A stretch of 64,000 nucleotides of DNA from assembly GCA_964613815.1 (NCBI GenBank), contig CAZTKG010000002.1, forward strand, positions 118,299 through 182,298. The letters are read 5' to 3'. Source of the stretch: an uncultured Gammaproteobacteria bacterium. Its GTDB lineage: Bacteria > Patescibacteriota > Patescibacteriia > UBA9934. The stretch's first letter is position 1; each line of letters opens with the position of its first letter. Below are positions 1 through 64,000 of this stretch, one piece after another. A program made the position numbers and the translations under genes. The notes under the pieces were generated by a model that was given only the letters and a program-made list of their open reading frames with translations, had not been told where the DNA came from and ran no database searches.

Positions 1-83
1 ACTATTATATTGCATGTGATATTAAGAAGTCTCGGCATGTAAAGACGGAGTATAAATTTCAGGGGGCGTTTTATGCGGAGGTT

Positions 84-1055
84 TTGGCGAAGGTACAGGG
101 AACGAAGCCTCAGATGGGGTATGTGCTTCATCCGGATGGGACGGTGGATCATTATCAGCTGGCGGAGTTTGTCGTGAATTTTCAGTTGACGCTTGATGAG
201 ATTGAGCGGATTTTGGATGGGGAGCATGAGCCGCATTTTTTTACGAGTGGATGCAAGCAATCGCCGTTTTTTTCTGAATGTCAGGATGCGGCGCGGAAGT
301 GTGATGATTTGTCGCTTTTGAATCGGGTGTGGCGGCGGGAGGTGGATGCGCTTGTTGGGGCGGGGATTAAGACGGTGACAGATCTTGCGAATGCGAGTTT
401 GGATCGTATTGGGAAGGTGCCGGATTTGACGATGGATCGGCTTTATTTTTTGCAGCAGCAGGCGATTGCGTTTGTGGAGGATCGTGTGATTTTTCTTGGG
501 GATGTGGATCTTCCAGATGAGGAGAAAGCGCTTGTGGTTGATATTGAGACGGATCCTTTGCATGTGAGCGATTATTTGTTTGGGGTACTCGTGGTTGATG
601 GGGAGGATGAGGAGTATCATGCGTTTTTTGCGGATGGGCCGGGAGGAGAGCGACATGCTTGGGAGGAGTTTTGTACGTTTTTGAAACCGTATACGCAGCA
701 GAATATGTATCATTATGGATGGTATGAGGTGGATGTGTTTCGGAAGCTTGTGGAGCGGTATGGAGCTCCGCCGGAAGTGCAGGTGATGTTTGAGGAGCGG
801 ATGATTGATTTGCTTGTGGCGATGCGGGAGAAGGTGATTTTTCCGACGAGTTTTTATTCGTTGAAAGATATTGCGAAGTATCTTGGATTTGAATGGCGGT
901 TGAAGGATGCGAGTGGATTGGATTCGATTTTGTGGTATCAGGAATGGTTGGGGACTGGAGATGCGCGAGTGAAGCAAGATATTTTGGAATATAATGAAGA
1001 TGATGTGGTGGCGACGTGGCATGTTTATAAATGGCTTCGTGAGAATAAAGCTTGA
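84..1055 (+). CDS. Predicted RNase H-like 3'-5' exonuclease domain protein (YprB/PF13482-like), N-terminal helix-hairpin-helix-like region; start may be TTG 84 or ATG 114
   Basis: The frame is open from the window start. It carries DEDD-like motifs (VVDIETD, YNEDDV) typical of the RNase_H_2/YprB family, and the ORF shows host-like GT-rich codon usage. Confidence 0.5.
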   Translation: MAKVQGTKPQMGYVLHPDGTVDHYQLAEFVVNFQLTLDEIERILDGEHEPHFFTSGCKQSPFFSECQDAARKCDDLSLLNRVWRREVDALVGAGIKTVTDLANASLDRIGKVPDLTMDRLYFLQQQAIAFVEDRVIFLGDVDLPDEEKALVVDIETDPLHVSDYLFGVLVVDGEDEEYHAFFADGPGGERHAWEEFCTFLKPYTQQNMYHYGWYEVDVFRKLVERYGAPPEVQVMFEERMIDLLVAMREKVIFPTSFYSLKDIAKYLGFEWRLKDASGLDSILWYQEWLGTGDARVKQDILEYNEDDVVATWHVYKWLRENKA

Positions 1056-1057
1056 GT

Positions 1058-1363
1058 ATGTTGAAGAAAAATGTGGAGTTTAAGAGGTGGCATGGAGGGG
1101 TTTTGGTGGTGGTTATTGTGATGGCTGGCGTGCTGTGGGTTTATGATATGTTGCCTCGAGACGAAGGGAGGCTTAGTTCTTATGCGTGCGAGCAGGTTGG
1201 AGGGCGGTATGATGGATGCGCGAGTCCTTGTGGGAGTTTAGATGATGAGCAAAGCTGCATGACTGTTTGTGTGCAGGCGTGTTTTTGTGAGACGAGTGAT
1301 CAGTGTCCGGAGGGGTTTGTGTGTTCTGATGAGAATATGGGGAGGATCTGTTCACCTGAATAG
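1058..1363 (+). CDS. Small cysteine-rich membrane-anchored protein (hypothetical)
   Basis: An ATG at 1058 follows the previous stop. There is one N-terminal TM helix, then a Cys-rich ~60 aa tail (10 Cys). Confidence 0.35.
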   Translation: MLKKNVEFKRWHGGVLVVVIVMAGVLWVYDMLPRDEGRLSSYACEQVGGRYDGCASPCGSLDDEQSCMTVCVQACFCETSDQCPEGFVCSDENMGRICSPE

Positions 1364-1368
1364 GGTTT

Positions 1369-2268
1369 ATGCGTACGTTGTTTCGATTGGCGATTGTGCT
1401 TTTGGTGGGGTATGGGGTGGTGTATTTTTTTGTTTTGCGTGGGGGAGGAGGGGAGGTGGTTCGGGTGGAGGTTGAGGAGGTGCGTTTTGAGGATGTTTTG
1501 GATGGTGGTGGCGCGGGTGATGACAGAATCATGCAGGATGAGATTGTTGATGAGGGGGAGGTTGAAGACGTTGATTCCGGAGAAGGGGACGAGGATTTGG
1601 ATGTTGATGATCATGATGACGTTATGCTGGATGAGGTTGCCGACGAGGGGGATCTCTCGACTTCGCTCGAGATGGGAATTGAGGAAATTGGTGGTTTACC
1701 TGCGGAGTTTAATTTGGCGGTACCGTTTACGTCTCAGGCGCCGCATGCGAATTGGGAGTTGCCTTATCAGGAGGCTTGTGAGGAGGCGAGTGCGTATATG
1801 GTGGCGGAATATTATGCCGGACGTGAGAGTGGGGTGATTGATGCGGGAGTGGCGGATGCGGCTATTTTGGAGGTTGTGGCGTTTCAGCAGGATTTGATTG
1901 GGGATTATTTGGATACGACGGCGGCAGAGACGGTGCAGTTTATTGATATGTTTTATGGGGTCGGGGCTCGGGTTGTCTATGATCCTGCCGTTGATGATAT
2001 TCGGGCGGAGATTGCGGCTGGGCGTCCGGTGATTTTGCCGGCTTCTGGGAAGGATCTTGAGAATCCGTTTTTTAGTGGCGACGGGCCGCTTTATCACATG
2101 CTTGTGATTAAGGGGTATGCGGATGGGGTGTTTATTGTGAATGATCCGGGGACGTATCGAGGGGAAAATTATGTGTATGATGAGGAGGTTTTGATGTCGG
2201 CGATGGGGGATTGGAATGGTGGGGACCCGGCGAATGGGGGGAAGGTTGTTATTTTTACGGAGAAATAA
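1369..2268 (+). CDS. C39-like peptidase domain protein (Peptidase_C39_2 / YvpB-like) with N-terminal TM helix and acidic linker
   Basis: The motif VPFTSQAP...QEACEEASAYMVAEYYAG matches the Peptidase_C39_2 signature (VP.I.Q.P...NGCE..S.AM...Y.G). It has an N-terminal TM helix and an acidic D/E-rich linker that contains an in-frame RPE-like repeat. Confidence 0.6.
   Translation: MRTLFRLAIVLLVGYGVVYFFVLRGGGGEVVRVEVEEVRFEDVLDGGGAGDDRIMQDEIVDEGEVEDVDSGEGDEDLDVDDHDDVMLDEVADEGDLSTSLEMGIEEIGGLPAEFNLAVPFTSQAPHANWELPYQEACEEASAYMVAEYYAGRESGVIDAGVADAAILEVVAFQQDLIGDYLDTTAAETVQFIDMFYGVGARVVYDPAVDDIRAEIAAGRPVILPASGKDLENPFFSGDGPLYHMLVIKGYADGVFIVNDPGTYRGENYVYDEEVLMSAMGDWNGGDPANGGKVVIFTEK
1647..1677. repeat. 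RPE-like palindromic element, half copy (right arm), in frame inside the C39-like peptidase gene
   Basis: GGGGATCTCTCGACTTCGCTCGAGATGGGA matches the right arm of the full copies at 4284 and 37603. It is translated as DLSTSLEMG. Confidence 0.7.
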
Positions 2269-2269
2269 T

Positions 2270-3637
2270 ATGAATAATACGTTGTTTGATTTGATGCCTG
2301 AGGGAGGGGGAGAGATCTCTCCACAAGGTCGAGATGGGGAGGGGGCGGTTCGAGATGGGGAGGGGGCGGTTCGGGATGAGAGTGAGGAGAGTGGGGCTTT
2401 GACGGTGGCGAAGTATTTGCATTTAGTGAATGAGACGCTTGGGCTTATTCCGAGTGATCGGATGAAGGTGGTGGGGGAGATTGTTGATTACAGAGTGAGT
2501 CAGGGGAAGTGGATTAATTTTGATTTGAAAGATGAGGAAGAGGATGCGAAAATTTCTTGTTTTGCGACGACGTTTAAGGTGAAGGGGCAGTTTGAGAGTG
2601 GGATGAAGGTGGAGGTGATGGGGTATCCGAAGGTGTATGAGCGGTTTGGGAAGTTTAGTTTGAATGTGCAGAGTTTGGAGCTTGTTGGTGAAGGAGCGCT
2701 TCATAAGGCGTATTTGATGTTGAAGGCGCAGCTTGAGAAAGAGGGGTTGTTTGATGTGGGACGGAAGCGAGGGTTGAAGCGGTTTCCTCGGCGGATTGGG
2801 CTTATTACGAGTCGAGAGGCGGCGGCGTATGGGGACTTTATGCGGATTTTGGGGAATCGGTGGGGCGGTGTTGAGGTGGTGCATGCGCATGTGCATGTGC
2901 AGGGGCAGCATGCGGTGAATGATATTTTGAAAGCTTTTGATGATTTTAATTCTGTGAGTGACCGTGAGGATGCGCCGGATGTGATTGTGCTTACGCGTGG
3001 GGGAGGAAGCTTGGAGGATTTGCATGCGTTTAATGATGAGGCGGTGGCGCGGGCGGTTTATGGGAGTAAGATTCCGGTGGTTGTAGGGGTTGGGCATGAG
3101 CGAGATGAGAGTTTGTGCGATTTTGTGGCGGATGTGCGAGCGAGTACGCCGAGTAATGCGGCGGAGCGGATTGTGCCTGACAGGCGAGAGGTATTAGGCG
3201 AAGTTGATACGAGCGTGCGTCGGATGGGAGGGCAGATGATGATGGCGGTCGAGCGGCGGAAGCGGGGGATTGTGCAGGCGAGTAATGTGTTTGTGCGGTT
3301 TGTGCAAGGACAGGTGTATCGGTTGAAGAGTGTGTTGCAGCGATTGCATCATCGGTTTGGGGCGTTTCAGGAAGAGCTTGCGTTGTATCGGGTTGATATG
3401 GAGCGGATGGATCATACGATGGAAAGAGGGTTAACGGGTGTTGTGCGGCAGTATAAGGAGCGTGTGGGGGCTTTGGAGCGGTTTTTGGGGCAGGTGGATG
3501 TGCAACGGGTGTTGAAGCGTGGGTTTTCGATTGTGCGGCAGGGGGAGCGGGTTGTGACGCGGGCTGATGGGGTTGCTGGAGGGGATGTGGTCGATGTACA
3601 ATTGGCGCACGGGAAGATTCAGGCGGAGGTAAAATAA
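2270..3637 (+). CDS. xseA: Exodeoxyribonuclease VII large subunit
   Basis: There is an OB-fold N-terminus and an XseA catalytic region (GLITSREAAAYGDFMRILGNRW...). The ATG at 2270 directly follows the upstream stop. An in-frame RPE copy plus a 21-bp tandem duplication sit near the N-terminus. Confidence 0.85.
   Translation: MNNTLFDLMPEGGGEISPQGRDGEGAVRDGEGAVRDESEESGALTVAKYLHLVNETLGLIPSDRMKVVGEIVDYRVSQGKWINFDLKDEEEDAKISCFATTFKVKGQFESGMKVEVMGYPKVYERFGKFSLNVQSLELVGEGALHKAYLMLKAQLEKEGLFDVGRKRGLKRFPRRIGLITSREAAAYGDFMRILGNRWGGVEVVHAHVHVQGQHAVNDILKAFDDFNSVSDREDAPDVIVLTRGGGSLEDLHAFNDEAVARAVYGSKIPVVVGVGHERDESLCDFVADVRASTPSNAAERIVPDRREVLGEVDTSVRRMGGQMMMAVERRKRGIVQASNVFVRFVQGQVYRLKSVLQRLHHRFGAFQEELALYRVDMERMDHTMERGLTGVVRQYKERVGALERFLGQVDVQRVLKRGFSIVRQGERVVTRADGVAGGDVVDVQLAHGKIQAEVK
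2309..2372. repeat. RPE-like element (right arm) followed by 2 x 21-bp tandem duplication, in frame in xseA N-terminus
   Basis: GGAGAGATCTCTCCACAAGGTCGAGATGGGG is followed by GAGATGGGGAGGGGGCGGTTC twice. It is translated as EISPQGRDGEGAVRDGEGAVRD. Confidence 0.7.
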
Positions 3638-3644
3638 TGACATT

Positions 3645-3869
3645 ATGACAACAAAAAAAGATCAAAAATTTGCGGAGGCGTTTGAACGACTTGAAAAGCT
3701 CGTGGAGTGGTTTGAGGGGGAGGATTTGGATCTCGATGAGGGGATTGCGAAGTTTGAGGAGGGGTTGGAGCTTGCGGGGGTTTGTAAGAAGAAACTTTTG
3801 GAGGTGGAGAATAAAGTGAAGTCTTTGCAGGAGAAGTATGCTTCTTCGCAGGAACAACAAGATTCTTAA
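3645..3869 (+). CDS. xseB: Exodeoxyribonuclease VII small subunit
   Basis: The 74-aa product begins AFERLEKLVEWFE...LDEGIAKFEEG, typical of XseB. It lies immediately downstream of xseA. Confidence 0.8.
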   Translation: MTTKKDQKFAEAFERLEKLVEWFEGEDLDLDEGIAKFEEGLELAGVCKKKLLEVENKVKSLQEKYASSQEQQDS

Positions 3870-3879
3870 TTTTGGAGGT

Positions 3880-4230
3880 ATGTATTTATTGTTACGGCTT
3901 TTGATTAATGCGCTTGCGCTTCTTGTGGTGACGCAGCTTGTGGCTGGGTTTAGTGTGGATACGTTTTATCATGCGCTTATTGCGGCGATTGTGCTTGGGA
4001 TCATCAATGCTGTGCTTCGGCCGGTTTTGGTTTTGTTGACGTTGCCGATTAATTTGTTGACGCTTGGGTTGTTTACGTTTGTGATTAATGGGGCGCTTAT
4101 TTGGTTTGTGGGGACGTTTGTGAAAGGGGTGGAGATTTCGGGTTTTTTGCCGGCGCTTATTGCGGCAATTTTGCTCTGGGCGATTAGTACTCTGAGTAAT
4201 ATGCTTGTCAAAGCGACGGATAAGATCTAA
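3880..4230 (+). CDS. DUF360 / phage-holin-family-4-like small membrane protein
   Basis: Four TM helices; the LLINALALLVVTQL...AVLRPVLVLLTLP pattern fits the DUF360 (YvlD-like) family. A GGAGG RBS precedes the ATG at 3880. Confidence 0.5.
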   Translation: MYLLLRLLINALALLVVTQLVAGFSVDTFYHALIAAIVLGIINAVLRPVLVLLTLPINLLTLGLFTFVINGALIWFVGTFVKGVEISGFLPALIAAILLWAISTLSNMLVKATDKI

Positions 4231-4283
4231 AGTTGGCGCGAAAGCGCCATTTTTCTTTCCCGTTCTGAGTGATTATTTTCATC

Positions 4284-4341
4284 TCCCATCTCGACCGACC
4301 GAAGGGAGTGGAGAGATCTCTCGACTTCGCTCGAGATGGGA
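4284..4341. repeat. RPE-like palindromic element, full copy, intergenic (overlaps pyrH RBS region)
   Basis: TCCCATCTCGACCGACCGAAGGGAGTGGAGAGATCTCTCGACTTCGCTCGAGATGGGA has inverted arms CCCATCTCGAC/GTCGAGATGGG around a central AGATCT. Confidence 0.8.
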
Positions 4342-4353
4342 AGGAAAAATATT

Positions 4354-5061
4354 ATGCCAAAACTTGAATTGCAGAAACAAAAGCCCGTTATTATTAGTGT
4401 TGGAGGATCCATGATTGTGCCGAATGGGGGGCCGGATGTGGAGTTTTTATCTAGATTGAAAGAATTTGTTTTGGGGATTGTTGAGCAGGACTGGAGAGTT
4501 ATTTTGGTCAGCGGCGGAGGGAAGACAGCTCGGCATTATATTGATGCGGCGGATGGGGTGCGGGGGGATGAGATTGATCCTGAGGATTTAGATTGGCTTG
4601 GGATTCACTGTACGCGCTTGAATGGGCATTTGCTTCGGACGATTTTTCGGGAGCATGCGTATCCTGTGGTGATTAAAGATCCTCGGCAGACGCCGGAGGA
4701 GTGGGATGAGGAGGTGCTGATTGCGGCTGGGTGGAAGCCTGGATGGAGTACGGATTATGTCGCTTGTCGGATTGCAGAGCGACTTGAGGTGGTGAATGTG
4801 GTGAATTTTAGTAATGTGGATTATGTGTATGAGGAGGATCCTCGGAAGAATCCTGATGCGAAGAGTTTGGATGCGGTGGATTGGAAGACGTATCGTGGGA
4901 TGGTGGGGGATGATTGGCATCCTGGGAAGAGTGCGCCGTTTGATCCTGTAGCGAGTCGGTTTTGTGAGGAGAATGGGATGCGAGTGGCGATGATTGGGAG
5001 TTTGGAGAGGGTGAAGGGGTTGTTTGAGAATGGGGAGTTTGAGGGGACGTTGATGGGGTAG
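4354..5061 (+). CDS. pyrH: UMP kinase, archaeal-type (amino-acid kinase family)
   Basis: VIISVGGSMIV...ILVSGGG amino-acid kinase motifs, ~235 aa as in archaeal UMPK. An AAGGA RBS precedes the ATG at 4354. The ATG at 4336 lies inside the repeat and is less likely. Confidence 0.7.
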   Translation: MPKLELQKQKPVIISVGGSMIVPNGGPDVEFLSRLKEFVLGIVEQDWRVILVSGGGKTARHYIDAADGVRGDEIDPEDLDWLGIHCTRLNGHLLRTIFREHAYPVVIKDPRQTPEEWDEEVLIAAGWKPGWSTDYVACRIAERLEVVNVVNFSNVDYVYEEDPRKNPDAKSLDAVDWKTYRGMVGDDWHPGKSAPFDPVASRFCEENGMRVAMIGSLERVKGLFENGEFEGTLMG

Positions 5062-5075
5062 ATTTGAAAAAAATA

Positions 5076-5106
5076 GCGCCCGCTGGCTGTGAAGCTGGCG
5101 GGCTTT
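5076..5106 (+). terminator. Hairpin + T-run downstream of pyrH
   Basis: GCCCGCTGGCTGTGAAGCTGGCGGGC followed by TTT. Confidence 0.45.
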
Positions 5107-5219
5107 GTGTTACGAGGGGGTCACGTCTGAGTAGTGGTGAGTGGGGCGATGACGATGCAGTATCGGATACCGGCAAGTCCTTCGATACCGGCTACTAGAT
5201 CGACGATCTTGTGGTCATG

Positions 5220-5254
5220 GCCCCCTAGTACGCATCTGCGGAACGGGGGTTTTG
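5220..5254. repeat. 35-bp direct repeat / hairpin (copy 1) GCCCCCTAGTACGCATCTGCGGAACGGGGGT
   Basis: A near-identical copy lies at 5574-5608, and both are followed by T-rich sequence. CCCCC...GGGGG stem. Confidence 0.6.
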
Positions 5255-5271
5255 AATTTGTACATACAATC

Positions 5272-5300
5272 TTGACAAAATTGGTATTTTGTGGTATTGT
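5272..5300 (+). promoter_or_regulatory. Sigma70-like promoter TTGACA-N17-TGG-TATTGT
   Basis: TTGACA at 5272, a 17-bp spacer ending in TGG, and TATTGT at 5295. The same architecture recurs at 15207, 18908 and 19255. Confidence 0.55.
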
Positions 5301-5326
5301 GGGAAAGTTTTTTACGGGAGAAAAAC

Positions 5327-5566
5327 ATGTTTGAGGATGTTCTTTCTTTTCTTTTCTGTGTCCTTCTGCTTGGCGTCGTCTTCGCCATGGTGGGTGATGA
5401 GGTGGTGGATGATTCTGTCCCGCTTCTCGCCGCTCTCGCGCCGGAGAAGCCGAAGCAGCTTCGGTTCGTTCCGGTGCCGGTGGATTGGAATCCGGCGCTC
5501 GAAGAGCTGCTGGGCACGGTCCAGTTTGAGGGAGAGGATTACGCGATTCGGAGTTTGGGCAACTAG
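5327..5566 (+). CDS. Small hypothetical membrane protein (79 aa), GC-rich codon usage
   Basis: A GGGAGA RBS and the ATG at 5327. There is one TM helix. The ORF is flanked by the 35-bp direct repeats and has atypical C-ending codons. Confidence 0.3.
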   Translation: MFEDVLSFLFCVLLLGVVFAMVGDEVVDDSVPLLAALAPEKPKQLRFVPVPVDWNPALEELLGTVQFEGEDYAIRSLGN

Positions 5567-5573
5567 CCTTTCG

Positions 5574-5608
5574 AATCGCGTGTAGCCCCCTAGTACGCAT
5601 TTGCGGAA
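5574..5608. repeat. 35-bp direct repeat / hairpin (copy 2), probable terminator of small ORF
   Basis: GCCCCCTAGTACGCATTTGCGGAACGGGGGTCTTGG followed by TTTTT. Confidence 0.6.
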
Positions 5609-5648
5609 CGGGGGTCTTGGTTTTTGGATGAGGAAAGGGTGGTTATTT

Positions 5649-5685
5649 GATTCCGAATGGATCCTTCACTGCGCTCTGGATGACA
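5649..5685. promoter_or_regulatory. Conserved 37-bp motif GATTCCGAATGGATCCTTCAC-N8-GGATGACA (copy 1 of 3), upstream of rplJ
   Basis: The same motif occurs at 25347-25382 and 37723-37758, in each case right after a terminator-like hairpin and followed by a G-run. Confidence 0.4.
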
Positions 5686-5697
5686 GGGGGTGAGAGG

Positions 5698-5726
5698 TTG
5701 ACCGTTTTTGATGATTGGTGTACAGT
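5698..5726 (+). promoter_or_regulatory. Putative rplJ promoter TTGACC-N17-TACAGT
   Basis: Sequence inspection, about 110 bp upstream of rplJ. Confidence 0.4.
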
Positions 5727-5835
5727 GCTCGCAACGCTGTAGACCGTAGGCATTTAAGTCCTACCGAGGCCTGAGATCATCATTGTGATGAAATTAGACT
5801 TTATCTGCGGCGATTAACGTCGTTTTTTTGTTTTT

Positions 5836-6357
5836 ATGGCTAAATCACGTCAACAGAAAGAGCAGATCGTTGCTGATGCAACGGATCGGTTCAAGCGGAT
5901 GAAGTCCGCTGCGTTTACGTCTATTTCTGGGTACACGATGGAGCAGGCTAATGAGCTTCAGAATCGTGCTGCGGAAGTTGGTGTGGATGTGTTTATTGCC
6001 AAGAAATCGCTTCTTTCGATTGCTGCCAAAGAGGCGGGAGTTGAGGGGCTTAATCCACGAGATTTTAGCGGATCTATCTTGACAGCTGTTTCGTTTGACG
6101 ACGAGGTGTCGGCAGCGAAGCTTTTGAAAGACTTTCAGAAAGAGAATGAAGATTTTGTTCTTGTTGGAGGTGTTTTGGAAGGGAAGGTTGTTGATTCTGA
6201 AGGTGTTGAGAAGTTGGCGAGTTTGCCGAGCAAAGAACAGTTGCTTGGACAGCTTGTTGGAACGCTCAATGCGCCAGTGTCTGGATTTGTTAACGTGCTC
6301 GCGGGGAATTTGCGAGGCTTGGTGACTGTTTTGAGCGCTATTCGCGATCAAAAGTAA
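5836..6357 (+). CDS. rplJ: 50S ribosomal protein L10
   Basis: The N-terminus (MAKSRQQKEQIVADATDRFK...) is typical of L10 and the gene is followed by rplL. Confidence 0.9.
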   Translation: MAKSRQQKEQIVADATDRFKRMKSAAFTSISGYTMEQANELQNRAAEVGVDVFIAKKSLLSIAAKEAGVEGLNPRDFSGSILTAVSFDDEVSAAKLLKDFQKENEDFVLVGGVLEGKVVDSEGVEKLASLPSKEQLLGQLVGTLNAPVSGFVNVLAGNLRGLVTVLSAIRDQK

Positions 6358-6380
6358 ATAACTTGTTTAATTGAATACGT

Positions 6381-6812
6381 ATGTCAGAAGAGACTACAAG
6401 CACCGAAGAGGTGAAGGAAGAAAAGAGTGTTGAGGTTCCTGAGAAGTTTAAGGCGCTTGTTTCTGAGATCGAAAAGATGTCTGTCATTGATCTTGCAGAT
6501 CTTGTGAAGGTTTTGGAAGATAAGTTCGGCGTTTCTGCTGCAGCTCCAGCGATGATGATGGCTGCACCTGCTGCTGGTGGAGAGGCTGCTGCTGAGGAGA
6601 AGAGTTCGTTTGATGTAGAGCTTACAACTATTGGAGACAGCAAGATTAATGTGATCAAGGCTGTTCGAGAGATCACTGGTCAGGGACTCAAGGATGCCAA
6701 GGATATGGTAGACGGAGCTCCTAAGGTGATTAAGGAAGGAGCTTCAAAGGAAGAGGCTGAAGAGATTAAGGGGAAGATCGAAGAAGCTGGTGGAACGGTT
6801 ACATTAAAGTAA
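6381..6812 (+). CDS. rplL: 50S ribosomal protein L7/L12
   Basis: N-terminal dimerisation region, an Ala-rich hinge and the C-terminal domain [14 protein letters not shown]...[16 protein letters not shown]. Confidence 0.9.
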
Positions 6813-6828
6813 TTGATTTCAAACAAAA

Positions 6829-6860
6829 AAACACCCATGCGTTTGCAGGGTGTTTTTTTG
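6829..6860. terminator. Bidirectional rho-independent terminator (A-run, ACACCC-loop-GGGTGT, T-run)
   Basis: AAAAAAACACCCATGCGTTTGCAGGGTGTTTTTTTG lies between the convergent genes rplL (+) and 6864-7145 (-). Confidence 0.75.
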
Positions 6861-6863
6861 TTT

Positions 6864-7145
6864 CTATTTCTTGCAAGACTTGCAAGATCCTTTGAGGAGG
6901 ATGAGGATACCGGACAAACCGATGAGGATTTGAATTAGCATCTCTAGCCAGTCCCAAGCGCCGAAAATCATGTTTACGACGTCGAGATCGAAGGCTCCAA
7001 CAAGTCCCCAGTTAAGTCCGCCAATGACGAGAAGCCAAAATGCGAGCGAATGGAGACCACATGCGTTGCCACACTTCATATGATCTTTGTTTATTACTAA
7101 TGTATTCAGCATATCACAAACTGTGCCTAAAATTAGCAGAGTCAA
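6864..7145 (-). CDS. DUF378-family small membrane protein
   Basis: GLNWGLVG motif and two TM helices. Confidence 0.5.
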   Translation of the reverse strand: MTLLILGTVCDMLNTLVINKDHMKCGNACGLHSLAFWLLVIGGLNWGLVGAFDLDVVNMIFGAWDWLEMLIQILIGLSGILILLKGSCKSCKK

Positions 7146-7184
7146 TGAATGGGTGTTGATAAATAAAAAGGTGGTGGAGAGGGT

Positions 7185-7427
7185 TTAGACGGCACCTTCT
7201 TGTTCTAGGATTTTTTGTTTTTTGTTTTTCCCTCTATTGTATCCTCCAATTTCTCCGTCTGATCGAATTACGCGATGGCAGGGAATGGTTGGATCAAGAT
7301 TTTTGTTTAGGATGTTTCCGACCGCTCTGTATGCTCGCGGGTGACCTATTGCTTCTGCGACTTGTTTGTATGTTCTTGTTTCGCCTTTTGGGATGGATTT
7401 TACGAATGTGTAGACGCTTTTTTTCAT
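7185..7427 (-). CDS. Methylated-DNA-protein-cysteine methyltransferase family, stand-alone C-terminal (DNA-binding/active-site) domain
   Basis: The PCHRVI motif includes the acceptor Cys, and the downstream GGY..G pattern matches the MGMT C-terminal domain. It is only 80 aa. Confidence 0.65.
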   Translation of the reverse strand: MKKSVYTFVKSIPKGETRTYKQVAEAIGHPRAYRAVGNILNKNLDPTIPCHRVIRSDGEIGGYNRGKNKKQKILEQEGAV

Positions 7428-7444
7428 GGTTTGGCTATGGTGGT

Positions 7445-9547
7445 TTATCGAACGAGGTGCATGAGGGTGAATTTTTGTAATTCTGTTGGGGTCAGGATGG
7501 TTGCTGTTTTGGATTCTTCGTCGATGATGAAAGATGTTGTTTGAGAGAGTGCGTCTGCTGTATATTGCGTTGTTATGCTGCCATCTTTATTTACGACGAT
7601 GATGCGCGCATTTGCGCTGTCCAAGATGTATAGATAGGAGGAGTCGGGTGTTGTTTGGATATCGGTTGCAGATTGGATTGGTGGATCGATTGTTTCGGTG
7701 TTCCATGATTGTTCTTTTCCAGATGTGAGTTTTGTGATTTTTTGGTCTGAGAGGATGTAGATGTCGCCATCGATTGTGAATGCTTTTGCTGTTGAAAGTG
7801 ATGATGAAAGGCTTGTGATCCAGGCTGTTCCAGCTTCGAAGTTGTCTCCTTGAGGGCGCATTTTTATAATTTGTTCTGTTGCTGCTGAGAGGGTGTATAG
7901 ATTTCCATTGAAGAGATCTATATCTTCTGCGCTTTCGAGGTTTGGTATTCCGCTTACGATTGGATTTAGTGTCGTTGTTCCGTAGAAAAATTTACCTAGA
8001 TTTCCATCTGTGTCCAGGAAGACTTGTGCTGTGTCATCTGATGCGGATTTTGTTGGGGCTGTTATTGATCCGAATGTGGCGTCTTCTTTTGTTAATTCTC
8101 CGTCTAGGAATTGATATTGATAAACATTTTTGTCATTTGTGAATAGGTAAATGCTGTTTGCTGCAGTAAGCATGGATGAGAATTTTGAGGATTCCATTGA
8201 TGTTGCGAGGGAGGTGGTCTGGACAGGTTGAAAGCCTTGGATTGCTGCCTTGATGGTATTTATTGAGGTTGTGAGTTCGGCCGCTTTCTCTTTTCCTTCT
8301 TCTGAAAGGGTGGTGATAAGGGATTCTGCCGCGTCAAGCTGTTCTAATGCTTGGGTTTTGTTGTCGTAGATGAGGCTCGCTTCTGCCGCGTGAATGTTTT
8401 CTTCAATTTGGGTAATCGTTGTTGAGAGGAGGGATTCTGTTGTTGTTTGGGATTTTTGGAATTTTGAAAGGGATAGGCCTCCAAAAAGAAGGCATAATGC
8501 GATCATGAGTCCGAGAATTCCGTATTTTACCGGATTTCCTAGATTTGCGAGTTTTGTTTTTATTGATGTTTTTGGTTGTTTTTTTGTGGCTGTTTTTGGT
8601 TTTTCTTTTGTTTCTTTTTTCCGAATTGGGATCGCGATTGTTTTGATGATTGTTCGAATTGTGCGTTTGATTGTTGTTTTTGGTCCTTTGGTTCCTGGCG
8701 CGAAGAGTTTTTTGGTGAGAGGCGTGATGTATTTTTTGGTTAGAGATGTTACTTCTAGAGTTTGTTCATTCAGTAGGGAGGCGGTTGTGTTTTGTGTTTG
8801 ATCTAGCTCGTTGATGGACATCATTGGGTTTACTTTTTTCGGCGGTCCTTTTGGTTCGATGGTTATTGCTTGGAATGTAATTCCAGCATAAGGGGTGTTG
8901 ATGCCGATGTGTTGTTCGATGCGTTTTAGGGCTCCTGCCGGAGGGAGAGTAACGAGAATGTTTTGGAGTTCTTCTTGGTGAATTTCTCTTGTTGGGACTC
9001 TTGTTGCGAGATAAAAAATGTCTCCCGGATTGATTTCGCCATCAAGGATGGTGATGAATGGTTTTTCCCAATTTTGTTCATTGTCTTGAAATTGTTCCGA
9101 AAGTTCGTAGATGGTGAATCGTTTTTGGTTGGTTTTGTGCAGAAAAACTGTGGGGAGATTTCCGATTCCGCTGAGGAAAATTTGGTTTTTCCAAATGAGA
9201 CCAATGACACCGTTGAAGTCTTGAATGTTGATGTGCGTGTGTTTTTCTGTGTGTTCGGCGATGGTTTGGTTGATTTCTGCAAGAGTTTGTTCGAAGTTTC
9301 GTGCAGGGCTTGTTCCTGGTTTTAGTTCTTTTATGATTGTTTTTGTTTTTTTGATGATGGCTTCTGCGAGGAGTTTTTTGGATTCGTTCTGACGACCATT
9401 GATTTGAATAAGCCCGAACATGCTCCCTTTTTTGTGAGGGAATTGGTCGAGAACGATTGATAGCGTTGTTTTATCTGTTTCGCGCTCGGAAAGGAGTTTG
9501 GCGGATTTGATGATGAGTTTGCTCATTTTGATTTTCCGTTCTAACAT
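7445..9547 (-). CDS. Large hypothetical membrane protein: cytoplasmic N-domain, one TM helix, Lys/Thr-rich linker, extracytoplasmic beta-propeller-like repeats
   Basis: A 700-aa ORF. It has a TM helix (GILGLMIALCLLFGGL) and repeated YILD..N.RIIVVNKDG-type (NHL-like) segments near the C-terminus. Confidence 0.5.
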   Translation of the reverse strand: MLERKIKMSKLIIKSAKLLSERETDKTTLSIVLDQFPHKKGSMFGLIQINGRQNESKKLLAEAIIKKTKTIIKELKPGTSPARNFEQTLAEINQTIAEHTEKHTHINIQDFNGVIGLIWKNQIFLSGIGNLPTVFLHKTNQKRFTIYELSEQFQDNEQNWEKPFITILDGEINPGDIFYLATRVPTREIHQEELQNILVTLPPAGALKRIEQHIGINTPYAGITFQAITIEPKGPPKKVNPMMSINELDQTQNTTASLLNEQTLEVTSLTKKYITPLTKKLFAPGTKGPKTTIKRTIRTIIKTIAIPIRKKETKEKPKTATKKQPKTSIKTKLANLGNPVKYGILGLMIALCLLFGGLSLSKFQKSQTTTESLLSTTITQIEENIHAAEASLIYDNKTQALEQLDAAESLITTLSEEGKEKAAELTTSINTIKAAIQGFQPVQTTSLATSMESSKFSSMLTAANSIYLFTNDKNVYQYQFLDGELTKEDATFGSITAPTKSASDDTAQVFLDTDGNLGKFFYGTTTLNPIVSGIPNLESAEDIDLFNGNLYTLSAATEQIIKMRPQGDNFEAGTAWITSLSSSLSTAKAFTIDGDIYILSDQKITKLTSGKEQSWNTETIDPPIQSATDIQTTPDSSYLYILDSANARIIVVNKDGSITTQYTADALSQTTSFIIDEESKTATILTPTELQKFTLMHLVR

Positions 9548-9596
9548 GCACAGTATATCGCATGAATTCAGGTTTGAATACGTATTTTATCTTTGT

Positions 9597-10274
9597 ATGC
9601 CCAAGGTTAGCACAAAGGAATTGGAGACGAAAAAAGAGGAGGCACCAGAAGGAGAGTTTGGTATTGTGAATTTGTTTGGATCAAAAACTCGTGTTCGGTT
9701 GCTTTCGTTGTTTTTGGATAATGCAGATCGATGTTTTTATGTCCGTGAGTTGACGCGAAAGATTGATGCGCAGCTTAACTCTGTGCGACGTGAGCTGACG
9801 AATTTGGTTGGGCTTGGAATTGTTTTGGAGGTTGAAGGGACGATTGTTCCTGGGGAGAAGATGGTTGCGAAAAAGAAGACGGATAAGAAGAAGTATTATC
9901 GTGCGAATGATCAGTTTACGTTTTTTGCAGAGCTTCGGAGCATTATGAAGAAGTCTGTTTTGATGATGAACAAGGTGCTTGTGGCGGATTTGGAGGCAGT
10001 TGGAACGCTGGATCTTTTGCTTCTTACGGGGAGGTTTTTGGATCAGGATGAGTCGCCGACGGATGTTTTGATCGTGGGAGATATTGCGGCTGGACCTTTA
10101 AAGAAGGCTATTGGAGAGTTTGAGAAGCGGATTGGGCATGAGGTGAATTATACGCTTATGCCTCGTGAAGAATTTTTGTATCGGCGAGATGTGAAAGATC
10201 GATTTCTTTTGTCTTGTTTGAATGTTGATAAGGTTGCGGTGGTGAATAATTTTCCTGATGGGCAATATTTATGA
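9597..10274 (+). CDS. Winged-HTH plus nucleotidyltransferase-like domain protein (hypothetical)
   Basis: The wHTH-like segment is RELTRKIDAQLNSVRRELTNLVGLGIV. C-terminal DLLLLTGRF...VLIVGDI resembles a minimal nucleotidyltransferase fold. The start at ATG 9597 is inferred. Confidence 0.35.
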   Translation: MPKVSTKELETKKEEAPEGEFGIVNLFGSKTRVRLLSLFLDNADRCFYVRELTRKIDAQLNSVRRELTNLVGLGIVLEVEGTIVPGEKMVAKKKTDKKKYYRANDQFTFFAELRSIMKKSVLMMNKVLVADLEAVGTLDLLLLTGRFLDQDESPTDVLIVGDIAAGPLKKAIGEFEKRIGHEVNYTLMPREEFLYRRDVKDRFLLSCLNVDKVAVVNNFPDGQYL

Positions 10275-10690
10275 GGTTGTATGTGAATGGAAGAGATATT
10301 CGTAAGATTGGGTTTGCGGTGGTTGAGGAGGGGGGATTTCGGGATTTGGAGGTTGTGGATTGTGGACCTTCTGCGTATCTAAAACAGCTTGATGCGTATT
10401 TGAAGCGGCGTTCATTTTTGCTTGACGATGTGGATCTTTTTTATGTGGTTGTTGGGCCAGGATCGCCGACGGCTTTGCGAGCGAGTTTATCAATTGTAAA
10501 TACAATCGCTTGGGTTCGCGAAATTCCTGTGGTAGCTGTGGAACAGGGTGGAGATGATGAGGATTCTGACACGCTTGAAGAATTGATGGGTGGGTATGAA
10601 CAAGTTGACATGAGCACGTATTTTGCGGAACCTGTGTATGGAAGGGGGCCTGGAGTTACTGTTTCAACTAAAGATCGGCTTAGGCAATAA
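10271..10690 (+). CDS. tsaB: tRNA threonylcarbamoyladenosine biosynthesis protein TsaB-like (short form)
   Basis: The GPGSPTALRASLSIVNTIAW motif matches the TsaB/YeaZ GPGSFTGLRIG signature. It is only 139 aa, as seen in reduced genomes. Confidence 0.5.
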   Translation: MRLYVNGRDIRKIGFAVVEEGGFRDLEVVDCGPSAYLKQLDAYLKRRSFLLDDVDLFYVVVGPGSPTALRASLSIVNTIAWVREIPVVAVEQGGDDEDSDTLEELMGGYEQVDMSTYFAEPVYGRGPGVTVSTKDRLRQ

Positions 10691-10720
10691 GTTGGTCGTC
10701 TATAAAATAACGAGAGCAAT

Positions 10721-11478
10721 ATGAATACTGTTCCAGATTATGTTGATGTGTTGCGATCAGCTTTTGTAGACCTATGGGCGGGGGTAGTGTCTTTTCTTCC
10801 AAAGCTGATTTTGGCGGTGATTGTTTTTTTAGTGGGATTGTTTTTGGCTGGGCTTTTGCGGACCGCTGTTGTGCGGATTGTGAAGATGCTTCGGCTTGAT
10901 GAGCTTTTGGAAAAGCTTGAAGTTAAGGCGAGTTTTTCTAAGATGGGGATCAAGCTTGATTTGGGGGAATTTCTAGGATGGCTTGTGAAGTGGTTTATCA
11001 TCATTCTTGTTTTGATTGCTGCTGCAGATGTGTTGCAGTGGGGTCAGGTGACGGTATTTTTGACACAAGTTGTTGGATATTTGCCGAATGTGATGATTGC
11101 GGTGATTATTTTGCTTGTTGGATTTATTTTGGGGAATTTTGTGCAGACAGTTGTGCAGGCAGCGGTTGATGCGGCGGAAATGAAGAATGCGCAGTTTTTG
11201 AGTGGGATTGCGAAGTGGGCGATTATTGTATTCAGCTTTATGGCTGCGCTTGTTCAGCTTGGGATTGCGGAGAGTTTGATCAGCGTACTTTTTACCGGTT
11301 TTGTGGCGATGATTGCGCTTGCTGGGGGGCTTGCGTTAAGGCTGAGCTTGTTCTCGATAAGCTTGCGAAGGATATTATGAGTCGTGATAGCGTGAAGGAG
11401 ATGAAGCGTGAGGAGAAGGTTCATTATGAGGATGTTGGGGGGAGCGATCACGCTGTGGGGGAGACGATTTCGCTTTAA
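10721..11478 (+). pseudogene. TM-helix-repeat (MscS N-terminal-like) membrane protein, apparent -1 frameshift at a G6 tract (~11325-11330); ORF 10721-11380 plus continuation 11323-11478
   Basis: The conserved TM helix repeat pattern reads through 11380. A second frame continues a protein-like C-terminus (KAELVLDKLAKDIMSRDSVKEMKREEK...). Adding one G at the G6 run joins the two frames. Confidence 0.4.
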
Positions 11479-11534
11479 GGATATTTAGAGAAAAAGATAG
11501 ACCCTGCCAGGCTGATGTTTGGCAGGGTTTTGGA

Positions 11535-12212
11535 TTAGGTTAAAATTTGCGTGTAGATGATGAGCATGATGGCGGCGTCGGCGAAGGCGTGGGCGATCCA
11601 GGGGGTGAGGAGGGATTTGGTGTATCGATAGAGGTAGCACCAGATGAGGCCTCCTGTGAAGACGGCGAGGGTGCCTAGAATGGTTGGGCCGATGGCGAGG
11701 ATGGTGCTGAGAATGACGATGTGGTGGAGGGTGAAGAGGGCGGAGGAGATAAGAGCGGCGGGCCAGAATGTGTGATTGACGGTGAGGCCTCGGAAGATGA
11801 ACCAGCGCCAGAAGTATTCTTCGATGAGAGAATGGGCGAGGGAGAGGAAGATGGCGAAGGGGATGAAATAGTTGAGGATGCCGAGGGAGGTGAGTTTGGT
11901 GGTGACGAGAGGTTTGAGAGCTTGGGGGTCGGGGATGATGAGTGGATGTGCGAGGTAGATGAAGAGGAAGGTGGCGACGCCGGTGATGAGGCCTAGGGCG
12001 ATTTGGCCTGATTTAGGTGTAGTTGGGTTCCATTTTGTGATTTTTGGGCCGTATTTTAAAACGAAGATTGGGGTGATTAAGATCAGAATTTTGGTGAGGG
12101 TGTAGGAGAGGGTGGCAAAGGTAGAGTCTGGGGCGATTTTGAAATAGAGGAGGGATCCTACGAGTTGGATGAGGCCGGCGAGGACGAGAATGGTTGTGAG
12201 GCGGTTTTTCAT
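11535..12212 (-). CDS. CPBP family intramembrane metalloprotease (CAAX protease / Abi family)
   Basis: It carries the EEYFWRWF (EExxxR), FTLHH (FxxxH) and HAFAD motifs and is multi-TM. The start is inferred at the internal ATG (MKNRLTT). Confidence 0.7.
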   Translation of the reverse strand: MKNRLTTILVLAGLIQLVGSLLYFKIAPDSTFATLSYTLTKILILITPIFVLKYGPKITKWNPTTPKSGQIALGLITGVATFLFIYLAHPLIIPDPQALKPLVTTKLTSLGILNYFIPFAIFLSLAHSLIEEYFWRWFIFRGLTVNHTFWPAALISSALFTLHHIVILSTILAIGPTILGTLAVFTGGLIWCYLYRYTKSLLTPWIAHAFADAAIMLIIYTQILT

Positions 12213-12351
12213 ACATTTTGAGTATACTAGATATTGACGATTGAGGGGGTTTTGGGTATGATCTGCGCACGAAGATAAGGTTGTCCTGGACCCCACGTCG
12301 CCCGGCGGAGCCGCGTTATGTTAGGGATTGATCCGGGATCGATTTCGTCGC

Positions 12352-12425
12352 TCCCGGATCGTCTAATGGCAGGACGCCTGGTTTTGGTCCAGGTAATCGG
12401 GGTTCGAATCCCTGTCCGGGAACCA
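12352..12425 (+). tRNA. tRNA-Gln (anticodon UUG), CCA encoded
   Basis: Manual fold gives acceptor TCCCGGA/TCCGGGA, D-arm GTCT-AATGGCA-GGAC, anticodon arm CCTGG-TTTTGGT-CCAGG, T-arm CGGGG-TTCGAAT-CCCTG, discriminator A and CCA. Confidence 0.8.
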
Positions 12426-12430
12426 AAGCA

Positions 12431-12461
12431 AAAAAGCTATCCTTGGATAGCTTTTTTGCTT
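12431..12461 (+). terminator. Rho-independent terminator after tRNA-Gln
   Basis: AAAAAAGCTATCCTTGGATAGCTTTTTTG. Confidence 0.75.
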
Positions 12462-12519
12462 TGTGTTTTCGGGGAGGGCTGCCCTGCGTAGCCCCTAACG
12501 CAGCCTTGGCGAAGTGGGG

Positions 12520-12534
12520 TCCGGGAACCAAAGA
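12520..12534. repeat. 15-bp direct duplicate of the tRNA-Gln 3' end (GTCCGGGAACCAAAG)
   Basis: It is identical to 12414-12428. This is a classic att-like signature about 100 bp downstream of the tRNA. Confidence 0.5.
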
Positions 12535-12599
12535 AAGAACGTCGCGTATGCGGTGTTTTTTCTTTGGTTCAATGGAGGATTTTTGTTATTCTTTCTGGG

Positions 12600-13175
12600 A
12601 TGTTTGATGAAGTTGAGTATTGTGGCCAAATTTTTGAGAACTTTGTATTGGCCGAGGTAGATGTTCGGTTTAAGAATTTTGAACGATGTGTGTTTAAGAG
12701 GTGTGATTTTTCGGGGTGTGATTTTGTGGGTTCGGAGTTTTCTGACTGTGTATTTGATCATTGTACTGTGAGTCTTGGAAAATTTGTTGATTGTGGTTTT
12801 CGAGATGTGGTGTTTAAACATTCGAAGCTTATTGGGGTGGATTTATCGAAATGTTCTGTTAATTTTTTTGATCTTGGGTTTGAAAAGTGTTTGATAGAGA
12901 CATGTGGATTTTCTGGATTACCTATGTCGGAGACAGTTTTTGAGGAGTGCGTGATTCGCGAGTGTGGTTTTGGTGAGGCGAATTTATCGAAGGCGGTTTT
13001 TGATGATTGTGATTTGGAGGGGACGTTATTTCATGGTGCAAAATTGGATGGGGCGAATTTTTCTCGTGCTAGAAATTATACGATTAATCCAGCTTCGAAT
13101 TCGATCAAGGGGGCTAAATTTTCGTTACCTGAGGCCGTATCTCTTCTTGGTGGGTTTGATATTGAGTTAGTTTAG
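12600..13175 (+). CDS. Pentapeptide-repeat protein (Qnr/MfpA-like fold)
   Basis: There are tandem A(D/N)LxX-type pentapeptide repeats throughout (CDFSGCDFVGSEFSDCVFDHC...). TTG at 12564 is an alternative start. Confidence 0.7.
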   Translation: MFDEVEYCGQIFENFVLAEVDVRFKNFERCVFKRCDFSGCDFVGSEFSDCVFDHCTVSLGKFVDCGFRDVVFKHSKLIGVDLSKCSVNFFDLGFEKCLIETCGFSGLPMSETVFEECVIRECGFGEANLSKAVFDDCDLEGTLFHGAKLDGANFSRARNYTINPASNSIKGAKFSLPEAVSLLGGFDIELV

Positions 13176-13183
13176 TCTGGTTT

Positions 13184-13942
13184 TTATTTTCCTGACCAAT
13201 GCAGTGTTTTCTTTTCGATTGCGATGAAGCAAGAATTAAATAGAAAACCTAAGAGACCGGTTAGGATGATAGCGGCGTACATTTCGGGAAGTTTGTAGAC
13301 CATTTGGTAGTTGAGGATTTTGAAGCCTAGGCCAATGTTGGTGCCGGCGAACATTTCTGCGACAACGACGAGGACGAAGGAGAAGGAGAGGCCGATGCGG
13401 AGGCCGGCGAAGATGGATGGGAGGGATTCTTTGAGGATGATGTTCCAGAAAATGAAGGGTTTTGAGGCTCCGTGGACGCGGAACCAGTCGATTCTGGCTT
13501 GTTTGACGGAGCGGGCGCCGTAGATGGTGTTGATGATGATGACGAGGGATGCGGCGTAGATGACGATGGCATATTTTGATTCGTCGCCGATGCCTAAAAT
13601 TAAAAGAAATAGGGGGAGGAGGGCGGTGGCGGGGATGGAGCGGAAGAAGTCGATGGTGGAGCGGGTGGCGAGGTCTAGAGGTTTTGAGCGACCGATGAGG
13701 AGGCCGAGGGGGACGGCGATGGCGCTTGAGATGAAGAAGCCGATGAGGGAGCGTTTGGTGGTGGTGAGGATGTCGGGGGTGATTTCGTTTGTGGTGATCC
13801 AGGTTGTGAGGACGGTGAAGATGTCTTGTGGGGGTGGGAGGAAGAAGGGGTCGATGAGTTCTAGGTGGGTGATGAGGAGCCATGCAAGAATCAAAAAAAC
13901 TGGGAGGGCGATGAAATATGTTGTTGTTTTGATTTTATTCAT
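13184..13942 (-). CDS. ABC transporter permease (NitT/TauT / SsuC-like family)
   Basis: Six TM helices and the binding-protein-dependent permease EAA-like loop ([22 protein letters not shown]). It overlaps the start of the downstream ATPase gene. Confidence 0.8.
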
Positions 13943-14669
13943 AGCCTTTTTCGAAGAGGGTGAGAACTTGGTTGCGGAGTTTGAAGAATTCTGGGGATTT
14001 GAGGGCTTCGAGGGTTCTTGGGCGTGGGAGGTTAATGTCGATGGTGCCCATGATGTTGGTTGGGGCTTTTGAGAGGACGGTGATTTTGTCGCTGAGGAAG
14101 ATGGCTTCGTCGATGTTGTGGGAGACGATGAGGGTGGTGGGTTTGTGATTATTCCAGAATGTTAAGAATTCTAGCCAGTGGATGCGGGAGTTGCTGTAGT
14201 CTAGGGCGGAGAATGGTTCGTCGAGGAGGAGGGTTTTGGGTTTATGGATGAGTTCTCGTGATAGTGCGAGGGATTGAGCGAGGCCTCCGGAGAGTTGGTA
14301 GGGGTATTTGTTTTGATGGGATTTTAGATTGAAACGGTTTAGAGCTTCTGTTTTTTGTTGGTTGGTGGCGTTTTTGATGTTTGCGAAGAGGGTGAGGTTG
14401 TGTTTGACGGTGTTCCAGGGGAGGAGGGTGTCTCGGTAGTTTTGGAAGAGAAAGCCGATGGGTTTTTGGGAGGTGGTTGATCCTGACTGAACTTGTTCTT
14501 GGCCTGCGATGATTTTGAGGAGCGTGCTTTTTCCGCTGCCGTTTGGGCCGAAGATGGCGTGGATGGAGCCTTCTTTTATGGTGAGGGAAAAACCCTGCAG
14601 GACTTGCAGAGTTTTTTTGGTTGGGTCTGTGTAGGATTTGTTTATTGAATTTATGATGAGATTGTTCAT
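13935..14669 (-). CDS. ABC transporter ATP-binding protein (SsuB/TauB-like)
   Basis: Walker [13 protein letters not shown] signature LSGGLAQ, Walker B LLLDEP. It is in an operon with the permease. Confidence 0.85.
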
Positions 14670-14776
14670 TTGATGATGAGTTCTGACATGTCGATTTGGG
14701 ATTTTGGTGACATTGTTTAAAGTATTCGCTTTGAACGGGGATTTGTCAACGAAAAATCGATGCGTTGTTGCATCGA

Positions 14777-15127
14777 TTATTTTGCAGTTTCTAGGACTTC
14801 TACTCTTGTTTGGAGTCTGTCGGCTCTGTGGGTGAATGCCGCGTGTTCGGATTCGTAGTCTTTGTGTCTTGCGGCCAGGCCATCGACGAGAGGGTAGATT
14901 TCGCTTTTGAATTGTTTGAAATCGTCTTTTGTTGGGTGGTTTTTGAGTTCTTCTTTGATGATACCTCTCACGATGGTGATCATTTCGTTTCGCGTGGCGT
15001 AGTCTTTGAGTTTTTCGTTGAATTTCTTTTCAAGTTTTTTCTCTAGGATGAGTTCTAGTTCAGCTCTTGTCACCATGTTTTGCATGATGAATTGGAGCAT
15101 TTCTTGGATGGATTGTTGTTCTTGCAT
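14777..15127 (-). CDS. Hypothetical protein (116 aa, coiled-coil rich)
   Basis: A clean ORF with host-like codon usage and no recognisable motif. Confidence 0.4.
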
Positions 15128-15206
15128 AGCGTATGTACTGTAGCATATGCGATTTTTGGGAAATGAAAATTTCAGTAGGTTTTTGTCAATATTTGTAATG
15201 AAATAC

Positions 15207-15235
15207 TTGACAGAGTGTATATTTTATGGTATTGT
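15207..15235 (+). promoter_or_regulatory. Sigma70-like promoter TTGACA-N17-TGG-TATTGT
   Basis: It has the same architecture as the promoters at 5272, 18908 and 19255. Confidence 0.5.
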
Positions 15236-15258
15236 TTTTTGTTCTTTTGGAGGGAGCG

Positions 15259-15504
15259 ATGGCGAAGTTGAGAGTTCCTGCTGCTGAGACGAGGGTGTCT
15301 CTTTCGGATGTGGAGGTGAAGCCTCCTACGTTCAAAGAGATGTTGGTCGCTTTCGTGGTGGTGATGGTGATTTGCGCGGGTGGGATTTTGCTCGGATGGG
15401 CGATCCTCGAGGCGTTGGCCACGATCCCGTTTTCGGGGGATGGCGGCGGCATCGAGCCGTGTCGCAGTCCTTGCGGCGGCGGTAATCCCCGTGGCTACAT
15501 CTAG
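15259..15504 (+). CDS. Small hypothetical membrane protein (81 aa), GC-rich
   Basis: GGAGGGA RBS, ATG at 15259, one TM helix and a Gly/Cys-rich tail. It has atypical GC-rich codons. Confidence 0.3.
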   Translation: MAKLRVPAAETRVSLSDVEVKPPTFKEMLVAFVVVMVICAGGILLGWAILEALATIPFSGDGGGIEPCRSPCGGGNPRGYI

Positions 15505-15599
15505 GTCGACAATTCTTGTTCGGCTGTTACGCTCCTGATGATTCAGGGGCGTTTCTTATTGGAGGATTTTTTGATTTGGTTGCGTGGTATGATGGTGGC

Positions 15600-17379
15600 A
15601 TGAAAGAAGAAAAAGTGAATTATCGTCAGGTTTTTAAAATGTATTGGCCCTCTGTTCGAAAGCAATGGAAGTTTATTTTTTTGTTTGTACCGCTTGGGAT
15701 GGTTACGGCGGGGCTTGTGGTGGCGGAACCGTATATTTATGGATCGGTGATTGATAGTTTGATTTTTTCTGTTCAAGAACAGCTTGGTTGGGAGGCTGGA
15801 TTTGCGGTTTTGGTGCCGTTTTTGATTGCTTGGGCGGGACTTGTGGTTGGGCAGACGTTTCTTGGGGCGTTGTATCGATATTGGGTTTGGTCGGTTGATA
15901 ATGAGATTTTGTTTGGGTTTGCGTCGGATTGGTTTCGGAAGGTTATGCGGCTTGATGTTGGGCGGTTTCGGGAAGAAAAGGCTGGCGGGCTTTTGCGGCG
16001 GTTCAATGCGGCTTGGGATGCGAGTTGGCGGGTGGTGGAGTTTTCTCTTTCGACGGTTTTGCAATCGGTGTTTTTGTTTTTTGCGGGGCTTGGGATGGGG
16101 GTGTTTATTGATTGGCGCATGACGCTTATTGCGCTTATTCCGTTGCCGATTGTAGTGACGATTGGGGTTTTTAACATGATGCTTACGGAGAAATGGCAGC
16201 GGATTGTGGAGGGATATTGGGATAAGGCGAGTGGGCTTGTTGGGGATGTGTTTATCAATATTAATGCGGTAAAGTCGTTTGTTGGAGAGGGGCGGATTGC
16301 GAAGCGGTATCGAAAGATTCACCGGCATGCGATTGATCATCAGCTGCCTGTTAATAAGCGTTGGGCGACTTCGGAGGCGCTTCAGGGGGCGGTTTATGTT
16401 GGGGGGGCGACTTGTGGTGTTTTTGGTGGGATCTTATTTTGTGCTTGGCGGAACGCTTACGCCGGGGGCTTTGATTACGTTCTTAGGACTTTCTGCGTTT
16501 ATTAGTAGTAGCGTGCAAAATGTGGTGAATCAGCTTTCGAATATTTCGCTTCAGCTTGTGCGGATGAATCGGGCGGCGCAGTTGTATTTTGAGGAGCCGG
16601 CGGTGAAGGATTTGGATCGGACGCGGCGATTAAAGCAGGTTCGTGGGGCGGTGGTGTTTGATGATGTGTCGTTTGCGTATTCGAATGGTGAGGCCGTGCT
16701 TCGGGATGTGACGTTTGAGGTTCCTGCAGGAAAGACGGTGGCGCTTGTTGGGGAGAGTGGGGCTGGAAAGAGTACGCTTGCGCAGATGATGACGCGGTTT
16801 CATGATCCGATTGAGGGGGCGGTAAAGATTGATGGGGTGGATATTCGAGAGATGAAGTTGGAGTTTTTGCGGAAGCATGTTGGATTTGTGATGCAGGATA
16901 ATATGCTGTTTCATGATTCGATTTTGGATAATATTCGATTTGCGAAGCCTGGGGCGAGTAAGGATGCGGTAATTCGGGCGGCGCGGAAGGCGCAGGCGCA
17001 TGACTTTATTAAAACTTTGAAAGGTGGGTATGACACGATTGTTGGGGAGCGAGGAGTGAAGCTGTCTGGTGGGCAGAAGCAGCGGATTGCGCTTGCTCGG
17101 GTGTTTTTGGCTGATCCTCCGGTGCTTGTGCTTGATGAGGCGACGAGCGCGCTTGATAGTAAGACGGAGCATGCACTTCAGGCGGCGCTTGAGGGGGTGA
17201 TGAAGGATCGGACGACGATTGTGATTGCGCATCGTTTGAGTACGGTGATGGGGGCGGATGAGATTTTGGTGATGGATAAGGGGCGTGTGGTAGATCGTGG
17301 GACGCATGCTCAATTGATTCGTCGGAAGGATGGGCTGTATAAGGAGTATTGGAAAATACAGGCAGGAGGATACATGTGA
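15600..17379 (+). pseudogene. ABC exporter, MsbA/lipid-A-type (TMD + NBD), interrupted by an apparent +1 frameshift in a G7 tract (16402-16408)
   Basis: ORF 15516-16505 encodes TM helices 1-5 and ORF 16279-17379 encodes TM6 plus the NBD (Walker A GESGAGKST, LSGGQKQR, Walker B VLVLDEAT). Removing one G from GGGGGGG yields a continuous protein ...AVYVGGRLVVFLVGSYFVLGGTLTPGALITF.... Confidence 0.6.
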
Positions 17380-17423
17380 TGTCTCACTGAAGGTTTTTTT
17401 TAGATATGCTAAACTAAGGCCCT

Positions 17424-18395
17424 ATGATTCATGTGGCGCTTGAGCACGGAAATGATCGGAGGGGGATGGTGTATAAGTCGCTTCGAGAGACGAATGATTT
17501 TTTTGATGCGCTTCGAGAGAAGAAGCGTATTTTGATTAAGGTGAATTTGGTTCATCATGAGCTGCAGCTTGCGAGTACGCATGTGGATGCGGTTCGAGGG
17601 GTTTTGGATGCGATTCGGCAGGTGACAGGAATGCCGGTGGTGATTGGGGATGGGGCTTATCATGGAACGCCGGCGGCTTTTCGTCATTTTGGATATGATC
17701 GGCTCGTTGATGAATATGAGCAGGTTTCGCTTGTGGATTTGAATGAAGGGGGTGTGCGTGATGGGCATTCTATTCGGGCTGATGGAGGGAAGAATGCGAT
17801 TCGGCGGGCGGATTTGGCGCATGAGGTGGATTTTCGGATTTCGCTTACGCCGATGAAGATGGATCAGGATGTTGCGGTTTCGCTTAGTGTGAAAAATTGG
17901 GTGATGGGGACGTGGATTGTGCCGCCGAGGATTAGTGCTTCTGGGCGAGTTTGGGCGCGGTGGCCTTGGATGCATGAAGAGGGGATTTGGGCTCAGCATG
18001 CGACGATATCGTCGCTCTTTCAGCAGCTTCCTTGTGATTGGGCGGTGGTTGATGGGGTGCTTGCGATGCAGGGGGATGGACCGGTTCGGGGTACTGCGAT
18101 TGAGGGGGAGGTGGTATTATCTGGAGGAGATCCAGTTGCGGTAGATGCGGTGGCGGCGACGCTTATGGGGGTTGATCCTGGGGATGTTGGGTATTTATCT
18201 ATGCTTGCGGAAGCGGATGTTGGGGCGATTGATTTAGGGACGGTGAATGTGCCGCCGATGATGATGGCTCAGTTGACGCGTGTATTTGAGCGGCCTGTTT
18301 GGTTTGAGGATCGGCTTGGGAAATGGCGGAATGCGGCCATCTCGACTGGAATGGAAAGATCTCTCGACGCTGCTCGAGATGGGAGAGAAAATTGA
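17424..18395 (+). CDS. DUF362 domain-containing protein
   Basis: The DUF362-type N-terminus is RILIKVNLVHHE...VVIGDGAY. The last ~15 codons are contributed by an RPE-like element. Confidence 0.55.
   Translation: MIHVALEHGNDRRGMVYKSLRETNDFFDALREKKRILIKVNLVHHELQLASTHVDAVRGVLDAIRQVTGMPVVIGDGAYHGTPAAFRHFGYDRLVDEYEQVSLVDLNEGGVRDGHSIRADGGKNAIRRADLAHEVDFRISLTPMKMDQDVAVSLSVKNWVMGTWIVPPRISASGRVWARWPWMHEEGIWAQHATISSLFQQLPCDWAVVDGVLAMQGDGPVRGTAIEGEVVLSGGDPVAVDAVAATLMGVDPGDVGYLSMLAEADVGAIDLGTVNVPPMMMAQLTRVFERPVWFEDRLGKWRNAAISTGMERSLDAARDGREN
18336..18385. repeat. RPE-like palindromic element (full, short) forming the 3' end of the DUF362 gene
   Basis: GCCATCTCGACTGGAATGGAAAGATCTCTCGACGCTGCTCGAGATGGGA. 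It is translated as ISTGMERSLDAARDG. Confidence 0.7.
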
Positions 18396-18411
18396 TTATT
18401 GAATATTTGAT

Positions 18412-18891
18412 ATGTCTACGTGTATTTTTCCGGGGAAGTTTCAGCCGTTTCATAACGGGCATATGCTTGTTGTTAAGGGGATGATGAAGGCTTGCGGGCG
18501 AGTTGCGATTGTGATTTGTGATGACAGTGGTGAGGATATGTTGTTTAGCTCGGAGAAGGTGCGGGAGATGATTAGTGCGGCGCTTCTTGATGAGGATATT
18601 GTGGATGCGGAAATTGTGGTGGTTGAGGATTGTGATACGGATGAGGAGTGGGCGGATAAGATTCTTGAGGCTTGCGATCGGCCTGATGGAGCGAAGGTTT
18701 GGAGTGGGCATGAGGATGTTCGGGCGCTTTTTGAGAAGATGGGGGTTGCTGTGCAGAAGGTTGTTCCGGTGCCGGGGATTGATAGTGGGGAGATTCGGGA
18801 GATGATTTTGAGCGGGAAGAAGACTTGGGAGAAAAAGGTTCCCGGGGATGTTGGACGGTTGATTCGTGTGCAGATGGCGGATTCGGAGTAG
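18412..18891 (+). CDS. Nicotinamide-nucleotide adenylyltransferase-like cytidylyltransferase (archaeal NMNAT type)
   Basis: The G(K)FQPFHNGH motif is the (H/T)xGH nucleotidyltransferase signature. ~160 aa, as for archaeal NadM-type NMNAT. Confidence 0.6.
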   Translation: MSTCIFPGKFQPFHNGHMLVVKGMMKACGRVAIVICDDSGEDMLFSSEKVREMISAALLDEDIVDAEIVVVEDCDTDEEWADKILEACDRPDGAKVWSGHEDVRALFEKMGVAVQKVVPVPGIDSGEIREMILSGKKTWEKKVPGDVGRLIRVQMADSE

Positions 18892-18907
18892 AGTTGTTGT
18901 TTGTTGA

Positions 18908-18936
18908 TTGACAAAATGCCACGTTCGTGGTATTTT
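18908..18936 (+). promoter_or_regulatory. Sigma70-like promoter TTGACA-N17-TGG-TATTTT
   Basis: Same architecture as 5272, 15207 and 19255. Confidence 0.45.
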
Positions 18937-18957
18937 TTGGTTGTCTTGGAGGTTATT

Positions 18958-19170
18958 ATGGCCAAAAGACGCGGTAAAAGGCCGCAAAATCCTGGGAAAC
19001 CAGGTCAGGAACGGGCTCGAGAGACTTCTCGTCTCGAATGTCCAAGTCCTGTTCGTCGTAATCCCGTTGCTTTGCTTGCGCTTCGGCGTCATGGTGGGGT
19101 AATGGATTCTAAGCGCGGTAAGCGGGGGTACCGTAGACGCGCAAAACATCAGAACCGTGGAGAGATTTGA
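18958..19170 (+). CDS. Small highly basic protein (70 aa; ~30% R/K)
   Basis: Strong GGAGG RBS and ATG at 18958. The composition resembles nucleic-acid-binding or ribosomal-like small proteins, with no motif recognised. Confidence 0.3.
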   Translation: MAKRRGKRPQNPGKPGQERARETSRLECPSPVRRNPVALLALRRHGGVMDSKRGKRGYRRRAKHQNRGEI

Positions 19171-19254
19171 TGCTTTCGCTTTCAATCGTGCACGCCTTGA
19201 ATGAGGCGTGTTTCGCATTTTTGAGGATTTTTGGGTGTTTTTGTCTAGTTTATC

Positions 19255-19283
19255 TTGACAAAATGGGGTTTTTATGGTATGTT
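19255..19283 (+). promoter_or_regulatory. Sigma70-like promoter TTGACA-N17-TGG-TATGTT
   Basis: Same architecture as above. It lies upstream of the GC-rich cassette array. Confidence 0.45.
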
Positions 19284-19388
19284 TGTCTGTTGTATTTTTT
19301 AAAAAATGATGAGAAATGTGTTGATTTTTCAGGGATATTTAGCGACTCTCCTCCTAAATATGCCTGTTCTATCAATCTGAGGTGAAAT

Positions 19389-19787
19389 TTGAGTTTTGTT
19401 GCGTTTTTGATCGCTGCAGCCGCGATGGTGGCGCCCAAGAAGGGTATCGCTGGCGTGTTCTCGCGGCGGGCAAAGTCTGTGCCGATGACGACGGTGTCGT
19501 ATCAGCAGGGGCTGGATATGCTGCTTGGAATGGGTGGCGACGGCGCGTTGTCTTGCTGGGTCGATTCTGGGGTGCGCGTTGACGTGCTTCGGGACGGTCA
19601 GCATGATGGAACCGTGTGGCTGGAGGCGGACTCTAGCGATTACGGTTTTGATCTCGGAGCGCTTTTGAGCTGGGGTGTTAGCCATGAGATGAATGTTCGG
19701 CTTCGGTCGGTTGTTTCTCAGGGTGAAGTCTTCCAGCTGTCTGATGACGCTGCTTTGTGCAGCGTGTATCGGGTGCACTTCCGTTAA
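19389..19787 (+). CDS. Small hypothetical protein, cassette 1 of GC-rich array (TTG start, or ATG at 19425)
   Basis: GC-rich codons with C-ending preference, a hydrophobic N-terminus, and a downstream CTCCGCGCA-ATTG-TGCGCGGAG terminator. Confidence 0.4.
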   Translation: MSFVAFLIAAAAMVAPKKGIAGVFSRRAKSVPMTTVSYQQGLDMLLGMGGDGALSCWVDSGVRVDVLRDGQHDGTVWLEADSSDYGFDLGALLSWGVSHEMNVRLRSVVSQGEVFQLSDDAALCSVYRVHFR

Positions 19788-19793
19788 CGCTTG

Positions 19794-19832
19794 GGTCTCC
19801 GCGCAATTGTGCGCGGAGGCCTGGACTCTTTT
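19794..19832 (+). terminator. Cassette terminator hairpin CTCCGCGCAATTGTGCGCGGAG + T-run
   Basis: A perfect 9-bp stem with an ATTG loop and TTTTTT. Related hairpins follow each cassette (20383, 20863, 21374). Confidence 0.7.
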
Positions 19833-19902
19833 TTGAAGAGATGAATGTGTCCATTTATGTGGATGCGAAATTTTTTCAATTCAATCTGCATGGAGGTAAA
19901 TC

Positions 19903-20361
19903 ATGCGTTTGTTCTTGTATAGCATGGCCCTTTGGGGTTGTGCTGAGATGATGCATTCGTCTGGCGAAGAGGTGGTCGTGGCTGCTGAAGTGCCTGTGAA
20001 CGTTCGTCCGGAAGGGCATGTTGAGCTGGTTTCGGGAGTGTATGCTCCCGATGATACCCTCATCAATTTCATGGGACGGACAAGCCTGGATCACTTCGAG
20101 GAAGTGGTTCGAGGTGGTTCCGGTCGACGGGTCACGGCTTGTCGGATAGAGTCCTTCTGGCTTCTTCGCGGCTATTCAATGCCGATCTCATCTGCGAGGC
20201 CGCGTCAATCCGAGATTTCGACGGTTGTCGACATGCTGGACTGGCTCACTGGTCCGCTTCCGGCTCCGACTGTCATGTCGGTTGATGTGTATCGCTTGGC
20301 CAGTGACTGTCTCATCATCGAGGTGGACTGGCAGGGCGTTCACGGCATCGACGTGGACTAG
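19903..20361 (+). CDS. Small hypothetical protein, cassette 2 (152 aa)
   Basis: Conserved leader ...GCATGGAGGTAAATC-ATG, a hydrophobic N-terminus (MRLFLYSMALWGC) and GC-rich codon usage. Confidence 0.45.
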   Translation: MRLFLYSMALWGCAEMMHSSGEEVVVAAEVPVNVRPEGHVELVSGVYAPDDTLINFMGRTSLDHFEEVVRGGSGRRVTACRIESFWLLRGYSMPISSARPRQSEISTVVDMLDWLTGPLPAPTVMSVDVYRLASDCLIIEVDWQGVHGIDVD

Positions 20362-20382
20362 GTTCGCCTGTTCCTTCGTGGT

Positions 20383-20420
20383 CCCTCGCGCAGCGTGTGC
20401 GAGGGGCCGAGACTCTTTTG
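20383..20420 (+). terminator. Cassette terminator hairpin CCCTCGCGCA-GCGT-GTGCGAGGG + T-run
   Basis: Sequence inspection. Confidence 0.6.
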
Positions 20421-20491
20421 TTGAAGTGATAGATGTGCTTGCCATTAATTTGGTGAGTGAATCGTTTCTTCAACCGCATGGAGGTAAAACC

Positions 20492-20842
20492 ATGCTCGAG
20501 ATGTTGTACGCTGTGCTTTTGGCACATTCCGTTTCCGTTCCTGTCGTCGATATCGTGCCTGGTGAAATGACTCATCAGGACTTGATCGACGAGGCGATGG
20601 AGGGTGGAGATCCGAAGCTCGTCACCTGTCCGATGAAGATCGAGGGCCAGGCGGTCGATTTGATCCAGGCTCTCGGCCAGTGGCCGGCGCCGGTGCTTGC
20701 CATCGTCGTCCCCCGGGACACGATGGATCTCGGGGAGGCCGAGCAGCACTTCATCGTCGACGGAATTCGGCCGACGCTGTACGATGCCGCCTATGTCGAC
20801 ACGGTCGACGGGCAGTGCGTGGTGGCAGCGTACGGCTGGTAG
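20492..20842 (+). CDS. Small hypothetical protein, cassette 3 (116 aa), paralog of cassette 4
   Basis: Conserved leader ...GCATGGAGGTAAAACC-ATG. PVVDIVPGEMTHQDLIDEAMEGGDP aligns with PVADVGADEVIDMYEFAMEIGPHGP of cassette 4. Confidence 0.5.
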   Translation: MLEMLYAVLLAHSVSVPVVDIVPGEMTHQDLIDEAMEGGDPKLVTCPMKIEGQAVDLIQALGQWPAPVLAIVVPRDTMDLGEAEQHFIVDGIRPTLYDAAYVDTVDGQCVVAAYGW

Positions 20843-20862
20843 AGCTGTTTCAATCTTGGTTT

Positions 20863-20905
20863 GCCCCCGCGCGATTGTGCGCGGGGGCGGCCACCGATTC
20901 TTTGT
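20863..20905 (+). terminator. Cassette terminator hairpin GCCCCCGCGCG-ATTG-TGCGCGGGGGC
   Basis: Perfect 11-bp stem, ATTG loop, T-rich tail. Confidence 0.65.
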
Positions 20906-20974
20906 TTGATGGCATAATGATGGTAATCCCTCCTGGGGTTATCGGTCTCGTTTCATCAATCGATGGAGATTCTA

Positions 20975-21349
20975 ATGAATCCAGTTCTTGCGGCATGTGC
21001 CGCTTCGTTCCTTCAGTGTCTGGGCGGCCACGGTCGTCCGGTGGCGGACGTGGGTGCCGATGAAGTCATCGACATGTACGAATTCGCGATGGAGATTGGC
21101 CCGCACGGGCCGTTCGCGATCGTGTGCGATCGTGTGCATCGGCGCGTGGACGTCAAGGTCTACGATGTGCGGGGCGATTTGCTCCGCGCGACCGAGTTCA
21201 ACGGTGAGGGTTTCGCCACGTGGTGGGACATGCTGTCTCTCGTGTCCGGCGATTTCGCCTACGCGCTCGATGGTGGGTTCGTGACCACCACCAAGCACGG
21301 TATCTGTGCTGAGGTGTGGCTCCTGCCGAGTCCGGGACCCCTTCGTTAG
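20975..21349 (+). CDS. Small hypothetical protein, cassette 4 (124 aa; or from ATG 20963)
   Basis: GGAG RBS before the ATG at 20975. It is homologous to cassette 3 and GC-rich. Confidence 0.45.
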   Translation: MNPVLAACAASFLQCLGGHGRPVADVGADEVIDMYEFAMEIGPHGPFAIVCDRVHRRVDVKVYDVRGDLLRATEFNGEGFATWWDMLSLVSGDFAYALDGGFVTTTKHGICAEVWLLPSPGPLR

Positions 21350-21373
21350 TCGGGCAACGATGTTTGCTCGATG

Positions 21374-21402
21374 CCTCCCGCGTTTGTTCGCGGGAGGTTT
21401 TA
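21374..21402 (+). terminator. Cassette terminator hairpin CCTCCCGCG-TTTGTT-CGCGGGAGG + T-run
   Basis: Sequence inspection. Confidence 0.65.
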
Positions 21403-21433
21403 AGTTTGAAGAAAAAAATCCACCCTTGTTGAT

Positions 21434-21823
21434 CTACTTGATGTTGATTCGGTAGGTCAGGGTGGTGACTTGGTGCATCTCTTTGGCGATTTTGGCGGCA
21501 CAGGGTTCGATGGGGCCGTCTGTCAGCGCGTGTTTGATGGAAGTCAGAGGCGCTTTTTCCGAGTCGGCTGCGCGTTGGAGTGTGATTGAGACTTGACCGA
21601 CTCTGTTTGTCATGGCGCATGCGATTGCGATGATTTCCATGATTTTATGGAGCGCCTTGAGGCGACCAAGTTTGTCGGTTGCGGGGATGTTTCCGCAAGC
21701 GTCCCAGAGATTTGCTTCGCGGGAGGGGGAGACGGCGGATCTGGTGAGGGTTGCCGTTTGCTCCTCGAAGTTGATACGGATGCTGAGCTCTTCGCCGTTT
21801 TGGAATGCGAAGGAGTTGATCAT
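21434..21823 (-). CDS. Hypothetical protein (129 aa)
   Basis: Clean ORF with no motif recognised. GC-rich like the adjacent array. Confidence 0.35.
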   Translation of the reverse strand: MINSFAFQNGEELSIRINFEEQTATLTRSAVSPSREANLWDACGNIPATDKLGRLKALHKIMEIIAIACAMTNRVGQVSITLQRAADSEKAPLTSIKHALTDGPIEPCAAKIAKEMHQVTTLTYRINIK

Positions 21824-21904
21824 GATTTTCTCCGAAAGAGCGATTGTCGGGGTGATTTTAGCTTAGATTTTAGATAAGTCAATAAAAAAATGACGCAGGA
21901 GGCG

Positions 21905-22453
21905 TCAGTGAGGGCGAATGGTGGTGATGGTTCGAGCGACGAGAGTCATGACATTGTCATCTTGAGGGTATTCGTGTGCCGTGTCGATGGTGAGATGCTC
22001 GTTCCTCTCGTCGTGTGTCGTGACACGCACGAGTGTTGTTGGGGTGTTTCGGCCTGGGAAGTCGTGGTAGAGATCGATGATGGTTGTGCGATCGATCAGG
22101 CTCGATAGCGCTGTTTCTGGAACGCCGTGATCGCTTGTTGTCCAGATTCGGGTTTCGATTCGTCGTCCATGAGCTTTGACCCACCATTCGTTGGAGTTTG
22201 CTCCACGGAAGATATTTGCTCTCTTTAGATTAGGTGGCGGGCTACCTGTGCAGCAGAGGAGTTCTGCGAATTTGATTTTAGGTCCAGTGATGATGACGAA
22301 GTGACTTGTGCCAATGATGGCTGCGCGAACGACGTGTCCGTTCCATGGAATCGCTGTTTCGGCGAAGGTGGTGAATGTATCTGCTGGAAATTGATCGACA
22401 CTTGCCGGATCGAGATAGTGATGGAAGGTGAGATCGTGGATTGAGAGGGGCAT
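21905..22453 (-). CDS. Hypothetical protein (182 aa)
   Basis: Clean ORF with no confident family assignment. Confidence 0.4.
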   Translation of the reverse strand: MPLSIHDLTFHHYLDPASVDQFPADTFTTFAETAIPWNGHVVRAAIIGTSHFVIITGPKIKFAELLCCTGSPPPNLKRANIFRGANSNEWWVKAHGRRIETRIWTTSDHGVPETALSSLIDRTTIIDLYHDFPGRNTPTTLVRVTTHDERNEHLTIDTAHEYPQDDNVMTLVARTITTIRPH

Positions 22454-22548
22454 CTTGGCTCCGAATGAACGTGGGGGAGAGGTTATCGGTTTTTTGTGTT
22501 GGCGTCAAGTTGTTTGGGTAAAAAATAGCCCGCTGAGATTGCGGGATG

Positions 22549-23043
22549 TTAGTTCATGGTTGGGTCTCGTGTGGTGTGCGCGTTTCGGGATTCCATGTAG
22601 ATGCGGACGGAGGGAAGTTTGGATTCATGATCCGTCCATGTTTGATGCGGGATGGCGGTAATTCCTGGGTATTCCATCAGGATGACTCGGAAATTATCTT
22701 GAGGGATGTATGCGCCAAGAACGATGATCGCTCTGATAAGCTTACCGGTGAACTGCGAATCCGGATTTTTTGCTGTTTCGCAATGTTGCGTAAGGGCGCC
22801 TAAGAGACCGTGCAGGCAGCTTGCAGTTCCGAGGAGGAATTGGAATCGGTTTTCTCTTCGGGTTGTTTCTGCGTGTTGACATGCTGTTTGTAGCGCTCTG
22901 ACTTCAGCTTCTAGCTCTTGGATGACGCTCATCTTTTCGTAGATAATTACGCCTGCTGATGTTCTTGTCGCTTGGAGTCTTTTTCGCGTGCGGAGGATTG
23001 TGATGATGAGGAAGAGGATGATTGCGGAGGGGAGAAGGAGCAT
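22549..23043 (-). CDS. Hypothetical membrane-anchored protein (164 aa)
   Basis: N-terminal TM helix (LLLPSAIILFLIITIL); no motif recognised. Confidence 0.35.
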   Translation of the reverse strand: MLLLPSAIILFLIITILRTRKRLQATRTSAGVIIYEKMSVIQELEAEVRALQTACQHAETTRRENRFQFLLGTASCLHGLLGALTQHCETAKNPDSQFTGKLIRAIIVLGAYIPQDNFRVILMEYPGITAIPHQTWTDHESKLPSVRIYMESRNAHTTRDPTMN

Positions 23044-23168
23044 TGATGGCCTCGAATGAGCGTGGAGACCATACCTTGAATATTGAGATTTGTGAATGGT
23101 TATGATACTGTGGGCTCACAATTTGATCCCACCTAACCCTAGTAAATGGGTTTGTGGGCGTTTTTCTT

Positions 23169-25247
23169 ATGACATTTAAACTTCACTCACATTACGAACC
23201 TGCTGGTGATCAACCGAAAGCGATTGATCAGCTTTGTGATGGGCTGGAAAAGGGCATGAAGGGGCAGACGCTTTTGGGGGTGACGGGGTCTGGGAAGACG
23301 TTTACGATGGCGAATGTGATTGAGCGGGTGCAGCGGCCGACGCTTGTGATTGCGCATAACAAGACGCTTGCGGCGCAGCTTTGTAGTGAGTTTCGGTCGT
23401 TTTTTCCGGAGAATGCGGTGGAATATTTTGTTTCTTATTATGATTATTATCAGCCTGAGGCGTATATGCCTCGGTCGGATACGTATATTGAAAAAGAGGC
23501 GCAGGTGAATGAGGAGATTGATCGGTTGCGGCATAGTGCGACGAAATCACTTTTGTCGCGACGGGATGTGATCGTGGTTGCTTCGGTGAGTTGTATTTAT
23601 GGACTTGGGTCGCCGGATGAGTATAAAGATGTGGTTTTGGAGTTGAAGGTTGGGCAGGATATTGATCGTGCGGCGTTTTTGCGGCAGCTTGTTGGGATGT
23701 ATTACGAACGTACGACGACAGTTGTGGAGCGTGGGAAGTTTCGGGCGCTTGGGGATGTGGTGGAGGTGCAGCCGGCGAGTGAGAAGAAGTCGATGTATCG
23801 TGTGACCATGGACGGTGGGAAGGTGCATGAGATTTTTTTGCTTGATCCGTTGACGCGGAAGATTAAGGATCGGTTGCAGAATTTGTGGTTGTTTCCGAAT
23901 AAGCATTATGTGGTTGGGTCTGATCGGGTGGAGAATGCGCTTTCGCGGATTCGGCATGAGCTTGATGAGCGGTTGGAAGAGCTTGATGGGCAGGGGAAGG
24001 TTTTGGAGCATGCGCGGCTCAAACAGCGGACGAAGTATGACATTGAGATGATTAAGAATTTAGGGTATTGCAATGGGATTGAGAATTATTCTCGGCATTT
24101 TGAGGGGCGGAAGGCTGGGGAACCGGCGTCTACATTGCTTAGTTATTTTCCAGATGATTTTTTGACGGTTATTGATGAGAGTCATGTGACGGTTTCGCAG
24201 GTTCGGGCGATGTATGCAGGGGATCAGGCGCGGAAGAAGACGCTTATTGATCATGGGTTTCGATTGCCGAGTGCGGCGGATAATCGGCCGCTTCAGTTTG
24301 AGGAATTTGAGGAGCAGGTTGGGCAGACGGTTTATGTGAGTGCGACGCCGGGGAATTATGAGGGGGATCATTCTGATCAGGTGGTTGAGCAGATTGTGCG
24401 GCCGACGGGGCTTGTGGACCCGCGGATTGTGATTCGGCCGGTTACGGAGGGTGTGAAGCCTGGCGGGGCGAAAGGGATTGATTTTGTTGAGATGTTGGGG
24501 GTTGAAATTGATGCGGAGGTTCCGGCATTGGGGCAGGTTGATGATCTTATTGAGAGGGTGAAGGTTGTTATTGAAAATAAGGGGCGCAGTTTGGTGACGA
24601 CGCTTACGAAGAAAATGGCGGAGGATTTGACGCAGTTTTTGGTTGAGGAGGGGATGAAGGTTCAGTATTTACATAGTGGGGTGCAGACGTTTGAGCGGAT
24701 TGAGGTTTTGAGTAAGTTGCGGGAAGGAGTGTATGACATTGTGGTTGGGGTGAATTTGCTTCGAGAGGGGCTTGACTTGCCAGAGGTGCAGCTTGTGGCG
24801 ATTTTGGATGCGGATAAAGAGGGGTTTTTGCGGAGTGAGACGTCGCTTGTGCAGACGATTGGGCGGGCGGCTCGGAATGCGGATGGGTATGTGGTGTTGT
24901 ATGCAGATAAGATGACGGGGAGTATGAAGCGTGCGCTTGTGGAGACGAAGCGGCGACGGGATATTCAGGAAGCTTATAACGAAGAACACGGGATTACGCC
25001 GACGACGATTGTGAAAAAAGTGGATGATATTCGGGACATGATTTCGATGCCGGAATCGACGGATGATGTGCTCGATGTGGAGCTTACTGCGAGTGTCGCG
25101 GAGCTTGATGAGGCGATTTTTGATAAGACAGATGAAATGAAGAAGGCGGCGGCGAATTTGTTGTTTGAGACGGCTGCGCGGTTGCGGGATGAGATTGAGC
25201 TTTTGAAGAAAGAGCGGGCGGGGAGGATTGAGGATGGGGGTGCATAG
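23169..25247 (+). CDS. uvrB: Excinuclease ABC subunit B
   Basis: Walker A GVTGSGKT, the helicase motifs and the UvrB-type C-terminus. ATG 23169 gives MTFKLHS, the canonical UvrB N-terminus. Confidence 0.9.
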   Translation: MTFKLHSHYEPAGDQPKAIDQLCDGLEKGMKGQTLLGVTGSGKTFTMANVIERVQRPTLVIAHNKTLAAQLCSEFRSFFPENAVEYFVSYYDYYQPEAYMPRSDTYIEKEAQVNEEIDRLRHSATKSLLSRRDVIVVASVSCIYGLGSPDEYKDVVLELKVGQDIDRAAFLRQLVGMYYERTTTVVERGKFRALGDVVEVQPASEKKSMYRVTMDGGKVHEIFLLDPLTRKIKDRLQNLWLFPNKHYVVGSDRVENALSRIRHELDERLEELDGQGKVLEHARLKQRTKYDIEMIKNLGYCNGIENYSRHFEGRKAGEPASTLLSYFPDDFLTVIDESHVTVSQVRAMYAGDQARKKTLIDHGFRLPSAADNRPLQFEEFEEQVGQTVYVSATPGNYEGDHSDQVVEQIVRPTGLVDPRIVIRPVTEGVKPGGAKGIDFVEMLGVEIDAEVPALGQVDDLIERVKVVIENKGRSLVTTLTKKMAEDLTQFLVEEGMKVQYLHSGVQTFERIEVLSKLREGVYDIVVGVNLLREGLDLPEVQLVAILDADKEGFLRSETSLVQTIGRAARNADGYVVLYADKMTGSMKRALVETKRRRDIQEAYNEEHGITPTTIVKKVDDIRDMISMPESTDDVLDVELTASVAELDEAIFDKTDEMKKAAANLLFETAARLRDEIELLKKERAGRIEDGGA

Positions 25248-25251
25248 GGGT

Positions 25252-25332
25252 TCCCATCTCGACCGAGTGTAATGAGTGGAGAGATCTGGTTTAACAGGGC
25301 TGCAGGATCTCTCCGCGTTGGTCGAGATGGGA
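25252..25332. repeat. RPE-like palindromic element (full, 81 bp with internal insertion) immediately after uvrB stop
   Basis: TCCCATCTCGACCGAGTGTAATGAGTGGAGAGATCTGG...GGATCTCTCCGCGTTGGTCGAGATGGGA, followed by a T-run, so it is a likely terminator. Confidence 0.8.
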
Positions 25333-25346
25333 TGGAAGAGGTTTTT

Positions 25347-25382
25347 GATTCCGAATGGATCCTTCGACCCTCAGGATGACAC
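25347..25382. promoter_or_regulatory. Conserved motif GATTCCGAATGGATCCTTCGAC-N7-GGATGACA (copy 2 of 3)
   Basis: It matches 5649-5685 and 37723-37758. Confidence 0.4.
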
Positions 25383-25785
25383 ACGGGGGAAGTGAAAGCC
25401 GCTCCCCGAACGAGGTCGGGGGGCGGCTAGGTGCAACACTGTTACGCCCGGTCGGTGAGCATCAATCTTGTGGACTGCGCAGGGTACCTGGGGTGCGGCG
25501 ATCGCGGTCCAGGATGGCGTCTACGTGATTTCCTCGAATGAGGTCCGATGGGTGGGCAGTACTGTTTGGTCGGTGGGGCGTATTGTGAGAACCCGCCACG
25601 GCCGAGGATGTACGTTTTCATCTTGCGTTCCGAATGATTCCGCATGCCGGTGGTGTGCTGCGCTTTACTGTGCGATGCTGAGCGATGCAAACGTTCGTGA
25701 ATCACGAGAAGCATGCAAGGTGATGTGATAGTGATTGCCTTTGTATTATAAGAAGGTTTGAGAGGAAATTGATAATTGATTGTGT

Positions 25786-28341
25786 ATGAAAGATAAAATT
25801 ACGATTAAAGGTGCGCGAGAGCATAACCTCAAAAATATTGATTTGGCGTTGCCGCGTAATAAATTGATTTGTTTTACGGGACTTTCTGGAAGCGGGAAGT
25901 CTAGTTTGGCGTTTGATACGATTTTTGCGGAAGGGCAGCGGCGGTATATTGAGAGTTTGAGTGCGTATGCGCGGCAGTTTTTGGGGCAGATGCAGAAGCC
26001 GGATGTGGATGAGATTGATGGGTTGAGTCCGGCGATTAGCATCGATCAAAAAGCGCATAGTCGGAATCCACGGTCGATTGTGGCGACGGTGACGGAGATT
26101 TATGATTATTTGCGTGTGTTGTATGCGCGTGTTGGAAAGGCGGTTTGCCCGACGTGTCGGAGTAGTATTGAGCGGATGGGGGTTGATGGGATTGTGGTGG
26201 CTGCTTTGCGGGATCTTGGTGAGCACCCGCGGCAGAAAGGAAGAGATCTCCCGACTTCGCTCGAGATGGGAAAATTATCAGGAGGTGAAGTTCAGATTTT
26301 GGCTCCGGTGATTCGAGGGCGGAAGGGGGAGTATTATCAGCTTTTGTATGATCTTTATAATCAGGGGTTTGCGAAAGTGCGCGTTGACGGGAAGGAGCAT
26401 CGGCTTAGTGAGAAAATTAAGTTATCGCGTTATAAGAAGCATGATATTGAAGTGATTATTGATACGATTCCGGCGACGGCATTGAAGGATCCGAGTCAGG
26501 ACGATCGGCAGCGGATTAATGAGGCGGTGGAGCGAGCAATTGAGGTTGGGGAGGATTTGGCGCTTGTGGTGTTTCCGGATGGGCATGAGCGGTTGTTTAG
26601 TACGAAGTTTAGTTGTGTGGATTGTGGGTTTTCGTTTCCGGAGATTGAGCCTCGGCTGTTTAGTTTTAATAGTCCTTATGGAGCATGTCAGCCTTGTGGG
26701 GGGCTTGGGACGACGGAGCTTTTTAGTGAAGATTTGTGTGAGGTTTGTGAAGGGGCTCGGCTTCGGCCTGAGGGGCGGAGTGTTTTGGTTGGAGGGAAGT
26801 CGATTGTGGAAGCCGTTGGGATGACGATTGGGAATAGTGCGCAATGGTTTTTGGAGCTTGAGCTGGATGAGCGGCAGATGGAGATTGCGGGAGCGGCGTT
26901 GAATGAGATTCAGAATCGTCTTTCTTTTCTTGATGATGTTGGGCTTGATTATTTGACGCTTGATCGGCGGGCGGGGACGCTCAGTGGTGGAGAGGCGCAG
27001 CGGATTCGGCTTGCGAGTCAGGTAGGATCAAGACTTGTGGGGGCGCTTTATGTTCTTGATGAACCTACAATTGGTCTCCATCAGCGGGACAATGAGCAGT
27101 TGATTCGGACTTTGGAAGATCTTCGAGATTTGGGGAATACGGTGATTGTGGTTGAGCATGATGAGGATACGATTCGGCGGTCGGATTTTATGGTTGAGAT
27201 TGGGCCCGGGGCTGGTGTGCATGGAGGGAATGTGATTGCGGCGGGGGAGGTGCCGGCGATTTTTGAGGATAAGAATTCTCGGACGGCGGCGTATATGCGA
27301 GGGGATGAGGGGATTGAGGTGCCGAAGAAGCGACGGAAGGTTGGGCGGGATAAGATTAAGGTTGTGGGGGCTGAGGCGCATAATTTGAAGAAGTTGAATG
27401 TGGAGTTTCCGCTTCGGCGGTTTGTGTGTGTGACGGGGGTGAGTGGGAGTGGGAAGTCAACGCTTGTGCATGATGTGATGTATAGCGCGCTTGCGAAAAA
27501 ATTGAATGGGCGGAAAAAGAAGCCTGGGAAGCATAAGGCGGTGATGGGGGTTGAGTATATTGATAAGATTGTTTTGATTAATCAGTCGGCGATTGGGCGG
27601 ACGAGTCGGTCGAATCCTGCGACGTATACCGGGGCTTGGGGGCCGATTCGGGAGTTGTTTGCGGCAACGGAAGAGGCACGGTTTCGTGGGTATAAGCCTG
27701 GGCGGTTTAGTTTTAATGTGCCCGGAGGTCGATGTGATAATTGTGATGGGCATGGGAAGATTGCGATTGAGATGCATTTTTTGCCGACGGTGCATGTGGA
27801 GTGTGATGTGTGTAAGGGGAAGCGATTTAGGCGGGAGACGCTTGAGGTTGTTTGGAATGAAAAGAATATTTGGCAGGTGCTTGATATGACGGTTGAGGAG
27901 GGGGCGGTGTTTTTTAAGAATGTTCCTACGGTGTTTGAGAAGTTGAAGACAATGAATGAGGTTGGGCTTGGGTATTTGAAGTTGGGACAGAGTGCGACGA
28001 CGCTCAGTGGAGGAGAGGCGCAGCGGGTGAAGCTCGCCACGGAACTATCGAAACGACAGACGGGACGGACGTTGTATATTTTGGATGAGCCGACGACGGG
28101 GTTGCATTTTGAAGACATTAAGAAGTTGCTTCAGGTGTTGCATCGGTTGGTGAGTAAGGGGAATTCTGTGGTTGTGATTGAGCATAATTTGGATGTGATT
28201 AAGACGGCGGATTGGATTATTGATTTGGGGCCTGATGGTGGGGAGCGTGGAGGGAAGCTTGTGATTGCGGGGACGCCGGAGGAGGTTGCGCGTTGTGCAC
28301 AGAGTGAGACGGGGAAATATTTGAAGCATTATGTTGATTGA
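25786..28341 (+). CDS. uvrA: Excinuclease ABC subunit A
   Basis: Two ABC ATPase modules (GLSGSGKSSL, GVSGSGKSTL; LSGGEAQR twice) with zinc-finger Cys clusters. It contains an in-frame RPE half-copy at 26239-26272. Confidence 0.9.
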   Translation: MKDKITIKGAREHNLKNIDLALPRNKLICFTGLSGSGKSSLAFDTIFAEGQRRYIESLSAYARQFLGQMQKPDVDEIDGLSPAISIDQKAHSRNPRSIVATVTEIYDYLRVLYARVGKAVCPTCRSSIERMGVDGIVVAALRDLGEHPRQKGRDLPTSLEMGKLSGGEVQILAPVIRGRKGEYYQLLYDLYNQGFAKVRVDGKEHRLSEKIKLSRYKKHDIEVIIDTIPATALKDPSQDDRQRINEAVERAIEVGEDLALVVFPDGHERLFSTKFSCVDCGFSFPEIEPRLFSFNSPYGACQPCGGLGTTELFSEDLCEVCEGARLRPEGRSVLVGGKSIVEAVGMTIGNSAQWFLELELDERQMEIAGAALNEIQNRLSFLDDVGLDYLTLDRRAGTLSGGEAQRIRLASQVGSRLVGALYVLDEPTIGLHQRDNEQLIRTLEDLRDLGNTVIVVEHDEDTIRRSDFMVEIGPGAGVHGGNVIAAGEVPAIFEDKNSRTAAYMRGDEGIEVPKKRRKVGRDKIKVVGAEAHNLKKLNVEFPLRRFVCVTGVSGSGKSTLVHDVMYSALAKKLNGRKKKPGKHKAVMGVEYIDKIVLINQSAIGRTSRSNPATYTGAWGPIRELFAATEEARFRGYKPGRFSFNVPGGRCDNCDGHGKIAIEMHFLPTVHVECDVCKGKRFRRETLEVVWNEKNIWQVLDMTVEEGAVFFKNVPTVFEKLKTMNEVGLGYLKLGQSATTLSGGEAQRVKLATELSKRQTGRTLYILDEPTTGLHFEDIKKLLQVLHRLVSKGNSVVVIEHNLDVIKTADWIIDLGPDGGERGGKLVIAGTPEEVARCAQSETGKYLKHYVD
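26239..26272. repeat. RPE-like element (right arm) in frame inside uvrA
   Basis: GGAAGAGATCTCCCGACTTCGCTCGAGATGGGA is translated as RDLPTSLEMG, immediately before the conserved ILAPVIRGRKGE segment. Confidence 0.75.
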
Positions 28342-28367
28342 TGGGTTGGTTTGCTTTGTTGCGCGGT

Positions 28368-28506
28368 GTCGGCGTCGAGGTGCCGTGCGACGTCGGGTCG
28401 GGACACCTTTAGCGTCAAGCCCGTTTATTTTTGCTACAGGATGGATGGGGCTGGAGCGGCGGTGTCATATCCTCCGCCTCCTTACGCACGGCACCTCGAC
28501 GCCGAC
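28368..28506. repeat. Inverted-repeat element: 22-bp perfect arms (GTCGGCGTCGAGGTGCCGTGCG / CGCACGGCACCTCGACGCCGAC) around a ~95-bp GC-rich core, in the uvrA-uvrC spacer
   Basis: Direct sequence comparison: the arms at 28368-28389 and 28485-28506 are exact reverse complements. Confidence 0.7.
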
Positions 28507-28531
28507 GTGGATTCATCTTTTGTGATTTTTT

Positions 28532-29881
28532 ATGGCGATTCCGGATTTTGTTCAAATACAGAGAGATGTTTTGCCCGATGATCCTGGGGTGTATTTTTAT
28601 TATGATTGTGATGGGGAGCTTTTGTATATTGGGAAGGCGACGAGTTTGAAGAAGCGGGTGGGGTCTTATTTTAATAAGGCGCATGATCGGCGGATTGCGG
28701 AATTGGTTGGGAAGATTCGGCGGATTGATTATATTGAAACGAAGACGTCTGTGGAGGCTTTGGTGCTTGAGGCGAATCAGATTAATGTGTTGCAGCCGCC
28801 ATATAATATTTTGAATAAGGATGATAAGAGTTTTTTGTATCTTTTGGTTACTAGTACGGATTTTCCTCGGCCGGTTTTGATTCGTGGGCATGAGCTTGCG
28901 GGGGCTGGGGTCGCGCCGTTTGCGGGGGCGATTCCGGAGAAGTTGGGAGGGAAATATCGGGCGATGTTTGGGCCGTATACGAGTTCTTATAGTTTGAAGA
29001 AGGCGATGGAGTTGATTCGGCGGGCGATTCCTTGGAGTGTTTGTCGGCCGCCTGAGGAGACAGGGAGTGATCGGTTGTGTTTTGATGCGCAGATTGGGAA
29101 GTGTCCGGGGGTTTGTGGGGGGAAGATATCAAAACAGCGCTATCGACGGATGATGAAGCGGTTTGAGATGTTTTTTGGGGGGAAGACAGCGCGGCTTTTG
29201 GGGCGGATGAAGAAGGAGATGGAGAAGGCGGCGAAGGAGATGCGGTTTGAGGAGGCGGCGGAGATTCGGAATGCGCTGTTTTCGCTTGAGCATATTCGGG
29301 ATATTGCGATGATTACGAAGGAGGATGTGGAGTTGCCGATGACGAGGGTGGATGAGGAGATGTATGTGGATTTGGAAGGGTGGATTGAGGCGTATGATAT
29401 TAGTAATATTTCTGGGACGTCGGCGGTTGGGAGTATGGTGGTGTTTTTTGAGGGGCGGCCTTTGAAGGCGGCTTATCGGAAGTTTAAGATTAAGACGGTG
29501 ATTGGGGCGGATGATGTTGGGTGTATGGAGGAGGTGATGCGGCGGCGGTTAAAGCGGGCGTTGCGATATCCGAAAGCTTGGGGGTTGCCGGAGATTATGG
29601 TGATTGATGGAGGAGAGGGGCAGGTGAATCGGGTGCGGGAGGTGTTTGCGGAGATGGGGGTGGATGTGCCGCTGATTGGGATTGCGAAGGGGTATGATCG
29701 GAAGCAAGATCGGCTCGTCTTTGATCGGGGGGATGTGCGAGTGACGAGTGTGGCGGAGCGGGGGAAGGAGGTGTTTTGTAAGGCGCGGGATGAGGCGCAT
29801 CGGTTTGCGGTTAAGTATCATAAGGAGGTGCGGAGTCGGGCGAGTGGGATTCGGCGGGGGAAGAAAAAAACCTCCGGATGA
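28532..29881 (+). CDS. uvrC: Excinuclease ABC subunit C (short form, 449 aa)
   Basis: GIY-YIG N-terminus (GVYFYYDCDGELLYIGKATSLKKRV), UvrBC-interaction region and an RNase H-like endonuclease domain. It appears to lack the C-terminal (HhH)2 tail. Confidence 0.8.
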   Translation: MAIPDFVQIQRDVLPDDPGVYFYYDCDGELLYIGKATSLKKRVGSYFNKAHDRRIAELVGKIRRIDYIETKTSVEALVLEANQINVLQPPYNILNKDDKSFLYLLVTSTDFPRPVLIRGHELAGAGVAPFAGAIPEKLGGKYRAMFGPYTSSYSLKKAMELIRRAIPWSVCRPPEETGSDRLCFDAQIGKCPGVCGGKISKQRYRRMMKRFEMFFGGKTARLLGRMKKEMEKAAKEMRFEEAAEIRNALFSLEHIRDIAMITKEDVELPMTRVDEEMYVDLEGWIEAYDISNISGTSAVGSMVVFFEGRPLKAAYRKFKIKTVIGADDVGCMEEVMRRRLKRALRYPKAWGLPEIMVIDGGEGQVNRVREVFAEMGVDVPLIGIAKGYDRKQDRLVFDRGDVRVTSVAERGKEVFCKARDEAHRFAVKYHKEVRSRASGIRRGKKKTSG

Positions 29882-30130
29882 GATCATCTGGAGGGTCGGT
29901 GGTCTGCGGCGCGGCACTATGCACAGCCGAGCTATGCGGTGCTTTGCGTTTGGTTGTTATCAATATTTTTTGGGTTTGTCAATGTGTTGGCTGGGTTATG
30001 CGGGGTGAGTGACCCGTTCTTCCTTCTTCGCCAAGGTTTCGAAGGACAAGTCGCTCAGCGAAGCTGAGCTACGAAGGGTTACCCCACTTCGCTTTGTGAG
30101 CTACGTTAGGGGTTTAATCTGCCCCCGGCA

Positions 30131-30165
30131 GATTAAAAAACCTCGACTGTGAGGTCGAGGATCGG
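30131..30165 (-). terminator. Hairpin CCTCGAC-N6-GTCGAGG preceded by A-run (terminator-like on minus strand); copy 1 of 2
   Basis: AAAAAACCTCGACTGTGAGGTCGAGG. A second copy lies at 30417-30452, the start of a ~285-bp degenerate tandem unit. Confidence 0.4.
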
Positions 30166-30260
30166 TGCGTTGCGAAGCTTTGCCTGGCGCGGCTGCGCGT
30201 AGCTATGCGGATGTGTTTTATTGTATATTTGTTTGAACGTCAATGTTTTCACAGATTCGC

Positions 30261-30412
30261 TTGACAGGTTTGAGGGGATTTGATAAGCAATGGCTAACTT
30301 GGCGTGGAATCTTGTGTGAATCAAGAACTGTCTCTCTGCAACGGTTTCTGCTTAGTCCGATCTTCGTCCAGGTTGCATTTAAACATCAGCGTCAGAGAGC
30401 GCTGATGTTTTT
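30261..30412 (+). ncRNA. Candidate small transcription unit (weak TTGACA-N17-TAAGCA promoter to strong terminator), possible sRNA or truncated leader
   Basis: TTGACA at 30261. There is a strong rho-independent terminator ACATCAGCG-TCAGAGAG-CGCTGATGT-TTTTT at 30378-30412 and no convincing ORF. Confidence 0.2.
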
Positions 30413-30551
30413 TATGATGAAAAAACCTCGACACGGATGTCGAGGGTCGGTGGTAAGCGCTGCGGCGCACTGCGTGGCGAAGCCTTGCATTGCGTGGATA
30501 TTTGATCATGAATTTGGGTTGGTGTCAATGAGTATGTTTTGTCGAGATGGG

Positions 30552-30580
30552 TTGACTGTTTCCGTATATGTTGCTACATA
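30552..30580 (+). promoter_or_regulatory. Promoter TTGACT-N17-TACATA upstream of REC-domain gene
   Basis: Sequence inspection. Confidence 0.4.
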
Positions 30581-30634
30581 GGGCATGGAGTTCTTTCATA
30601 CAATTTGTCGAAATATCGGCGATCGGAGATACAA

Positions 30635-32050
30635 ATGAAGATTCAGAAGAATGGCATGACGTTTACGGTCCTTCCTGAGGGCGGCTTCACCTGTGATGAT
30701 CTTGCTGGCTTGCCGGCGGCGTTTGAGGAGAGGTGGAGTTCGGAGGAGATTCAGGACGATACGGCTCGGCATCTTGCCGCGTTGCGAGGTCTCGCGAGGC
30801 CGCGCTTTGTTTCAGACGAGGAGCGTGACGCTGTTCCTGAGGGTCATCGGAAGGCGCTTGGAGAGGAGCGGTTCGACGAGGTCGTCGCTTCGTTGCGGGC
30901 CCGCGTGTGTGACCTCGATCCTTTTCAGCAGTTTGTGTTCTGGATCAGTCATTGGTGGCACTTTCTTGACGGGGAGGCTGAGGGGATTTGTGTTTCATTT
31001 ATTGAGGCCCAGGAGAGTTCGAAGTTGGCGATTAGGGAGAGGGTTTTCCCGCTCTTTCCCAGGGGTGTGCAGCGCGCAGTGATGGATGCTGATTTTCTTT
31101 CGGTCGCTGTTGGGGGTGGTCACTTTGCGATGCTGTTTGGTGGTACGAGTCGGCGGCTCATTGTGACTGACACGCAGCTTTTTGAGCTTCGGGATGTGCA
31201 TGGGTATTCGTATCTGGGCATTACCGCTGAAGGGTTGCCAGTGGCTCGGTCGAGGTGTAATCGTTTCGGTGGGCGGGCTTGGTTTGATGGTCGTCGATTG
31301 ATGGCGCATCCGCAGTTTCAGACCTGTGCGCCTGGCATGGTGGTCATCGATGGCGGATATAAGGTCAATACGACTCGCGCGACGATCGTGAATGGTGCCC
31401 ATTATGCGCTTGTCGATGAGGCTGACGCTGTTGCTCATACGACTGGTTCTGCTGGGGGGCCGTGGGGCGCTACGTTTACGTCTGCCGAGGGCATTCAGTC
31501 GATTGCTTTGGCGCGTCAGTCGGGGGAGCGGATGCGGGTCGAGGAGGGGCGTGTGAAGTTGGATGGGCGTGAGCTCAAGCCGTTTGGCATGTTTACTCCG
31601 TCGTCGGTTCAGCTGCTCGATAACGGCTTCGCTCTGTACGGATGGTCGGATTATCACGAGATTGTCTCGATTCGGTATGATCGCGTCATCATTGTAGATG
31701 ACCGTTCGGATTGGATTGATTCCGTTGTCTCTCATTTCGCTGATGATGATGTCGCCTTCGAGGTGTTCTGCACTGATCATGCTGGGGTGGCGCTTAGTGG
31801 CATTCTTCGGTCGGAGCCCGACGCCGTACTGCTCGACATGCATCTGACTGATGAGGAGCGGTTTGATGGGTTGTGGATCGCGAATGAGCTCGCGAAGCGT
31901 GAGTTCTCGGGACGGATTATGATTACGAGCGGGTCTGGGTTGAGGCAGCTTCAGGCGATGCAGGCGCTTATTCATGTTGCGACCGACGCGCCTGGCAAGG
32001 ACTTGGATCGGATTCAGCTTGCTCTGTGTGGGCGGCTGTCTGACGAATGA
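30635..32050 (+). CDS. Hypothetical protein with C-terminal response-regulator receiver (REC) domain; GC-rich, atypical codon usage
   Basis: The C-terminal ~120 aa have VIIVDD, LLDMHL (phospho-Asp position) and IMITSG (T/S position), consistent with a CheY-like fold. The N-terminal ~370 aa are unassigned. GGAGA RBS before the ATG at 30635. Confidence 0.5.
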   Translation: MKIQKNGMTFTVLPEGGFTCDDLAGLPAAFEERWSSEEIQDDTARHLAALRGLARPRFVSDEERDAVPEGHRKALGEERFDEVVASLRARVCDLDPFQQFVFWISHWWHFLDGEAEGICVSFIEAQESSKLAIRERVFPLFPRGVQRAVMDADFLSVAVGGGHFAMLFGGTSRRLIVTDTQLFELRDVHGYSYLGITAEGLPVARSRCNRFGGRAWFDGRRLMAHPQFQTCAPGMVVIDGGYKVNTTRATIVNGAHYALVDEADAVAHTTGSAGGPWGATFTSAEGIQSIALARQSGERMRVEEGRVKLDGRELKPFGMFTPSSVQLLDNGFALYGWSDYHEIVSIRYDRVIIVDDRSDWIDSVVSHFADDDVAFEVFCTDHAGVALSGILRSEPDAVLLDMHLTDEERFDGLWIANELAKREFSGRIMITSGSGLRQLQAMQALIHVATDAPGKDLDRIQLALCGRLSDE

Positions 32051-32118
32051 TATTCGTCGTTCTCTCGGATTTTCCGGGGGATTTTTTATTTGGATGGGCG
32101 CGCGCTTTGTGTTCTGTG

Positions 32119-32231
32119 TCATCTCGACCTTGCTGGAGAGATCTCATCCTGCCAGCACGGCTGATATTTACCGACGTCGGTGATCATTGCTCGCGGTACC
32201 GAAGAGGGTCTCTCCAGCAAGGTCGAGATGA
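32119..32231. repeat. MITE-like composite RPE-family element: 23-bp perfect terminal inverted repeats (GTCATCTCGACCTTGCTGGAGAG) flanking a ~65-bp core
   Basis: The arms are exact reverse complements and share the CATCTCGACC/GGTCGAGATG ends with the RPE family. It is intergenic, upstream of mraZ. Confidence 0.75.
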
Positions 32232-32528
32232 CAACGGGGGAGTGGGGGATGGTTTTTTATATATATCTGACGTTCTGTGGATAGTTGTGGTTGCTGGTGG
32301 GGGCGTGGTGGGTTATAGTGGGGGCAACGAGGCACAAAGTGGGGCGCCCCGCAATTTTCGTTTGCGGAGCTCGAGTCGTAAGACTCCATGTTCGGGAAAC
32401 TTCCCCCTGTCAGGAATTGTTGTAACGCTTACTCTCGGTGAGCATGCGCCAACGATTCGTGATAGGAATCGATCAACCGCGTGTTCTTTCCTTTGCGCGA
32501 CGTTAGCCGTTAAGGCGACGTTAAAACA

Positions 32529-32961
32529 TATGTTCATAGGCGAGTATCATCACCAATTAGACGACAAGGGTCGCCTTGCGATCCCGGTGAAGTTTCGTGG
32601 AGACCTTGCGAAAGGTGCGGTTGTGACGCGAGGTCTTGACTCTTCACTGTTCCTGCTCCCCTTGGAGGAGTGGGGCAAGCTTGCTGATTCTTTGGCAAAT
32701 TTGCCCTTGGGGCAGGCAAACTCACGTGCGTTCTCCCGTCTCATGCTTGCGGGCGCAATGGACGTGAAGTTGGATAAACAAGGGAGATTCATTGTTCCCG
32801 AATACTTACGGAAGTATGGGAAGTTGGATAAGAAAGTGGTAATTGTCGGGGTTTCTACTCGACTGGAGCTTTGGGATGCGGCTACTTGGGAAGCGTATTC
32901 TGCGCAGACTCAGGCGGATGCTGAAGCGATCGCTGAACAGTTAGGAGATTTAGGAATCTAG
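32529..32961 (+). CDS. mraZ: Transcriptional regulator MraZ
   Basis: Two SpoVT/AbrB-like repeats (GEYHHQLDDKGRLAIP...; LDKQGRFIVPEYLRKYG). It is followed by rsmH as in dcw clusters. Confidence 0.85.
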
Positions 32962-32971
32962 ATTAATAGGT

Positions 32972-33826
32972 ATGAAGCATGTCCCTGTCCTCATGAATGA
33001 GGTTTTGGACGGGCTCAATCTACAGTCTGGAGACACGGTTATTGACGCAACTGTCGGTCTTGGAGGGCACGCGCAGCGTTTGCTGGACGTGGTGTCTCCT
33101 GGAGGAGAGTTGATTGGGTTCGACCGTGATGAGAGAAATTTACAAGAGGCAAAGAGGCGACTTGGCAGTGATTCTGCAAGTTGTCGGTTGATTCACGATT
33201 CGTTTGCGAATGTTGGGTCGCACGATTTGCCTGGTGTGGATGGCGCTCTGTTTGATCTTGGGTACTCTTCTGTTCATGTTGATGACGCGGAACGTGGGTT
33301 CAGTTTTCAGCAGGATGGGCCTCTTGATATGCGGTATGACACGCGTGACGGGAGGACGGCGGAAGATATCGTAAACGACTGGAGCGAGGAGGAGTTGGCG
33401 CGGATTTTTCGTCAGTTTGGCGAAGAGCGGTTTAGTGCGCGGATTGCGCAGCGAGTTGTTCGTGAGCGTAAAATGGTGCGTATTACGACAACGACGCAGT
33501 TGGCTGACGTTGTTGCGAGTGCGGTGCCGGCGCGTGGGAAGATTCATCCTGCGACAAAGGTGTTTCAGGCGCTTCGGATGGAGGTGAATGATGAGCTTTC
33601 ACATATTGAAAAAGGATTGGGGGATGCAATTGGACTTCTGAAGTCAGGGGGTCGAATTGCGGTCATCAGTTTTCATTCGCTTGAAGATCGGCTGGTTAAG
33701 CAGCTGTTTAAAGGGCGAGATGATTTGGGGCTGATTAATAAGAAGGTTATTCGTCCTAGTGATGAAGAGACTTCTGAGAATCCGCGAGCGCGCAGTGCTA
33801 AGTTGCGTGTTGCTGAGAAGATTTAG
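32972..33826 (+). CDS. rsmH: 16S rRNA (cytosine1402-N4)-methyltransferase
   Basis: HVPVLMNEVL...VIDATVGLGGHA...GFDRDE...DLGYSS motifs of RsmH/MraW. Confidence 0.9.
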   Translation: MKHVPVLMNEVLDGLNLQSGDTVIDATVGLGGHAQRLLDVVSPGGELIGFDRDERNLQEAKRRLGSDSASCRLIHDSFANVGSHDLPGVDGALFDLGYSSVHVDDAERGFSFQQDGPLDMRYDTRDGRTAEDIVNDWSEEELARIFRQFGEERFSARIAQRVVRERKMVRITTTTQLADVVASAVPARGKIHPATKVFQALRMEVNDELSHIEKGLGDAIGLLKSGGRIAVISFHSLEDRLVKQLFKGRDDLGLINKKVIRPSDEETSENPRARSAKLRVAEKI

Positions 33827-34147
33827 ATGCGAGAAAGATTGCAAACAATTCAACTGTTTTTGCAAGATCGGAGCTGGATTCAGCTTGCGGTTTTGGCTGT
33901 GACGATTGTGATTGGCGTGCTTTACATCTGGCAGGTTAATCTGAGCGCGACGCGAGGGTTTGCGATGCGGGATTTGGATCGTCAGGTGGAAGATATGGGG
34001 ATTCAGAATGAGCGAAATCTTTTGGAGGTTGCGAGGTTGAGATCGGTAGACAGTGTGAGTAAGCGGGTTCAGATGCTTGGGCTTGTGGAGGTGGATGTGG
34101 CGGATTATATTGATGCGGGAGATAGCGCGGTGGCGGTGAATAAATAA
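33827..34147 (+). CDS. FtsL-like cell division protein (septum formation initiator family)
   Basis: Small bitopic protein (TM helix LAVLAVTIVIGVLYIW followed by a coiled coil) at the canonical position after rsmH. Confidence 0.5.
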   Translation: MRERLQTIQLFLQDRSWIQLAVLAVTIVIGVLYIWQVNLSATRGFAMRDLDRQVEDMGIQNERNLLEVARLRSVDSVSKRVQMLGLVEVDVADYIDAGDSAVAVNK

Positions 34148-34155
34148 GGGGGCAG

Positions 34156-34186
34156 GAAGAGATCTCTCCACAGCGGTCGAGATGGC
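34156..34186. repeat. RPE-like element, right-arm half copy, intergenic
   Basis: GGAAGAGATCTCTCCACAGCGGTCGAGATGG. Confidence 0.7.
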
Positions 34187-34223
34187 TGCGGGGTGGAGGG
34201 TTTTTTGATATACTGAGGCCACT

Positions 34224-35831
34224 ATGACTGATGGTGCTTTAGGTGCTTCTTCTTCACGTCGGCCTCGGCCGGCGGTGCTTATGGTTATTGATGGGTTTGG
34301 GGTTGCGCCAGATAGTGAGGGGAATGCGGTGACGCGGGCGAAGATGCCTGTTTTTGATGAATTGACGAAGCGGTATCCGGTTGTGACGCTTAGGGCCAGT
34401 GGAGAGACGGTTGGTTTGATGTGGGGGGAGATGGGTAATAGTGAGGTTGGGCATTTGACGATTGGGGCTGGGCGGGTGTATTACCAGGCGTTGCCTCGGA
34501 TTGAGCGGGCTGTGAAGGATAAGAGTTTGTTTGAAAATGAGTCTTTGGTTGAGGCGATGGAGCATGCGAAAAAAGGCGGGGGGACACTGCATTTGATGGG
34601 GATCATGTCTTCCGGGAAGGTTCATGGGTATAATTCGCATTGTTATGCTGTTTTGGAGATGGCGAAGCAGATGAAGGTGAAGAAGGTGGTGATTCATGCG
34701 ATTTTGGATGGGCGGGATACGCTTTATAATTCTGGGATGGATTTTTTGGTGGAGCTTAATCAGAAAATGGATGAGATTGGGGTTGGAGTGATTGGGAGTT
34801 TGAGCGGGCGGTATTTTGCGATGGATCGGGATAATCGGTGGGATCGGGTTGAGAAGGCGTATAACGCGATTGCGCTTGGGCAGAGTGCGGAGCAGTTTGA
34901 GGATGCGATTGAGGCGGTGAAGGCTTCTTATGCGAAGGAAGTTTATGATGAGGAGTTTGTGCCGGTTGTGATGACGAAAAAAGGAAAGCCGGTTGGGACG
35001 GTAGAGGCTGGGGATGCGATGGTGTTTTTTAACTATCGACCAGATCGGGCGCGGCAGATTACGAAGGCGTTTTGTTTGCCGAGTTTTGATAAGTTTTCTC
35101 GGGAGTTTATTCCAGAGGTGTATATGGCGACGTTTGGGGAGTATGAGGCTGGGTTGCCGGTTCATGTGGTGTTTCCGCCGACGAAGATTAAGAATTGTTT
35201 GGCCGAGGTGCTGTCAAATGCGGGGCTTGTGCAGCTTCATATTGCCGAGACGGAGAAGTATGCGCATGTGACGTTTTTTATGAATGGGACGCGGGAGGAG
35301 CCTTATCCGAATGAGGATCGGGAGATCATTCCTTCGCCGAAAGTGCCGAGCTATGATCAGAAGCCGGAGATGAGCGCGCCGGAGATTACGGAGAAGGTTG
35401 TGTCAGAAATCAAAACCGGAAATTACGATGTGATTATTATGAACTTTGCCAATCCGGATATGGTTGGGCATACGGGGGATGTTGCGGCGACGATTAAGGG
35501 GAATGAAACGGTGGATGCGTGTGTGGGGAAGATTGTGGAGGCGGTTTTGGCGGCGGATGGAGTGCTTTTTATCACAGCGGATCATGGGAATGGGGAGGAG
35601 GTTTCGAATTTGCAGACGGGGGATGTGGATAAGGAGCATAGTACGAATCCGGTTCCGTTCTATATAATAGGAAAACAGTATGAAGGGCATCCTGGTATGG
35701 CTGGTGATGTGCCGAATGGGGATCTTTCGTTTATGCCGCCGATTGGAATTTTGGCGGATGTGGCTCCGACGATGTTGAAGGTGCTTGGGATTGAGCAACC
35801 GCCTGAGATGACGGGGACGCCGTTAATTTGA
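34224..35831 (+). CDS. gpmI: 2,3-bisphosphoglycerate-independent phosphoglycerate mutase
   Basis: iPGM motifs VLMVIDGFG, the catalytic Ser region GNSEVGHL and the metal-binding C-terminal domain (ADHGN). Confidence 0.85.
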   Translation: MTDGALGASSSRRPRPAVLMVIDGFGVAPDSEGNAVTRAKMPVFDELTKRYPVVTLRASGETVGLMWGEMGNSEVGHLTIGAGRVYYQALPRIERAVKDKSLFENESLVEAMEHAKKGGGTLHLMGIMSSGKVHGYNSHCYAVLEMAKQMKVKKVVIHAILDGRDTLYNSGMDFLVELNQKMDEIGVGVIGSLSGRYFAMDRDNRWDRVEKAYNAIALGQSAEQFEDAIEAVKASYAKEVYDEEFVPVVMTKKGKPVGTVEAGDAMVFFNYRPDRARQITKAFCLPSFDKFSREFIPEVYMATFGEYEAGLPVHVVFPPTKIKNCLAEVLSNAGLVQLHIAETEKYAHVTFFMNGTREEPYPNEDREIIPSPKVPSYDQKPEMSAPEITEKVVSEIKTGNYDVIIMNFANPDMVGHTGDVAATIKGNETVDACVGKIVEAVLAADGVLFITADHGNGEEVSNLQTGDVDKEHSTNPVPFYIIGKQYEGHPGMAGDVPNGDLSFMPPIGILADVAPTMLKVLGIEQPPEMTGTPLI

Positions 35832-35847
35832 TAATGACTATAATTTT

Positions 35848-36744
35848 ATGGGGGATGAACAGCACGTTGCGCCTGAAGCGCAGCCGGCTCCTGGGAAGAG
35901 TACTTCTGTTGCTGTGCATAGCAGTGGTGGAAAAGGGTTTTTGATTTCGACGGTTGTTTTGGCGGTATTGCTTTGTGGCGCTGTGGCGTTTGCACTTATT
36001 ATGAGCATGAAGGCTGGTGAAGCGGATGAGCATGTGGATATTTGGGAAGGGCAGGCGCAGGTTTGTGAGTTTGAGCTTGGGGAGTGTATGGCGACGGTGG
36101 ATGAGATGGAGAGTGAGGAGGATGAAGTTGAGGCGTTTATGACGTTTGATGGTGGTGAGGTGGTTTTGGATACGGAAGCTGATGCGAAAACATTGACGAT
36201 CGGTGCTTATAATGATGCGCGGTATGACTGTATGGCGATTGATCCGTTTGGCGCGACGTATGCCATGGGGGTAGATGGATTGGCGGATGAGGCGACGGTG
36301 GAAGGTATTGCTGGATTTACGGATGCTTCGGAGAGTCTTTTGATTAATCTCCAAGGGTTGATGGAGCAGCATGATTATTTGAATGCTGGAAGTCTTTGTC
36401 GGCATCAAGATGTGTTGTATGTGACGCTTGGGAATAATCGACATGTGGGGATCTTTAAGGCTGATATGAGTGAGGCGGGAGAAGTGACGGCATTGAAGCG
36501 ACTAGGAGGTTGGTTTGAGCAGTGGTATGGATCTGATGGGATGTATTTTGGAGGACCTGGGGATGAGGTTGCGTATGCACAGGTCTATGCGGATGCGGGC
36601 GCGTCTCAGTGGCGGGTATGGGCGTATGATGCGGATACAGGGGTTTATGATTTGATTGAGTCTTGTGGTCAGAATAATCCAGACTTGGTAGAAGGGCCGT
36701 ATGTTGAATGTGCTCGTGAGTATGTCCGCAATGAGGTAGAGTAG
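35848..36744 (+). CDS. Hypothetical membrane-anchored acidic protein (298 aa)
   Basis: One TM helix (FLISTVVLAVLLCGAVAFALIM), an acidic extracytoplasmic domain with Cys pairs, and a good downstream terminator. Confidence 0.45.
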   Translation: MGDEQHVAPEAQPAPGKSTSVAVHSSGGKGFLISTVVLAVLLCGAVAFALIMSMKAGEADEHVDIWEGQAQVCEFELGECMATVDEMESEEDEVEAFMTFDGGEVVLDTEADAKTLTIGAYNDARYDCMAIDPFGATYAMGVDGLADEATVEGIAGFTDASESLLINLQGLMEQHDYLNAGSLCRHQDVLYVTLGNNRHVGIFKADMSEAGEVTALKRLGGWFEQWYGSDGMYFGGPGDEVAYAQVYADAGASQWRVWAYDADTGVYDLIESCGQNNPDLVEGPYVECAREYVRNEVE

Positions 36745-36762
36745 ATTAATATTTGTTATGAT

Positions 36763-36790
36763 GAGGCGACCTGAGAGGGTCGTCTTTTTT
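36763..36790 (+). terminator. Rho-independent terminator GGCGACC-TGAGAG-GGTCGTC-TTTTTT
   Basis: Sequence inspection. Confidence 0.7.
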
Positions 36791-36794
36791 GTAT

Positions 36795-36864
36795 CCCATC
36801 TCGAGCGCAGTCGCGAGATCTGATGGCGGCAGGGTTGCAAGATCTCTCCACAAGGTCGAGATGG
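36795..36864. repeat. RPE-like palindromic element (full copy), intergenic upstream of nth
   Basis: TCCCATCTCGAGCGCAGTCGCGAGATCTGATGGCGGCAGGGTTGCAAGATCTCTCCACAAGGTCGAGATGG. Confidence 0.8.
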
Positions 36865-36887
36865 CAATGAGATGAGTAGTTTGATTT

Positions 36888-37640
36888 ATGACAAAGCGCG
36901 AAGAAAACATTAGACAAATTTTAGCGGTTTTGAAAAAGCGTTGGCCTACGCCTGGAGCGATGGAGATTGGGAATGCGTATATGGCGGTGGTGGCAGTTGC
37001 GCTTAGTGCTCGGACGCGGGATGAGCAGGTTTTGAAGTTGTTGCCGCGGTTTTTTGGGGTGTATCCGACACCTTTGGCGTTATCAAAAGCGACGCCTGAG
37101 GAGATTGAGGGGTACATTAACACGATCGGGATGTATCGGCAGAAGGCGCGGAATTTGCAGAAGATGGCGGTGCGGGTTTGTGAAGTTTATGATGGGAAGA
37201 TTCCTGGTAATATGGAGGATTTGACATCGCTTGCGGGGGTTGGGCGGAAGACAGCGAGTGTGATTTTGCCGTATATTTTTGGGAAGCCGGCGATTGCGGT
37301 GGATACGCATGTGCATCGGGTGACGAATCGGCTTGGATGGGTGAAGACGCAAATGCCGGCGGAGACGGAGAAGGCGCTTTTGAAGATTGTGCCGGAGGAT
37401 GTGCATCCGACGGTGAATCGGGTGTTTGTGAAGCATGGGCGGTATGTCTGTATTTCGAAGCCTCGATGTTGGGCGTGTCCGGTGCGGGATATGTGTCCGT
37501 TTGCGGAGAAGAATTTGGTGGAGCCGAAGGATGCTGAGGAGATTTTGGTGGATATTGAGCGGAGGGAGGAGGTGGTTCAGCGGCTTCGGGAGGGGGTTGA
37601 GGTCCCATCTCGACCGAATGAAGTGAGTGGAGAGATCTGA
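36888..37640 (+). CDS. nth: Endonuclease III (DNA-(apurinic or apyrimidinic site) lyase)
   Basis: HhH-GPD motif (LTSLAGVGRKTASVIL), catalytic Asp (AVDTHVHRV) and the 4Fe-4S cluster C-x6-C-x2-C-x5-C. The last 12 codons come from an RPE element. Confidence 0.85.
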   Translation: MTKREENIRQILAVLKKRWPTPGAMEIGNAYMAVVAVALSARTRDEQVLKLLPRFFGVYPTPLALSKATPEEIEGYINTIGMYRQKARNLQKMAVRVCEVYDGKIPGNMEDLTSLAGVGRKTASVILPYIFGKPAIAVDTHVHRVTNRLGWVKTQMPAETEKALLKIVPEDVHPTVNRVFVKHGRYVCISKPRCWACPVRDMCPFAEKNLVEPKDAEEILVDIERREEVVQRLREGVEVPSRPNEVSGEI

Positions 37641-37707
37641 TTATGGTGGGGATGAAGGGGTGGACGACGGGAGGATTGCAAGATCTCTCCACAAGGTCGA
37701 GATGGGG
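37603..37707. repeat. RPE-like palindromic element (full, 105 bp); left arm supplies the C-terminus and stop of nth, right arm + T-run acts as terminator
   Basis: TCCCATCTCGACCGAATGAAGTGAGTGGAGAGATCTGA...CAAGATCTCTCCACAAGGTCGAGATGGGGA followed by GGGGTTTTTTT. Confidence 0.8.
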
Positions 37708-37722
37708 ATGAGGGGTTTTTTT

Positions 37723-37758
37723 ATTTCGAATAGATCCTTCACTTTGTTCTGGATGACA
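37723..37758. promoter_or_regulatory. Conserved motif TATTTCGAATAGATCCTTCAC-N8-GGATGACA (copy 3 of 3), followed by TATACT -10-like box at 37779
   Basis: It matches the copies at 5649 and 25347. Confidence 0.4.
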
Positions 37759-37790
37759 ATGAGAGGGGGGTGGTGTGTTATACTTTTTGC

Positions 37791-37889
37791 ATGAAAAAAC
37801 AAACAGGGTTTCAGAAATTTGTTGCGGTCGTGGCGCTTCTGGTGATGGTTAGTATGGTTGTGATGACGTTTGCGGTTGGATTGTTTTGA
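37791..37889 (+). CDS. Possible 32-aa hydrophobic micropeptide (MKKQTGFQKFVAVVALLVMVSMVVMTFAVGLF) directly upstream of recJ
   Basis: The ATG follows a TATACT box. It has a single TM helix, and its stop overlaps the recJ start region. Confidence 0.2.
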   Translation: MKKQTGFQKFVAVVALLVMVSMVVMTFAVGLF

Positions 37890-37893
37890 TATG

Positions 37894-39591
37894 GCAATAT
37901 GGACGGTGGCGGAGAAGGTTTCGGAGGATTTAGTTGATCAGCTTTTGCATAATCGTGGGGTTGCGGCAGATGATCGGGCGGCGTTTATGGCGCCTGATTA
38001 TGCGACTGGGACGCACGATCCTTTTTTATTTACGCGGATGGAAGAGGCGGCGCGGCGGGTTTTTGAGGCGCTTAGGAATAAGGAGCGGATTGTGATTCAT
38101 GGGGATTATGATGCGGATGGGGTTTGTGGGGCGAGTGTGCTTTATTTGGCGCTTTTGGAGATTCGGGATCGTATTCCGCTCGATGGGCCGTTTGAGGGTT
38201 TGATTGAGGTGTTTTTGCCGGATCGGGAAGAGGATGGGTATGGGATTGCGGAGCATACGATTCGGCGATTTGGGGAGGAGAAGCGGGATTTGGTGATTAC
38301 GGTGGATTGCGGGATTTCTAATGCGGATGAGTTGGATTTGGCGGGAGAGCTTGGGATGGATGTGATTGTTTGTGATCATCATCAGCTTGGAGAACGACTT
38401 CCTGAGAAGGCGATGCTTATTCATCCGTTGGTGCCTGGAGAGGATTATCCGAATAAGACGCTTTGTGGGACGGGAGTGGCGTTTAAGCTTGTGAGTGGGG
38501 TGTTTGAGATTGCGCGACGGGAGGGGATTGATTTTGTTGTTGGGCATGAGAAATGGTATTTGGATTTTGTAGCGGTGGCGACTGTGACGGATGTGATGCC
38601 GCTTGTGGGGGAGAATCGGGTTTTGGAGAAATATGGACTTGTGGTTTTGAATAAGACGCAGAGGCCAGGACTTTTGGAGATTTTGCGGACAGCGAAAGTT
38701 GAGCCTGGGGGGATAGATACGCAAACGATTGGGTTTCAGATTGGGCCGCGTTTGAATGCTGCGGGGCGGCTTGGGTCGGCGAAGATGGCGTTTTTGACGT
38801 TGGTTGCGGAGGATCATGAGGAGGCGGCTGTGCATGCGGATGCTTTGGATGAGATTAATAAGGAGCGGCGGCGGATTAGTGATTCGATGTTTCGGCAGGC
38901 ACGGAATATTGTGAAGGCGCGTGAGGATCAGAAGTCGGTGACGGTGGTTTGGGATCATGATTGGAAGCCTGGTGTTGTGGGGATTATTGCGGGGAAACTT
39001 GTGCGGGAGTTTGGGGCGCCGGCGTTTGTGCTTACGCGAAGTGGGGATCATTTTGTGGGATCTGGTCGGAGTATGGGAGGAATGCATCTTGTGGAGGCGA
39101 TGCGGTCGTGTGGGGATATTTTTATGAAGGCTGGTGGGCATCCGCAGGCTTGTGGGTTGTCTATTGCTGATGAAGATCAGCTGCGGCTGTTTGCTGATCG
39201 GGTAGACGCGTTTGGGAGGGAGTATTTTGGGGAGATTGGGCCTGTGGATGAGCTTTTGATTGATGCGGAGGTGCGTGTGCAGGATTTGGGATGGGACTTG
39301 CATGGGGATGTGATGAGTTTGGCGCCGTTTGGGCAAGGGAATCGGTTACCGAAGTTTTTGGTGCGAGGGGTGCAGGTGGTGGAATCTCGAAAGATTGGGG
39401 CAACGGAGCGGCATTTGAAAATGGCGATTCGAGATGATGTTGGGTCTCGACTTGAAATGATTGGGTTTGGGTTTGGTTCGCGGTATGATGAAGCGAAGCC
39501 TGGGGCTGTGCTTGATATGGTGATGGAACTTGATGTGAATGAATGGAATGGGAGGCGGAGTTTGCAGGGAAGAATTATTGATTTTCGATAA
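37894..39591 (+). CDS. recJ: Single-stranded-DNA-specific exonuclease RecJ
   Basis: DHH motifs (HGDYDADG, VITVDCG, DHH at VIVCDHHQ) and the DHHA1 domain (GGHPQACG). TTG 37870 is an alternative start. Confidence 0.85.
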   Translation, partial: AIWTVAEKVSEDLVDQLLHNRGVAADDRAAFMAPDYATGTHDPFLFTRMEEAARRVFEALRNKERIVIHGDYDADGVCGASVLYLALLEIRDRIPLDGPFEGLIEVFLPDREEDGYGIAEHTIRRFGEEKRDLVITVDCGISNADELDLAGELGMDVIVCDHHQLGERLPEKAMLIHPLVPGEDYPNKTLCGTGVAFKLVSGVFEIARREGIDFVVGHEKWYLDFVAVATVTDVMPLVGENRVLEKYGLVVLNKTQRPGLLEILRTAKVEPGGIDTQTIGFQIGPRLNAAGRLGSAKMAFLTLVAEDHEEAAVHADALDEINKERRRISDSMFRQARNIVKAREDQKSVTVVWDHDWKPGVVGIIAGKLVREFGAPAFVLTRSGDHFVGSGRSMGGMHLVEAMRSCGDIFMKAGGHPQACGLSIADEDQLRLFADRVDAFGREYFGEIGPVDELLIDAEVRVQDLGWDLHGDVMSLAPFGQGNRLPKFLVRGVQVVESRKIGATERHLKMAIRDDVGSRLEMIGFGFGSRYDEAKPGAVLDMVMELDVNEWNGRRSLQGRIIDFR

Positions 39592-39592
39592 T

Positions 39593-40015
39593 ATGAAAGC
39601 AATTATGTATGCAGATGGAGGGTCTCGGGGGAATCCTGGGCCTGCCGGGAGTGGAGCGGTGATTTTTGATTATTCTGATGGAGTGCGCGGAGAGGTTTTG
39701 GGGGAGGTGGCTCGATATATTGGAAAAGATACGAATAACCAGGCGGAGTATAAGGCGATTGTGTTTGGGCTTGCGGAGGCGCTTGAGCTTGGGGTTACTG
39801 ATCTTGAAGTTCGATTGGATAGTCAGCTTGCGGTGAAGCAGATCAATGGGGAGTATCGTGTGAAGAATCCGGGGATTGCGGAGCGGTTTTTGGAGGTGAA
39901 GAATTTGATTGTGAAGTTTGAGCGGATTCGGTTTGAGCATGTGCGGCGGGAGAAGAATGTGGAGGCGGATGCGCTTGTGAATAAGGCGATTGATGCGGCT
40001 TTGGGGAAGGTATGA
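39593..40015 (+). CDS. rnhA: Ribonuclease H (type 1, compact archaeal/actinobacterial-like form)
   Basis: The catalytic DEDD residues lie in YADGGSRGNPG...NNQAEYKAIV...D. 140 aa, and the start directly abuts the recJ stop. Confidence 0.75.
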   Translation: MKAIMYADGGSRGNPGPAGSGAVIFDYSDGVRGEVLGEVARYIGKDTNNQAEYKAIVFGLAEALELGVTDLEVRLDSQLAVKQINGEYRVKNPGIAERFLEVKNLIVKFERIRFEHVRREKNVEADALVNKAIDAALGKV

Positions 40016-40509
40016 CATTCGGTGAAATAGCTGAAGATTTGCTTGTTATGATGCGGGATGATCAAGAGATGCGGAAGCGTGTGATTAATGGCGGAGATTT
40101 TGATTCGTCGCTAGATGTGGGGCATACGAATCGTTTGAAGAAGATTGTAGAAGATATTGGATGGCCGACAATTTCTAAGGTTGGAGAGGAGGCTTCTCAT
40201 GCTGCATGGCTTCTTGTTCAGCATGCTGATATTGATGTGGATTTTCAAAAATTATGTTTGGAAATGATGCGAGATGTTTCATCTGGAGAGATTCAAGTTA
40301 TAGAGCTTGCGTTTTTGGAGGATCGTGTACGGGTTAATGAAGAGCGGGATCAGTTATTTGGCACGCAGTTTTATCTTGATGATGCAACTGGTCTTTTTGG
40401 GCCTCGTTCGATCGAGAACATTGATGGACTTGATGATCGTCGGGCGCAATTTGGACTCGGACCGTTTGCTGATTATCGAGATTCGATGATCGCGAAGTAT
40501 GGTTCGTAG
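40012..40509 (+). CDS. Hypothetical protein (165 aa)
   Basis: Its ATGA overlaps the rnhA stop. No motif recognised. Confidence 0.4.
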   Translation: MTFGEIAEDLLVMMRDDQEMRKRVINGGDFDSSLDVGHTNRLKKIVEDIGWPTISKVGEEASHAAWLLVQHADIDVDFQKLCLEMMRDVSSGEIQVIELAFLEDRVRVNEERDQLFGTQFYLDDATGLFGPRSIENIDGLDDRRAQFGLGPFADYRDSMIAKYGS

Positions 40510-40528
40510 TGTGGTATAATCAAGTCAA

Positions 40529-41686
40529 TTGCTTATGGGACTATTTGGAAAAAAGACGTCCGCTGCTCCGGGGCTCATTGGGGTTGATATTGGGACTGGA
40601 GGGATGAAGTGTGTGGAGCTTGTTCCGGAATCGGGGAAGCTGCGTTTGCGCACGTATGGGTTTTCTGAAGAGAAAAATCCGGCACTTGATGATGCGCCGC
40701 TTTTGAGTGATCCGAAACGGGCGGCTGCGGTACTTTCGGCGATTATTAAGAAGTCAGGTATGAAGACGCGACGGGCGAATGCGTCTTTGCAAAGTCATGA
40801 AGTATTTCATGCGATTATTACGATTCCACAGCCTCGGACGGCAAAAGAAGATATTAAGCCGATGATTGAGACGCAGGTGAAGAAGGTGTTGCCGCAACCG
40901 ATTGATGAGATGATTTTGGATTCCACCGTTATTGATCAGGATTTGATGCCTAAAGCGCCGAAAAAAGATCACGATAAAAAAGGAGATGAGGCAGGTGAGA
41001 AGAAGAAAGGAGACGCGGTTTCTGCTTCGGAGATGGTTCACGATCGGAAGCATGTTCGTGTGCTTGTGAGTGGGGCGCCAAAGACGATTGTTCAGTCCTA
41101 TGTAGATACGTTTAAGATTGCAAAAATTGATTTGGCTTCGCTTGAGACTGAGGCATTTGCATTGATTCGGTCGCTTATTGGGAATGATAAGTCTCGGATC
41201 ATGATTGTTGATATTGGATTTAATCGGACGAATATTTCTATTGTGCATCAAGGAGTTCCGTTTTTGCATCGTAGTGTTCGGGCTGGTGGGTCGAACATGA
41301 CGAAAATGATCTCTGAGAAAATGGGGGTGAGTTTGGAAGAGGCTGAGCAGACGAAGCGAGATTTTGCTGTTCTTGAAAATGGAGATGAAGTCCCGGAAGT
41401 GTTCGCAAAGGCAATGCAGCCTATTCTGCATGAGATTACCTACTCGCTGCAGCTTTATGCGCAGCAAGATTTTCACGTTCATCAAATGGTTGAGAAGATT
41501 GTTTTAACTGGTGGATCGGCAACGCTTCCGCAGATTCGTCCATTTCTTTCTCAGGCGCTCGATATTAATGTCTATTTAGGAAATCCTTGGGCTCGGGTTG
41601 GTGTTCCATCGGGAATGGATGCGGTACTCGCAGAGAACGGTGCGCGGTTTTCTGTGGCCATTGGATTAGGGATGAAGAAGAAATGA
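40529..41686 (+). CDS. pilM: Type IV pilus assembly protein PilM (actin-like ATPase fold)
   Basis: N-terminal GLIGVDIGTGGMKCVEL and an ASKHA fold. It lies in a cluster with a pilin and the prepilin peptidase. Confidence 0.75.
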   Translation: MLMGLFGKKTSAAPGLIGVDIGTGGMKCVELVPESGKLRLRTYGFSEEKNPALDDAPLLSDPKRAAAVLSAIIKKSGMKTRRANASLQSHEVFHAIITIPQPRTAKEDIKPMIETQVKKVLPQPIDEMILDSTVIDQDLMPKAPKKDHDKKGDEAGEKKKGDAVSASEMVHDRKHVRVLVSGAPKTIVQSYVDTFKIAKIDLASLETEAFALIRSLIGNDKSRIMIVDIGFNRTNISIVHQGVPFLHRSVRAGGSNMTKMISEKMGVSLEEAEQTKRDFAVLENGDEVPEVFAKAMQPILHEITYSLQLYAQQDFHVHQMVEKIVLTGGSATLPQIRPFLSQALDINVYLGNPWARVGVPSGMDAVLAENGARFSVAIGLGMKKK

Positions 41687-41687
41687 T

Positions 41688-42062
41688 ATGTCTATGCCGT
41701 CAATTGCTATTGTTGCAAAAGATCAGTATTTGGCTGGTATTTATGGAAGAAAGTTTGAAAATGACGGTTGGGAAGTTGAGGTTTCGGAGAGTTTTGATGA
41801 GGGGCGACGAAAGGCTTCTCGTATGCGTCCTTCTGTAATGCTTCTTGACGTGGATTGTGTTGAGGATGCACCGAAAACAATTCGTGCGCTGAAGGCAATG
41901 CCGACGCTTTTTCGAACAAAGATTGTAGCGGTTGCACAGAATGGTTGTAGATTACAGATTGGGGCTGTGCGGGATGCGGGCGCGGAGACGTATTTGGTTT
42001 TAGGTCATTTTGTCCCGCGTGAAGCGGTTGCTAAGATGCGTAATTTGTTACAAGAATCTTGA
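41688..42062 (+). CDS. Receiver-like (CheY-fold) single-domain protein, possibly degenerate (PilH-like position)
   Basis: 124 aa with a (beta-alpha)5-like pattern and VMLLDVD at the phospho-acceptor position, but it lacks the canonical N-terminal DD pair. Confidence 0.4.
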   Translation: MSMPSIAIVAKDQYLAGIYGRKFENDGWEVEVSESFDEGRRKASRMRPSVMLLDVDCVEDAPKTIRALKAMPTLFRTKIVAVAQNGCRLQIGAVRDAGAETYLVLGHFVPREAVAKMRNLLQES

Positions 42063-42065
42063 TGT

Positions 42066-42575
42066 ATGTTTGATCAAAAAGGGGTTTCAAAAATTGAATT
42101 ATTGGTGATTGTCGGGATCGTGGGTCTTTTAGGTGTTCTTGCAATGTATGCCGTTTTATATGCGCGTTCTCAGGCGCGAGATGCAGTGAGACTTAGTGAC
42201 GTGCGTCAAGTTCAGGCTGCTCTAGAGGTGTACTTTAATACGTTGAATTCTTATCCAGAAACGGAAGAGGTTTTGCCGCTTGGGCATTCCGCGAGTCGAT
42301 GTTTGGATGATGGAGGATTTGGATCTAGTTGTCCGGATGATTCAGTGACTTTTATGTCCATTGTTCCATCTATGCCTTCTACTGGTCTTGATGGAGAAGT
42401 TGTATGCGGCGGTGTGACAAATAGTTACTGTTATTATGGTAGCAGTATTCAATATTTTGTTGAGTTTGAACTTGAGCGAGATAATATTTTGATTGGGCTT
42501 GTAGAAGGAGTGAATTGTGCGACAGAAAATGGAGTGAAGGCAGGTGCTTGTCAGGTTAATATGGATTCTCTCTAG
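42066..42575 (+). CDS. Type IV pilin-like protein (prepilin N-terminal cleavage/methylation motif)
   Basis: QKG|VSKIELLVIVGIVGLL has the cleavage Gly, Glu at +5 and a hydrophobic helix. The C-terminal domain has Cys pairs. Confidence 0.6.
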   Translation: MFDQKGVSKIELLVIVGIVGLLGVLAMYAVLYARSQARDAVRLSDVRQVQAALEVYFNTLNSYPETEEVLPLGHSASRCLDDGGFGSSCPDDSVTFMSIVPSMPSTGLDGEVVCGGVTNSYCYYGSSIQYFVEFELERDNILIGLVEGVNCATENGVKAGACQVNMDSL

Positions 42576-42576
42576 T

Positions 42577-43368
42577 ATGTCGGTCATTTGGATGGCGCTT
42601 TTGGTTGGATTTGCTGGTGTGTTAATGGGGAGTTTTGTGAATGCTGTTATTTTCCGTTCGCAAAGTAAGGAATCGCTTTGGAGTCGGAGCAAGTGTCGGT
42701 CTTGCGCGGTTCCAATTCATCCAAAAGATTTGGTTCCTATTGTTAGTTATTTTGCTTTGAAGCGACGATGCAGGTCTTGTAAGGCGGAGATTGAATGGCA
42801 ATATCCTGTTATTGAGTTGGCCATGGGGGTCATGTTTGCGCTTTTGTATGCGCGGGTGATGTTTGGCGTTGGTATTCCTGATTTTGTTGATGACGGAGAA
42901 TTGTTTGTGCTTCTTTTGCGAGATTTGATTGCAGCGGTTTTTTTGGTCATTATTTTTGTTATTGATTTAAAATACTCGGTGATTTTGGATCGATTTAGCA
43001 TTCCTGCGCTTTTGTTTGCGCTTTTGTTGAATGTGCATTTGGGTGCTGATCCGGCGATGCTGTTGCTTGCGGGGCTTTTGATTGGAGGTTTTTTCGCGTT
43101 TCAATATATTGTTTCCAAGGGGGCATGGATTGGGGGAGGCGATGTTCGGATGGGGATGTTTATGGGATGTTTGCTTGGTGTCTGGCATGGTGTATTGGCA
43201 CTTTTTTTGGCTTACGTTATAGGGGCTATTGTCGGCTTGGTTTTGATTGCTAGGCATCGAAAGAGTTTGAAGAGTCATATTCCTTTTGGAACATTTTTGG
43301 CATTCACGACGTTTATTGTGATGATTTGGGGAGAGGATTTGTTGATTTGGTATCTGGGGCTGATTTAG
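42577..43368 (+). CDS. pilD: Prepilin peptidase (A24 family)
   Basis: Zinc-binding CRSC...CRSC tetrad and the catalytic Asp motifs (GGGDVRMG). Confidence 0.8.
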   Translation: MSVIWMALLVGFAGVLMGSFVNAVIFRSQSKESLWSRSKCRSCAVPIHPKDLVPIVSYFALKRRCRSCKAEIEWQYPVIELAMGVMFALLYARVMFGVGIPDFVDDGELFVLLLRDLIAAVFLVIIFVIDLKYSVILDRFSIPALLFALLLNVHLGADPAMLLLAGLLIGGFFAFQYIVSKGAWIGGGDVRMGMFMGCLLGVWHGVLALFLAYVIGAIVGLVLIARHRKSLKSHIPFGTFLAFTTFIVMIWGEDLLIWYLGLI

Positions 43369-43381
43369 ATACAATGCGGCC

Positions 43382-45418
43382 ATGGATAAGCGCGCTGCAG
43401 CGGAAAGAATTGAAAAGTTACGTGACGTGATAGAGCATCATCGGTATCTCTATCATGTTTTGGATACGCAGGAGATTAGTGATGCCGCGCTTGATAGTTT
43501 GAAGCATGAGCTGTTTGCGCTTGAGCAGGCATTTCCAGATTTGATTACGAATGATTCGCCGACGCAGCGAGTTGGTGGGGCGCCGCGTGAGATGTTTACG
43601 AAATATCGTCATGGGGAGCGGATGCTCAGTATGGAAGACGTTTTTTCTCGGGAGGAGTTCGAAGGTTGGGCTCGGCGAGCACGAAAAGCGGGGTGGAGTG
43701 GGGATGCGCGGTTTTTTTGTATGACAAAGATTGATGGGCTTGCGATTTCGCTTACGTACGAGGGTGGAAAGATGACTGTTGCGGCAACGCGAGGGGATGG
43801 ATTTGTTGGAGAGGAGGTGACGGAGAATGTGCGGACGATTGAGTCTGTGCCGCTTCGATTGCGACAGATTGAGGATGCGGATCGGGATCGGTTCGTGTCT
43901 GACTTTGGGTTATCTCCTTTGGTTATTGATCGGATTCGGGCGGGAAATTTTGTGGTGCGAGGGGAGGTTTTTATGCGGAAAGAAGATTTTGAAAATTTGA
44001 ATCGGCGACGAGAAAAGGATGGGGAGACATTGTTTGCGAATCCTCGTAATGTTTCTGCGGGGAGTATTCGGCAGCTTGATTCGAAGGTGACGGCTTCTCG
44101 GCCCCTTCGGTATCGGGCATGGCATTTGGATGATATTGGGCAGGGGACGCAGGGGGCGAGCATGGCGATTTTGGAGATGCTGGGATTTAACACAGCTCCT
44201 GGGGCGGTGGTTGATGGAGTGGAAGCGGCGGAGGCGTATTTTGAGCAGCTTGATCAGGATCGGGATGGGCTTGCGTATTGGATTGATGGACTTGTGGTGC
44301 GAGTGGATGATTTAGTGGCATATAAGGGACTTGGCGTTGTCGGGAAGACACCACGCGGGCTTGTTGCTTGGAAGTTTCCTGCTGAGGAGGTGACGACGCA
44401 GTTAGCGTCCGTTGACTGGCAGGTTGGTCGTACGGGGAAGTTGACGCCTGTTGCGACCGTAAAGGCTGCTGAGGTGGCAGGGACGACGGTGACGCATGCG
44501 ACGCTTCATAATGTGGATGAGATTCGGCGGCTTGGGGTGAAGATTGGGGATACGGTGATTTTGAAGAAGGCGGGGGATATTATTCCGAAGATTGTGAAGG
44601 TGCTTGAGGATTTGCGAACGGGGGAAGAGGTGGATGTTGAGATTCCTGATGCGTGTCCGGTTTGTGAGGGAGGGCTTGAGAGTCCTGAGGGTGCGGTTGA
44701 TTTGTTTTGTGAGAATGATGTGTGTTTTTCAAAAGAGAAAGAGCGGATTTTGCATGCGGCTCGGGCGTTTGATGTGGTTGGGCTTGGTGGAAAGACGGTG
44801 GAGCGGTTTTTGGAGATTGGGCTTATATCGAGTCCGGCGGATTTATTTCGGCTGACGTCAGGAGATATTCGAGATTTGGAGGGGTTTGGAGATACGTCGG
44901 CGGAGAAGCTTGTGGAGGAAATTGTAAAGAAGAAATCGATTGGGTTTGATAAGTATTTGCAGGCGCTTAGTATTTCGAATGTTGGTGAACAGACGGCTCG
45001 GGATTTGGCGAAGGCGTTTGAGGGGGTTGAGGGTTTGATGGAGGCAAGTAGGGATCGATTGATGACGATTGATGATGTCGGGCCTGTTGTGGCGGATTCT
45101 ATTTTGGCGTTTTTTGGGAGCGATCGAGGGCGGAGATTGGTTGCGGATTTTGCGGAGGTTGGGGTTGTGGTTGAGATGGATAGTGATAATCAAGGCGGGA
45201 TTTTTGATGGGAAGACGTTTGTGCTTACCGGGACGATGAGTGTGTCTCGTGAGGTGATTGCGGGGATGATTCGGGAGCGTGGGGGGAAGGTGAGTAGTTC
45301 GGTGAGTAAGAAGACAGATTATTTGGTAGCTGGCGAGAATGCGGGATCGAAGAAGGATAAGGCTGAGGTTGCAGGGGTTGAGATCTTGTCGGAAGCGGCA
45401 TTTCGAGATATGTTATAG
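43382..45418 (+). CDS. ligA: NAD-dependent DNA ligase
   Basis: KxDG adenylation motif (CMTKIDGLAIS), OB fold, Zn finger (CPVCEGGLESPEGAVDLFCEN), HhH and C-terminal BRCT. Confidence 0.9.
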   Translation: MDKRAAAERIEKLRDVIEHHRYLYHVLDTQEISDAALDSLKHELFALEQAFPDLITNDSPTQRVGGAPREMFTKYRHGERMLSMEDVFSREEFEGWARRARKAGWSGDARFFCMTKIDGLAISLTYEGGKMTVAATRGDGFVGEEVTENVRTIESVPLRLRQIEDADRDRFVSDFGLSPLVIDRIRAGNFVVRGEVFMRKEDFENLNRRREKDGETLFANPRNVSAGSIRQLDSKVTASRPLRYRAWHLDDIGQGTQGASMAILEMLGFNTAPGAVVDGVEAAEAYFEQLDQDRDGLAYWIDGLVVRVDDLVAYKGLGVVGKTPRGLVAWKFPAEEVTTQLASVDWQVGRTGKLTPVATVKAAEVAGTTVTHATLHNVDEIRRLGVKIGDTVILKKAGDIIPKIVKVLEDLRTGEEVDVEIPDACPVCEGGLESPEGAVDLFCENDVCFSKEKERILHAARAFDVVGLGGKTVERFLEIGLISSPADLFRLTSGDIRDLEGFGDTSAEKLVEEIVKKKSIGFDKYLQALSISNVGEQTARDLAKAFEGVEGLMEASRDRLMTIDDVGPVVADSILAFFGSDRGRRLVADFAEVGVVVEMDSDNQGGIFDGKTFVLTGTMSVSREVIAGMIRERGGKVSSSVSKKTDYLVAGENAGSKKDKAEVAGVEILSEAAFRDML

Positions 45419-45423
45419 CGCAT

Positions 45424-45711
45424 ATGGAATTTGATATTGAGAAAGTTGCGAAATTGGCTCTTATTGATCTTAGCGATGAGCAGAAAACGGCATTTGCAGA
45501 GCAATTTCCGCAGATTTTGGATTATATTAATCAACTTCAGGAGGTTGATACGAGCGGTGTGGAGGCGCGGCCTTATTTGAATGATTTGCATAATGTGTTT
45601 CGAGAAGATGAAGTTCAGGAGAGTTCTGACGTGTTGAAGGGGGCTTTGAAGGAGGCGTTTCCGAAAAAAGTTGGGGATGCGCTTAAGGTCCCTGGTGTTT
45701 TTAGCGAATAA
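45424..45711 (+). CDS. gatC: Asp-tRNA(Asn)/Glu-tRNA(Gln) amidotransferase subunit C
   Basis: 95 aa with the typical GatC pattern, immediately upstream of gatA. Confidence 0.8.
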   Translation: MEFDIEKVAKLALIDLSDEQKTAFAEQFPQILDYINQLQEVDTSGVEARPYLNDLHNVFREDEVQESSDVLKGALKEAFPKKVGDALKVPGVFSE

Positions 45712-45713
45712 GT

Positions 45714-47147
45714 ATGAAGACAGCTATTGAAATTCGAGATGCGATTCGGGATGGGGGGATGACGGCGGAAGATGCTGTGAAGGCATCGTTGAAAATTATT
45801 GAAGAGAAGAATGAAGGTTTGAATGCGTTTTTGGAGGTGTATGAAGATGAGGCGCTTGCGCGTGCTCGTGATTTGGATGCGCGGAAGGCGGCCGGGGAAG
45901 ATATTGGGCGACTTGGAGGTGTTCCTGTTGCCGTGAAGGATGTCATGCTTGTTAAGGGGCATATAGCGAGTGCGGGATCGAAAATTTTGGAAAATTACAT
46001 GGCGTCTTACACGGCGACGGCTGTGCAACGGTTGATAGATGAAGGGGCGATCGTGATTGGGCGGACGAATTGTGATGAATTTGCGATGGGGGCTTCGAAT
46101 GAAAATTCGGCATATGGGCCAGTGAAAAATCCTTACGATGAAACGCGGATTTCTGGTGGGTCGAGTGGAGGATCGGCGGCGGCTGTTGCGAGTGGGATGG
46201 TGTCGATTGCGCTTGGGAGTGATACTGGGGGGTCTATTCGGCAGCCGGCGGGGTTTTGTAATCTCGTGGGGTTGAAGCCTTCGTATGGGCGCGTGAGTCG
46301 ATATGGGTTGATGGCGCTCACGTCTAGTTTTGATCAGATTGGGCCGTTTGCGCATACGGTTGCGGATGCGGCGCTTGTTTTGGAGATCATGGAAGGAGTT
46401 GATGCGCATGATGCGACGAGTCGGGAGATTGGTGAGACGTCTGTTGCGGAGCTTTTGGATACCTCGTTTGATGGGATGACGTTTGGGGTGCCGAAGCAGT
46501 GTTTTATTGAGGGGATTGATGAAAAGACGTTGAAACTTGTGAAGGATGCGATTGTGCTCGTGGAGTCGAAAGGGGGGACGATTAAAGAGGTTGACTTGCC
46601 GCTTAGTGCAAAGGGGGTTGCAACGTATTATATTTTGCTTCCTGCGGAGGCGAGTTCGAATTTGGCTCGATTTGATGGGATTCGGTATGGGGATCGGTCG
46701 GAAGAAGAGGATGCGATTGCGAATTATTTACGAACGCGCGGGGATGGATTTGGTGATGAGGTGAAGCGGCGGGTGATTTTGGGGACGTATATTTTGAGCG
46801 CAGGGTATTATGATGCGTACTATAAAAAAGCTTTAGCTGTGCGAAAGGCGATGCATGATGAGTACGCTGAGGTGTTTAAGGAGGTTGATGTTTTGATCAC
46901 GCCGACGAGTCCTTCACCTGCTTGGAAGCTTGGGGAGAAGGTTGATGACCCGCTTTTCAACTACTTGGCTGATATATTTACGTGTTCTGCGAATATTGCG
47001 GGGATTTGTGGGGTATCTGTTCCGTGTGGGTTTAGTGATGGATTGCCGGTTGGTGTGCAGTTTTTGGCAGGTGCTTTTGAGGAGGCGAAGTTGCTTCGGG
47101 CGGCAGCGGCTTATGAAGAGGCTCGTGGAGATTTGGAGGTATCATGA
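45714..47147 (+). CDS. gatA: Glutamyl-tRNA(Gln) amidotransferase subunit A
   Basis: Amidase signature [12 protein letters not shown] and the Ser-cisSer-Lys catalytic region. Confidence 0.9.
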
Positions 47148-47887
47148 TTCCATACGCTGAAATACATTCCGTGGCAATTGGCCCTTTGACGATTTATGTT
47201 TGGGGGTTTTTTGTTGCGCTTGGATGTTTGGTTGGGCTTTGGGTTGCGCGAGGGTTGGCGCGGAAGCGAGGGTTGAATTTGGATGTTTTGACGAGTGCGT
47301 TTTCTTGGGCGCTTGTTGGGGCGCTTGTTGGGGCTCGGGTTGGGTATTTTTTGTTTTATGATTTTTGGACGTTTTGGGAAGAGCCTTTGGTGTTTTTTGC
47401 GTTGAATGGGGGAGGGTATTCGGTGATCGGGGGGTTTATTGGTGCGGTGGTTTTGGGGGTTTGGTGTTTGAAGAAGTATCAGGTAGATGTTTTGAAGTAT
47501 GCGGATGTGATGATTTTTGGATTGCCAATAGGGCTTGGTATTGGTCGGATCGGGTGTTTTTTTATTCATGATCATCCTGGGACGGTCACAGATTTTTGGT
47601 TGGGGGCTGAATATGTGGATGGCATTGCGCGGCATGATCTTGGGCTCTACTTATCGTTGAATGGTTTTTTGCTAGCCTTGGTCTTTTGGTGGTTGTCTCG
47701 GCGGGATGTTTGGGTTGGGCTTTATGTTGTTTTGTTTTTGGGATGGTATGGGGTTACACGTTTCGGGTTGGACTTTCTTCGGATTGGTGATGTAAAATAC
47801 TGGTCACTTACGCCAGCTCAGTATGCATCGGTTGTGATGGTTGCGGCGGCGGCGTTCTTGATTTATCGATTTAAGCATAAAACGTAA
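47144..47887 (+). CDS. lgt: Prolipoprotein diacylglyceryl transferase
   Basis: Lgt signature GGFIGAVV...GRIGCFFIHDH, multi-TM. Its ATGA overlaps gatA. Confidence 0.8.
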   Translation: MIPYAEIHSVAIGPLTIYVWGFFVALGCLVGLWVARGLARKRGLNLDVLTSAFSWALVGALVGARVGYFLFYDFWTFWEEPLVFFALNGGGYSVIGGFIGAVVLGVWCLKKYQVDVLKYADVMIFGLPIGLGIGRIGCFFIHDHPGTVTDFWLGAEYVDGIARHDLGLYLSLNGFLLALVFWWLSRRDVWVGLYVVLFLGWYGVTRFGLDFLRIGDVKYWSLTPAQYASVVMVAAAAFLIYRFKHKT

Positions 47888-47895
47888 CCTCATTT

Positions 47896-48606
47896 ATGGA
47901 GCAAAGAAAAGGGTTTTTTGATGGGAGTCCGCTCATGATTTTTATTTTTGGATTGGTAACAGGGGTCGCGCTGATGGCGATTTTTGGTGGGGGGATGAGT
48001 TTTGGAGGAGGGGGAGATAAAGTTGTGCGGACGTTTGATACGGGTGATGAAGGGGATGCTGGTTCTGAAGGTGGGTCTGCTGGCACGACGCTTGCTCCGG
48101 TTGAGGCTGGAGAGCATATTCTTGGGGATATTGAGAACGCGGAGGTGGTGATTGTGGAGTATTCTGATTTTGAATGTCCGTTTTGCACGCGGCATCATCC
48201 GACGATTGAGCAGTTGATGGAGGAATATGATGGGCAGATCGCTTGGGTGTATCGGCATTTTCCGCTTTCGTTCCATGCAAATGCGACGCCGGCGGCCGTT
48301 GCGAGTGAATGCGCAGCGGATCAAGGGTTATTTTGGGAATATTCAAAAGCATTGTTTGAGCGGCCTGGTGATTTGAATGAGGAGCTGTATCTATCCATCG
48401 CGGGGGATTTGGGGATTGGTGGAGATCAGTTTGAGAATTGTTTGGCGGCGAATGATTATGAAGCGGATGTGAATGAAGATATGGCAAGTGGAGCTGCGGC
48501 TGGTGTTGGTGGGACTCCTGCGACGTTTGTGAATGGGGAACTTGTGAGCGGGGCTGTGCCGTACGCGACGCTCGATGCGATGGTGCAGGCGATTTTGGGG
48601 AGTTAG
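47896..48606 (+). CDS. DsbA-like thiol:disulfide oxidoreductase, membrane-anchored
   Basis: TM anchor, then a thioredoxin fold with a CPFC active site and the DsbA-type TP..FVNG cis-Pro region. Confidence 0.7.
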   Translation: MEQRKGFFDGSPLMIFIFGLVTGVALMAIFGGGMSFGGGGDKVVRTFDTGDEGDAGSEGGSAGTTLAPVEAGEHILGDIENAEVVIVEYSDFECPFCTRHHPTIEQLMEEYDGQIAWVYRHFPLSFHANATPAAVASECAADQGLFWEYSKALFERPGDLNEELYLSIAGDLGIGGDQFENCLAANDYEADVNEDMASGAAAGVGGTPATFVNGELVSGAVPYATLDAMVQAILGS

Positions 48607-48624
48607 TTCTTAAGAGTGATTTTA

Positions 48625-48668
48625 GCTTGATACAAAAGTGGTCCGTACGGACCACTTTTGTATCAAGC
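48625..48668. repeat. 44-bp perfect palindrome GCTTGATACAAAAGTGGTCCGTAC|GTACGGACCACTTTTGTATCAAGC
   Basis: Exact self-complementarity. It shares the 16-bp core TGGTCCGTACGGACCA with the palindrome at 48767. Confidence 0.8.
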
Positions 48669-48766
48669 AAGTGAGTTGGTCTGGTCGATGATTCGTCCAT
48701 TTTTTGTTTACATGGTTTTATTTGTTTTCTTCTTGATGAAAAAGATGAACATGTATAGCGCGTTTT

Positions 48767-48810
48767 GCCTGTATTAATAATGGTCCGTACGGACCATTAT
48801 TAATACAGGC
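48767..48810. repeat. 44-bp perfect palindrome GCCTGTATTAATAATGGTCCGTAC|GTACGGACCATTATTAATACAGGC
   Basis: Exact self-complementarity. It has the same core as 48625 but different arms. Confidence 0.8.
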
Positions 48811-48862
48811 AGAGCTGTTTGATTTTATGGGGAGAGTTGAGTCGGATGAGGGAAGGGGATAG

Positions 48863-49324
48863 TTATCCGAATATTCCTCCGAATTGGGTGTTTTCTTGTT
48901 TTGGTTGCGGGGGGGATTTTGAAGTTTGAATGGATTTTTCGGCTGTGTCTTCCCGCTTTGTTTTTTGAGCTACGGGGCGCGGGCTGGATGAGGGATTGGG
49001 GGTGTTTGATGGTTTTTTTCCGCTTGTCGCTTGGACCCATCTATCGATTCTGGCCATTTCTTTTTCTACGGTTGGGCCGTCGTATTCTCCGCCGTGCATG
49101 TTTGATCCTCCGTAGCTTGGTTTTTTTTGGTCGAGGTGAAGATCAAAAACAACAGATGTTTCGGTTTGTTTAAGGTAGAGGTGAAAACGTGGGTAGAAGC
49201 CGGCGGTGGGTTTGAGGATGTAGCTGGATTTTTTGGTGTTTGGGTCGATGAAGTGGGAGTATCCTGATTGGCGGAGGACTTGGAGGGGTTGGGGGACTTC
49301 ATCGCGCGTGTACGTAATTTTCAT
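48863..49324 (-). CDS. Hypothetical protein (153 aa)
   Basis: Clean ORF with a C-terminal low-complexity S/P/K-rich tail. Confidence 0.4.
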   Translation of the reverse strand: MKITYTRDEVPQPLQVLRQSGYSHFIDPNTKKSSYILKPTAGFYPRFHLYLKQTETSVVFDLHLDQKKPSYGGSNMHGGEYDGPTVEKEMARIDRWVQATSGKKPSNTPNPSSSPRPVAQKTKREDTAEKSIQTSKSPPQPKQENTQFGGIFG

Positions 49325-49341
49325 ATTGATTTTAGGATAGT

Positions 49342-49974
49342 CTAAATTGCTTCGACGCGGAAGTTTGGGGCTTCGTGGATTTCTTTCATTCTGTCTGGGA
49401 AGGTGGCCTTGATGATGTTGATGCAGTTTGTGGCGATGATGGTAGGGAGGGGTTCTGCGTCGATGATGTGGTCGGCGTGATGCTTGCTCGGCCAGATGTA
49501 TTGTTTAGCTGCAGGGATCATGACGTGGTTGAGATAGCCGTCTTCGACCCAGGGTTGGCGGATGCGGCGGCGGGTGATGTGGGAGGCTTCTGAGAGGTCG
49601 AGGAAGATGCTGAGGTCGAGATGGGTTCTGAGGCGAGGTTCTGCGAGGGTCATGAAGCCGTCGATGAGGATGATGGGGGCTGGGAAGACGCATTTGGAGC
49701 CGATGCGGGCGTCGACTTTTCGGTCGTAGTTGGGGACCATGGCGTAGTGGCCGTTTTTGAGGTCTTCGACGGCTTTGAGTAATAAGTCCCAGTGGATGGA
49801 GGTGGGGTGGTCCCAGTTTTTGAAGCCGTTAATGTGGCCGACTTCGGGGTGGTCTTTGAAGAAATCGTCGAATTTGAGGCGGGAGATGTTTTGGAACGAG
49901 GATTGAATGGAGCGGCAGAGAACGGATTTGCCTGCGCCAGAGGGGCCTGCGATGCCGATGAGGTAGGGTTTCAT
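49342..49974 (-). CDS. Uridine kinase / phosphoribulokinase-family P-loop kinase
   Basis: P-loop IGIAGPSGAGKS at the N-terminus, and PRK/Udk-like size and spacing. Confidence 0.65.
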   Translation of the reverse strand: MKPYLIGIAGPSGAGKSVLCRSIQSSFQNISRLKFDDFFKDHPEVGHINGFKNWDHPTSIHWDLLLKAVEDLKNGHYAMVPNYDRKVDARIGSKCVFPAPIILIDGFMTLAEPRLRTHLDLSIFLDLSEASHITRRRIRQPWVEDGYLNHVMIPAAKQYIWPSKHHADHIIDAEPLPTIIATNCINIIKATFPDRMKEIHEAPNFRVEAI

Positions 49975-50065
49975 AGAGGGGTTGTCCACAATGAGGGATC
50001 TGATGATGTGATTTTATCACAGCCTCAAGATGATGTGGGTTCGGTGTTTGATATACTTTATATAT

Positions 50066-50254
50066 ATGAAAAAGAAAAAGGTTGAGGATACATTTGGTTA
50101 TAAGGGGTGGATGAATTCGGATAATATTTGGAAGCGGATGTTTGGGGTGTTTGGGTATTATACGCTTGCGAATATTGTGATTACGCTTGGGATGCTTTTG
50201 GTGTTTGGAGTGTTTGTGTTTTTAGGGTTTTTGGTGACTTGGTTGGTTCGGTAG
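50066..50254 (+). CDS. Small membrane protein (62 aa)
   Basis: Lys-rich N-terminus then two TM helices. Followed by a bidirectional terminator. Confidence 0.3.
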   Translation: MKKKKVEDTFGYKGWMNSDNIWKRMFGVFGYYTLANIVITLGMLLVFGVFVFLGFLVTWLVR

Positions 50255-50270
50255 ATTTGATTTTTATTTG

Positions 50271-50297
50271 GTTTCAAAAAAGAGCTTCAAAGCTCTT
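50271..50297. terminator. Bidirectional terminator AAAAAAGAGCTTCAAAGCTCTTTTTTG
   Basis: Perfect hairpin flanked by A- and T-runs. It marks the left edge of the AT-rich island. Confidence 0.75.
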
Positions 50298-50602
50298 TTT
50301 TGTGCTGCCGAGATCAGCTATGTGCCGGGAGGGTCGAGTTGAGCTCGATTGCCTCGCTCAGCAGTTTTCGGTTGGAAGATCTGCGAAGCTCAGCTTCGCT
50401 AGACACCGATCTTCAAACCGAGCTGAGCTCGGTGGCGGACCGGACGGGTTGAGTAACAAGGTTTGGGAGGTTTTGTAAGGGCTTTTGGGATATTATTTCT
50501 AGACGAATTTCAGGCACTCGGGTCGGGGTCTTTTTTGGGAACTTGAGACAAAATGAGACAGTAGTTAAAAAAATGGGGGGCTAAATCATAAAATCACGGC
50601 TT

Positions 50603-51109
50603 ATGAAAATTCCCAAAGACCTAGTTCAAGAACTTAAGGATATTCATCAAGAAAAGACAGGTAAAACGTTGAGTAATGAAGACGCGCTTGAGGGAGCAAA
50701 CAACTTAACCAATTTCGCCAAGCTTCTACTGGACTGTGCTGAGCGCGATCGTAAACGTAAACTGCAGCTCAAAGAGTCGCCAAAGGGTTTCCATCTTCCC
50801 GAAGGAGAACGTTACAATTGTTTCATTTGCCACAATGTAGTTTCAGGAGAATCAAGTTGGTACAGCAAGCACGGGATCACGTGTCTTATTTGCAAGGAAG
50901 CTTTGAGGAAGCGAGTCATTCCAGTGAGTGTCATGCGCAATCGTGATAGCTGGTTAGCGATGTGGGAAGTGAAGAAGCTTCTTGTACTACACCACTCCAC
51001 CATACTAAAAATGATCCGCACTGGTAAACTAAAGGCGCGGATCATTAAAAATGGAGAGCGTGATTACTTTTGGGTGTTTTTGAAGAAAGAGAATCGTCTA
51101 CTCACCTAA
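50603..51109 (+). CDS. Zn-ribbon (CxxC...CxxC) protein with C-terminal HTH-like segment (possible excisionase/MerR-like regulator)
   Basis: CFICHN...CLICKE zinc ribbon. [17 protein letters not shown] resembles a MerR/Xis-type HTH. The gene is AT-rich. Confidence 0.4.
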
Positions 51110-52306
51110 GTCGGCGTCACCATCTGAAAGTTCTTCAAACTTAGCTGTCATTGTAGGATTGCCTCGTGTCAATTTTTTAATCGTCAGATCTTCCGCCTTA
51201 TTATTGGCGAGACGCAGGTTGTTTTCAGAAGACAGGAGGGCCGCCTTAGTCTTTTGAAGATGATTGATTGTTTTATCGATTTCATCAATGGCAGTTTTGA
51301 ATCTACGACTCGCAAGATCGTAGTTTTTTGCGAACCCTTCCTTAAAGACGTTTATCCGATCTTCAAAATTTGTAATGTCCACATTTTGGCTTCGCATCAA
51401 AGCAAGTTCTGCTTTGTATTCGAGAGAGTTCATTGCGGCGTTGCGGAGCAGTGTAATCATCGGAATAAAGAATTGCGGACGAACTACGTACATCTTAGGG
51501 TATTTATGAGACACGTCGACAATACCTGTGTTATACAGTTCATTTTCGGTCTCCAAGAGCGTTACCAGAACAGCATATTCACAATTTTTCTCTGTGCGGT
51601 CTTTATCAAGCTCACGTAAAAAGTCTTCGTTCTTTTTCTTTGTGGCAGTTTCATCGCCTTCATTTTTCATTTCGAACATGATAGAAGTAATTTCATTCCC
51701 AGCTTCGTCGGTTTCCCGATAAATGTAATCGCCCTTACTTCCGGTTTTGGAATCATTATCCTTTTCAAAATATGCATTTTGAAAAGCAGTTGCACGGAGT
51801 TTGTTGAACTCAGTTTCACAATGCTGTTCCAGGGTCTCCCCAAGCATTTTGGTGCTGAGTTTTAATTTCATGTCCTTGTAACGCTCAATCATTTCATCCT
51901 TTGACTTTAATTCATTTTCATACTTTTCCTTCATAGAAACTTCGCGCAGCTCCATTTCATGCTCCTTGCTTTGCAACTTATTCTTGAGATGGTCTCGTTC
52001 TTTTTCGATGGAATTAACTGCCTCTGTTACGGCGAGTTTTTTCTCAAGAGCCTCACTCTCCATTTTTGACTTGAGAGAAGCTATCTCGGAGTCTTTTTTT
52101 ACAAGGTCTTCCTGCATTGAATTCTTTAGATTGGCCTCAGCGAGTTTCACGGCATCTTCTTGCTGTCTCTCGGCTAAAGATAGGCGATCATGCAGTTCTT
52201 TTTCAAACTGATCGTCACGAACTTGTTTGAGAATATCCGCGAACCCAGCTTCATCTACTTTGAAAGTCTTTTTACAGTGCGGGCAATTGATGGTTTGGTC
52301 GGTCAT
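51098..52306 (-). CDS. DUF2130-like protein: N-terminal Zn-ribbon (CPHC), long coiled coil, C-terminal globular domain
   Basis: [19 protein letters not shown]... then a ~200-aa coiled coil and a C-terminal KGDYIYRE...[12 protein letters not shown] segment, consistent with the DUF2130 architecture. Confidence 0.5.
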
Positions 52307-52399
52307 ACAGGGTTTGGTTTATTGGTTAGAAACTTGACGCATCTCTTGTTTATGGTAATATCACGTTCAGATATAAGTGTCAAACTCTGAATAAGAAAT

Positions 52400-53281
52400 A
52401 TGCAATCAATACCCTCTCAGGATCAAGCTTTGCTCAATCTGGGCAAAATCAACGGCTGGATTGACTCCTCACCTGTCGCAACCGTCATGCGCCATTCTAT
52501 GGCAAATTTAGCATTTGAGCTTACAAAAGCAGATCTTCAAGTAGAAATCGACATTGGTAACCTGCTTTCAATCTCTGATTCTCCAATTACATCAAAACGA
52601 TTCAAGAAAGTCTTTCTCGATCCTCTTGTGGGAAATGATTATGCTGTGGTCTTACAAAAAGTCCATCAACAAATATTCGCACAGAGTGAAGGGTATCAAT
52701 TTCAACCAGGGCAATTGCGATCGGAGAATACCCCTGGACAAATACAGGGCATTATTAACAAAATTGATGAGAGCAGTGATTCTCCATTCGCAAAGGCCCT
52801 AGATCTTCATAAGAATTTTCTAGACCTAAAACCATTTAATAACGGAAATGAAATCATTGCAGCTCTGCTACCAAATATATACCTAACTCATCGAGGTGTA
52901 ATGCTTGCGCCCATACTAAGCTTTCATAATTTCCCTGCACAAGGCGATGATGCAGATGAGTGGTTTCAAGACCAAACAAATCTTATCATCACTCTCTTGC
53001 ACGAAATTCGAGATTTGGAGCAAGAATACAAAAGTCGAACTAATGGATTTGCAACACAGCGTAAAAAACTTTTCTCAGGACTTTTGCCTTTTATGATGAA
53101 ACGTCCGAAGTTTACGATTCAAGAATTACTGGATGAATATGGACAAAGTACATATCAAACCATTAATGAACTATTCAAAGATCTGGTAAAGCTCAATGTG
53201 CTAAAGGAGCTTACGGGAAATGCGCGGTTCAGAGTCTTTCACCTTCACGAATATTCAAATCTTTTCAAAACAATCGTATGA
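52400..53281 (+). CDS. Fic/DOC-family-like protein with degenerate active-site motif (KPFNNGNE in place of HPFx[DE]GNGR)
   Basis: Fido-like length and helical pattern, with the motif-like segment LDLKPFNNGNEIIAALL. It sits just upstream of hsdM, a position frequently occupied by Fic genes in Type I R-M loci. Confidence 0.45.
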   Translation: MQSIPSQDQALLNLGKINGWIDSSPVATVMRHSMANLAFELTKADLQVEIDIGNLLSISDSPITSKRFKKVFLDPLVGNDYAVVLQKVHQQIFAQSEGYQFQPGQLRSENTPGQIQGIINKIDESSDSPFAKALDLHKNFLDLKPFNNGNEIIAALLPNIYLTHRGVMLAPILSFHNFPAQGDDADEWFQDQTNLIITLLHEIRDLEQEYKSRTNGFATQRKKLFSGLLPFMMKRPKFTIQELLDEYGQSTYQTINELFKDLVKLNVLKELTGNARFRVFHLHEYSNLFKTIV

Positions 53282-55317
53282 CAAATTTCAAAGATAAGAC
53301 TCAGCTCATTTGGAGTATTGCAGATATTCTCCGTGGTGGATGGAAGCAACATGAGTATCAAGATGTCATTCTTCCTCTTGTTGTTATCAAGCGTTTAGAT
53401 CTCCTCCTCTCCTCAACAAAGAAGTCTGTGCTCGAGCAATATAACGAGCTAAGTGGAGAGATTAATGACCTTGATCCAATTCTCAAGGCAACATCTGGAG
53501 TCGGTTTTTATAATATCTCTGAATATGACTTTGAGTCACTTCTTGAAGACCCTGCTGGCATTGCACAGAACTTTAGAAATTATTTAAACAAGTTTAGTGA
53601 AAATATTACTGACATTATTGAGAAGTTTGATTTTGATCGTCAGCTAGATCGTCTTGATGGAGGAAATCTCTTGTATGAAATTATAAAGGTCATAAATAAA
53701 GTTGACCTTCATCCGGATCGTGTAGACAATCATGAGATGGGGTCCATCTTTGAGGAGCTTATTAGAAAATTTGCGGAACAATCGAATGAGACCGCTGGGG
53801 AGCATTACACGCCACGCGATGTGATTAAAGTCATGGTCGAAGTTCTCTTCGCACCAGACCAAAAAAAACTCCAAAAAGAACATCTTATTAAAACCGTCTA
53901 CGATTGTGCTTGTGGTACTGGTGGGATGCTCTCTGTTGCAAAGGATCACATAAAAGATGAGATTAAAAGTGATGCAGACATCTACCTTTACGGACAAGAG
54001 CTCAACCCTGTCACCTACGCTATGTGTAAGGCGGACATGCTGATTAAGGGTGAGGACCCGAATAATATTAAAGGTGGAGAAAAAGATCATTCACTGGCAA
54101 GCACACTTGCAAATGATCAGTTTTTTGGAAAGGACTTTGACTATATGCTTACAAACCCTCCTTTTGGAGTGGATTGGAAAAAAGACAAGCAAACTGTTGA
54201 GCGAGAGGCTGAACGTGGATTTGCTGGGCGTTTTGGTGCGGGGACACCGCGTGTATCAGATGGACAATTGCTTTTTCTACAACATCTTATTTCAAAAATG
54301 AGACCAGAACATGATGGTGGGTCGCGCTTAGGAATTGTTTTTAATGGCTCACCACTATTTACTGGTGATGCAGGAAGCGGAGAGAGTGAAATTCGTAGAT
54401 GGATTTTAGAGAACGATTGGCTTGAAACAATAATCGCGCTTCCTGATCAGCTATTTTTCAACACAGGTATCCCAACATACCTTTGGTTTATTACGAACCG
54501 AAAATCAGATGAGCGTAAAGGTAAGGTGCAGATTGTAGACGCTCGAGGCTTCTGTAAAAAAATACGAAAGAGTCTCGGAAACAAACGTAATGAGATTACG
54601 GAAGATGATCGGAAAAAGATCATTGAACTTTATTCGTCATTTGAAGAAAATGAACACTCAAAGATTTTCAACAATGAAGACTTTGGATACCGACAGATCA
54701 CCGTGGAACGACCTCTTCGATTGAACTTTCAGGTAAATGAGGAGCGGTTGAAAAATCTGACCTTGGATAAATTTCTCACCACTGGTGAAAAAAAAGCAAC
54801 AAAATTACAACTACAGCGAGCTGCTATTTGTCGAATATTAACCAATGCAGTTTTACCGAAGATGTCAAAAAAACTGTACAAAAATCGTCAGGAATTTATC
54901 AGTGACCTGACCGATACATACAACTCCATTGGTGATCTAGATACTCCACTACCACAGCCGATATTAAAAGCAGTGATTGAATCACTTTCAGAACAGGATG
55001 ATACGGCAGATATTTGTATGGACAGCAAGGGCAACTCTGAAGCACATGCAAGCTTACGTGACACAGAAAATATTCCACTCGATCAAAATATTCAGGAGTA
55101 TTTCAATAAAGAAGTAAAGCCTTATGTTACGGATGCTTGGATCAATGAAAGTAAAAAAGATCACAAGGATAAAAAGATCGGGAAAGTTGGATATGAGATT
55201 CCTGTGACAAGATTTTTTTACAAATACAATACCCCAAGATCATTGAAAGATATTGAAATCGATATTCAAAAAACAGAGCAAGAGCTTGTTGATCTTCTTA
55301 AACAGATGTCTGTATGA
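53278..55317 (+). CDS. hsdM: Type I restriction-modification system, methyltransferase (M) subunit
   Basis: N-terminal HsdM domain (LIWSIADILRG), AdoMet motif I (DCACGTGGML) and motif IV NPPFG (LTNPPFGVDW). Confidence 0.9.
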   Translation: MTNFKDKTQLIWSIADILRGGWKQHEYQDVILPLVVIKRLDLLLSSTKKSVLEQYNELSGEINDLDPILKATSGVGFYNISEYDFESLLEDPAGIAQNFRNYLNKFSENITDIIEKFDFDRQLDRLDGGNLLYEIIKVINKVDLHPDRVDNHEMGSIFEELIRKFAEQSNETAGEHYTPRDVIKVMVEVLFAPDQKKLQKEHLIKTVYDCACGTGGMLSVAKDHIKDEIKSDADIYLYGQELNPVTYAMCKADMLIKGEDPNNIKGGEKDHSLASTLANDQFFGKDFDYMLTNPPFGVDWKKDKQTVEREAERGFAGRFGAGTPRVSDGQLLFLQHLISKMRPEHDGGSRLGIVFNGSPLFTGDAGSGESEIRRWILENDWLETIIALPDQLFFNTGIPTYLWFITNRKSDERKGKVQIVDARGFCKKIRKSLGNKRNEITEDDRKKIIELYSSFEENEHSKIFNNEDFGYRQITVERPLRLNFQVNEERLKNLTLDKFLTTGEKKATKLQLQRAAICRILTNAVLPKMSKKLYKNRQEFISDLTDTYNSIGDLDTPLPQPILKAVIESLSEQDDTADICMDSKGNSEAHASLRDTENIPLDQNIQEYFNKEVKPYVTDAWINESKKDHKDKKIGKVGYEIPVTRFFYKYNTPRSLKDIEIDIQKTEQELVDLLKQMSV

Positions 55318-56564
55318 ACAAACTTGAGCGATTGAAATTTTCGGTGAACATCAATCCGAGCAAAAAAGAGATTCCAAATTTACCAGATGATACAGATGTT
55401 GCCTTTTTGCCTATGGAAGCTGTTTCAACGAAGGGTAAAGTAAAGCCAGTTACACGCAGCTTGTGCGAGGTGTCACAAGGGTATACATATTTTCGAGATG
55501 GGGATGTCGTGATGGCAAAAATTACTCCTTGTTTTGAGAATGGTAAGGGTGCGGTCATACAAAAGCTTTTGAATGGATTCGGATTTGGTTCAACGGAATT
55601 TGTTGTATTCCGTCCTCAAAATATAGACACCAAGTATCTATATTACATAATTTCATCTAATCATTTTAGAAAAACGGGAAAGATGGAAATGCGTGGATCG
55701 GCAGGGCAACAGCGTGTGCCAGAAACGTTTATTTCAAATTATCTTATTGAAAAAATATCTATTAGTGAACAAAAAAAGAGGGTTAATTTTCTCGATGAGA
55801 AGACGGTGTTAATTGATGTGGTTATAAAAAAGAAACAGAAACAGATTGAGCTCCTTAAAGAAAAACGTGCTGCTCTTATTGCTCAGTCTGTTACAAAAGG
55901 ACTTAATCCGAATGTGAAGATGAAAGATTCTGGTGATGAGTGGATCGGTGAGATTCCTGAAGAATGGAAAATGCTTAAACTCAAGCAACTAACTAATCAT
56001 CCTTTTCAGTACGGTTTGAACGAATCCGCGATTGAAAACATTTCAGGTGACCCTAGATATATTCGTATTACAGATATTGATGCCGATGGGGGTTTACGAA
56101 ATTCCTCAATCAAAACCATGAGCAAGGTCAAAGCTAAAGGATATTTCTTAAAAGATGGAGATATGTTATTTGCGCGATCTGGAGCAACAGCTGGCAAATC
56201 TTTTATCTATAAGGAAAGATATGGAGCAAGTTGCTTTGCTGGATACTTAATCCGATTCATGCCAGATCGAAGAAAACTATTGCCCGATTATATTAACTTT
56301 ATCACTCAATCTACCTATTACGAGAACTGGAAGGACAGTATTTTTATTCAATCTACTATTCCAAATATTAGCGCGGACAAGTATAAGGGTTTTTTAGTCC
56401 CGGTTCCCTCAGTAGATGAACAGGAAGAAATAGTGACATATCTGAATCAGAATACCGAAATTATTGATATGACAATCAGTAAGATTCAAAAGTCGATCAA
56501 ACTAATTCAAGAATATCGTTCCTCACTAATCTCGCATGCGGTGACTGGAAAAATTGTTGTATGA
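55314..56564 (+). CDS. hsdS: Type I restriction-modification system, specificity (S) subunit
   Basis: Two target-recognition domains separated by a conserved central helix, with a C-terminal conserved repeat. Its start overlaps the hsdM stop. Confidence 0.85.
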   Translation: MNKLERLKFSVNINPSKKEIPNLPDDTDVAFLPMEAVSTKGKVKPVTRSLCEVSQGYTYFRDGDVVMAKITPCFENGKGAVIQKLLNGFGFGSTEFVVFRPQNIDTKYLYYIISSNHFRKTGKMEMRGSAGQQRVPETFISNYLIEKISISEQKKRVNFLDEKTVLIDVVIKKKQKQIELLKEKRAALIAQSVTKGLNPNVKMKDSGDEWIGEIPEEWKMLKLKQLTNHPFQYGLNESAIENISGDPRYIRITDIDADGGLRNSSIKTMSKVKAKGYFLKDGDMLFARSGATAGKSFIYKERYGASCFAGYLIRFMPDRRKLLPDYINFITQSTYYENWKDSIFIQSTIPNISADKYKGFLVPVPSVDEQEEIVTYLNQNTEIIDMTISKIQKSIKLIQEYRSSLISHAVTGKIVV

Positions 56565-58318
56565 GCTTGAGTGGTAAGAAAAATTTTTCGATCTACAAAG
56601 CCAAACAGGGTGTGGTTGATCAATTTTTGAATTCGGAAGACTCCTTAGATGATCATATTTTAGGTCTTTTAAATGAGCGGAAAGCCAAAACAAAACAATA
56701 CAGTTCGTTCGAAGTCCAACTTGATGACGATGTGCAAGAAAATTGGAGCATCTCCCTCAGTCATAGAGTGCACAGCAGTCATAGTAGCTGGAATACAATT
56801 TTACAAAGTTTAAATCAGGGCATTGATGCATTGTCACGAGATGAGCACGACTTCATTATTAGTGTTTTTAACGGTGAGGCGATTTACTTTGTTTCAGGTG
56901 GTTATGCATATAACGATTTAATCGATTTTGTAGATATCAATTTTCCTTTGGAACTTTTGAAACGAATTGTCGATCCATCTGCTATTAAGGCTGCAAAAAG
57001 TCGGGCGCTCACGGGTCAGTTTTTTGCCAAAGATTTGTACTTTCGTGGGCCGGCTTCAATCGCGGGCGTCGAGGGATTCGGTCAGGTTTGGAAGGAAGTA
57101 CATGCACGTTTGGACGAAGATTTTTTAAACGATCCTGACATTGTTTCGATTTTCGGATCCGTAAAGAAGATCAATGTTACGACAAAAGCAAATTTTCAAA
57201 TAAAGAGAAAAATTGACTTTGCTGGCTTATTGTCATTAATAGAAAAGCTACATCAGTATTTGCAAAGAGTCCTTGATCCTGATGTTAAACATTTATTCTC
57301 GTTCTTGGATGGCGTAGAACTTGTACGCAGTGGTCAGCTGAAAGCGAAACTAGCAAAACACGTTTCAGAAATCTGTTTAGATAACATGGTGAATGATACT
57401 AGATACGATTTTGATGTAAGTCATAGGAATTACGAGAAGTATTTCAGTGCTGATGTTTATGTGCTTATAAAAGATCGTTCCCGCCTACAGGAATTTCAAC
57501 ACGAGCCTACATATAATGAAATCATTGATGTTCTGAATAGCGAAGTTTCTGATTTAGAGGAACTCGGAAAAGTGAACCTAAAATCAGAACATGAGTTAGA
57601 ATATGAGGATACTTCTGGTTCTTTTAACTCACATTTACATGGAGAAATAGAACTAGAAAATCAAAAGTATTTCCTGATTGATGGAGATTATTATCGAGTG
57701 AATACTTCATTTCTGGATTTTGTAAAAAGACAATACGACACACGTATCATCAATGGCTGTTTGAGCGACCAATCTGTATTGTCGTCTCTAACATTAAATT
57801 CCGGATGGCTTGAGGCGGACTATAATGAAGGTTTCGTGAATGATTCTGGTGTCATCGTTGGTGACAGATTCCTTTACAAGAACATCGAGTTATTTGATCT
57901 GCTTGCAGCGAATCACGAAGAGAAAAAGATATATGTTTTCCAGAATAAGATTGGTATTGGAGCTGGTACAAGAGATGCTTGCTCTCAGATTAGAAATGCG
58001 GCCAACATAATTTCTCAAATGCAGGTCGAGAGGGATGATACCTCGGTGAAGGATTTGTTCTCAAAAATTTCCGTTAGTAATGTTAGTTATGCAGGAGTAA
58101 AGATCTCTGAACAAACAGGCATGCTTGGCGAGGATGACTTTGTTAATCTATTTAGAGGCGAGTACGAAATTATATATGTACTTAATTTGTTAAAAACTGA
58201 TATCGATAAGGTTAAGCAAACGGAATCAAATATCGCAAAATTTGAAATCTTGTCTTTGGAAGAGCACCTGAAAACAAAAGGAGCATCTCTCATAATATTA
58301 GCAACGAATTTAGATTGA
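56561..58318 (+). CDS. Uncharacterised 585-aa protein embedded between hsdS and hsdR (candidate R-M-associated defence/abortive-infection gene)
   Basis: Its start (ATGA) overlaps the hsdS stop and its stop overlaps the hsdR start, so it is translationally coupled. No Walker A/B, no PD-(D/E)xK or HEPN motif recognised by eye. Confidence 0.75.
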   Translation: MSLSGKKNFSIYKAKQGVVDQFLNSEDSLDDHILGLLNERKAKTKQYSSFEVQLDDDVQENWSISLSHRVHSSHSSWNTILQSLNQGIDALSRDEHDFIISVFNGEAIYFVSGGYAYNDLIDFVDINFPLELLKRIVDPSAIKAAKSRALTGQFFAKDLYFRGPASIAGVEGFGQVWKEVHARLDEDFLNDPDIVSIFGSVKKINVTTKANFQIKRKIDFAGLLSLIEKLHQYLQRVLDPDVKHLFSFLDGVELVRSGQLKAKLAKHVSEICLDNMVNDTRYDFDVSHRNYEKYFSADVYVLIKDRSRLQEFQHEPTYNEIIDVLNSEVSDLEELGKVNLKSEHELEYEDTSGSFNSHLHGEIELENQKYFLIDGDYYRVNTSFLDFVKRQYDTRIINGCLSDQSVLSSLTLNSGWLEADYNEGFVNDSGVIVGDRFLYKNIELFDLLAANHEEKKIYVFQNKIGIGAGTRDACSQIRNAANIISQMQVERDDTSVKDLFSKISVSNVSYAGVKISEQTGMLGEDDFVNLFRGEYEIIYVLNLLKTDIDKVKQTESNIAKFEILSLEEHLKTKGASLIILATNLD

Positions 58319-61272
58319 TTATGACTACTAACATAAAAGAAATTGGATTTGAGGAGTTTATTGAACAATTCCTCGTTGAGCAAAATGGATACAGATCTCG
58401 TCCAGCAAGTAAATATCTGAAGAATCTCTGCATGGATTGGGAGGCGGTTTTAGAATTTATTGAAAACACTCAATCCGAGAAATTGGATCGCTTGATGGAA
58501 ATCCATGGCGATCAGATCAATGACAAATTGTTTAATAGGTTGGATAAGGAGATTCGTGAGCGCGGGACTTTGGATGTGCTTCGTAACGGTTTTTCAGATC
58601 ATGGGCAAAATATAGATCTCGCATATTTCAAACCAAACTCTGGGATGAATCCTGACAGTCAACGTTTGTATGATGGAAATATCTTGAGTGTCATGCGGCA
58701 GGTGCATTACAGCACACAGAATGAAAACTCTATTGATATCATTTTGTTTTTGAATGGACTACCTATTTTTACAGTTGAGTTGAAAAATCAATTAACGGGA
58801 CAGACTGTAAAGAATGCGATCCAGCAATATCGTGTTGATCGTGATCAAAAAGAACCGCTACTGCAGTTTAAACGCTGTCTTGCTCACTTTGCTGTTGATA
58901 CCGAATTGGTTTATATGACCACGCAATTGCGAGGGCTTAAAACATTCTTCCTGCCATTTAATAAAGGTTATCAAAATGGTGAAGGAAATCCGCCGGTAGA
59001 AAATGGGTACAAAACGTCTTATCTTTGGGAAGATGTGTGGCGGAAGGATAGTGTTTTAGAGTTGGTAAAGAAATTCATCAATATTCAAGTAGAGATAAAG
59101 GAAGATGAGCGTGGTAGACAATACCGTGATGAAAAGCTTATCTTTCCTCGTTACCACCAACGTGACACCGTAAAACGATTGGTGGAAGGCTCACAACAGA
59201 ATGGATCAGGGCAAAATTATTTGATCCAACACAGTGCTGGGAGTGGAAAGAGTAATACAATCGCGTGGACCGCTCATAGGCTTTCCGAGCTTTATGGAGA
59301 TGATAACAAGAAAGTTTTTGACACCATTCTTGTGATCACAGATCGGCGTGTCCTTGATAAACAATTGCGGGATACGATCATTCAGTTTGAACAAGTACAA
59401 GGTGTTGTAAAACCAATAACAGAGAGTTCTTCAGAGTTAAAAGAGGCTCTTGAATCCGGAGAAAAGATCATTATTACAACGTTGCAAAAATTTCCGTTTA
59501 TCATAGATGCGATTGAATCTATTCCAGGGAGGAACTTCGCGGTACTGATTGATGAGGCACATTCTTCTCAGTCAGGTGATCAGGCAGCTCAATTGCGTGA
59601 AGTACTTCAGGTAGACAATTTGGATGACGCCGAGACTCAAGAGGAATCATTTCTTCCAGAAACAAGCGAAGACAAAGTTTTAAAGAAGCTTCGAAGTCGT
59701 AAGGTAAAAACACCGAATATAAGTTTCTTTGCGTTTACAGCTACTCCAAAGCAAAAGACACTCGAATTATTTGGAACAAAAAATCCTTTGGACGGAAAAT
59801 ATTATCCGTTTAGTTTGTATTCCATGAAGCAGGCAGTTGAAGAAGGGTTTATTTTAGATGTGCTGAAAAATTACACAACGTATAAAGCCTTCTTTAATTT
59901 ATTGAAATCAATTGAAGATGATCCTGAGTTTGAGAAAAGTAAGGCACAGAGACTTCTAGTTGGATATGTCGAAAAACACGAACATGCTATCGCAAGAAAG
60001 ACTGAAGTCATGGTAGAACATTTTCGAAATCGCATTGCAAAGCAAATTCATGGAAAGGCAAAATCAATGGTTGTAACAAAGTCACGTTTGCATGCTGTTC
60101 GTTACAAACAGGCTTTTGATAAATACTTGTCGGAGCATAATTACCCATTCAAAACACTGGTTGCATTTTCAGGGACTGTACGTGATGGTGATGAGGAGTA
60201 TACAGAAGCACAGATGAACGGTGTTTCCGATCAGGTTACTGCTGAGGAATTTAAAAAGGATGGTTATAAATTTTTGATTGTTGCGGAAAAGTTTCAGACA
60301 GGTTTCGATCAGCCATTACTCAACGCAATGTATGTGGATAAAAAATTGAGTGGTGTTGGTGCAGTTCAGACATTGGGTAGATTGAATCGATCGCGCTCCG
60401 GTAAGAATGAGGTATTTGTTTTGGACTTTGTAAATGAGATGGAAGAGATTAAGGAAGCTTTCCAGCCCTACCACATCACAACTGTGCTTTCTGAGGGGAC
60501 AGATCCAAACCTGTTACATGACCTAGAGAGAGATCTTTATGCCTACAAACTTTTCACCCAGCATGAGGTGGCTGGATTTGTAAGTGATTTTTTACGTGGT
60601 GCTGGACCTGACAAAATCAATTCGGTACTAGATGTTGTAGTTGATAGGTTTTTGGATGAAGCAACAGAAGTTCAGAATGATTTTAAAAAGAAATGTAAGG
60701 AGTTCGTACGTCGGTATGCATTTGCTTCACAGATCATTCCGTTTGAAAGCACTGAACTGGAAAAATTATTCATGTTCACAAAGTTGCTTTCAAAAAAATT
60801 ACCTAGGTCAAAAGAAGAATTGCCAATTGAGGTTTTGGAGAGTGTTGATATTGAATCATATAAATTACTCGAACAAACAAAAGGGACCATTAAATTGGAT
60901 TCAGAAGATGGTGAACTTGAACCAATGCAGAGTGGCGATACGCAAAAAAAACTTGAAGAAAAGGAATCGCTGTCGACTATTGTAAAAGAAATAAACGACA
61001 GATTTGGGACAGAGTTTACCTCAAAAGATGTTGTAATAATTAATCAGTTGGGTGAGCGACTTGTTGAAGATGCGTCATTGCAGGGATCTATAAAAACAAA
61101 TTCAATTGACACTGCAAAGATAAAATTTGATCAAGTCTTGCAAACAGAGTTGGTGGGTATGTTGAAACAACACATGGACTTCTATAAAAAGCTGGATAAG
61201 AACCCTGAGCTCAAGTCATATTTTGGAGACAGGATGTATAGTCATGTACGTAAAGAGGTTGTCAAAAATTAG
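58315..61272 (+). CDS. hsdR: Type I restriction enzyme, restriction (R) subunit
   Basis: N-terminal nuclease region, SF2 helicase motifs (GSGKSNT Walker A, DEAH-like DEAH at VLIDEAHSSQ, QTLGRLNR motif VI) and a C-terminal helical domain. Confidence 0.9.
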   Translation: MIMTTNIKEIGFEEFIEQFLVEQNGYRSRPASKYLKNLCMDWEAVLEFIENTQSEKLDRLMEIHGDQINDKLFNRLDKEIRERGTLDVLRNGFSDHGQNIDLAYFKPNSGMNPDSQRLYDGNILSVMRQVHYSTQNENSIDIILFLNGLPIFTVELKNQLTGQTVKNAIQQYRVDRDQKEPLLQFKRCLAHFAVDTELVYMTTQLRGLKTFFLPFNKGYQNGEGNPPVENGYKTSYLWEDVWRKDSVLELVKKFINIQVEIKEDERGRQYRDEKLIFPRYHQRDTVKRLVEGSQQNGSGQNYLIQHSAGSGKSNTIAWTAHRLSELYGDDNKKVFDTILVITDRRVLDKQLRDTIIQFEQVQGVVKPITESSSELKEALESGEKIIITTLQKFPFIIDAIESIPGRNFAVLIDEAHSSQSGDQAAQLREVLQVDNLDDAETQEESFLPETSEDKVLKKLRSRKVKTPNISFFAFTATPKQKTLELFGTKNPLDGKYYPFSLYSMKQAVEEGFILDVLKNYTTYKAFFNLLKSIEDDPEFEKSKAQRLLVGYVEKHEHAIARKTEVMVEHFRNRIAKQIHGKAKSMVVTKSRLHAVRYKQAFDKYLSEHNYPFKTLVAFSGTVRDGDEEYTEAQMNGVSDQVTAEEFKKDGYKFLIVAEKFQTGFDQPLLNAMYVDKKLSGVGAVQTLGRLNRSRSGKNEVFVLDFVNEMEEIKEAFQPYHITTVLSEGTDPNLLHDLERDLYAYKLFTQHEVAGFVSDFLRGAGPDKINSVLDVVVDRFLDEATEVQNDFKKKCKEFVRRYAFASQIIPFESTELEKLFMFTKLLSKKLPRSKEELPIEVLESVDIESYKLLEQTKGTIKLDSEDGELEPMQSGDTQKKLEEKESLSTIVKEINDRFGTEFTSKDVVIINQLGERLVEDASLQGSIKTNSIDTAKIKFDQVLQTELVGMLKQHMDFYKKLDKNPELKSYFGDRMYSHVRKEVVKN

Positions 61273-61281
61273 CCGCTGTCT

Positions 61282-61956
61282 ATGTTGAAAAGTACCGAAC
61301 ACATCCTCAGGGAAGCATCTGAAAATTTTGCCAAATCCATAGCACAAATACAGGAGCCTTTTAAGAAATTTGAAAGAACCATTGCATCATTTACAGAACC
61401 TATTCGAAAATTTGAGGAGCAAATAAAGCAACAACAAGATGCATTTGCTCAAATGAATAAATTTTTGGCCGCTGTTGATCTACCCAAAATAGTCGCTAGC
61501 GACATATTAGATGCATGGGCTGTTCAAGGCGTAGATATTGATGAATATGTTGAAAACTCTGCTGAGCTTGCAGAAGATTTGAGTTACGATTTTGCTGAAT
61601 CTCTTGAGGAGGTCATTGAAAAGCATTCAAAAGAAACTGGCACCACTCAAATTCGACTTACCTCCAATGGAAGAATGTTTCATATTGATTCCCCTGATAA
61701 GGACCATGAACTATCTGAACAAATGGAAAAATTCTTTCGTGCACTGAAGAAAGGGTTTACTGCAACAGACAAACTTGTCACTGTGAGCGGCTATGCGACT
61801 GAGCGCAGTCTACGAACTGCGGCCAATAAGTTGAATCGTTTAGGTCGCGGAAAATTAGGTTTGAGCGTTCCGATTGCCGTTGGTAAGCGAGGAAAGGGCT
61901 ACAGATTGGGGAGGCGTATTCATGTTCATAGGTTACCAAACAAGCTCGATAGATAG
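61282..61956 (+). CDS. Hypothetical protein (224 aa) downstream of hsdR
   Basis: Clean ORF with a basic C-terminal tail (GRGKLGLSVPIAVGKRGKGYRLGRR). Followed by a strong terminator. Confidence 0.45.
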   Translation: MLKSTEHILREASENFAKSIAQIQEPFKKFERTIASFTEPIRKFEEQIKQQQDAFAQMNKFLAAVDLPKIVASDILDAWAVQGVDIDEYVENSAELAEDLSYDFAESLEEVIEKHSKETGTTQIRLTSNGRMFHIDSPDKDHELSEQMEKFFRALKKGFTATDKLVTVSGYATERSLRTAANKLNRLGRGKLGLSVPIAVGKRGKGYRLGRRIHVHRLPNKLDR

Positions 61957-61972
61957 ATACAGTGGATAACTA

Positions 61973-62007
61973 ACAAAAAATCACCTAACTTTAGGTGATT
62001 TTTTGTT
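61973..62007 (+). terminator. Rho-independent terminator AAAAAATCACCTAACTTTAGGTGATTTTTTG
   Basis: Perfect hairpin with T-run. Confidence 0.8.
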
Positions 62008-62089
62008 AGCGAGACTAGATGGGTGCTGTATGTCCGATGTACGAGACTAAATGGGATGATTCCTTTGTAAATCACTTAAAACAAGGAAT

Positions 62090-63361
62090 ATGTCCACAGA
62101 GATTTCAATTCAATACATCAGCATTGATGTTCTTAAATCGGCAGAGTACAACCCTCGTTCTTGGGATGAACATGCGAAAGAGAAACTTAAAGCAAGTATC
62201 AAACAGCACGGATTCTGCGATCCGATTATTGTGAACGGCTCATCAGAACGGAAGAACATTATTATTGGTGGACACTTTCGAACCGAGTGTGCACGCGAGC
62301 TAGGATTCACGGAAGTCCCCGTTGTATACGTCAACCTCACTCTTGAACAAGAAAAGGCGCTCAACCTTCGTCTTAACAGAACGGGTGGAGAATGGAACTT
62401 CGAGATGCTAAAAGAATTCGATATTGGCTTGCTTTTGGATGTCGGATTTGATGATCAAGACCTCTCAAACATCTGGGATGACATCCTACCTATTGAAGAT
62501 GATGACTTTAATGTCGAGGAGACCGTTAACGACACAAGAGAACCCACCACCCAACCTGGCGATCTGTTTCAGCTCGGGAATCACCGTCTTCTCTGTTCAG
62601 ATTCGACAGACATTGAATCAGTAAAACGTCTCGTTGGAAACCAGAGGATCGACATGATCTTCTGCGACCCTCCGTACAACATTGGGTTCAGTTATAAAAA
62701 TGGACTTACAACAAAAGGAAAATACGGAGGCAAGATAGACGATTCAAAAACAGATGAGGATTATCGGAAATTCATTCAATCCACCATGGTCAACGCTCTT
62801 GCAGTGACGAAGTCTGATTCACACGTCTTCTATTGGTGTGATCAGAAATATATCGGACTCATGCAATCTCTGTACGAGGATCTCGGTGTTGTAAACAGAC
62901 GTGTGTGTCTATGGATCAAAAATAATTTCAACATGACGCCACAGGTTGCGTTCAACAAAGCATACGAGCCCTGTGTCTACGGCACGGTCGGTTCACCGTA
63001 TCTCAATCCGGATGTGACGAATTTGCATGAAATTACCAACAAAGAAGTTGCTTCGGGCAATCGGTGCCTTGATGACATTATTGATCTGTTTGACATCTGG
63101 TTAGCGAAACGCGATAGCGCCAATGAGTACCAACACCCTACGCAAAAGCCCTTAACGCTCTGTGAGAAGCCCCTAAGGCGTTGCACAAAACCTGGAGACA
63201 ACGTCCTGGACTTGTTCGGGGGTAGCGGTAGTGTGTTGCTGGCTTGTGAACAGATGAAGCGTCGAGCATTTATATGTGAGTGTGATCCAGTTTTTTGTGA
63301 CGTAATCCTGCGCCGCTTCGAAGAAATGACCGGTATCAAGGCTAAGAAAATAAATGACTAA
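62090..63361 (+). CDS. ParB-like nuclease domain fused to a DNA methyltransferase (N6-adenine/N4-cytosine, beta-class)
   Basis: N-terminal ParB/Srx-like domain (IIVNG...IIGGHFR). The methyltransferase domain has a DPPY motif (IFCDPPYNIGF) and AdoMet motif I (LDLFGGSGSVLLA). Confidence 0.8.
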   Translation: MSTEISIQYISIDVLKSAEYNPRSWDEHAKEKLKASIKQHGFCDPIIVNGSSERKNIIIGGHFRTECARELGFTEVPVVYVNLTLEQEKALNLRLNRTGGEWNFEMLKEFDIGLLLDVGFDDQDLSNIWDDILPIEDDDFNVEETVNDTREPTTQPGDLFQLGNHRLLCSDSTDIESVKRLVGNQRIDMIFCDPPYNIGFSYKNGLTTKGKYGGKIDDSKTDEDYRKFIQSTMVNALAVTKSDSHVFYWCDQKYIGLMQSLYEDLGVVNRRVCLWIKNNFNMTPQVAFNKAYEPCVYGTVGSPYLNPDVTNLHEITNKEVASGNRCLDDIIDLFDIWLAKRDSANEYQHPTQKPLTLCEKPLRRCTKPGDNVLDLFGGSGSVLLACEQMKRRAFICECDPVFCDVILRRFEEMTGIKAKKIND

Positions 63362-63362
63362 T

Positions 63363-64000
63363 ATGGAAATTCAAACTGGCGACATTATAAAACTTGGGGA
63401 TCACTTACTCCTCTGTGGAAGCGCCGCAGACAAAGTCCAAGTCGAGCGATTGCTTTCTGGTCGTGCTATCAATCTGATCCTTACAGACCCTCCGTACGGT
63501 GTAGCGTACGTTGAAAGCAAAGAAGGGTTCACTCAATCAATAGCTAAACTAAAAGTGATTAAGGGCGATGAAATTCAAACGGAAGCAAACTACAGATCCT
63601 TCACCTGTGCGTGGCTCACGCATGCACAGCCATTCATGGCAAAGAAGAATTCTGTTTACATCTTCAATTCGGACAAGATGATCTTTGCCCTGCGTGAGGG
63701 TATGCAACAGGCTGGGTTCAGATTTACGCAACTACTTATCTGGGCAAAGACTCACGCGGTCATTGGGCGGATGGACTACTTACCTCAGCATGAGCTCATT
63801 GCGTATGGCTGGTATGGAACGCATAAGTTTCATAAGTCTAAAGACAAATCAGTGCTGGTGTATCCCAAACCAAATAAATCAAAATTCCATCCCACGACCA
63901 AACCCATTGGACTCCTTCGGCGCATGATCCTCAATAGCTCAAAGGTTGGTGACACGGTCTACGATCCATTTGGAGGATCTGGGTCAACTCTTCTGGCATG
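63363..64000 (+). CDS. DNA methyltransferase (DPPY-type), paralogous to the methyltransferase domain of the upstream gene; 3' end beyond window
   Basis: LILTDPPYGVAY (motif IV) and DPFGGSGSTLLA (motif I). Its N-terminus (KLGDHLLLCGSA) parallels QLGNHRLLCSDS of the previous gene. The ORF runs off the window end. Confidence 0.75.
   Translation, partial: MEIQTGDIIKLGDHLLLCGSAADKVQVERLLSGRAINLILTDPPYGVAYVESKEGFTQSIAKLKVIKGDEIQTEANYRSFTCAWLTHAQPFMAKKNSVYIFNSDKMIFALREGMQQAGFRFTQLLIWAKTHAVIGRMDYLPQHELIAYGWYGTHKFHKSKDKSVLVYPKPNKSKFHPTTKPIGLLRRMILNSSKVGDTVYDPFGGSGSTLLA

Follow-up and report, generated by a model that had tools for sequence, protein, structure and literature searches.

Hairpin repeats and their genomic settings

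The DNA analysed here (the window) is a 64,000-nt stretch of the genome of an uncultured member of the Patescibacteria. Within it, 19 hairpin units occupy 13 sites, which are confined to 1.6-37.8 kb and there average about one per 2.8 kb rather than the approximately one copy per 6 kb given in an earlier note on this DNA. Twelve of the units are arranged as six head-to-head dimers, while the other seven are solo, every one of them on the minus strand. No units were found in the 38-64 kb part of the window, or in the 8.6 kb upstream and 9.4 kb downstream of it in the same genome. The features are as follows:

1652..1673, minus strand: solo unit, tag CCC, stem ATCTC/GAGAT, loop CGAAGT; in frame in the N-terminal linker of a Peptidase_C39_2 ORF (1369-2268) whose Pfam domain starts at residue 116
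2315..2335, minus strand: solo unit, tag CCC, loop CTTGT; inside the called N-terminus of xseA (gene calls begin at window 2270 or 2294)
2328..2372, minus strand: two extra partial tag-end copies beside the 2315 unit, each with the tag, the 5' stem half and ~11 nt, at a 21-nt period
4288..4337: head-to-head dimer of units 4288-4317 (plus, 14-nt loop) and 4316-4337 (minus, loop CGAAGT), overlapping at AGATCT; intergenic, ending 16 nt ahead of the AA_kinase start codon (4354)
5661..5681, minus strand: solo unit of a second subtype, tag GTC, stem ATCCA/AGGAT (4/5 paired); intergenic, upstream of rplJ
18339..18380: head-to-head dimer of units 18339-18360 (plus, tag GCC, stem 4/5 paired) and 18359-18380 (minus, tag CCC); read through by a DUF362 ORF with its stop at 18395
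25256..25328: head-to-head dimer with a 21-nt core, units 25256-25285 (plus, 14-nt loop) and 25307-25328 (minus); begins 9 nt past the uvrB stop codon
25359..25377, minus strand: solo unit, tag GTC, stem ATCCT/AGGAT, 3-nt loop; in the uvrB-uvrA spacer
26246..26267, minus strand: solo unit, tag CCC, 3' GA changed to GG; in frame within uvrA
32121..32229: head-to-head dimer with a 65-nt core, units 32121-32142 (plus) and 32208-32229 (minus), both with the canonical TGTC tag; perfect 25-nt arms with 67 nt between them; intergenic, upstream of mraZ
34162..34183, minus strand: solo unit, tag GCC; intergenic, 41 nt ahead of the iPGM start codon
36798..36862: head-to-head dimer with a 22-nt core, units 36798-36819 (plus, 3' GA changed to GC) and 36842-36862 (minus, tag GCC); intergenic, before nth
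37607..37703: head-to-head dimer with a 46-nt core, units 37607-37636 (plus, 14-nt loop) and 37683-37703 (minus); the last ~11 codons of nth (stop at 37640) enter the plus unit
37734..37754, minus strand: solo unit, tag GTC, stem ATCCA/AGGAT (4/5 paired); between nth and recJ

That these repeats form a real dispersed palindromic family, as previously proposed, is borne out by the 19 matches to GTCGAGATGGG at ≤1 mismatch; 100 dinucleotide-preserving shuffles averaged 2.06 and never exceeded 6. A structure-based unit finder returned 24 matches versus 3.0 in shuffles, with 15 of the 24 belonging to the hairpin family. Four GTCGAGATGGG matches (30541, 46297, 49615 and 55492) are isolated 11-mers without the remainder of the unit, and we take them as chance matches. 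All ten copies of the earlier note were recovered within a few bases of their reported positions; it had missed three GTC-tagged units with the stem ATCC(T/A) (5661-5681, 25359-25377 and 37734-37754). Its view of the family as active or recently active is not supported: the copies are mutually only 65-90% alike, and no unit differs among eight loci in public records (six distinct contigs, four assemblies, two sequencing runs).

Anatomy of the hairpin unit

The basic element is a hairpin unit of 19-30 nt and not a palindrome. Read on the tag strand, it opens with an unpaired 3-nt tag and continues with five stem pairs, the first of them A-T. Two tandem mismatches (G·A/A·G) and a single S-S' pair that covaries then lead into the loop, beyond which lie the matching half of the stem and a conserved C. 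The tag is GTC in most bacteria and mostly CCC or GCC in this window; the loops are CGNAGT-like or 13-16 nt long, with short loops of 3-6 nt also occurring. The AGATCT previously taken as the core of single palindromic full copies is a dimer junction, at which the tail of one unit (...GAGAT-CT) meets that of its inverted partner (AG-ATCTC...). Likewise, the supposed right-arm half copies are complete single units on the complementary strand. An asymmetric stutter of the tag end like that at 2328..2372 recurs in 10 of 260 units elsewhere; the tail end never shows one.

The stem is supported by loci chosen through their protein rather than through the repeat: all four free stem positions pair in 38 of 45 matches that were not anchored on the stem, against 6.3 expected. 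In alignment A3, 93.9% of cells pair versus 71.9% in shuffles (the observed value was reached in 0 of 500), and five of the six pairs vary on both sides. Single units folded as ssDNA, at -1.8 to -3.2 kcal/mol and z of +0.5 to +1.3, are not predicted to be more stable than shuffles, although the nearest-neighbour folding model may undervalue tandem G·A. The dimers of the window are complementary enough to fold into long hairpins, with ssDNA z-scores of -3.1 and -3.8 for 4288..4337, -5.9 and -5.5 for 25256..25328, and -4.5 and -5.4 for 37607..37703.

Phyletic spread and link to a GIY-YIG nuclease

A generalised form of the arm matches at least 119 genome loci, the groups listed among the matches being Bacteroidota, Clostridia, Chloroflexota, Planctomycetota, Verrucomicrobia, Acidobacteria, Pseudomonadota and Patescibacteria. 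These loci hold 218 GTC...CT units versus 1 in shuffles. Adjacent units adopt the plus-minus arrangement 67 times, as against 22-33 times for the other arrangements, and 37 of these pairs have gaps of ≤45 nt. In this pan-bacterial form the termini read TGT...ACA, and the two units of a dimer in other genomes often differ in their stems. The earlier note held that equivalent sequence at orthologous positions in unrelated genomes would indicate a conserved regulatory motif; the unit is indeed pan-bacterial, but its positions are not orthologous, which points instead to a shared nuclease-site system.

The nuclease in question is of the Ssn type and putatively belongs to CDD family cd10448. In the relative L128, a 94-residue GIY-YIG ORF sits exactly in the core position between inverted units, with its ATG 5 nt after the upstream unit and its TAG stop overlapping the inverted one. 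Four further GIY-YIG ORFs lie beside units in loci selected by the repeat. Among 80 metagenome loci selected by the protein, 24 have GTC-tagged units within 150 nt of the ~95-residue GIY-YIG gene; in 15 of these the gene has such units on either side, mostly in the order plus unit, ORF, minus unit. The unit-flanked nuclease is a 94-residue protein with PF01541 as its only domain and invariant Y5, Y16 and E63; the published catalytic residues of Ssn are Y6, Y17 and E64 (PMC11893778). Canonical NTS-like repeats, fitting the published SRM (Ssn-related motif) pattern, flank other members of this protein family. The two repeat types are nearly mutually exclusive at ssn loci (21 canonical, 22 tandem-GA and 1 with both) and follow separate nuclease subclades. 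No ssn gene was detected in the window and its 18 kb of flanks (about 84 kb of this genome).

Insertion into genes and lineage-specific expansion

At least one of the 13 sites is certainly intragenic, and four more are possibly so. The unit at 26246..26267 encodes most of a 12-residue in-frame insert in UvrA, GRDLPTSLEMGK (alignment A1, columns 150-180), that is absent from all 11 closest homologues. The DUF362 ORF has 323 residues here versus 306-308 in relatives. The uvrB-uvrA spacer measures 540 bp in this genome, whereas the two genes abut in another relative; in a 75%-identical relative, the unit flanks a ~95-residue GIY-YIG gene at this very spacer. Against the 19 units in 36 kb here, there are none in 14.8 kb of the relative L127 and three to four in 22.5 kb of L128, all beside ssn. 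These comparisons suggest that the copies have multiplied in this lineage after its split from the nearest sampled relatives, landing in intergenic spacers and tolerant protein linkers.

Relationship to known repeats and alternative explanations

One close parallel is the Neisseria system, in which the small GIY-YIG nuclease SsnA targets a single-stranded hairpin repeat, the NTS (Chenal et al., Nat Commun 2025, PMC11893778). Common to NTS/SRM and the present elements are hairpin repeats of ~20-50 nt, an unpaired 5' tag that gives polarity, a conserved C after the palindrome, hundreds of dispersed copies, and a ~94-residue single-domain GIY-YIG gene between inverted copies with the catalytic Tyr/Tyr/Glu conserved. 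In contrast, the three inner Watson-Crick pairs of the NTS (CGC/GCG) are replaced here by tandem G·A mismatches and one covarying pair, and the published degenerate SRM search pattern matches none of the units of the window. Further differences are the mostly CCC or GCC tag, the lack of a visible ssn gene in the window, and the greater frequency of intragenic copies, for which 2% is reported in N. meningitidis. In Neisseria the three bases of the tag have the strongest effect on cleavage (PMC11893778); it is at these positions that CCC/GCC replaces GTC in most units of the window.

The CGTC-tagged REP superfamily, which includes Neisseria dRS3 and Rickettsia RPE-4 and RPE-6 (Di Nocera, De Gregorio and Rocco, BMC Genomics 2013, PMC3733652), makes the earlier label "RPE-like" an apt one. 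The likeness extends to the tag (CGTC, TGTC or CCTC), a stem opening with A-T, T-A, a short unpaired tail, the predominance of head-to-head dimers that are often heterodimers, intragenic copies, notably in uvrA, uvrB and other repair genes (PMC3733652), and the lack of a known dedicated transposase. However, the described families have perfect stems of 8-9 bp and loops of 4-5 nt, and occur in five listed phyla that do not include Patescibacteria (PMC3733652), whereas the present units have 5 bp, two G·A mismatches and 1 bp, with loops of 3-6 or 13-16 nt. The GTAG REPs/REPINs likewise form short tagged hairpins in head-to-head doublets, recognised as ssDNA by a small single-copy enzyme that is thought to be domesticated and whose gene is flanked by repeats; but their tag is GTAG rather than GTC or CCC and their partner, RAYT, is an IS200-like Y1 (HUH tyrosine) transposase rather than a GIY-YIG nuclease. 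Neither the window nor its flanks showed a Y1 transposase.

The earlier note saw a MITE-like family; as classical MITEs, the palindromes would be internally deleted copies of a DDE or IS200/IS605 element moved in trans by its transposase. Like Correia, ERIC and Nezha, the elements are small, non-coding, dispersed and palindromic, with inverted-repeat ends, variable cores and the possibility of in-frame read-through; the pan-bacterial form has TGT...ACA termini, and the elements coincide with assembly breaks, contig L004 stopping at 37706 and L005 at 36784. Yet a MITE shares its terminal inverted repeats with a parent IS and is accompanied by target-site duplications; neither feature was found here, the latter having been sought at all six dimers. 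Moreover, the repeating unit is a single hairpin: solo units are common, each has its own covarying stem, and dimer partners elsewhere often differ in stem. No transposase is present in the window, as the earlier note had remarked, nor in its flanks; the gene enclosed by inverted units codes for a GIY-YIG nuclease, and the CGTC REPs of Di Nocera et al. also lack an associated transposase (PMC3733652). We accordingly regard a MITE origin as very improbable.

RNA-level roles have been proposed for many REPs, and these hairpins could conceivably serve, if only secondarily, as transcript terminators, mRNA 3'-end stabilisers or translational regulators. Most copies are found where genes end or a short way ahead of start codons, several are followed by a T-run after ~10-25 nt, and at repeat-selected loci 44 of 63 solo units have on their 5' side a gene that runs in the same direction; Di Nocera et al. 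argue for the transcription of many REPs (PMC3733652). However, the T-runs do not adjoin the stem, Rfam gave no match even at E ≤ 10, and some copies are in frame within coding sequence. Every solo unit of the window runs antisense to the genes around it, which puts the pyrimidine-mismatch strand in the mRNA, and elsewhere the orientation of units relative to genes is mixed. A conserved unpaired tag with a dedicated ssDNA nuclease better accounts for the sequence conservation, SsnA not binding RNA (PMC11893778), and we consider an RNA-level role unlikely. Less plausible still is a conserved operator of a DNA-repair regulon. The repair genes xseAB, uvrBAC, nth and recJ do have copies gathered around them, with lexA 4 kb upstream of the window; but this idea is already largely refuted by the lack of positional conservation, relatives of the same gene order having no units there (L127) or only around ssn (L128). 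Copies also occur inside coding regions and beside the AA kinase, iPGM, DUF362 and mraZ genes, and the unit is dispersed in unrelated phyla.

Implications for function

Taken together, these observations suggest, with a probability of roughly 0.8, that this lineage has its own dialect of the CGTC-tagged REP/SRM class of bacterial hairpin repeats. Weighing against this reading are the lack of an ssn gene in the window and its flanks, the CCC and GCC tags, the failure of the SRM search pattern to match the units and the unremarkable predicted stability of single units. The elements differ from the published classes in the tandem-GA stem, their own Ssn subclade, the CCC tag and the Patescibacteria host; what appears to be new is confined to the variant with mismatches and to how densely it occurs in a tiny candidate-phyla genome. 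By analogy with Neisseria, the tag strand would become single-stranded in imported DNA or in replication or repair intermediates, and the resulting ssDNA hairpin would be bound by a ~94-residue single-domain GIY-YIG nuclease of the Ssn family and cut, the break falling a few nucleotides to the 5' side of the tag; neither dsDNA nor RNA nor the complementary strand would be a substrate. The nuclease gene would typically lie between two inverted units in an IS-like layout, and the dispersed units and dimers would thus be copies of the ends of this module. On the same analogy, the dispersed units may mark the host chromosome as nuclease sites.

Anatomy of the repeat units

A search of the window with the motif GTCGAGATGGG, allowing at most one mismatch, recovered 19 matches as against a mean of 2.06 and a maximum of 6 in shuffled sequences. 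This confirms the palindromic repeat family reported in the earlier note, whose ten listed copies were all found at their coordinates. Comparison of copies from the window and from other genomes revealed that the repeated entity is a short hairpin unit, rather than a palindrome of 60-110 nt. When read on its tag strand, the unit comprises a 3-nt tag, followed in order by A-NNNN, GA, S, the loop, S', GA, N'N'N'N'-T and a terminal C. The outer segments pair as a 5-bp stem, S and S' are complementary and contribute 1 bp, and the two GA dinucleotides oppose each other as tandem G·A/A·G mismatches. The loops are of 3-6 or 13-16 nt.

A finder for this architecture returned 24 matches in the window, 15 of which belong to the hairpin family, as against 3.0 in shuffles. 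The total of 19 units used hereafter includes four degenerate members added by relaxed rules and inspection. Twelve of these form six dimers, all of them head-to-head, and the remaining seven are solo. The "full copies" of the earlier note are real but are not elements in themselves: they are head-to-head dimers, and the AGATCT core ascribed to them is the junction of two tails. Likewise, its four "half copies" are not halves but solo units. Three further solo units, with a GTC tag and an ATCC(T/A) stem (family D17 and part of family D2), were absent from its list. The solo units, and those four dimers in which the loop of the + unit (14 nt in three cases) is longer than that of the - unit (5-6 nt), are as follows:

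1652, - tag strand: solo unit
2315, - tag strand: solo unit
4288, + and - units: head-to-head dimer
5661, - tag strand: solo unit
25256, + and - units: head-to-head dimer
25359, - tag strand: solo unit
26246, - tag strand: solo unit
34162, - tag strand: solo unit
36798, + and - units: head-to-head dimer
37607, + and - units: head-to-head dimer
37734, - tag strand: solo unit

The tag is CCC in 11 of the 19 units, GTC in five and GCC in three, with the final C and the polarity being retained throughout; a C lies directly 3' of the palindrome in every unit, as CT or CC. When folded as ssDNA, the dimers of the window are well beyond shuffled controls (z -3.1 to -5.9), while single units show no excess stability over shuffles (z +0.5 to +1.3).

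All 19 units fall within 1.6-37.8 kb of the window; none were found between 38 and 64 kb, or in 8.6 kb upstream and 9.4 kb downstream of the window in the same genome. The units are identical in eight public-record loci from six distinct contigs, with no strain polymorphism there. Two short-read contigs from the same population stop at or just before dimers, L004 at window position 37706 and L005 at 36784; the repeats break assemblies.

Genomic setting and gene positions of the units

The window is a gene-dense bacterial chromosome segment with almost all genes up to ~50 kb on the + strand, and its sequence recurs in several marine metagenome assemblies on contigs of up to 579 kb. Judged by UvrA homologues with 70-77% identity, the host is a member of the Patescibacteria near Candidatus Uhrbacteria. 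The GC skew over window positions 1-50000 is +0.24 to +0.53, far above the bacterial norm, and C makes up only 15.6% of the + strand bases of the window. This extreme skew coincides with the near-total placement of genes on the + strand.

The units occur at gene boundaries or in tolerant protein segments:

9 nt past the uvrB stop codon: unit
16 nt ahead of the AA-kinase start codon: unit
5' of mraZ, iPGM, nth and rplJ: units
3' ends of the DUF362 and nth ORFs: units, read through
Called N-terminus of xseA: unit
Linker of a C39-like peptidase ORF: unit
Within uvrA: unit, in frame

The uvrA unit encodes most of a 12-residue insert, GRDLPTSLEMGK, located in a variable linker and missing from all 11 closest UvrA homologues (74-77% identity). 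A crude ORF-based analysis points to a weak bias in the orientation of units relative to genes.

Several other features of the window were observed. From ~50000 to 64000, and for 9 kb beyond the window end (contig L212), there is a low-GC, low-skew island without hairpin units, which is probably an integrated element. Around 11336, 19 nt are missing relative to two same-population contigs (L209 and L210), which shortens an MscS-like ORF from 258 to 219 aa; the difference reflects strain variation or else a misassembly. In the spacer past a DsbA-like ORF, two perfect palindromes (44 and 46 nt) with a common core, GGTCCGTACGGACC, lie ~100 nt apart; they show no kinship to the hairpin units and might serve as a pair of operators or terminators. 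The AdoCbl-like match is 5' of an ORF starting at 30539/30635, which has a weak receiver-domain match, and the L10 leader match is made plausible by its position immediately 5' of rplJ.

5271-5313, 15206-15248 and 19254-19296: intergenic copies of the promoter-like CTTGACA-N17-TGGTAT(T/G)(G/T)T (family D15)
5719-5837, +: weak L10 leader match (28.9 bits vs 44)
28368-28389 and 28485-28506: perfect G+C-rich 22-nt inverted repeat, arms 95 nt apart, uvrA-uvrC interval
30278-30413, +: AdoCbl riboswitch match below threshold (40.6 bits, gathering score 50, E 3e-4)
48625-48668 and 48766-48811: the 44- and 46-nt palindromes
~50000-64000: island genes for DUF2130, Fic, a type I restriction-modification system (HsdM/S/R), DUF6119 and ParB-methyltransferases
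Past the window end: island genes for a terminase, a GIY-YIG/DUF4357 protein and a serine recombinase

Association with a GIY-YIG nuclease family

In L128, a relative with the same gene order and a UvrA 75% identical to that of the window, the uvrB-uvrA spacer contains CCC-tagged units together with a 94-aa ORF of the GIY-YIG family. This ORF occupies the "core" position, with its ATG 5 nt past a + unit and its TAG stop overlapping an inverted unit. Members of the family also adjoin units in four loci selected by the repeat alone, including those from Dehalococcoidia and Flavobacteriales. A protein-first scan of metagenome contigs yielded 80 loci. In 24 of these, GTC-tagged units lie no more than 150 nt from the ORF, and in 15 of the 24 they flank it on both sides; essentially none would be expected by chance. 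The commonest layout at these loci is unit / ORF / inverted unit.

This is a very large family, with at least 8000 candidates. Its members are 93-100 aa long (94-98 aa for the flanking ORFs) with PF01541 as their only domain; Y5, Y16 and E63 are invariant in the flanking ORFs, and the nearest solved structures to a flanking ORF are UPF0213 proteins. Homologues at 44-61% identity are flanked by canonical SRMs (Ssn-related motifs) resembling the Neisseria NTS repeat, e.g. TGTCATTCCCGCGAAGGCGGGAATCCAG. The flanking ORFs share their length, domain and three conserved residues with the Ssn nucleases, for which the published catalytic mutants are Y6A, Y17A and E64A (PMC11893778). They are putative members of the Ssn family cd10448, for which the canonical SRMs beside their homologues provide indirect support.

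We examined the repeats at the 80 loci by class: 21 have only canonical SRMs, 22 only tandem-GA units, one both and 36 neither. The class agrees with that of the nearest labelled protein neighbor in 42 of 44 cases, and two alignment columns (K vs W, V vs T) separate the classes. This near-exclusivity, together with the agreement between neighbors, indicates that the tandem-GA unit represents a second dialect, to which a separate nuclease subclade corresponds. A further shift, to the CCC tag, has taken place in the present lineage and is common to the units around the ssn gene of L128.

No ssn gene was found in 84 kb of this genome. The notion that the dimers are internally deleted ssn modules is unsupported, because tblastn searches for ssn remnants in the dimer cores returned only noise (E ≥ 0.2); its sole hint is positional, namely the ssn gene in the uvrB-uvrA spacer of L128 and a 96-aa GIY-YIG ORF past nth in another relative.

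Selection on the hairpin

The stem was tested in the 80 protein-chosen loci with anchors placed on non-stem bases alone, thereby avoiding circularity. All four free stem positions are complementary in 38 of 45 matches, as against 6.3 expected with permuted partners. In an alignment of 19 sequences, 93.9% of the cells pair (71.9% in shuffles) with changes on both sides in five of the six pairs; its covariation score of 0.665 (0.225 in shuffles) was reached by none of 500 shuffles, and sliding the register drops the pairing to 20-55%. For the class as a whole, we reject the long hairpin as the selected structure because dimer partners elsewhere often have different stems, each internally compensated; nonetheless, the dimers of the window itself do fold as long hairpins.

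Distribution beyond this genome

Searches of a species-representative genome collection with a generalized version of one arm, GATYTCTCSACNNNGSTCGARATG, recovered at least 119 loci. Among viral contigs, only two matched. Among the matches listed, nearly all have the ...ATGAC end that corresponds to the GTC tag, and the hosts include:

Cultured Bacteroidota: Pedobacter, Flavobacterium, Gillisia, Polaribacter, Pontibacter, Aquimarina, Winogradskyella
Others: Clostridia, Dialister, Chloroflexota, Planctomycetota, Verrucomicrobia, Acidobacteria, Pseudomonadales, Ghiorsea, Patescibacteria, Saccharibacteria

In 875 kb of matched loci there are 398 units, as against 92 in shuffles; the combination of GTC tag and CT tail is seen in 218 units, as against one. 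The GTC tag is found in 264 of the 398, and the 3' dinucleotide is CT in 230 and CC in 43. At least 17 distinct stem sequences occur, each with a matching complement. Neighboring units are mostly head-to-head (+-) with 6-44 nt between them, and the partners often differ in stem and loop length.

The expansion of units is lineage-specific: a 36-kb stretch has 19 units here, as against none in 14.8 kb of L127, another relative with the gene order of the window, and three or four, each of them next to ssn, in the 22.5 kb of L128. The uvrB-uvrA spacer is 540 bp here, whereas the two genes abut in another relative.

Relationship to described repeats

The CGTC-tagged REPs were defined by Di Nocera et al., 2013 (PMC3733652) by a tag of CGTC, TGTC or CCTC that stays unpaired, a stem that opens with A-T followed by T-A, and a short tail. 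They occur mainly as head-to-head dimers, often heterodimers, with intragenic copies notably in uvrA and uvrB, and take in the Neisseria dRS3 and Rickettsia RPE-4 and RPE-6 repeats, with no dedicated transposase known (PMC3733652). The earlier label "RPE-like" is thus apt. The window units resemble them in their xGTC or xCCC tags, A-T(C)... stems, CT tail, head-to-head dimers and intragenic copies (uvrA, the called xseA, and the DUF362, nth and C39-peptidase ORFs). However, CCC is not among the listed tag variants of the CGTC REPs, and their stem is a perfect 8-9 bp with a loop of 4-5 nt, in contrast to the 5 bp, tandem G·A and 1 bp seen here.

Chenal et al., 2025 (PMC11893778) linked the NTS, the extended dRS3 repeat (CGTCATTCCCGCGMAVGCGGGAATCYRG), and related SRM repeats to ssnA, a gene for a GIY-YIG protein of 94 aa and one domain that has repeats on both sides in 42% of homologues; they remark that the NTS-ssnA-NTS layout resembles an insertion sequence. 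The SsnA protein recognizes the hairpin solely in ssDNA and solely on the tag strand, which it cleaves a few nucleotides upstream; in N. meningitidis, cleavage is governed by the three bases 5' of the palindrome and binding by the C just 3' of it, and the system restricts transforming ssDNA (PMC11893778). The present repeats share with the SRM/NTS class a hairpin-forming inverted repeat of 20-50 nt, here backed by stem covariation, and the C directly 3' of the palindrome. An ssnA-type gene adjoins units of this type in L128 and in the repeat- and protein-selected loci, but none was found in the 84 kb of this genome. The unpaired (C/T)GTC tag of that class is matched by the GTC of most units elsewhere but by only five of 19 in the window. 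The published SRM pattern, HGTCWYN(0-2)YYVSBRHN(0-5)WNVSBRGN(0-2)RNCYNB, has no matches in the window and fails even on the GTC-tagged tandem-GA consensus, while matching an NTS control.

The GTAG REP/REPIN-RAYT systems differ in their GTAG tag and Y1 (RAYT) transposase; no PF01797 protein was found among the called genes. A hammerhead or other ribozyme was considered on account of the GUC and GAAA present, and dropped because there is no CUGAUGA core and the arrangements vary. Full-text literature searches with the literal unit sequences matched only primers. The class itself has been described before, under the names CGTC REPs and Ssn-related motifs, and the unit-nuclease association that we found independently is that published by Chenal et al., 2025. 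What appears to be undescribed is the tandem-GA dialect with the distinct Ssn subclade that goes with it, as well as the CCC tag and the high density of units, some of them intragenic, in a Patescibacteria genome.

Strand and tag-end asymmetries

The tag strand is the - strand in all seven solo units (two-sided binomial p ~0.016), placing them antisense to genes and on the presumed leading-strand template, as the - strand is taken to be from the GC skew. In the region of the solo units, the - strand is at once the transcribed strand and this presumed template, and effects of replication and of transcription coincide within the window. A second asymmetry is a stutter at the tag end, in which the tag, the 5' half-stem and ~11 nt recur with a period of 18-33 nt. 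It is seen in 10 of 260 units in other genomes, with no such copies at the tail end among the same 260. The stutter loci are:

Window 2328-2372
Loci in other genomes: L008, L019, L047, L062, L104, L109, L112, L117 and L121

The stutter may be a trace of repeated cutting and repair 5' of the tag. Together with the solo-strand bias, it is consistent with a process that works on single strands, at the tag end.

Interpretation

The data establish the anatomy, covariation, distribution, gene association and uvrA insertion of the units. The earlier suggestion of a MITE-like family with a partner transposase, of the DDE or IS200 type, is not supported: no target-site duplications occur at any dimer flank, the unit is itself a hairpin, and neither the window, as the earlier note had observed, nor its flanks contain a transposase. 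The units may act at the RNA level as a side effect. However, a purely RNA-level role leaves the conserved tag, the mixed orientation and the dedicated ssDNA nuclease unexplained, and Rfam searches at gathering thresholds and at E ≤ 10 in the window and eight repeat-rich loci matched nothing at the units. An operator of a repair regulon is contradicted by the lack of conservation of the unit positions in relatives.

By analogy with the characterized systems, we infer that a cognate Ssn exists in this organism and would act on the units; the ssDNA-specific, strand-specific binding and the cleavage 5' of the tag would carry over from published work on a different dialect. We tentatively propose, with a probability of roughly one in four, that the tandem-GA unit and its Ssn subclade constitute a distinct pan-bacterial self-propagating ssDNA element (unit / ssn / inverted unit), whose ends would spread through the chromosome by copying, in the form of solo units and of head-to-head dimers that lack the gene. 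A change of tag from GTC to CCC in the present Patescibacteria lineage would then have accompanied a change in the cleavage specificity of the nuclease, or else have been an escape from cleavage. If this self-propagating element were real, the strand bias of the solo units and the stutter confined to the tag end would record cuts made 5' of the tag where single strands are exposed.

Significance

To our knowledge, the CGTC-type REPs and the dRS3/RPE repeats had gone unexplained for two decades. The Ssn work of 2025 supplied a partner enzyme for these repeats, with a search pattern that covers one stem type only. The second stem type, with its tandem G·A, is at least as common at metagenome ssn loci, goes with a nuclease subclade of its own and extends to a relative of Uhrbacteria, a candidate-phyla bacterium. 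On the practical side, the units account for very common spurious or extended ORFs, such as those yielding the peptides ...DLSTSLEMG... and ...EISPQGRDG..., and for the breaking of contigs in metagenome assembly. The second stem type and its subclade widen the known repertoire of nuclease-site pairs, a point of relevance to the proposal that Ssn enzymes could serve as programmable ssDNA cutters. They also offer natural variants, GTC versus CCC tags and mismatched versus paired stems, for dissecting recognition.

Follow-up and report, generated by a model that had tools for sequence, protein, structure and literature searches.

Four small open reading frames (U1 to U4; 132, 152, 116 and 124 aa) lie in tandem on the forward strand of the 64-kb window, the whole stretch of DNA that was analysed, as the first-pass annotation had described (Table 1). 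The array is modular, with conservation confined to the non-coding boundaries of its units and absent from the ORF bodies. The host is an uncultured marine bacterium with a small genome, probably Patescibacteria-like. The compositional island that contains the array spans 4.2 kb, from ~18.9 to 23.1 kb, and is bordered by a CTP-transferase-like gene and by uvrB. The flanking genes are a DUF362 gene, the CTP-transferase-like gene, a basic ORF with weak ArfA likeness (77 aa, 18937-19170), a DUF2617 gene and uvrB, the upstream ones being housekeeping genes. In one relative, L008, uvrB directly neighbours the CTP-transferase gene at a distance of ~220 bp. M5, M6 and M7 each have their own terminator and/or promoter-like site. 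Eight public copies of the array were found, all at least 99.8% identical and from one strain.

Table 1. Features of the array and of the island around it, in window coordinates.
Feature	Position	Strand	Description
Island, left part	18908-19215	+	Host-type promoter, 77-aa basic ORF, own hairpin
Host-type promoter, probable for whole array	19255-19283	+	TTGACA-17-TATGTT with TG extension, 10/12 consensus
Leader hairpin, unit 1	19320-19376	+	GTTGAT...ATCAAT base; in 5' UTR, just before SD GAGGTG
U1	19389-19787	+	132 aa, TTG start, pI 5.45, orphan
T1	19791-19824	+	GC-rich hairpin past U1; U run begins 4 nt after stem
Leader hairpin, unit 2	19833-19879	+	TTGAAG...TTTCAA base
GCATGGAGGTAAA, SD region, unit 2	19888-19900	+	Exact repeat
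U2	19903-20361	+	152 aa, pI 4.7, orphan
T2	20379-20409	+	GC-rich hairpin past U2; U run begins 6 nt after stem
Leader hairpin, unit 3	20421-20473	+	TTGAAG...CTTCAA base
GCATGGAGGTAAA, SD region, unit 3	20476-20488	+	Exact repeat
U3	20492-20842	+	116 aa, pI 4.05, orphan
T3	20857-20893	+	GC-rich hairpin past U3; core 20862-20888; CCGA then TTCTTTGTTTG downstream
Leader hairpin, unit 4	20906-20959	+	TTGATG...CATCAA base
U4	20975-21349	+	124 aa, SD GGAG at 20965, pI 4.82, orphan
T4	21373-21402 (hairpin 21373-21398)	+	10-bp stem, TTTT directly after
Island, right part	21412-23096	-	Three convergent single-gene units, M5-M7, of intermediate composition
M5	21434-21823	-	
M6	21905-22453	-	DUF2617
M7	22549-23043	-	N-terminal membrane helix

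Across ~18.9 to 23.2 kb, the GC skew drops from 0.4-0.6 to 0.07-0.3, and the GC content of U1-U4 is 0.56-0.62 against ~0.5. The codon use of the array is indeed unlike that of the host, with third-position C at 0.21, 0.26, 0.36 and 0.37 in U1 to U4 and at 0.01-0.10 in the reference set of 35 other forward-strand ORFs at 1-50 kb. Three more forward-strand genes, at 30.5-33.8 kb, are also atypical (0.11-0.18). The same composition had been ascribed to the next two minus-strand ORFs, and this does not hold up: C-ending codons are usual for host genes on that strand (third-position C of 0.58-0.68, with 0.53 in M5 and 0.44 in M6), and M5 and M6 are atypical only in raised third-position G (0.10-0.15 versus 0.04-0.07). 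The gradient in third-position C along the array, together with the gap in GC3 between U2 (0.61) and U3 (0.78), fits neither a single en-bloc arrival nor simple duplication in place.

Each ORF has its own SD of the GGAG type and begins with ATG or TTG 5-7 nt past it. For U4, the ATG at 20975, 6 nt past GGAG, is a better start than that at 20963 and agrees with one public gene call. Downstream, a hairpin begins 4-24 nt past the stop codon of every unit. GC content has its minimum at codon position 2 in all four frames, which is the pattern of coding sequence (positions 1/2/3: 0.64/0.44/0.63 in U1, 0.69/0.36/0.78 in U3), and the codon-position pattern is abnormal in the alternative same-strand frames over the array. 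Several overlapping alternative ORFs, of 98-144 aa, occur in the same GC-rich stretch.

All four proteins are small orphans of 116-152 aa, and all are acidic, with a pI of 4.05-5.45. In a phmmer search (HMMER, 1.84 billion representatives), each matched itself only, as did U3 in a word-index search, and none had a match in Pfam, NCBIfam, PADLOC, PHROGs, PDB sequences, or phage or plasmid records. A match to CdiA (E = 0.45) was rejected, as it spans the artificial junction of a concatenated query. No link between any two of the proteins was found by phmmer, BLASTP or hhalign. U3 and U4, previously called clearly homologous, are no more similar than shuffled sequences by Smith-Waterman alignment (z = 0.69, p = 0.24), with an hhalign P of 0.28. 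The hydrophobic N terminus attributed to each protein reduces to short stretches; by Kyte-Doolittle hydrophobicity in a 19-residue window, the usual membrane threshold is reached by U1 (1.66) and U3 (1.86), not by U2 or U4, and the n-regions of U1, U3 and U4 lack positive charge. As a guess, a binding or inhibitor role fits these proteins better than an enzymatic one.

The three inter-ORF spacers are one repeated module of 115-132 nt, filled entirely by hairpin modules and ordered alike: a GC-rich stem-loop at the stop codon, a short U-rich linker that stays single-stranded, (G)ACUCUUUU, then a second stem-loop, the SD and the next start. In local alignments scored against shuffles, spacers U1-U2 and U2-U3 (68% identity) reach z = 26 and spacer U3-U4 reaches z = 8.7 and 5.1 against the other two, the lowest module identity being 59%; the ORF DNA yields a z of at most 1.0 for every pair. 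The most alike pair of modules flanks one ORF, U2. Moreover, the leader shared by units 2 and 3 is 73% identical, above the ~60% originally claimed. CCGCGCRATTGTGCGCGG is present twice, at 19799 and 20867 (0.11 expected by chance), and GCATGGAGGTAAA, 13 nt identical, exactly twice, at 19888 and 20476. The leader ending said to be common to the units is exact in units 2 and 3, but degenerate in unit 4 (TCGATGGAGATTCTAATG) and reduced to TCAATCTGAGGTG in unit 1. No further copy of the spacer module was detected elsewhere in the 64-kb window, nor in 104 kb of sequence from distant relatives or in viral and metagenome collections. The first-pass annotation had tied its cassette description to similarity among the units and to recurrence of the module elsewhere; the ORF proteins show no significant similarity and the module does not recur in the sequences searched, but the spacers are homologous.

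A GC-rich hairpin follows each stop codon, as had been proposed, but the only canonical intrinsic terminator among the four is T4, in which 8 of the 10 base pairs of the stem are GC and TTTTAAGTTTG follows at once. The cores of T3 and T1 are identical at 17 of 18 nt, and the U run behind T3 is interrupted. In a terminator scan, T1 and T2 were flagged under a looser rule and T3 was not; being terminator-like, T1 and T2 may stop most transcription. Upstream of U1 lies a host-type promoter that probably serves the whole array. Its motif, TTGACAAAATG-N9-TGGTATKTT, occurs four times in the window (5272, 15207, 18908, 19255) versus 0.05 expected. A sigma-70-type scan with a threshold of at least 9/12 found no promoter in the three internal spacers; the best internal candidate, TTGAAG-17-TATGTG in the leader of unit 2, scores 7/12, and the unit 4 leader has no plausible -10 at any spacing.

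The second hairpin had been overlooked. It precedes the SD of every unit, has a TTGA...TCAA base, and in all four units is unusually stable (z -3.8 to -6.1); indeed, the four rank in the top eight of 104 TTGA...TCAA candidates from both strands of the 64 kb. The unit 1 hairpin (-19.9 kcal/mol, z -6.1; -18.6 kcal/mol, z -5.3 in a second folding run) is stable as DNA and antisense RNA too. In units 2-4, the second stem-loop depends on G-U pairs and is stable as sense RNA only. Sense RNA folds at -17.4 (z -4.7), -18.7 (z -4.6) and -19.9 kcal/mol (z -3.9) for units 2, 3 and 4, antisense RNA at -3.0 (z -0.4), -6.8 and -7.5 (z -0.7), and ssDNA at -3.0 (z -0.6), -4.7 (z -1.9) and -6.6 (z -2.2). These ssDNA hairpins fold more weakly on the minus strand than on the plus strand, with a z of at least -2.2 on either; the plus strand is G+T-rich, which favours G-U pairing there, and dinucleotide shuffles correct for that only partly. 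The UUGA...UCAA base is conserved, and the inner stem is unit-specific. A search of Rfam 15 gave nothing at gathering score, the sole weak match being to the sodF sRNA (E = 0.68), inside U2. Because the second stem-loop of units 2-4 forms in sense RNA only, the module would act on mRNA and not on DNA.

Taken as a whole, the array has the look of an ordinary accessory operon rather than of an integron or an array of toxin-immunity genes. Our preferred reading, which we put forward tentatively, is an operon of four orphan-gene cistrons expressed from the 19255 promoter, with spacers that would punctuate the mRNA through attenuation, through processing and through protection of its ends. Indeed, the spacers carry structure between the stop codon and the next SD, sense-only in units 2-4, as is characteristic of an intercistronic mRNA processing or stability module. 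Transcription would run from 19255 through the four cistrons to T4, and T1-T3 may attenuate it or make it pause. An endonuclease could then cut the U-rich linker, so that every cistron would be protected by one hairpin at its 5' end and another at its 3' end. The outcome would be four messages, separately stabilised and translated and graded in abundance. The array may have grown by re-use of the module through duplication or recombination, its ORF bodies being either unrelated or diverged past detection.

A different reading of the spacers comes from phages. Each unit might be its own transcription unit, with a weak promoter over the second hairpin, then an ORF and a terminator, and the homologous spacers might recombine and so bring in or remove unrelated orphan genes, as stem-loop motifs do where the genomes of T4-type phages are plastic; we consider this unlikely, although it accounts for several features. 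PeSLs (promoter-early stem-loops) are regulatory cassettes of T4-type phages (Arbiol et al. 2010, PMC2839356; Comeau et al. 2014, PMC4122927); they carry strong sigma-70 consensus promoters, number ~50 per phage genome, and have been shown to recombine and form mini-circles (PMC2839356; PMC4122927). In the array, too, homologous composite spacers of stem-loop and SD surround ORFs without detectable similarity, the ORFs are orphans inside a compositionally foreign islet, and the closest module pair flanks U2 alone, as expected if a circle of one ORF plus its module had entered a resident module. Single-gene units, each with promoter-like or terminator-like sites of its own, make up the remainder of the island as well (M5-M7 and the ArfA-like ORF). 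[quoted passage not shown] However, none of the spacers scores high enough to pass the promoter scan, and a plausible -10 is missing in unit 4; the module is absent from the other sequences searched (the rest of the window, 104 kb of relatives, and the viral and metagenome collections); no phage genes lie close by, and tblastn gave no phage match. Moreover, the eight public copies show no variation, and the module identity of 59-68% is low for efficient homologous recombination. Less probable again is the more specific proposal that the two-hairpin spacer is the recombination handle of PeSL-like gene shuffling on the chromosome of an ultra-small, CPR-type bacterium, with unrelated orphan genes captured singly between copies of the module and no dedicated recombinase. 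If gene shuffling were the correct explanation, the third-position C values of 0.21, 0.26, 0.36 and 0.37 would represent successive arrivals, dated by the strand-specific mutation bias of this genome, which is unusually strong.

The four units could instead derive from one ancestral cassette, duplicated in tandem, whose regulatory parts were constrained while its proteins diverged past recognition under diversifying selection, as a fast-evolving paralog family comparable to immunity, anti-defence or surface proteins; this, too, seems to us an improbable account. With long gaps permitted, U2 aligns collinearly with U3 over the full length (local z = 3.05, p = 0.006; global p = 0.01), and the U3-U4 pair reaches a global p of 0.029, but these p-values carry no correction for the six pairs and the several scoring schemes. 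U2 and U3 have motifs in common (MxxxLY at the start, GG....VT.C, VD.L..L.G..PAP.V, and C....W near the end), and their AF2 secondary-structure strings, which are of low confidence (pLDDT 36 for U2, single-sequence, and 44.8 for U3), are collinear with the long-gap alignment. As tandem duplication predicts, no two spacers are more alike than those ahead of U2 and U3, and all four proteins are small and acidic. In contrast, BLASTP, phmmer and hhalign give no signal of paralogy, ORF DNA similarity is nil despite the 68% identity of the adjoining spacers, and the difference in GC3 between U2 and U3 is unexpected for copies of the same age in one place. By sequence comparison, then, the four proteins are not demonstrably related, and U2 and U3 show a faint collinear signal only. 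Nor does the locus provide a toxin, effector or secretion gene. The immunity or effector array suggested by the first-pass annotation thus finds no family match, no upstream toxin gene or toxin-end remnants, and no demonstrable paralogy; its remark that no toxin or integrase is visible was correct for the flanking and scanned ORFs.

It is very unlikely that the frames are not genes at all, but decaying pseudogenes, or frames left open by chance in foreign GC-rich DNA, with hairpins as remnants: the complete lack of homologs, the low confidence of the AF2 models and the overlapping alternative ORFs would fit, but four consecutive frames with an SD at 5-7 nt and a strong hairpin 4-24 nt past the stop, coding-type GC in the called frames and not in the alternative same-strand ones, and an SD block exact over 13 nt in two units argue for genes. 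The integron-like array, in which the second hairpins would be attC-type single-strand sites served by a tyrosine recombinase encoded elsewhere, is largely refuted: same-orientation small unrelated ORFs do alternate with structured imperfect palindromes of 47-55 nt with conserved TTGA...TCAA ends and variable centres, but the box order is inverted (5'-GTTGAAG...CTTCAAC-3' versus RYYYAAC...GTTRRRY in attC), the hairpins of units 2-4 are unstable as ssDNA on both strands (z -0.6 to -2.2 on the plus strand), no integrase domain, including IntI, was found in the flanking genes and ten other large ORFs scanned in the window, the module was found nowhere else searched, and each ORF has its own SD right behind the hairpin and a separate, additional GC hairpin ahead. 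The inversion does not depend on the strand read, since the hairpin bases, 5'-(G/T)TTGA(A/T)(G/T)...(C/A/T)(A/T)TCAA(C/T)-3', keep their order in the reverse complement, with the GTT-type box 5' and the AAC-type box 3'.

The significance of the array is modest, and it bears on no long-standing open question. Its regulatory spacers are conserved (68%), and the genes they enclose share nothing and have no relatives among ~15 billion predicted proteins; this combination of conserved spacers and unrelated orphan genes makes the array well suited as a small test bed for the acquisition and expression wiring of orphan genes in reduced genomes. The strand bias of the host is so extreme (third-position C of 1-10% in leading-strand genes) that foreign DNA is unusually easy to recognise, and relative dating of such DNA is possible in principle. 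Should the spacers prove to be self-contained units for RNA attenuation, cleavage and protection of the ends, they would amount to compact parts for operon punctuation.

Several known systems resemble the array in part. Orphan immunity-gene arrays occur downstream of polymorphic toxins in CDI, Rhs and T6SS loci, and the array, too, encodes small acidic proteins in tandem that are highly divergent and of foreign composition; unlike them, it is without a toxin gene, toxin C-terminal remnants or immunity-family matches. Phage morons are units of promoter, gene and terminator that have a deviant composition and have been inserted between other genes. Here as well, small genes of deviant composition, each followed by its own stem-loop, lie between conserved neighbours, but without prophage context, phage homologs or detectable internal promoters. 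The likeness to PeSLs lies in a repeated composite motif of stop codon, stem-loop with G-T/G-U pairs, SD and start around small orphan genes, within a plastic region of distinct composition where the modules are homologous and the enclosed ORFs are not. A stem-loop and SD immediately upstream of orphan genes are thus present, but the strong sigma-70-type promoter within the motif is not (7/12 at best), and the array differs further in having two hairpins per module, a single chromosomal locus and no visible mobility.

A parallel to the preferred operon reading is found in intercistronic stem-loops that set segmental mRNA stability, such as the REP hairpins of malEFG, those of Rhodobacter puf, and the RNase III sites between phage T7 genes, together with the 5' stem-loop stabilisers of the ompA and aprE leaders. 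As in these systems, hairpins stand right after the stop codon and right before the next SD with a U-rich linker between, the structure belongs to the sense transcript alone (in units 2-4), and a canonical terminator occurs at the operon end only. The array has no Rfam match and differs from them in repeating one sequence-homologous two-hairpin module between all of its cistrons.

The array consists of four plus-strand orphan ORFs (U1 to U4), each with a GGAG-type SD in front and, starting 4 to 24 nt past the stop codon, a GC-rich hairpin (T1 to T4). GC content in the called frames is lowest at codon position 2, as in coding sequence (0.69/0.36/0.78 for U3), and this pattern is absent from the alternative same-strand frames; we therefore conclude that U1 to U4 are real genes. 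The start of U4 was set at the ATG at 20975 because it lies 6 nt behind a GGAG, whereas the alternative ATG at 20963 lacks an SD.

Features of the array and the adjoining minus-strand genes (window coordinates; z-values are from folding against shuffles)
Feature	Position	Strand	Description
Promoter-like site	19255-19283	+	TTGACA-17-TATGTT with TG extension; ahead of U1
Leader hairpin, unit 1	19320-19376	+	Folded against shuffles
U1	19389-19787	+	132 aa, TTG start
T1	19791-19824	+	GC-rich hairpin after U1; U run begins 4 nt past stem
Leader hairpin, unit 2	19833-19879	+	Sense RNA -17.4 kcal/mol, z -4.7
U2	19903-20361	+	152 aa
T2	20379-20409	+	GC-rich hairpin after U2; U run begins 6 nt past stem
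Leader hairpin, unit 3	20421-20473	+	Sense RNA -18.7 kcal/mol, z -4.6
U3	20492-20842	+	116 aa
T3	20857-20893	+	GC-rich hairpin after U3; U run broken up (CCGA TTCTTTGTTTG)
Leader hairpin, unit 4	20906-20959	+	Sense RNA -19.9 kcal/mol, z -3.9
U4	20975-21349	+	124 aa; same as one public gene call
T4	21373-21398	+	GC-rich hairpin after U4; the only one with TTTT directly behind stem
M6		-	DUF2617, E = 6e-11
M7		-	N-terminal membrane helix

The three spacers between the ORFs, each carrying a GC-rich hairpin, a leader hairpin and an SD, are homologous, whereas the ORF bodies are not. In local DNA alignments against shuffles, the U1-U2 and U2-U3 spacers score z = 26 with each other; the U3-U4 spacer scores z = 8.7 and 5.1 with these two and z = 5.3 with the region after U4, the common part there being the terminator hairpin. 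All six ORF-ORF pairs have z <= 1.0. In global alignment the two best spacers agree at 92 of 135 columns (68%; 73% in the leader parts), and similarity dies out within about eight codons past the start (MRLFLYSM at the N-terminus of U2 versus MLEMLYAV in U3). GCATGGAGGTAAA occurs exactly twice, ahead of U2 and U3. CCGCGCRATTGTGCGCGG, which the cores of T1 and T3 match, is present twice (0.11 occurrences expected). The tandem array described in the first-pass annotation is largely correct and beyond chance; the integron-like, immunity/effector and U3/U4-homology readings attached to it are not supported.

No recurrence of the leader and terminator was detected elsewhere in the window, in 104 kb from relatives or in a viral collection. 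Within the window, the linker motif, the hairpin core and a 13-mer are confined to the array; an nhmmer profile built from the three spacers matched these spacers (E = 1e-26 to 5e-32) and, at a weak E = 0.21, T4, with nothing else in the window or the relatives; and exact-pattern scans of the viral collection gave no match. A metagenome scan found no true module copy, a weak negative, as the source contigs themselves did not come up. Its three matches to TTCAA-N2-3-GCATGGAGGTAAA-N2-3-ATG all fall inside genes for histidine kinases, the encoded residues there being ...RHGGKI.., and were discarded as chance. A relative MAG carries another tandem array (CAYVLY010000001.1, 15161-17307) of four small, visibly related proteins of 153 to 186 aa, with a common C-terminus in the first and second (...PPPG(E/D)YG(E/D)AIVVNT.EELEAALSKILTDPELG) and a common N-terminus in the second and third (MQGSLLLTKLAMASTLNLH); it has no sequence relation to U1 to U4.

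A second, AT-richer hairpin, overlooked in the first reading, precedes every SD. Its base, TTGA(A/T)(G/T)...TCAA, is conserved and its inner stem is unit-specific. Because the inner stems could not be aligned (MAFFT/RNAalifold), these leader hairpins were analysed by per-sequence folding and a descriptor scan, not by a covariance model. All four are much stabler than shuffles (z -3.8 to -6.1) and fall within the top eight of 104 TTGA-N-TCAA candidates of 40 to 65 nt on both strands of the window. The stems of units 2, 3 and 4 need G-U pairs, and the hairpin forms in sense RNA only: the respective values are -3.0, -6.8 and -7.5 kcal/mol for antisense RNA (z -0.4, -2.0 and -0.7), -3.0, -4.7 and -6.6 kcal/mol for plus-strand ssDNA (z -0.6, -1.9 and -2.2), and -2.5, -1.9 and -4.3 kcal/mol for minus-strand ssDNA (z -0.7, -0.1 and -1.3). 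This predicted strand dependence points to a function in mRNA and argues against a DNA operator palindrome or an attC-type ssDNA site. Neither a conserved CUCUUUU linker that sequesters the SD nor a thermometer-like switch was retained as an idea, since SD pairing probability is uneven across the units (0.37, 0.28, 0.33 and 0.91). What looked like a truncated fifth leader past T4 (TTTGAAGAAAAAAAT at 21405) was also discarded; read on the minus strand, its A run supplies the U tract for the terminator hairpin (21420-21465) of the minus-strand gene M5. The M5 stop codon lies within a hairpin (CCACCCU...AGGGUGG) followed by AUUUUUUU (minus strand, 21412-21465), so the M5 and U4 terminators are convergent, back-to-back and about 20 nt apart.

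The promoter-like site ahead of U1 is called host-type because its motif, TTGACAAAATG-N9-TGGTATKTT, occurs four times in the window (0.05 expected). None of the three spacers reached threshold in the promoter scan; the best internal candidate, TTGAAG-17-TATGTG ahead of U2, agrees at 7/12 positions, and unit 4 is without any. We tentatively favour reading the array as an accessory, horizontally acquired operon of orphan genes, its cistrons parted by a repeated RNA-level punctuation module. One transcript would run from the promoter at 19255 through T4, with T1 to T3 serving as attenuators or 3'-end protectors. The U-rich linker between the two hairpins ((G)ACUCUUUU) would be a candidate endonuclease site, and the second hairpin may shield the next message at its 5' end.

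An exhaustive phmmer/HMMER search of concatenated U1 to U4 against 1.84 billion cluster representatives returned self matches only, each a single stretch, and therefore no unit matches another. A word-index protein search with U3 recovered its own cluster only, no meaningful match to the four emerged from Pfam, PHROGs, NCBIfam, PADLOC or PDB sequences, and a tblastn search of 50,697 phage and 72,556 plasmid records came back empty. Candidates dismissed were DUF6726 for U3 (E = 0.096, short of the cutoff), PHROG matches (E of 0.08 or higher), CdiA in the PDB (E = 0.45), whose match crosses the artificial U3/U4 junction of the concatenated query, and the sodF sRNA (E = 0.68). Single-sequence AF2 models were unusable, being too poor for fold searches (pLDDT 44.8 for U3, 36.2 for U2). 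All four proteins are acidic (pI 4.05-5.45). The hydrophobic N-termini ascribed to them are present but short, and U1 and U3, not U2 and U4, attain the 19-residue hydropathy threshold; LWGC (U2) and LAAC (U4), judged by crude hydropathy only, are unconvincingly near the N-terminus as lipobox candidates. A binder or inhibitor role is compatible with small, acidic, fast-diverging proteins.

That U1 to U4 form a very diverged paralog family, which would partly overlap with the operon reading, is unlikely. Every pairwise BLASTP E-value is at least 0.7, hhalign among units gives P = 0.28-0.64, and phmmer is negative. In Smith-Waterman comparisons against shuffles, the pair U1 and U4 has p = 0.045 (uncorrected) and the remaining pairs p of at least 0.17; U3 and U4, previously called clearly homologous, reach z = 0.69. 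With cheap long gaps, and only then, U2 and U3 align collinearly over their full length (z = 3.05, p = 0.006), and U3 and U4 in global mode have p = 0.029, which is a hint only, as no correction for the several pairs and schemes has been applied.

The array sits in an island of about 18.9 to 23.1 kb between a CTP-transferase-like gene and uvrB, together with a basic ORF of 77 aa that follows a duplicate of the host-type promoter and with three convergent single-gene units (M5, M6 and M7). In a relative's contig the order is DUF362, CTP-transferase, uvrB, uvrA, uvrC; the CTP-transferase-uvrB gap is about 220 bp there and 4.2 kb in the window. GC skew falls from 0.4-0.6 outside this same interval to 0.07-0.3 within it; per kb it is +0.26 to +0.56, mostly at least +0.4, across window positions 1-50000 outside the 19-23 and 30-33 kb patches. 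Third-position C is 0.21, 0.26, 0.36 and 0.37 in U1 to U4 versus 0.01-0.10 in typical host plus-strand genes. The statement that M5 and M6 share the array's composition is misleading, as C-ending codons are normal on the minus strand (third-position C 0.58-0.68, G 0.04-0.07); M5 to M7 are atypical solely by higher third-position G (0.10-0.15). The sole repeat at the island is the duplicated host-type promoter (18908 and 19255). The island has no terminal direct or inverted repeats or tRNA and no integrase among the window ORFs scanned, and a transposon or integrative element was rejected on the lack of terminal repeats and tRNA. The 77-aa ORF (18937-19170, within 18908-19215) is very basic and has its own hairpin. 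ArfA, an alternative ribosome-rescue factor, accounts for 4 of its 6 best matches among PDB sequences, including the top three, at non-significant E = 0.56-0.96 (KRGKRGYRRRAKHQNRG versus KKGKGSYMRKGKHGNRG in ArfA); Pfam gave no match.

The region is present in eight public contigs, from several marine metagenome samples, that are all at least 99.8% identical and therefore offer no population variation to use. The nearest genomes, found via the neighbouring DUF362 protein (54-56% identity), bear conflicting labels, "uncultured Gammaproteobacteria" MAGs versus "Candidatus Uhrbacteria"; a small-genome bacterium of the Patescibacteria type is the probable host, though only tentatively so. Strand asymmetry over positions 1-50000 is extreme, with nearly all genes on the plus strand, and to our knowledge lies far past usual bacterial skews, so foreign DNA stands out sharply; this asymmetry may deserve more attention than the array. 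A second low-skew patch (30500-33800; skew 0.19-0.25, third-position C raised to 0.11-0.18) encodes a 503-aa protein that has a response-regulator receiver domain at its C-terminus. A low-GC island with little skew (50600-63400; GC 0.36-0.41 at 51-62 kb) encodes DUF2130, a Fic-domain protein and type I restriction-modification HsdM, HsdS and HsdR, with a DUF6119 protein between HsdS and HsdR. Two perfect palindromes of about 44 nt (48625-48668 and 48762-48811; -35 to -41 kcal/mol; common core TGGTCCGTACGGACCA) occupy a gap between convergent genes. Region 12301-12576 contains tRNA-Gln (12352-12425) and, behind it, two long hairpins (12413-12472 and 12517-12576); the string TCCGGGAACCAAAG, common to both, is a possible att-like copy of the 3' end of the tRNA.

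Among known systems, integron membership fails, since the hairpin boxes stand in the opposite order to those of attC, the hairpins of units 2 to 4 are unstable as ssDNA and no IntI turned up among the window ORFs scanned, and toxin-immunity membership fails with no toxin, remnants, family matches or demonstrable paralogy at U1 to U4. The closest described architecture is that of the PeSL cassettes of T4-type phages, in which homologous regulatory motifs flank unrelated orphans (PMC2839356; PMC4122927). That U1 to U4 are independent PeSL- or moron-like cassettes is nevertheless improbable: the strong promoter that defines PeSL is missing, no dispersed copies turned up in the window or in 104 kb from relatives, and the array lies in a bacterial chromosome. 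For the orphan-gene operon that we favour, the best fit at the level of mechanism would be intercistronic stabiliser or processing hairpins, as in malEFG REP, the puf operon, T7 RNase III sites and 5' stem-loop stabilisers.

What the first reader, a model, noticed from the sequence alone, without database searches (positions are those of the whole stretch)
26239..26272. In-frame repeat insertion inside uvrA (RDLPTSLEMG) without disrupting the reading frame
The RPE right arm sits inside the UvrA coding region, immediately N-terminal to the conserved ILAPVIRGRKGE segment, and is read through in frame. The protein continues with all downstream ABC and Zn-finger motifs intact. This mirrors Rickettsia palindromic elements, which insert into protein-coding genes and contribute new peptide segments. 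Similar in-frame copies occur in xseA (2309-2339, EISPQGRDG) and the C39-like peptidase (1647-1677, DLSTSLEMG). The same element is tolerated in three different reading frames.
Basis: partly seen in the sequence, partly recalled or inferred. Interest (0 to 1): 0.7.

Follow-up and report, generated by a model that had tools for sequence, protein, structure and literature searches.

The report
Repeat half-unit read through inside uvrA
A 33-base piece of a dispersed palindromic repeat sits in frame inside the DNA-repair gene uvrA of an uncultured Patescibacteria (Uhrbacteria-like) bacterium, adding 11 amino acids to a floppy, length-variable surface loop; this resembles a phenomenon known from Rickettsia and is most likely harmless.

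Summary
Window 26239-26271 (GGAAGAGATCTCCCGACTTCGCTCGAGATGGGA) is one arm of a dispersed palindromic repeat. The window holds 16 arms, and a 29-nt search gave 4 hits against 0 expected. The arm lies in frame in uvrA (25786-28341, 851 aa) and encodes G152-RDLPTSLEM-G162. None of the 119 closest orthologs carries this peptide. The closest syntenic relative has no copy of the repeat in 14.7 kb. Six independent assemblies give identical uvrA DNA.

The insert sits in a loop that varies in length across the clade: the modal span is 15-18 residues, and here it is 30. AlphaFold2 models the loop as disordered coil (pLDDT below 50 for residues 148-165). It lies between a helix and a strand of the UvrB-binding domain.

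- Only a half-unit is present. It folds no better than shuffled sequence, whereas full inverted pairs fold strongly and are intergenic.
- Intragenic copies are rare. The C39-peptidase copy is truly intragenic and uses the same frame as uvrA. The xseA copy lies in an N-terminal extension that orthologs lack and may be 5' leader.

In other Uhrbacteria the same UvrA loop carries a different dispersed hairpin repeat.

Unexpectedly, identical arms, loops included, are abundant intergenic repeats in Anaerococcus.

Verdict: a real, probably neutral, RPE-like event and a new member of a known kind.

The parts
26239..26271 (+). 33-nt half-unit (right arm, form 'GAC-TTCG-CTC') of the palindromic repeat. 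It lies in frame in uvrA and encodes G R D L P T S L E M G (residues 152-162 counted from M at 25786).
   Evidence: It differs by 1 mismatch in 29 nt from the copy at 4313 and by 2 from the copy at 1649. It has no stop codon in any of the six frames.
25786..28341 (+). uvrA coding sequence, 851 aa, intact.
   Evidence: P0001 is 100% identical. The score against solved UvrA structures is 1046 bits.
26227..26280 (+). Codons 148-165, the low-confidence coil of the UvrB-binding domain that contains the insert. It lies between helix 133-145 and strand 168-179.
   Evidence: pLDDT below 50 for 148-165. (the loop varies in length among orthologs). (the region aligns to gaps at the 'SYPER' loop of 2R6F).
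1647..1677 (+). Solo right arm inside the C39-like peptidase gene (1369-2268), encoding GDLSTSLEMG in the same frame as uvrA. It lies in the acidic variable linker between the N-terminal hydrophobic segment and the C39 domain.
2309..2340 (+). Solo right arm (form 'CAC-AAG-GTC'), followed by a tandem duplication of 21 nt (2329-2372). It lies in the 38-codon N-terminal extension of the annotated xseA, or in its 5' leader.
   Evidence: Most orthologs start 0-5 residues before LTVAxYL. An alternative start TTG at 2399 is preceded by GAGGAG.
4284..4341 (+). Compact full palindrome: an inverted long arm plus a short arm sharing a central AGATCT. It is intergenic, upstream of an amino-acid-kinase-family gene.
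   Evidence: -29.5 kcal/mol, z = -3.4.
18335..18385 (+). Full inverted pair overlapping the last codons and the stop of the DUF362 gene. The tail reads ...RSLDAARDGREN*, which is the third frame.
25252..25333 (+). Full inverted pair in the uvrB-uvrA spacer, 5 nt after the uvrB stop.
   Evidence: -46.5 kcal/mol, z = -6.9.
32117..32235 (+). Full element with perfect 25-nt inverted arms around a 67-nt centre. It is intergenic, upstream of mraZ.
   Evidence: I9; -72.3 kcal/mol, z = -9.8.
34156..34186 (+). Solo right arm, intergenic, upstream of the phosphoglycerate mutase gene.
36794..36868 (+). Full inverted pair, intergenic, directly after a terminator-like hairpin at 36763-36786.
37603..37710 (+). 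Full inverted pair. Its left arm supplies the last codons of the HhH-GPD glycosylase gene (...PSRPNEVSGEI*).
   Evidence: -45.1 kcal/mol, z = -4.6.

Best explanation
A half-unit of about 33 nt from a dispersed palindromic repeat became lodged in uvrA. The repeat resembles REP/BIME elements or MITEs, and its full form is an inverted pair of arms that lies between genes. The landing site is a surface loop of the UvrB-binding domain that tolerates length changes.

The piece is 11 codons long and has no stop codon in any frame, so the ribosome should simply read through it. The result is an 11-residue, probably disordered, extension of the loop (GRDLPTSLEMG) with no expected loss of UvrA function.

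Shown here:
- the identity of the segment with the repeat family;
- its in-frame position in an intact gene;
- its absence from all close orthologs, and the absence of the repeat from the syntenic relative;
- its presence in all six independent assemblies of this population that were read;
- the variable length of the loop and its low model confidence.

Inferred:
- the route of entry, either insertion of a whole element followed by loss of one arm, or insertion or recombination of a single arm;
- neutrality of the insert;
- that only short, in-frame, stop-free copies in permissive loops survive selection, which would explain why intragenic copies are rare half-units;
- actual translation of the insert.
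For: Repeat identity: the 29-nt core has 4 hits against 0 expected, and the family has 16 arms in the window.

Lineage-specific insertion:
- The 36 aligned orthologs (71-77% identity) lack the peptide.
- None of the 120 listed proteins other than the query has SLEMG or DL.TS. The modal loop span is 15-18 residues against 30 here.
- A codon alignment to the closest relative shows a gap of 13 codons.
- That relative's syntenic 14.7 kb holds no arm, while the window holds 13 TCGAGATGG and 5 CCATCTCGA sites.

Not an artefact: six assemblies from different samples carry identical uvrA DNA.

Intact gene: 1046 bits to solved UvrA, with all motifs present.

Permissive site: in the AlphaFold2 model, residues 148-165 have pLDDT below 50 and lie between helix 133-145 and strand 168-179.

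Half-unit:
- The single arm folds at -6.8 kcal/mol with z = +0.7.
- Full pairs fold at -29 to -72 kcal/mol with z from -3.4 to -9.8.
- Full pairs are all intergenic or at gene ends.

Independent replicate: another Uhrbacteria UvrA (L200) carries a different 38-nt hairpin repeat in the same loop. A second copy with 2 mismatches lies in its uvrA-uvrC spacer. L206 carries the same box plus a nested repeat segment.

Stop-free property: all 9 right arms are open in 6 of 6 frames, against 12% of random 33-mers from the same DNA.
Against: - No relative closer than 77% amino-acid identity was found. The exact insertion boundaries, any target-site duplication and the age of the event therefore cannot be fixed.
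- The loop is so variable that the alignment around the gap is ambiguous.
- No transposase or REP-associated tyrosine transposase was found in the window, so mobility of the family is inferred only from its dispersed copies.
- The C content of the insert (8 of 33) is only in the top 8% of uvrA windows, which is weak compositional support.
- Neutrality is untested. The loop lies in the domain that binds UvrB, and its distance from the interface was not measured.
- There is no transcript or peptide evidence.
Confidence: 0.8

Rival explanations
1. The insert is functional rather than a passenger. The extra peptide could tune the contact between UvrA and UvrB, or the DNA or RNA motif inside the gene could be kept as a binding or regulatory site.
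For: - The loop lies in the UvrB-binding domain.
- The arm sequence is strikingly invariant, even across phyla, which suggests that something recognises it.
- The insert is identical in all six sampled assemblies.
Against: - The peptide is modelled as disordered.
- 119 orthologs do without it, and about 40% of them carry unrelated expansions in the same loop.
- The lone arm has no above-chance structure.
- The uvrA copy carries a T-to-C change in the otherwise conserved TCTC.
- The same peptide also occurs in an unrelated acidic linker of a peptidase.
Confidence: 0.1
2. The extra residues arose by local loop expansion (slippage or duplication) typical of this variable region. The resemblance to the repeat is coincidental or convergent.
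For: - The loop expands by many unrelated sequences in other orthologs.
- For P0035, P0070, P0008 and P0101 no repeat origin was found in the available flanks.
Against: - The 29-nt core has 0 to 2 mismatches to distant copies, with 0 chance matches in 100 shuffles.
- The arm, including its TTCG loop, matches 26 of 27 nt to copies in other genomes.
Confidence: 0.02
3. The segment is an assembly or binning artefact, or uvrA here is a decaying pseudogene that merely remains open.
For: The contigs are metagenome-assembled, and repeats can cause misjoins.
Against: - Six independent assemblies (JGI, ENA, Logan) give identical DNA.
- The repeat (28-33 nt) is too short to be an obvious cause of a misjoin (inference).
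- The frame is open for 851 codons with every catalytic and zinc motif conserved, and the protein is 71-77% identical to orthologs over 100% of its length.
- uvrB and uvrC flank it intact.
Confidence: 0.02
4. The insert is removed after transcription or translation (mini-intron or intein-like), so it never appears in mature UvrA.
For: None beyond the fact that the segment is foreign to the gene.
Against: - 33 nt (11 aa) is far below the size of any self-splicing intron or intein (established knowledge).
- No Rfam family matches anywhere near it.
- The lone arm shows no significant folding.
Confidence: 0.01

Closest known systems
Rickettsia palindromic elements (RPEs; Ogata et al. 2000, 2002, as summarised in PMC10969869)
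   Same: - A dispersed palindromic repeat is found in frame inside housekeeping genes.
- It has no stop codons, is read through, and adds a peptide at a position compatible with the fold.
- It occurs in a small, reduced genome.
   Different: - RPEs are whole elements of about 150 bp (PMC10969869). Here only one arm of 33 nt (11 aa) is present.
- Nearly half of RPEs lie in ORFs. Here 2 of 16 arms do.
- The host phylum differs (Patescibacteria, not Alphaproteobacteria).
- Sequence relatedness to RPEs could not be tested.
REP / BIME / REPIN elements of Enterobacteria and Pseudomonas (own knowledge of the family)
   Same: - Short imperfect palindromes of two size classes occur here (26-28 nt and 35-36 nt).
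- They are arranged as inverted pairs and mosaics with variable linkers.
- They are overwhelmingly intergenic and sit just after stop codons or terminators.
- Every copy keeps exactly one CxC mismatch in the stem.
   Different: - No REP-associated tyrosine transposase was seen (window only).
- There is no conserved GTAG-like 5' tetranucleotide.
- Single arms are not stable hairpins.
- REPs are by definition extragenic, whereas this copy is intragenic.
Bacterial MITEs with intragenic in-frame copies (intragenic ERIC, BOX, Correia, cyanobacterial MITEs; PMC10969869)
   Same: - It is non-autonomous, with terminal inverted arms. Element 32117-32235 has perfect 25-nt inverted ends.
- Occasional in-frame fusions with host ORFs occur.
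- Copies supply C-terminal tails and stop codons to genes (18335, 37603).
   Different: - No target-site duplication could be recognised.
- No parent insertion sequence is known.
- The intragenic copy is a half-element.

Membership tests
Rickettsia palindromic element (RPE) | The sequence belongs to one of the described RPE families of Rickettsia. | not testable with these tools
   No RPE consensus was available; PMC186582 is not held. The host is Patescibacteria/Uhrbacteria-like. No Rfam, plasmid or phage match was found.
Rickettsia palindromic element (RPE) | A whole palindromic element of about 100-150 bp is inserted, encoding a peptide of about 30-50 aa. | tested here: not met
   Only one arm of 33 nt (11 aa) is present. 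No left arm (CATCTCGA) occurs in uvrA. The lone arm has z = +0.7.
Rickettsia palindromic element (RPE) | The element is in frame, free of stops, and located where the protein fold tolerates it. | tested here: met
Rickettsia palindromic element (RPE) | A high proportion of copies lies inside ORFs. | tested here: not met
   Two of 16 arms in the window are clearly internal to a coding sequence (uvrA, C39). Only the uvrA copy among 105 strict-pattern copies is embedded in a real gene.
REP/BIME (REPIN) | Short imperfect palindromes occur in many dispersed, mostly extragenic copies. | tested here: met
   There are 16 arms in 50 kb, 14 of them extragenic or at gene ends. All 109 copies have one CxC mismatch. 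Caveat: single arms fold no better than shuffles.
REP/BIME (REPIN) | Units of different size classes are arranged in inverted pairs or mosaics. | tested here: met
   Long (35-nt) inverted arms are paired with short (26-28-nt) arms in the window. They occur in tandem mosaics of period 258 in L166.
REP/BIME (REPIN) | A cognate REP-associated tyrosine transposase (Y1 HUH transposase) is present in the genome. | tested here: inconclusive
   No transposase domain was found in about 55 window ORFs scanned against Pfam. The rest of the genome, at least 579 kb, could not be read.
MITE | Terminal inverted repeats are present. | tested here: met
   32117-32141 and 32209-32233 are 25 nt and 100% complementary (I9). 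Other pairs are 75-93% complementary.
MITE | Target-site duplications are present, and a related autonomous insertion sequence exists. | tested here: inconclusive
   No consistent flanking direct repeat was seen around 10 copies. No insertion sequence was found in the window or in the plasmid and phage collections.

The most novel reading that the evidence does not exclude
The arm in uvrA belongs to a single, almost invariant palindromic repeat family shared by two unrelated phyla: Uhrbacteria-like Patescibacteria (about 50% GC) and the Bacillota genus Anaerococcus (27-35% GC).

The copies are identical down to their unconstrained loop variants. Every copy keeps exactly one stem mismatch. This would imply either inter-phylum spread of an undescribed non-autonomous mobile element with its mobiliser, or recognition by a widely conserved factor.

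In Patescibacteria, such hairpin repeats would also repeatedly remodel the same permissive protein loops, acting as an RPE-like engine of loop evolution in reduced genomes.
Probability: 0.3. Interest if true: 0.6.

Novelty: new member of a known kind. Interest (0 to 1): 0.35.

Why it matters
If it holds, 'selfish DNA inside protein-coding genes', described as unusually frequent in Rickettsia, also occurs in the Candidate Phyla Radiation, another lineage of small genomes.

It also gives a natural tolerance map for UvrA. One loop of the UvrB-binding domain accepts at least two unrelated repeat-derived peptides in different lineages.

In practice, it warns annotators of metagenome-assembled genomes that short odd peptides such as SLEMG or PLERG, N-terminal extensions and C-terminal tails can derive from repeats.

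The more interesting lead is the by-product. The same hairpin repeat occurs unchanged in Anaerococcus and in Uhrbacteria, no mobiliser was found, and no held paper contains the motif.

Tried and rejected
- Loose genome scan (GATCTCYC..TCGAGATGG). Only L025, L042, L061, L079, L098 and L122 were useful.
- Rfam, at gathering threshold on the window and at E-value threshold on repeat-rich loci and the uvrB-uvrA spacer. Nothing matched the repeat.
- BLAST of the 58-nt full element against plasmids and phages. No match. An IMG/VR scan gave one copy on a 30% GC viral contig, which was uninformative.
- Full-text search for the motif. It returned only unrelated papers (HIV, cell biology and FRET-reporter work). 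Searches for palindromic repeats in Patescibacteria found nothing relevant. The Ogata 2002 paper is not held.
- A repeat origin for the loop expansions of P0101, P0035, P0070 and P0008. No convincing second copy lay in the available flanks. A 16-nt match inside uvrB of L202 (E = 0.02) was judged too weak. DNA for P0003 and P0014 was unavailable.
- The idea that full elements act as intrinsic terminators. The scan does not call them, and separate canonical terminators precede two of them.
- The idea that each arm is a stable hairpin. It was rejected because z is about 0.
- Reading the G/C anti-correlation in the arm as a base pair. The two positions cannot pair in any simple register. It may only reflect two clonal subfamilies.
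- Variation among XseA cluster members. It was only a difference in the called start codon, plus one A/G substitution.
Full report
**1. The observation**

Window 26239-26272 reads GGAAGAGATCTCCCGACTTCGCTCGAGATGGGAA. It lies inside a single long open frame, 25780-28341. With the ATG at 25786 this gives an 851-aa protein whose local sequence is ...ALRDLGEHPRQKGRDLPTSLEMGKLSGGEVQILAPVIRGRKGEYY....

The 29-nt core has four matches with up to 3 mismatches in the window: 1649 (2 mismatches), 4313 (1), 26243 (0) and 36794 on the minus strand (3). One hundred dinucleotide-preserving shuffles gave none. Repeat finding and motif listing show 10 arms in this orientation (1651, 2313, 4314, 18357, 25306, 26244, 32209, 34160, 36840, 37681) and 6 inverted arms (4284, 18335, 25252, 32117, 36794, 37603).

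**2. The host gene and organism**

The protein is UvrA.
- It scores 1046 bits against solved UvrA structures (9GXK, 2R6F), with both ABC modules aligned end to end.
- It is flanked by uvrB and uvrC.
- The closest database proteins are from 'Patescibacteria group' and 'Candidatus Uhrbacteria' genomes, at 71-77% identity over 100% of the length. Most are 836-840 aa long.
- The identical protein occurs on 12 contigs from several samples. In six independent assemblies that were read, the uvrA DNA is identical to the window base for base. An assembly artefact is therefore excluded.

**3. Is it an insertion?**

- In an alignment of the 36 closest orthologs, none has the peptide. The region between the helix ending ...VDxVL and the strand xEVxILAPV is a length-variable loop.
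- Over all 120 listed proteins, that span has a mode of 15-18 residues (67 of the 111 that could be parsed). Here it is 30. SLEMG, LEMG and DL.TS occur only in the query.
- A codon alignment with the closest relative (L007, 77% identity) shows a 13-codon gap covering the repeat.
- L007 is syntenic (uvrB-uvrA-uvrC ... mraZ-rsmH ... iPGM ... HhH-GPD). It contains no arm in 14.7 kb, whereas the window has 13 TCGAGATGG and 5 CCATCTCGA sites.

The unit shared by the three TTCG-loop copies is about 33 nt, or 11 codons, which matches the excess length. Because the nearest relative is only 77% identical and the loop is unalignable, the exact boundaries and any target duplication cannot be determined.

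**4. Where it sits in the protein**

An AlphaFold2 model built from the ortholog alignment has mean pLDDT 81 and pTM 0.69. It places helix 133-145, then coil 146-167 with pLDDT below 50 for residues 148-165, then strand 168-179. The repeat-encoded residues (G152 to G162 by codon count from 25786) lie entirely in that low-confidence coil.

In the sequence alignment to Geobacillus UvrA (2R6F) the segment aligns to gaps at the short 'SYPER' loop. That loop lies between the two cysteine pairs of the first zinc module, in the UvrB-binding domain. The domain's existence is from PMC7835731; its boundaries are from my own knowledge of 2R6F. I could not measure the distance to the UvrB interface.

**5. 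What the repeat is**

Each arm has the form AGATCTCTC[G/C]AC-loop-[C/G]TCGAGATGGG(A).
- There is a short class (loop of 3-5 nt, total 26-28 nt) and a long class (loop of about 12 nt, such as TCCCTTCGGTCG, total 35 nt).
- Full elements are an inverted long arm plus a short arm, separated by 0-67 nt: 4284-4341, 18335-18385, 25252-25333, 32117-32235, 36794-36868 and 37603-37710.
- Folded as single strands, full elements are very stable: -29.5 to -72.3 kcal/mol, z from -3.4 to -9.8, with 0 of 200 shuffles as good.
- Lone arms, including the uvrA copy, fold no better than shuffles: -6.8 kcal/mol, z from -0.1 to +0.7.
- Full elements are all intergenic or overlap only the last codons of a gene.
- Two sit just after canonical terminator-like hairpins, and the elements themselves are not called as terminators.

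The structural unit is therefore the inverted pair, and uvrA holds only half of it. No Rfam family matches. Plasmid and phage BLAST searches found nothing, and no held paper contains the motif. No transposase domain was found in about 55 window ORFs on both strands.

The architecture most resembles REP/BIME elements or MITEs: two size classes, inverted pairs, mosaics and extragenic position. Membership in either family is unproven.

**6.

*C39-like peptidase (1369-2268).* The arm at 1647-1677 is truly intragenic. It lies in the acidic, poorly conserved linker between the N-terminal hydrophobic segment and the Peptidase_C39_2 domain (residues 119-263 of the open frame). It is read in the same frame as in uvrA (GDLSTSLEMG).

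*xseA.* The arm at 2309-2340 and a 21-nt tandem duplication lie in a 38-residue N-terminal extension. Most of the 17 aligned orthologs (55-62% identity) start 0-5 residues before LTVAxYL. Two (P0127, P0149) have longer, unrelated N-termini, and none carries the repeat. An in-frame TTG at 2399, preceded by GAGGAG, would give MTVAKYL, like ortholog P0139 (MTVGDYL). The arm may therefore be untranslated leader. Gene callers in the databases chose the upstream ATGs.

*Frames.* uvrA and C39 share one frame, and xseA uses a second. The third is used only where the DUF362 gene runs into the element at 18357 (...RSLDAARDGREN*). All nine right arms are stop-free in all six frames, against 12% of random 33-mers from the same DNA.

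**7. An independent replicate**

Other Uhrbacteria UvrA proteins have their own expansions in this loop.

*P0023 (locus L200).* The loop DNA contains GGCAACCCCCTCCCACTCCCCCTTGGAAAGGGGGAGGG, a different hairpin repeat. A second copy with 2 mismatches in 38 nt lies in the uvrA-uvrC spacer of the same contig.

*P0117 (locus L206).* The same box is present in the loop. It is interrupted by a 30-nt segment that has its own copy (93% identity, E = 1e-7) elsewhere on the contig.

*P0101, P0035, P0070 and P0008.* No repeat origin was detectable in the available flanks.

At least two unrelated repeat families have thus ended up in frame in the same UvrA loop in different lineages. Either the loop is a preferred target or, more simply, it is one of the few places where such insertions survive.

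**8. Mechanism**

*Shown:* a repeat-family half-unit is present, in frame, in an intact and conserved gene. It sits in a variable loop modelled as disordered, is specific to this lineage, and is present in every sampled assembly.

*Inferred:*
- The element entered by the same unknown process that disperses the family, or by recombination with another copy.
- One arm was lost, or only one arm ever entered. A full palindrome of -30 to -70 kcal/mol and 20-40 extra residues would be more harmful.
- The copy persists because it is 11 codons long, free of stops and in a tolerant loop.
- It is translated and has little or no effect.

I put about 0.8 on this passenger-in-a-permissive-loop reading. A functional role for the peptide or motif gets about 0.1. 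It cannot be excluded, because the loop is in the UvrB-binding domain and the motif is unusually invariant. Chance resemblance, artefact or pseudogene, and post-transcriptional or post-translational removal are each at or below 0.02.

**9. Comparison with known systems**

It works like an RPE: selfish palindromic DNA read through inside a housekeeping gene at a fold-compatible position (PMC10969869, citing Ogata 2000 and 2002). It fails two defining RPE features tested here, namely insertion of a whole element and a high intragenic fraction. Its sequence relationship to RPEs could not be tested.

Its genomic architecture is REP/BIME-like or MITE-like. The cognate transposase and target duplications that would establish membership were not found in the limited sequence available.

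**10. An unexpected by-product**

An exact-pattern scan of metagenome contigs returned 73 stretches carrying about 97 further distinct copies. Almost all lie on contigs of 27-35% GC. Exact protein look-ups identify these contigs as Anaerococcus (A. vaginalis, hydrogenalis and senegalensis group). A cultured isolate, A. ihuae, has the arms too.

- The arms are identical to those of the window even in the loops, which the search pattern left free. Examples are CAC-TCCCTTCGGTCG-GTC, GAC-TTCG-CTC and CAC-AAG-GTC.
- In all 109 copies the two G/C positions are strictly anti-correlated, so every arm has exactly one CxC mismatch. A perfect stem is never seen.
- In Anaerococcus, none of the copies is embedded in a convincing gene.
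- Variant arms occur in other Uhrbacteria and Patescibacteria genomes (L061, L079, L122).

How one short repeat stays identical in a 50% GC Patescibacteria genome and in a 30% GC Bacillota genus is unexplained. It is the most novel lead here.

**11. Verdict**

It is a genuine in-frame repeat-derived insertion. However, it is a half-unit of an undescribed REP/MITE-like family, a rare event rather than a pervasive RPE-like habit, and translation is not shown. Novelty: a new member of a known kind. Interest: about 0.35 for the finding itself. The cross-phylum repeat family and the recurrent hits on one UvrA loop would rate higher if followed up.

Noticed in passing
L127-L199 (for example L150:5871-5905, L166:1494-1903), L025, L098; compare window 4284-4341: The same repeat arm, loop variants included, is an abundant intergenic repeat (about 97 distinct copies in 414 kb) on 27-35% GC contigs. 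Exact protein look-ups assign these contigs to Anaerococcus. The result is cross-phylum identity with the roughly 50% GC Uhrbacteria-like window.
   Followed up: partly
all 109 arms in the window and L127-L199: The two G/C positions of the arm are strictly anti-correlated (GAC..CTC or CAC..GTC). Every copy therefore has exactly one CxC mismatch. Neither the perfect palindrome nor the double mismatch ever occurs.
   Followed up: partly
L200:955-1000 and L200:3155-3200; L206:3261-3325 and L206:211-239: In two other Uhrbacteria the same UvrA loop carries a different dispersed hairpin repeat (CCCCTCCNACTCCCCCTTGGAAAGGGGGAGGG, peptide ..SPLERGRE..). In L206 it also carries a nested 30-nt repeat segment. 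Second copies lie in neighbouring spacers.
   Followed up: yes
window 25786-28341 (UvrA residues about 310-313): This UvrA, and apparently the whole clade of roughly 838-aa Uhrbacteria UvrA, lacks the DNA-contacting 'insertion domain' of about 115 residues. Query residue 310 aligns to 2R6F chain position 303, and query residue 313 to position 419.
   Followed up: no
window 1-50000: GC skew is extreme, +0.3 to +0.54 in most 2-kb windows. G is about 37% and C about 13% in uvrA. Almost all genes lie on the + strand. The skew also creates many long spurious antisense ORFs.
   Followed up: no
window 50000-64000: A region of foreign composition (GC 0.38-0.42, skew about 0.1). It carries DUF2130, a Fic protein, a type I restriction-modification set (HsdM, HsdS, DUF6119, HsdR) and two ParB-N/N6_N4 DNA methylases. 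It contains no copy of the repeat and is probably an acquired defence island.
   Followed up: partly
window 25390-25720: The uvrB-uvrA spacer is 540 nt, whereas the two genes abut in a relative. After the repeat modules it holds about 330 nt of C-balanced sequence unlike the rest of the strand. It has no Rfam match at E up to 1. It could be a structured RNA or a gene remnant.
   Followed up: partly
window 5660-5685, 25358-25381, 37733-37758: A second small repeat family, GATCCTTC-(loop)-GGATGACA, preceded by TTTGATTCCGAATG. Two of its three copies sit immediately downstream of a full element of the first family, giving mosaic modules.
   Followed up: no
window 48625-48668 and 48766-48811: Two perfect palindromes of 44 and 46 nt share the core TGGTCCGTACGGACCA. 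They lie about 100 nt apart after the DsbA-like gene, within about 1.5 kb of where base composition changes.
   Followed up: no
window 28368-28389 and 28485-28506: A perfect 22-nt inverted repeat with 95 nt between the arms fills the uvrA-uvrC spacer. It is another candidate small palindromic element.
   Followed up: no
window 2329-2372: A 21-nt tandem duplication (GGTTCGAGATGGGGAGGGGGC, peptide GEGAVRD twice) extends the 3' end of the arm in the xseA leader. A similar TCGAGATGGGGA duplication occurs in Uhrbacteria UBA12070 (L079:1867-1895).
   Followed up: no
L061:5353-5474 and 6828-6949: In another Uhrbacterium the arm is part of two 122-nt inverted copies (86% complementary). One of them (5330-5479) is bounded by 23-nt terminal inverted repeats. 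They flank a 1.35-kb segment containing tRNA-like sequences.
   Followed up: no
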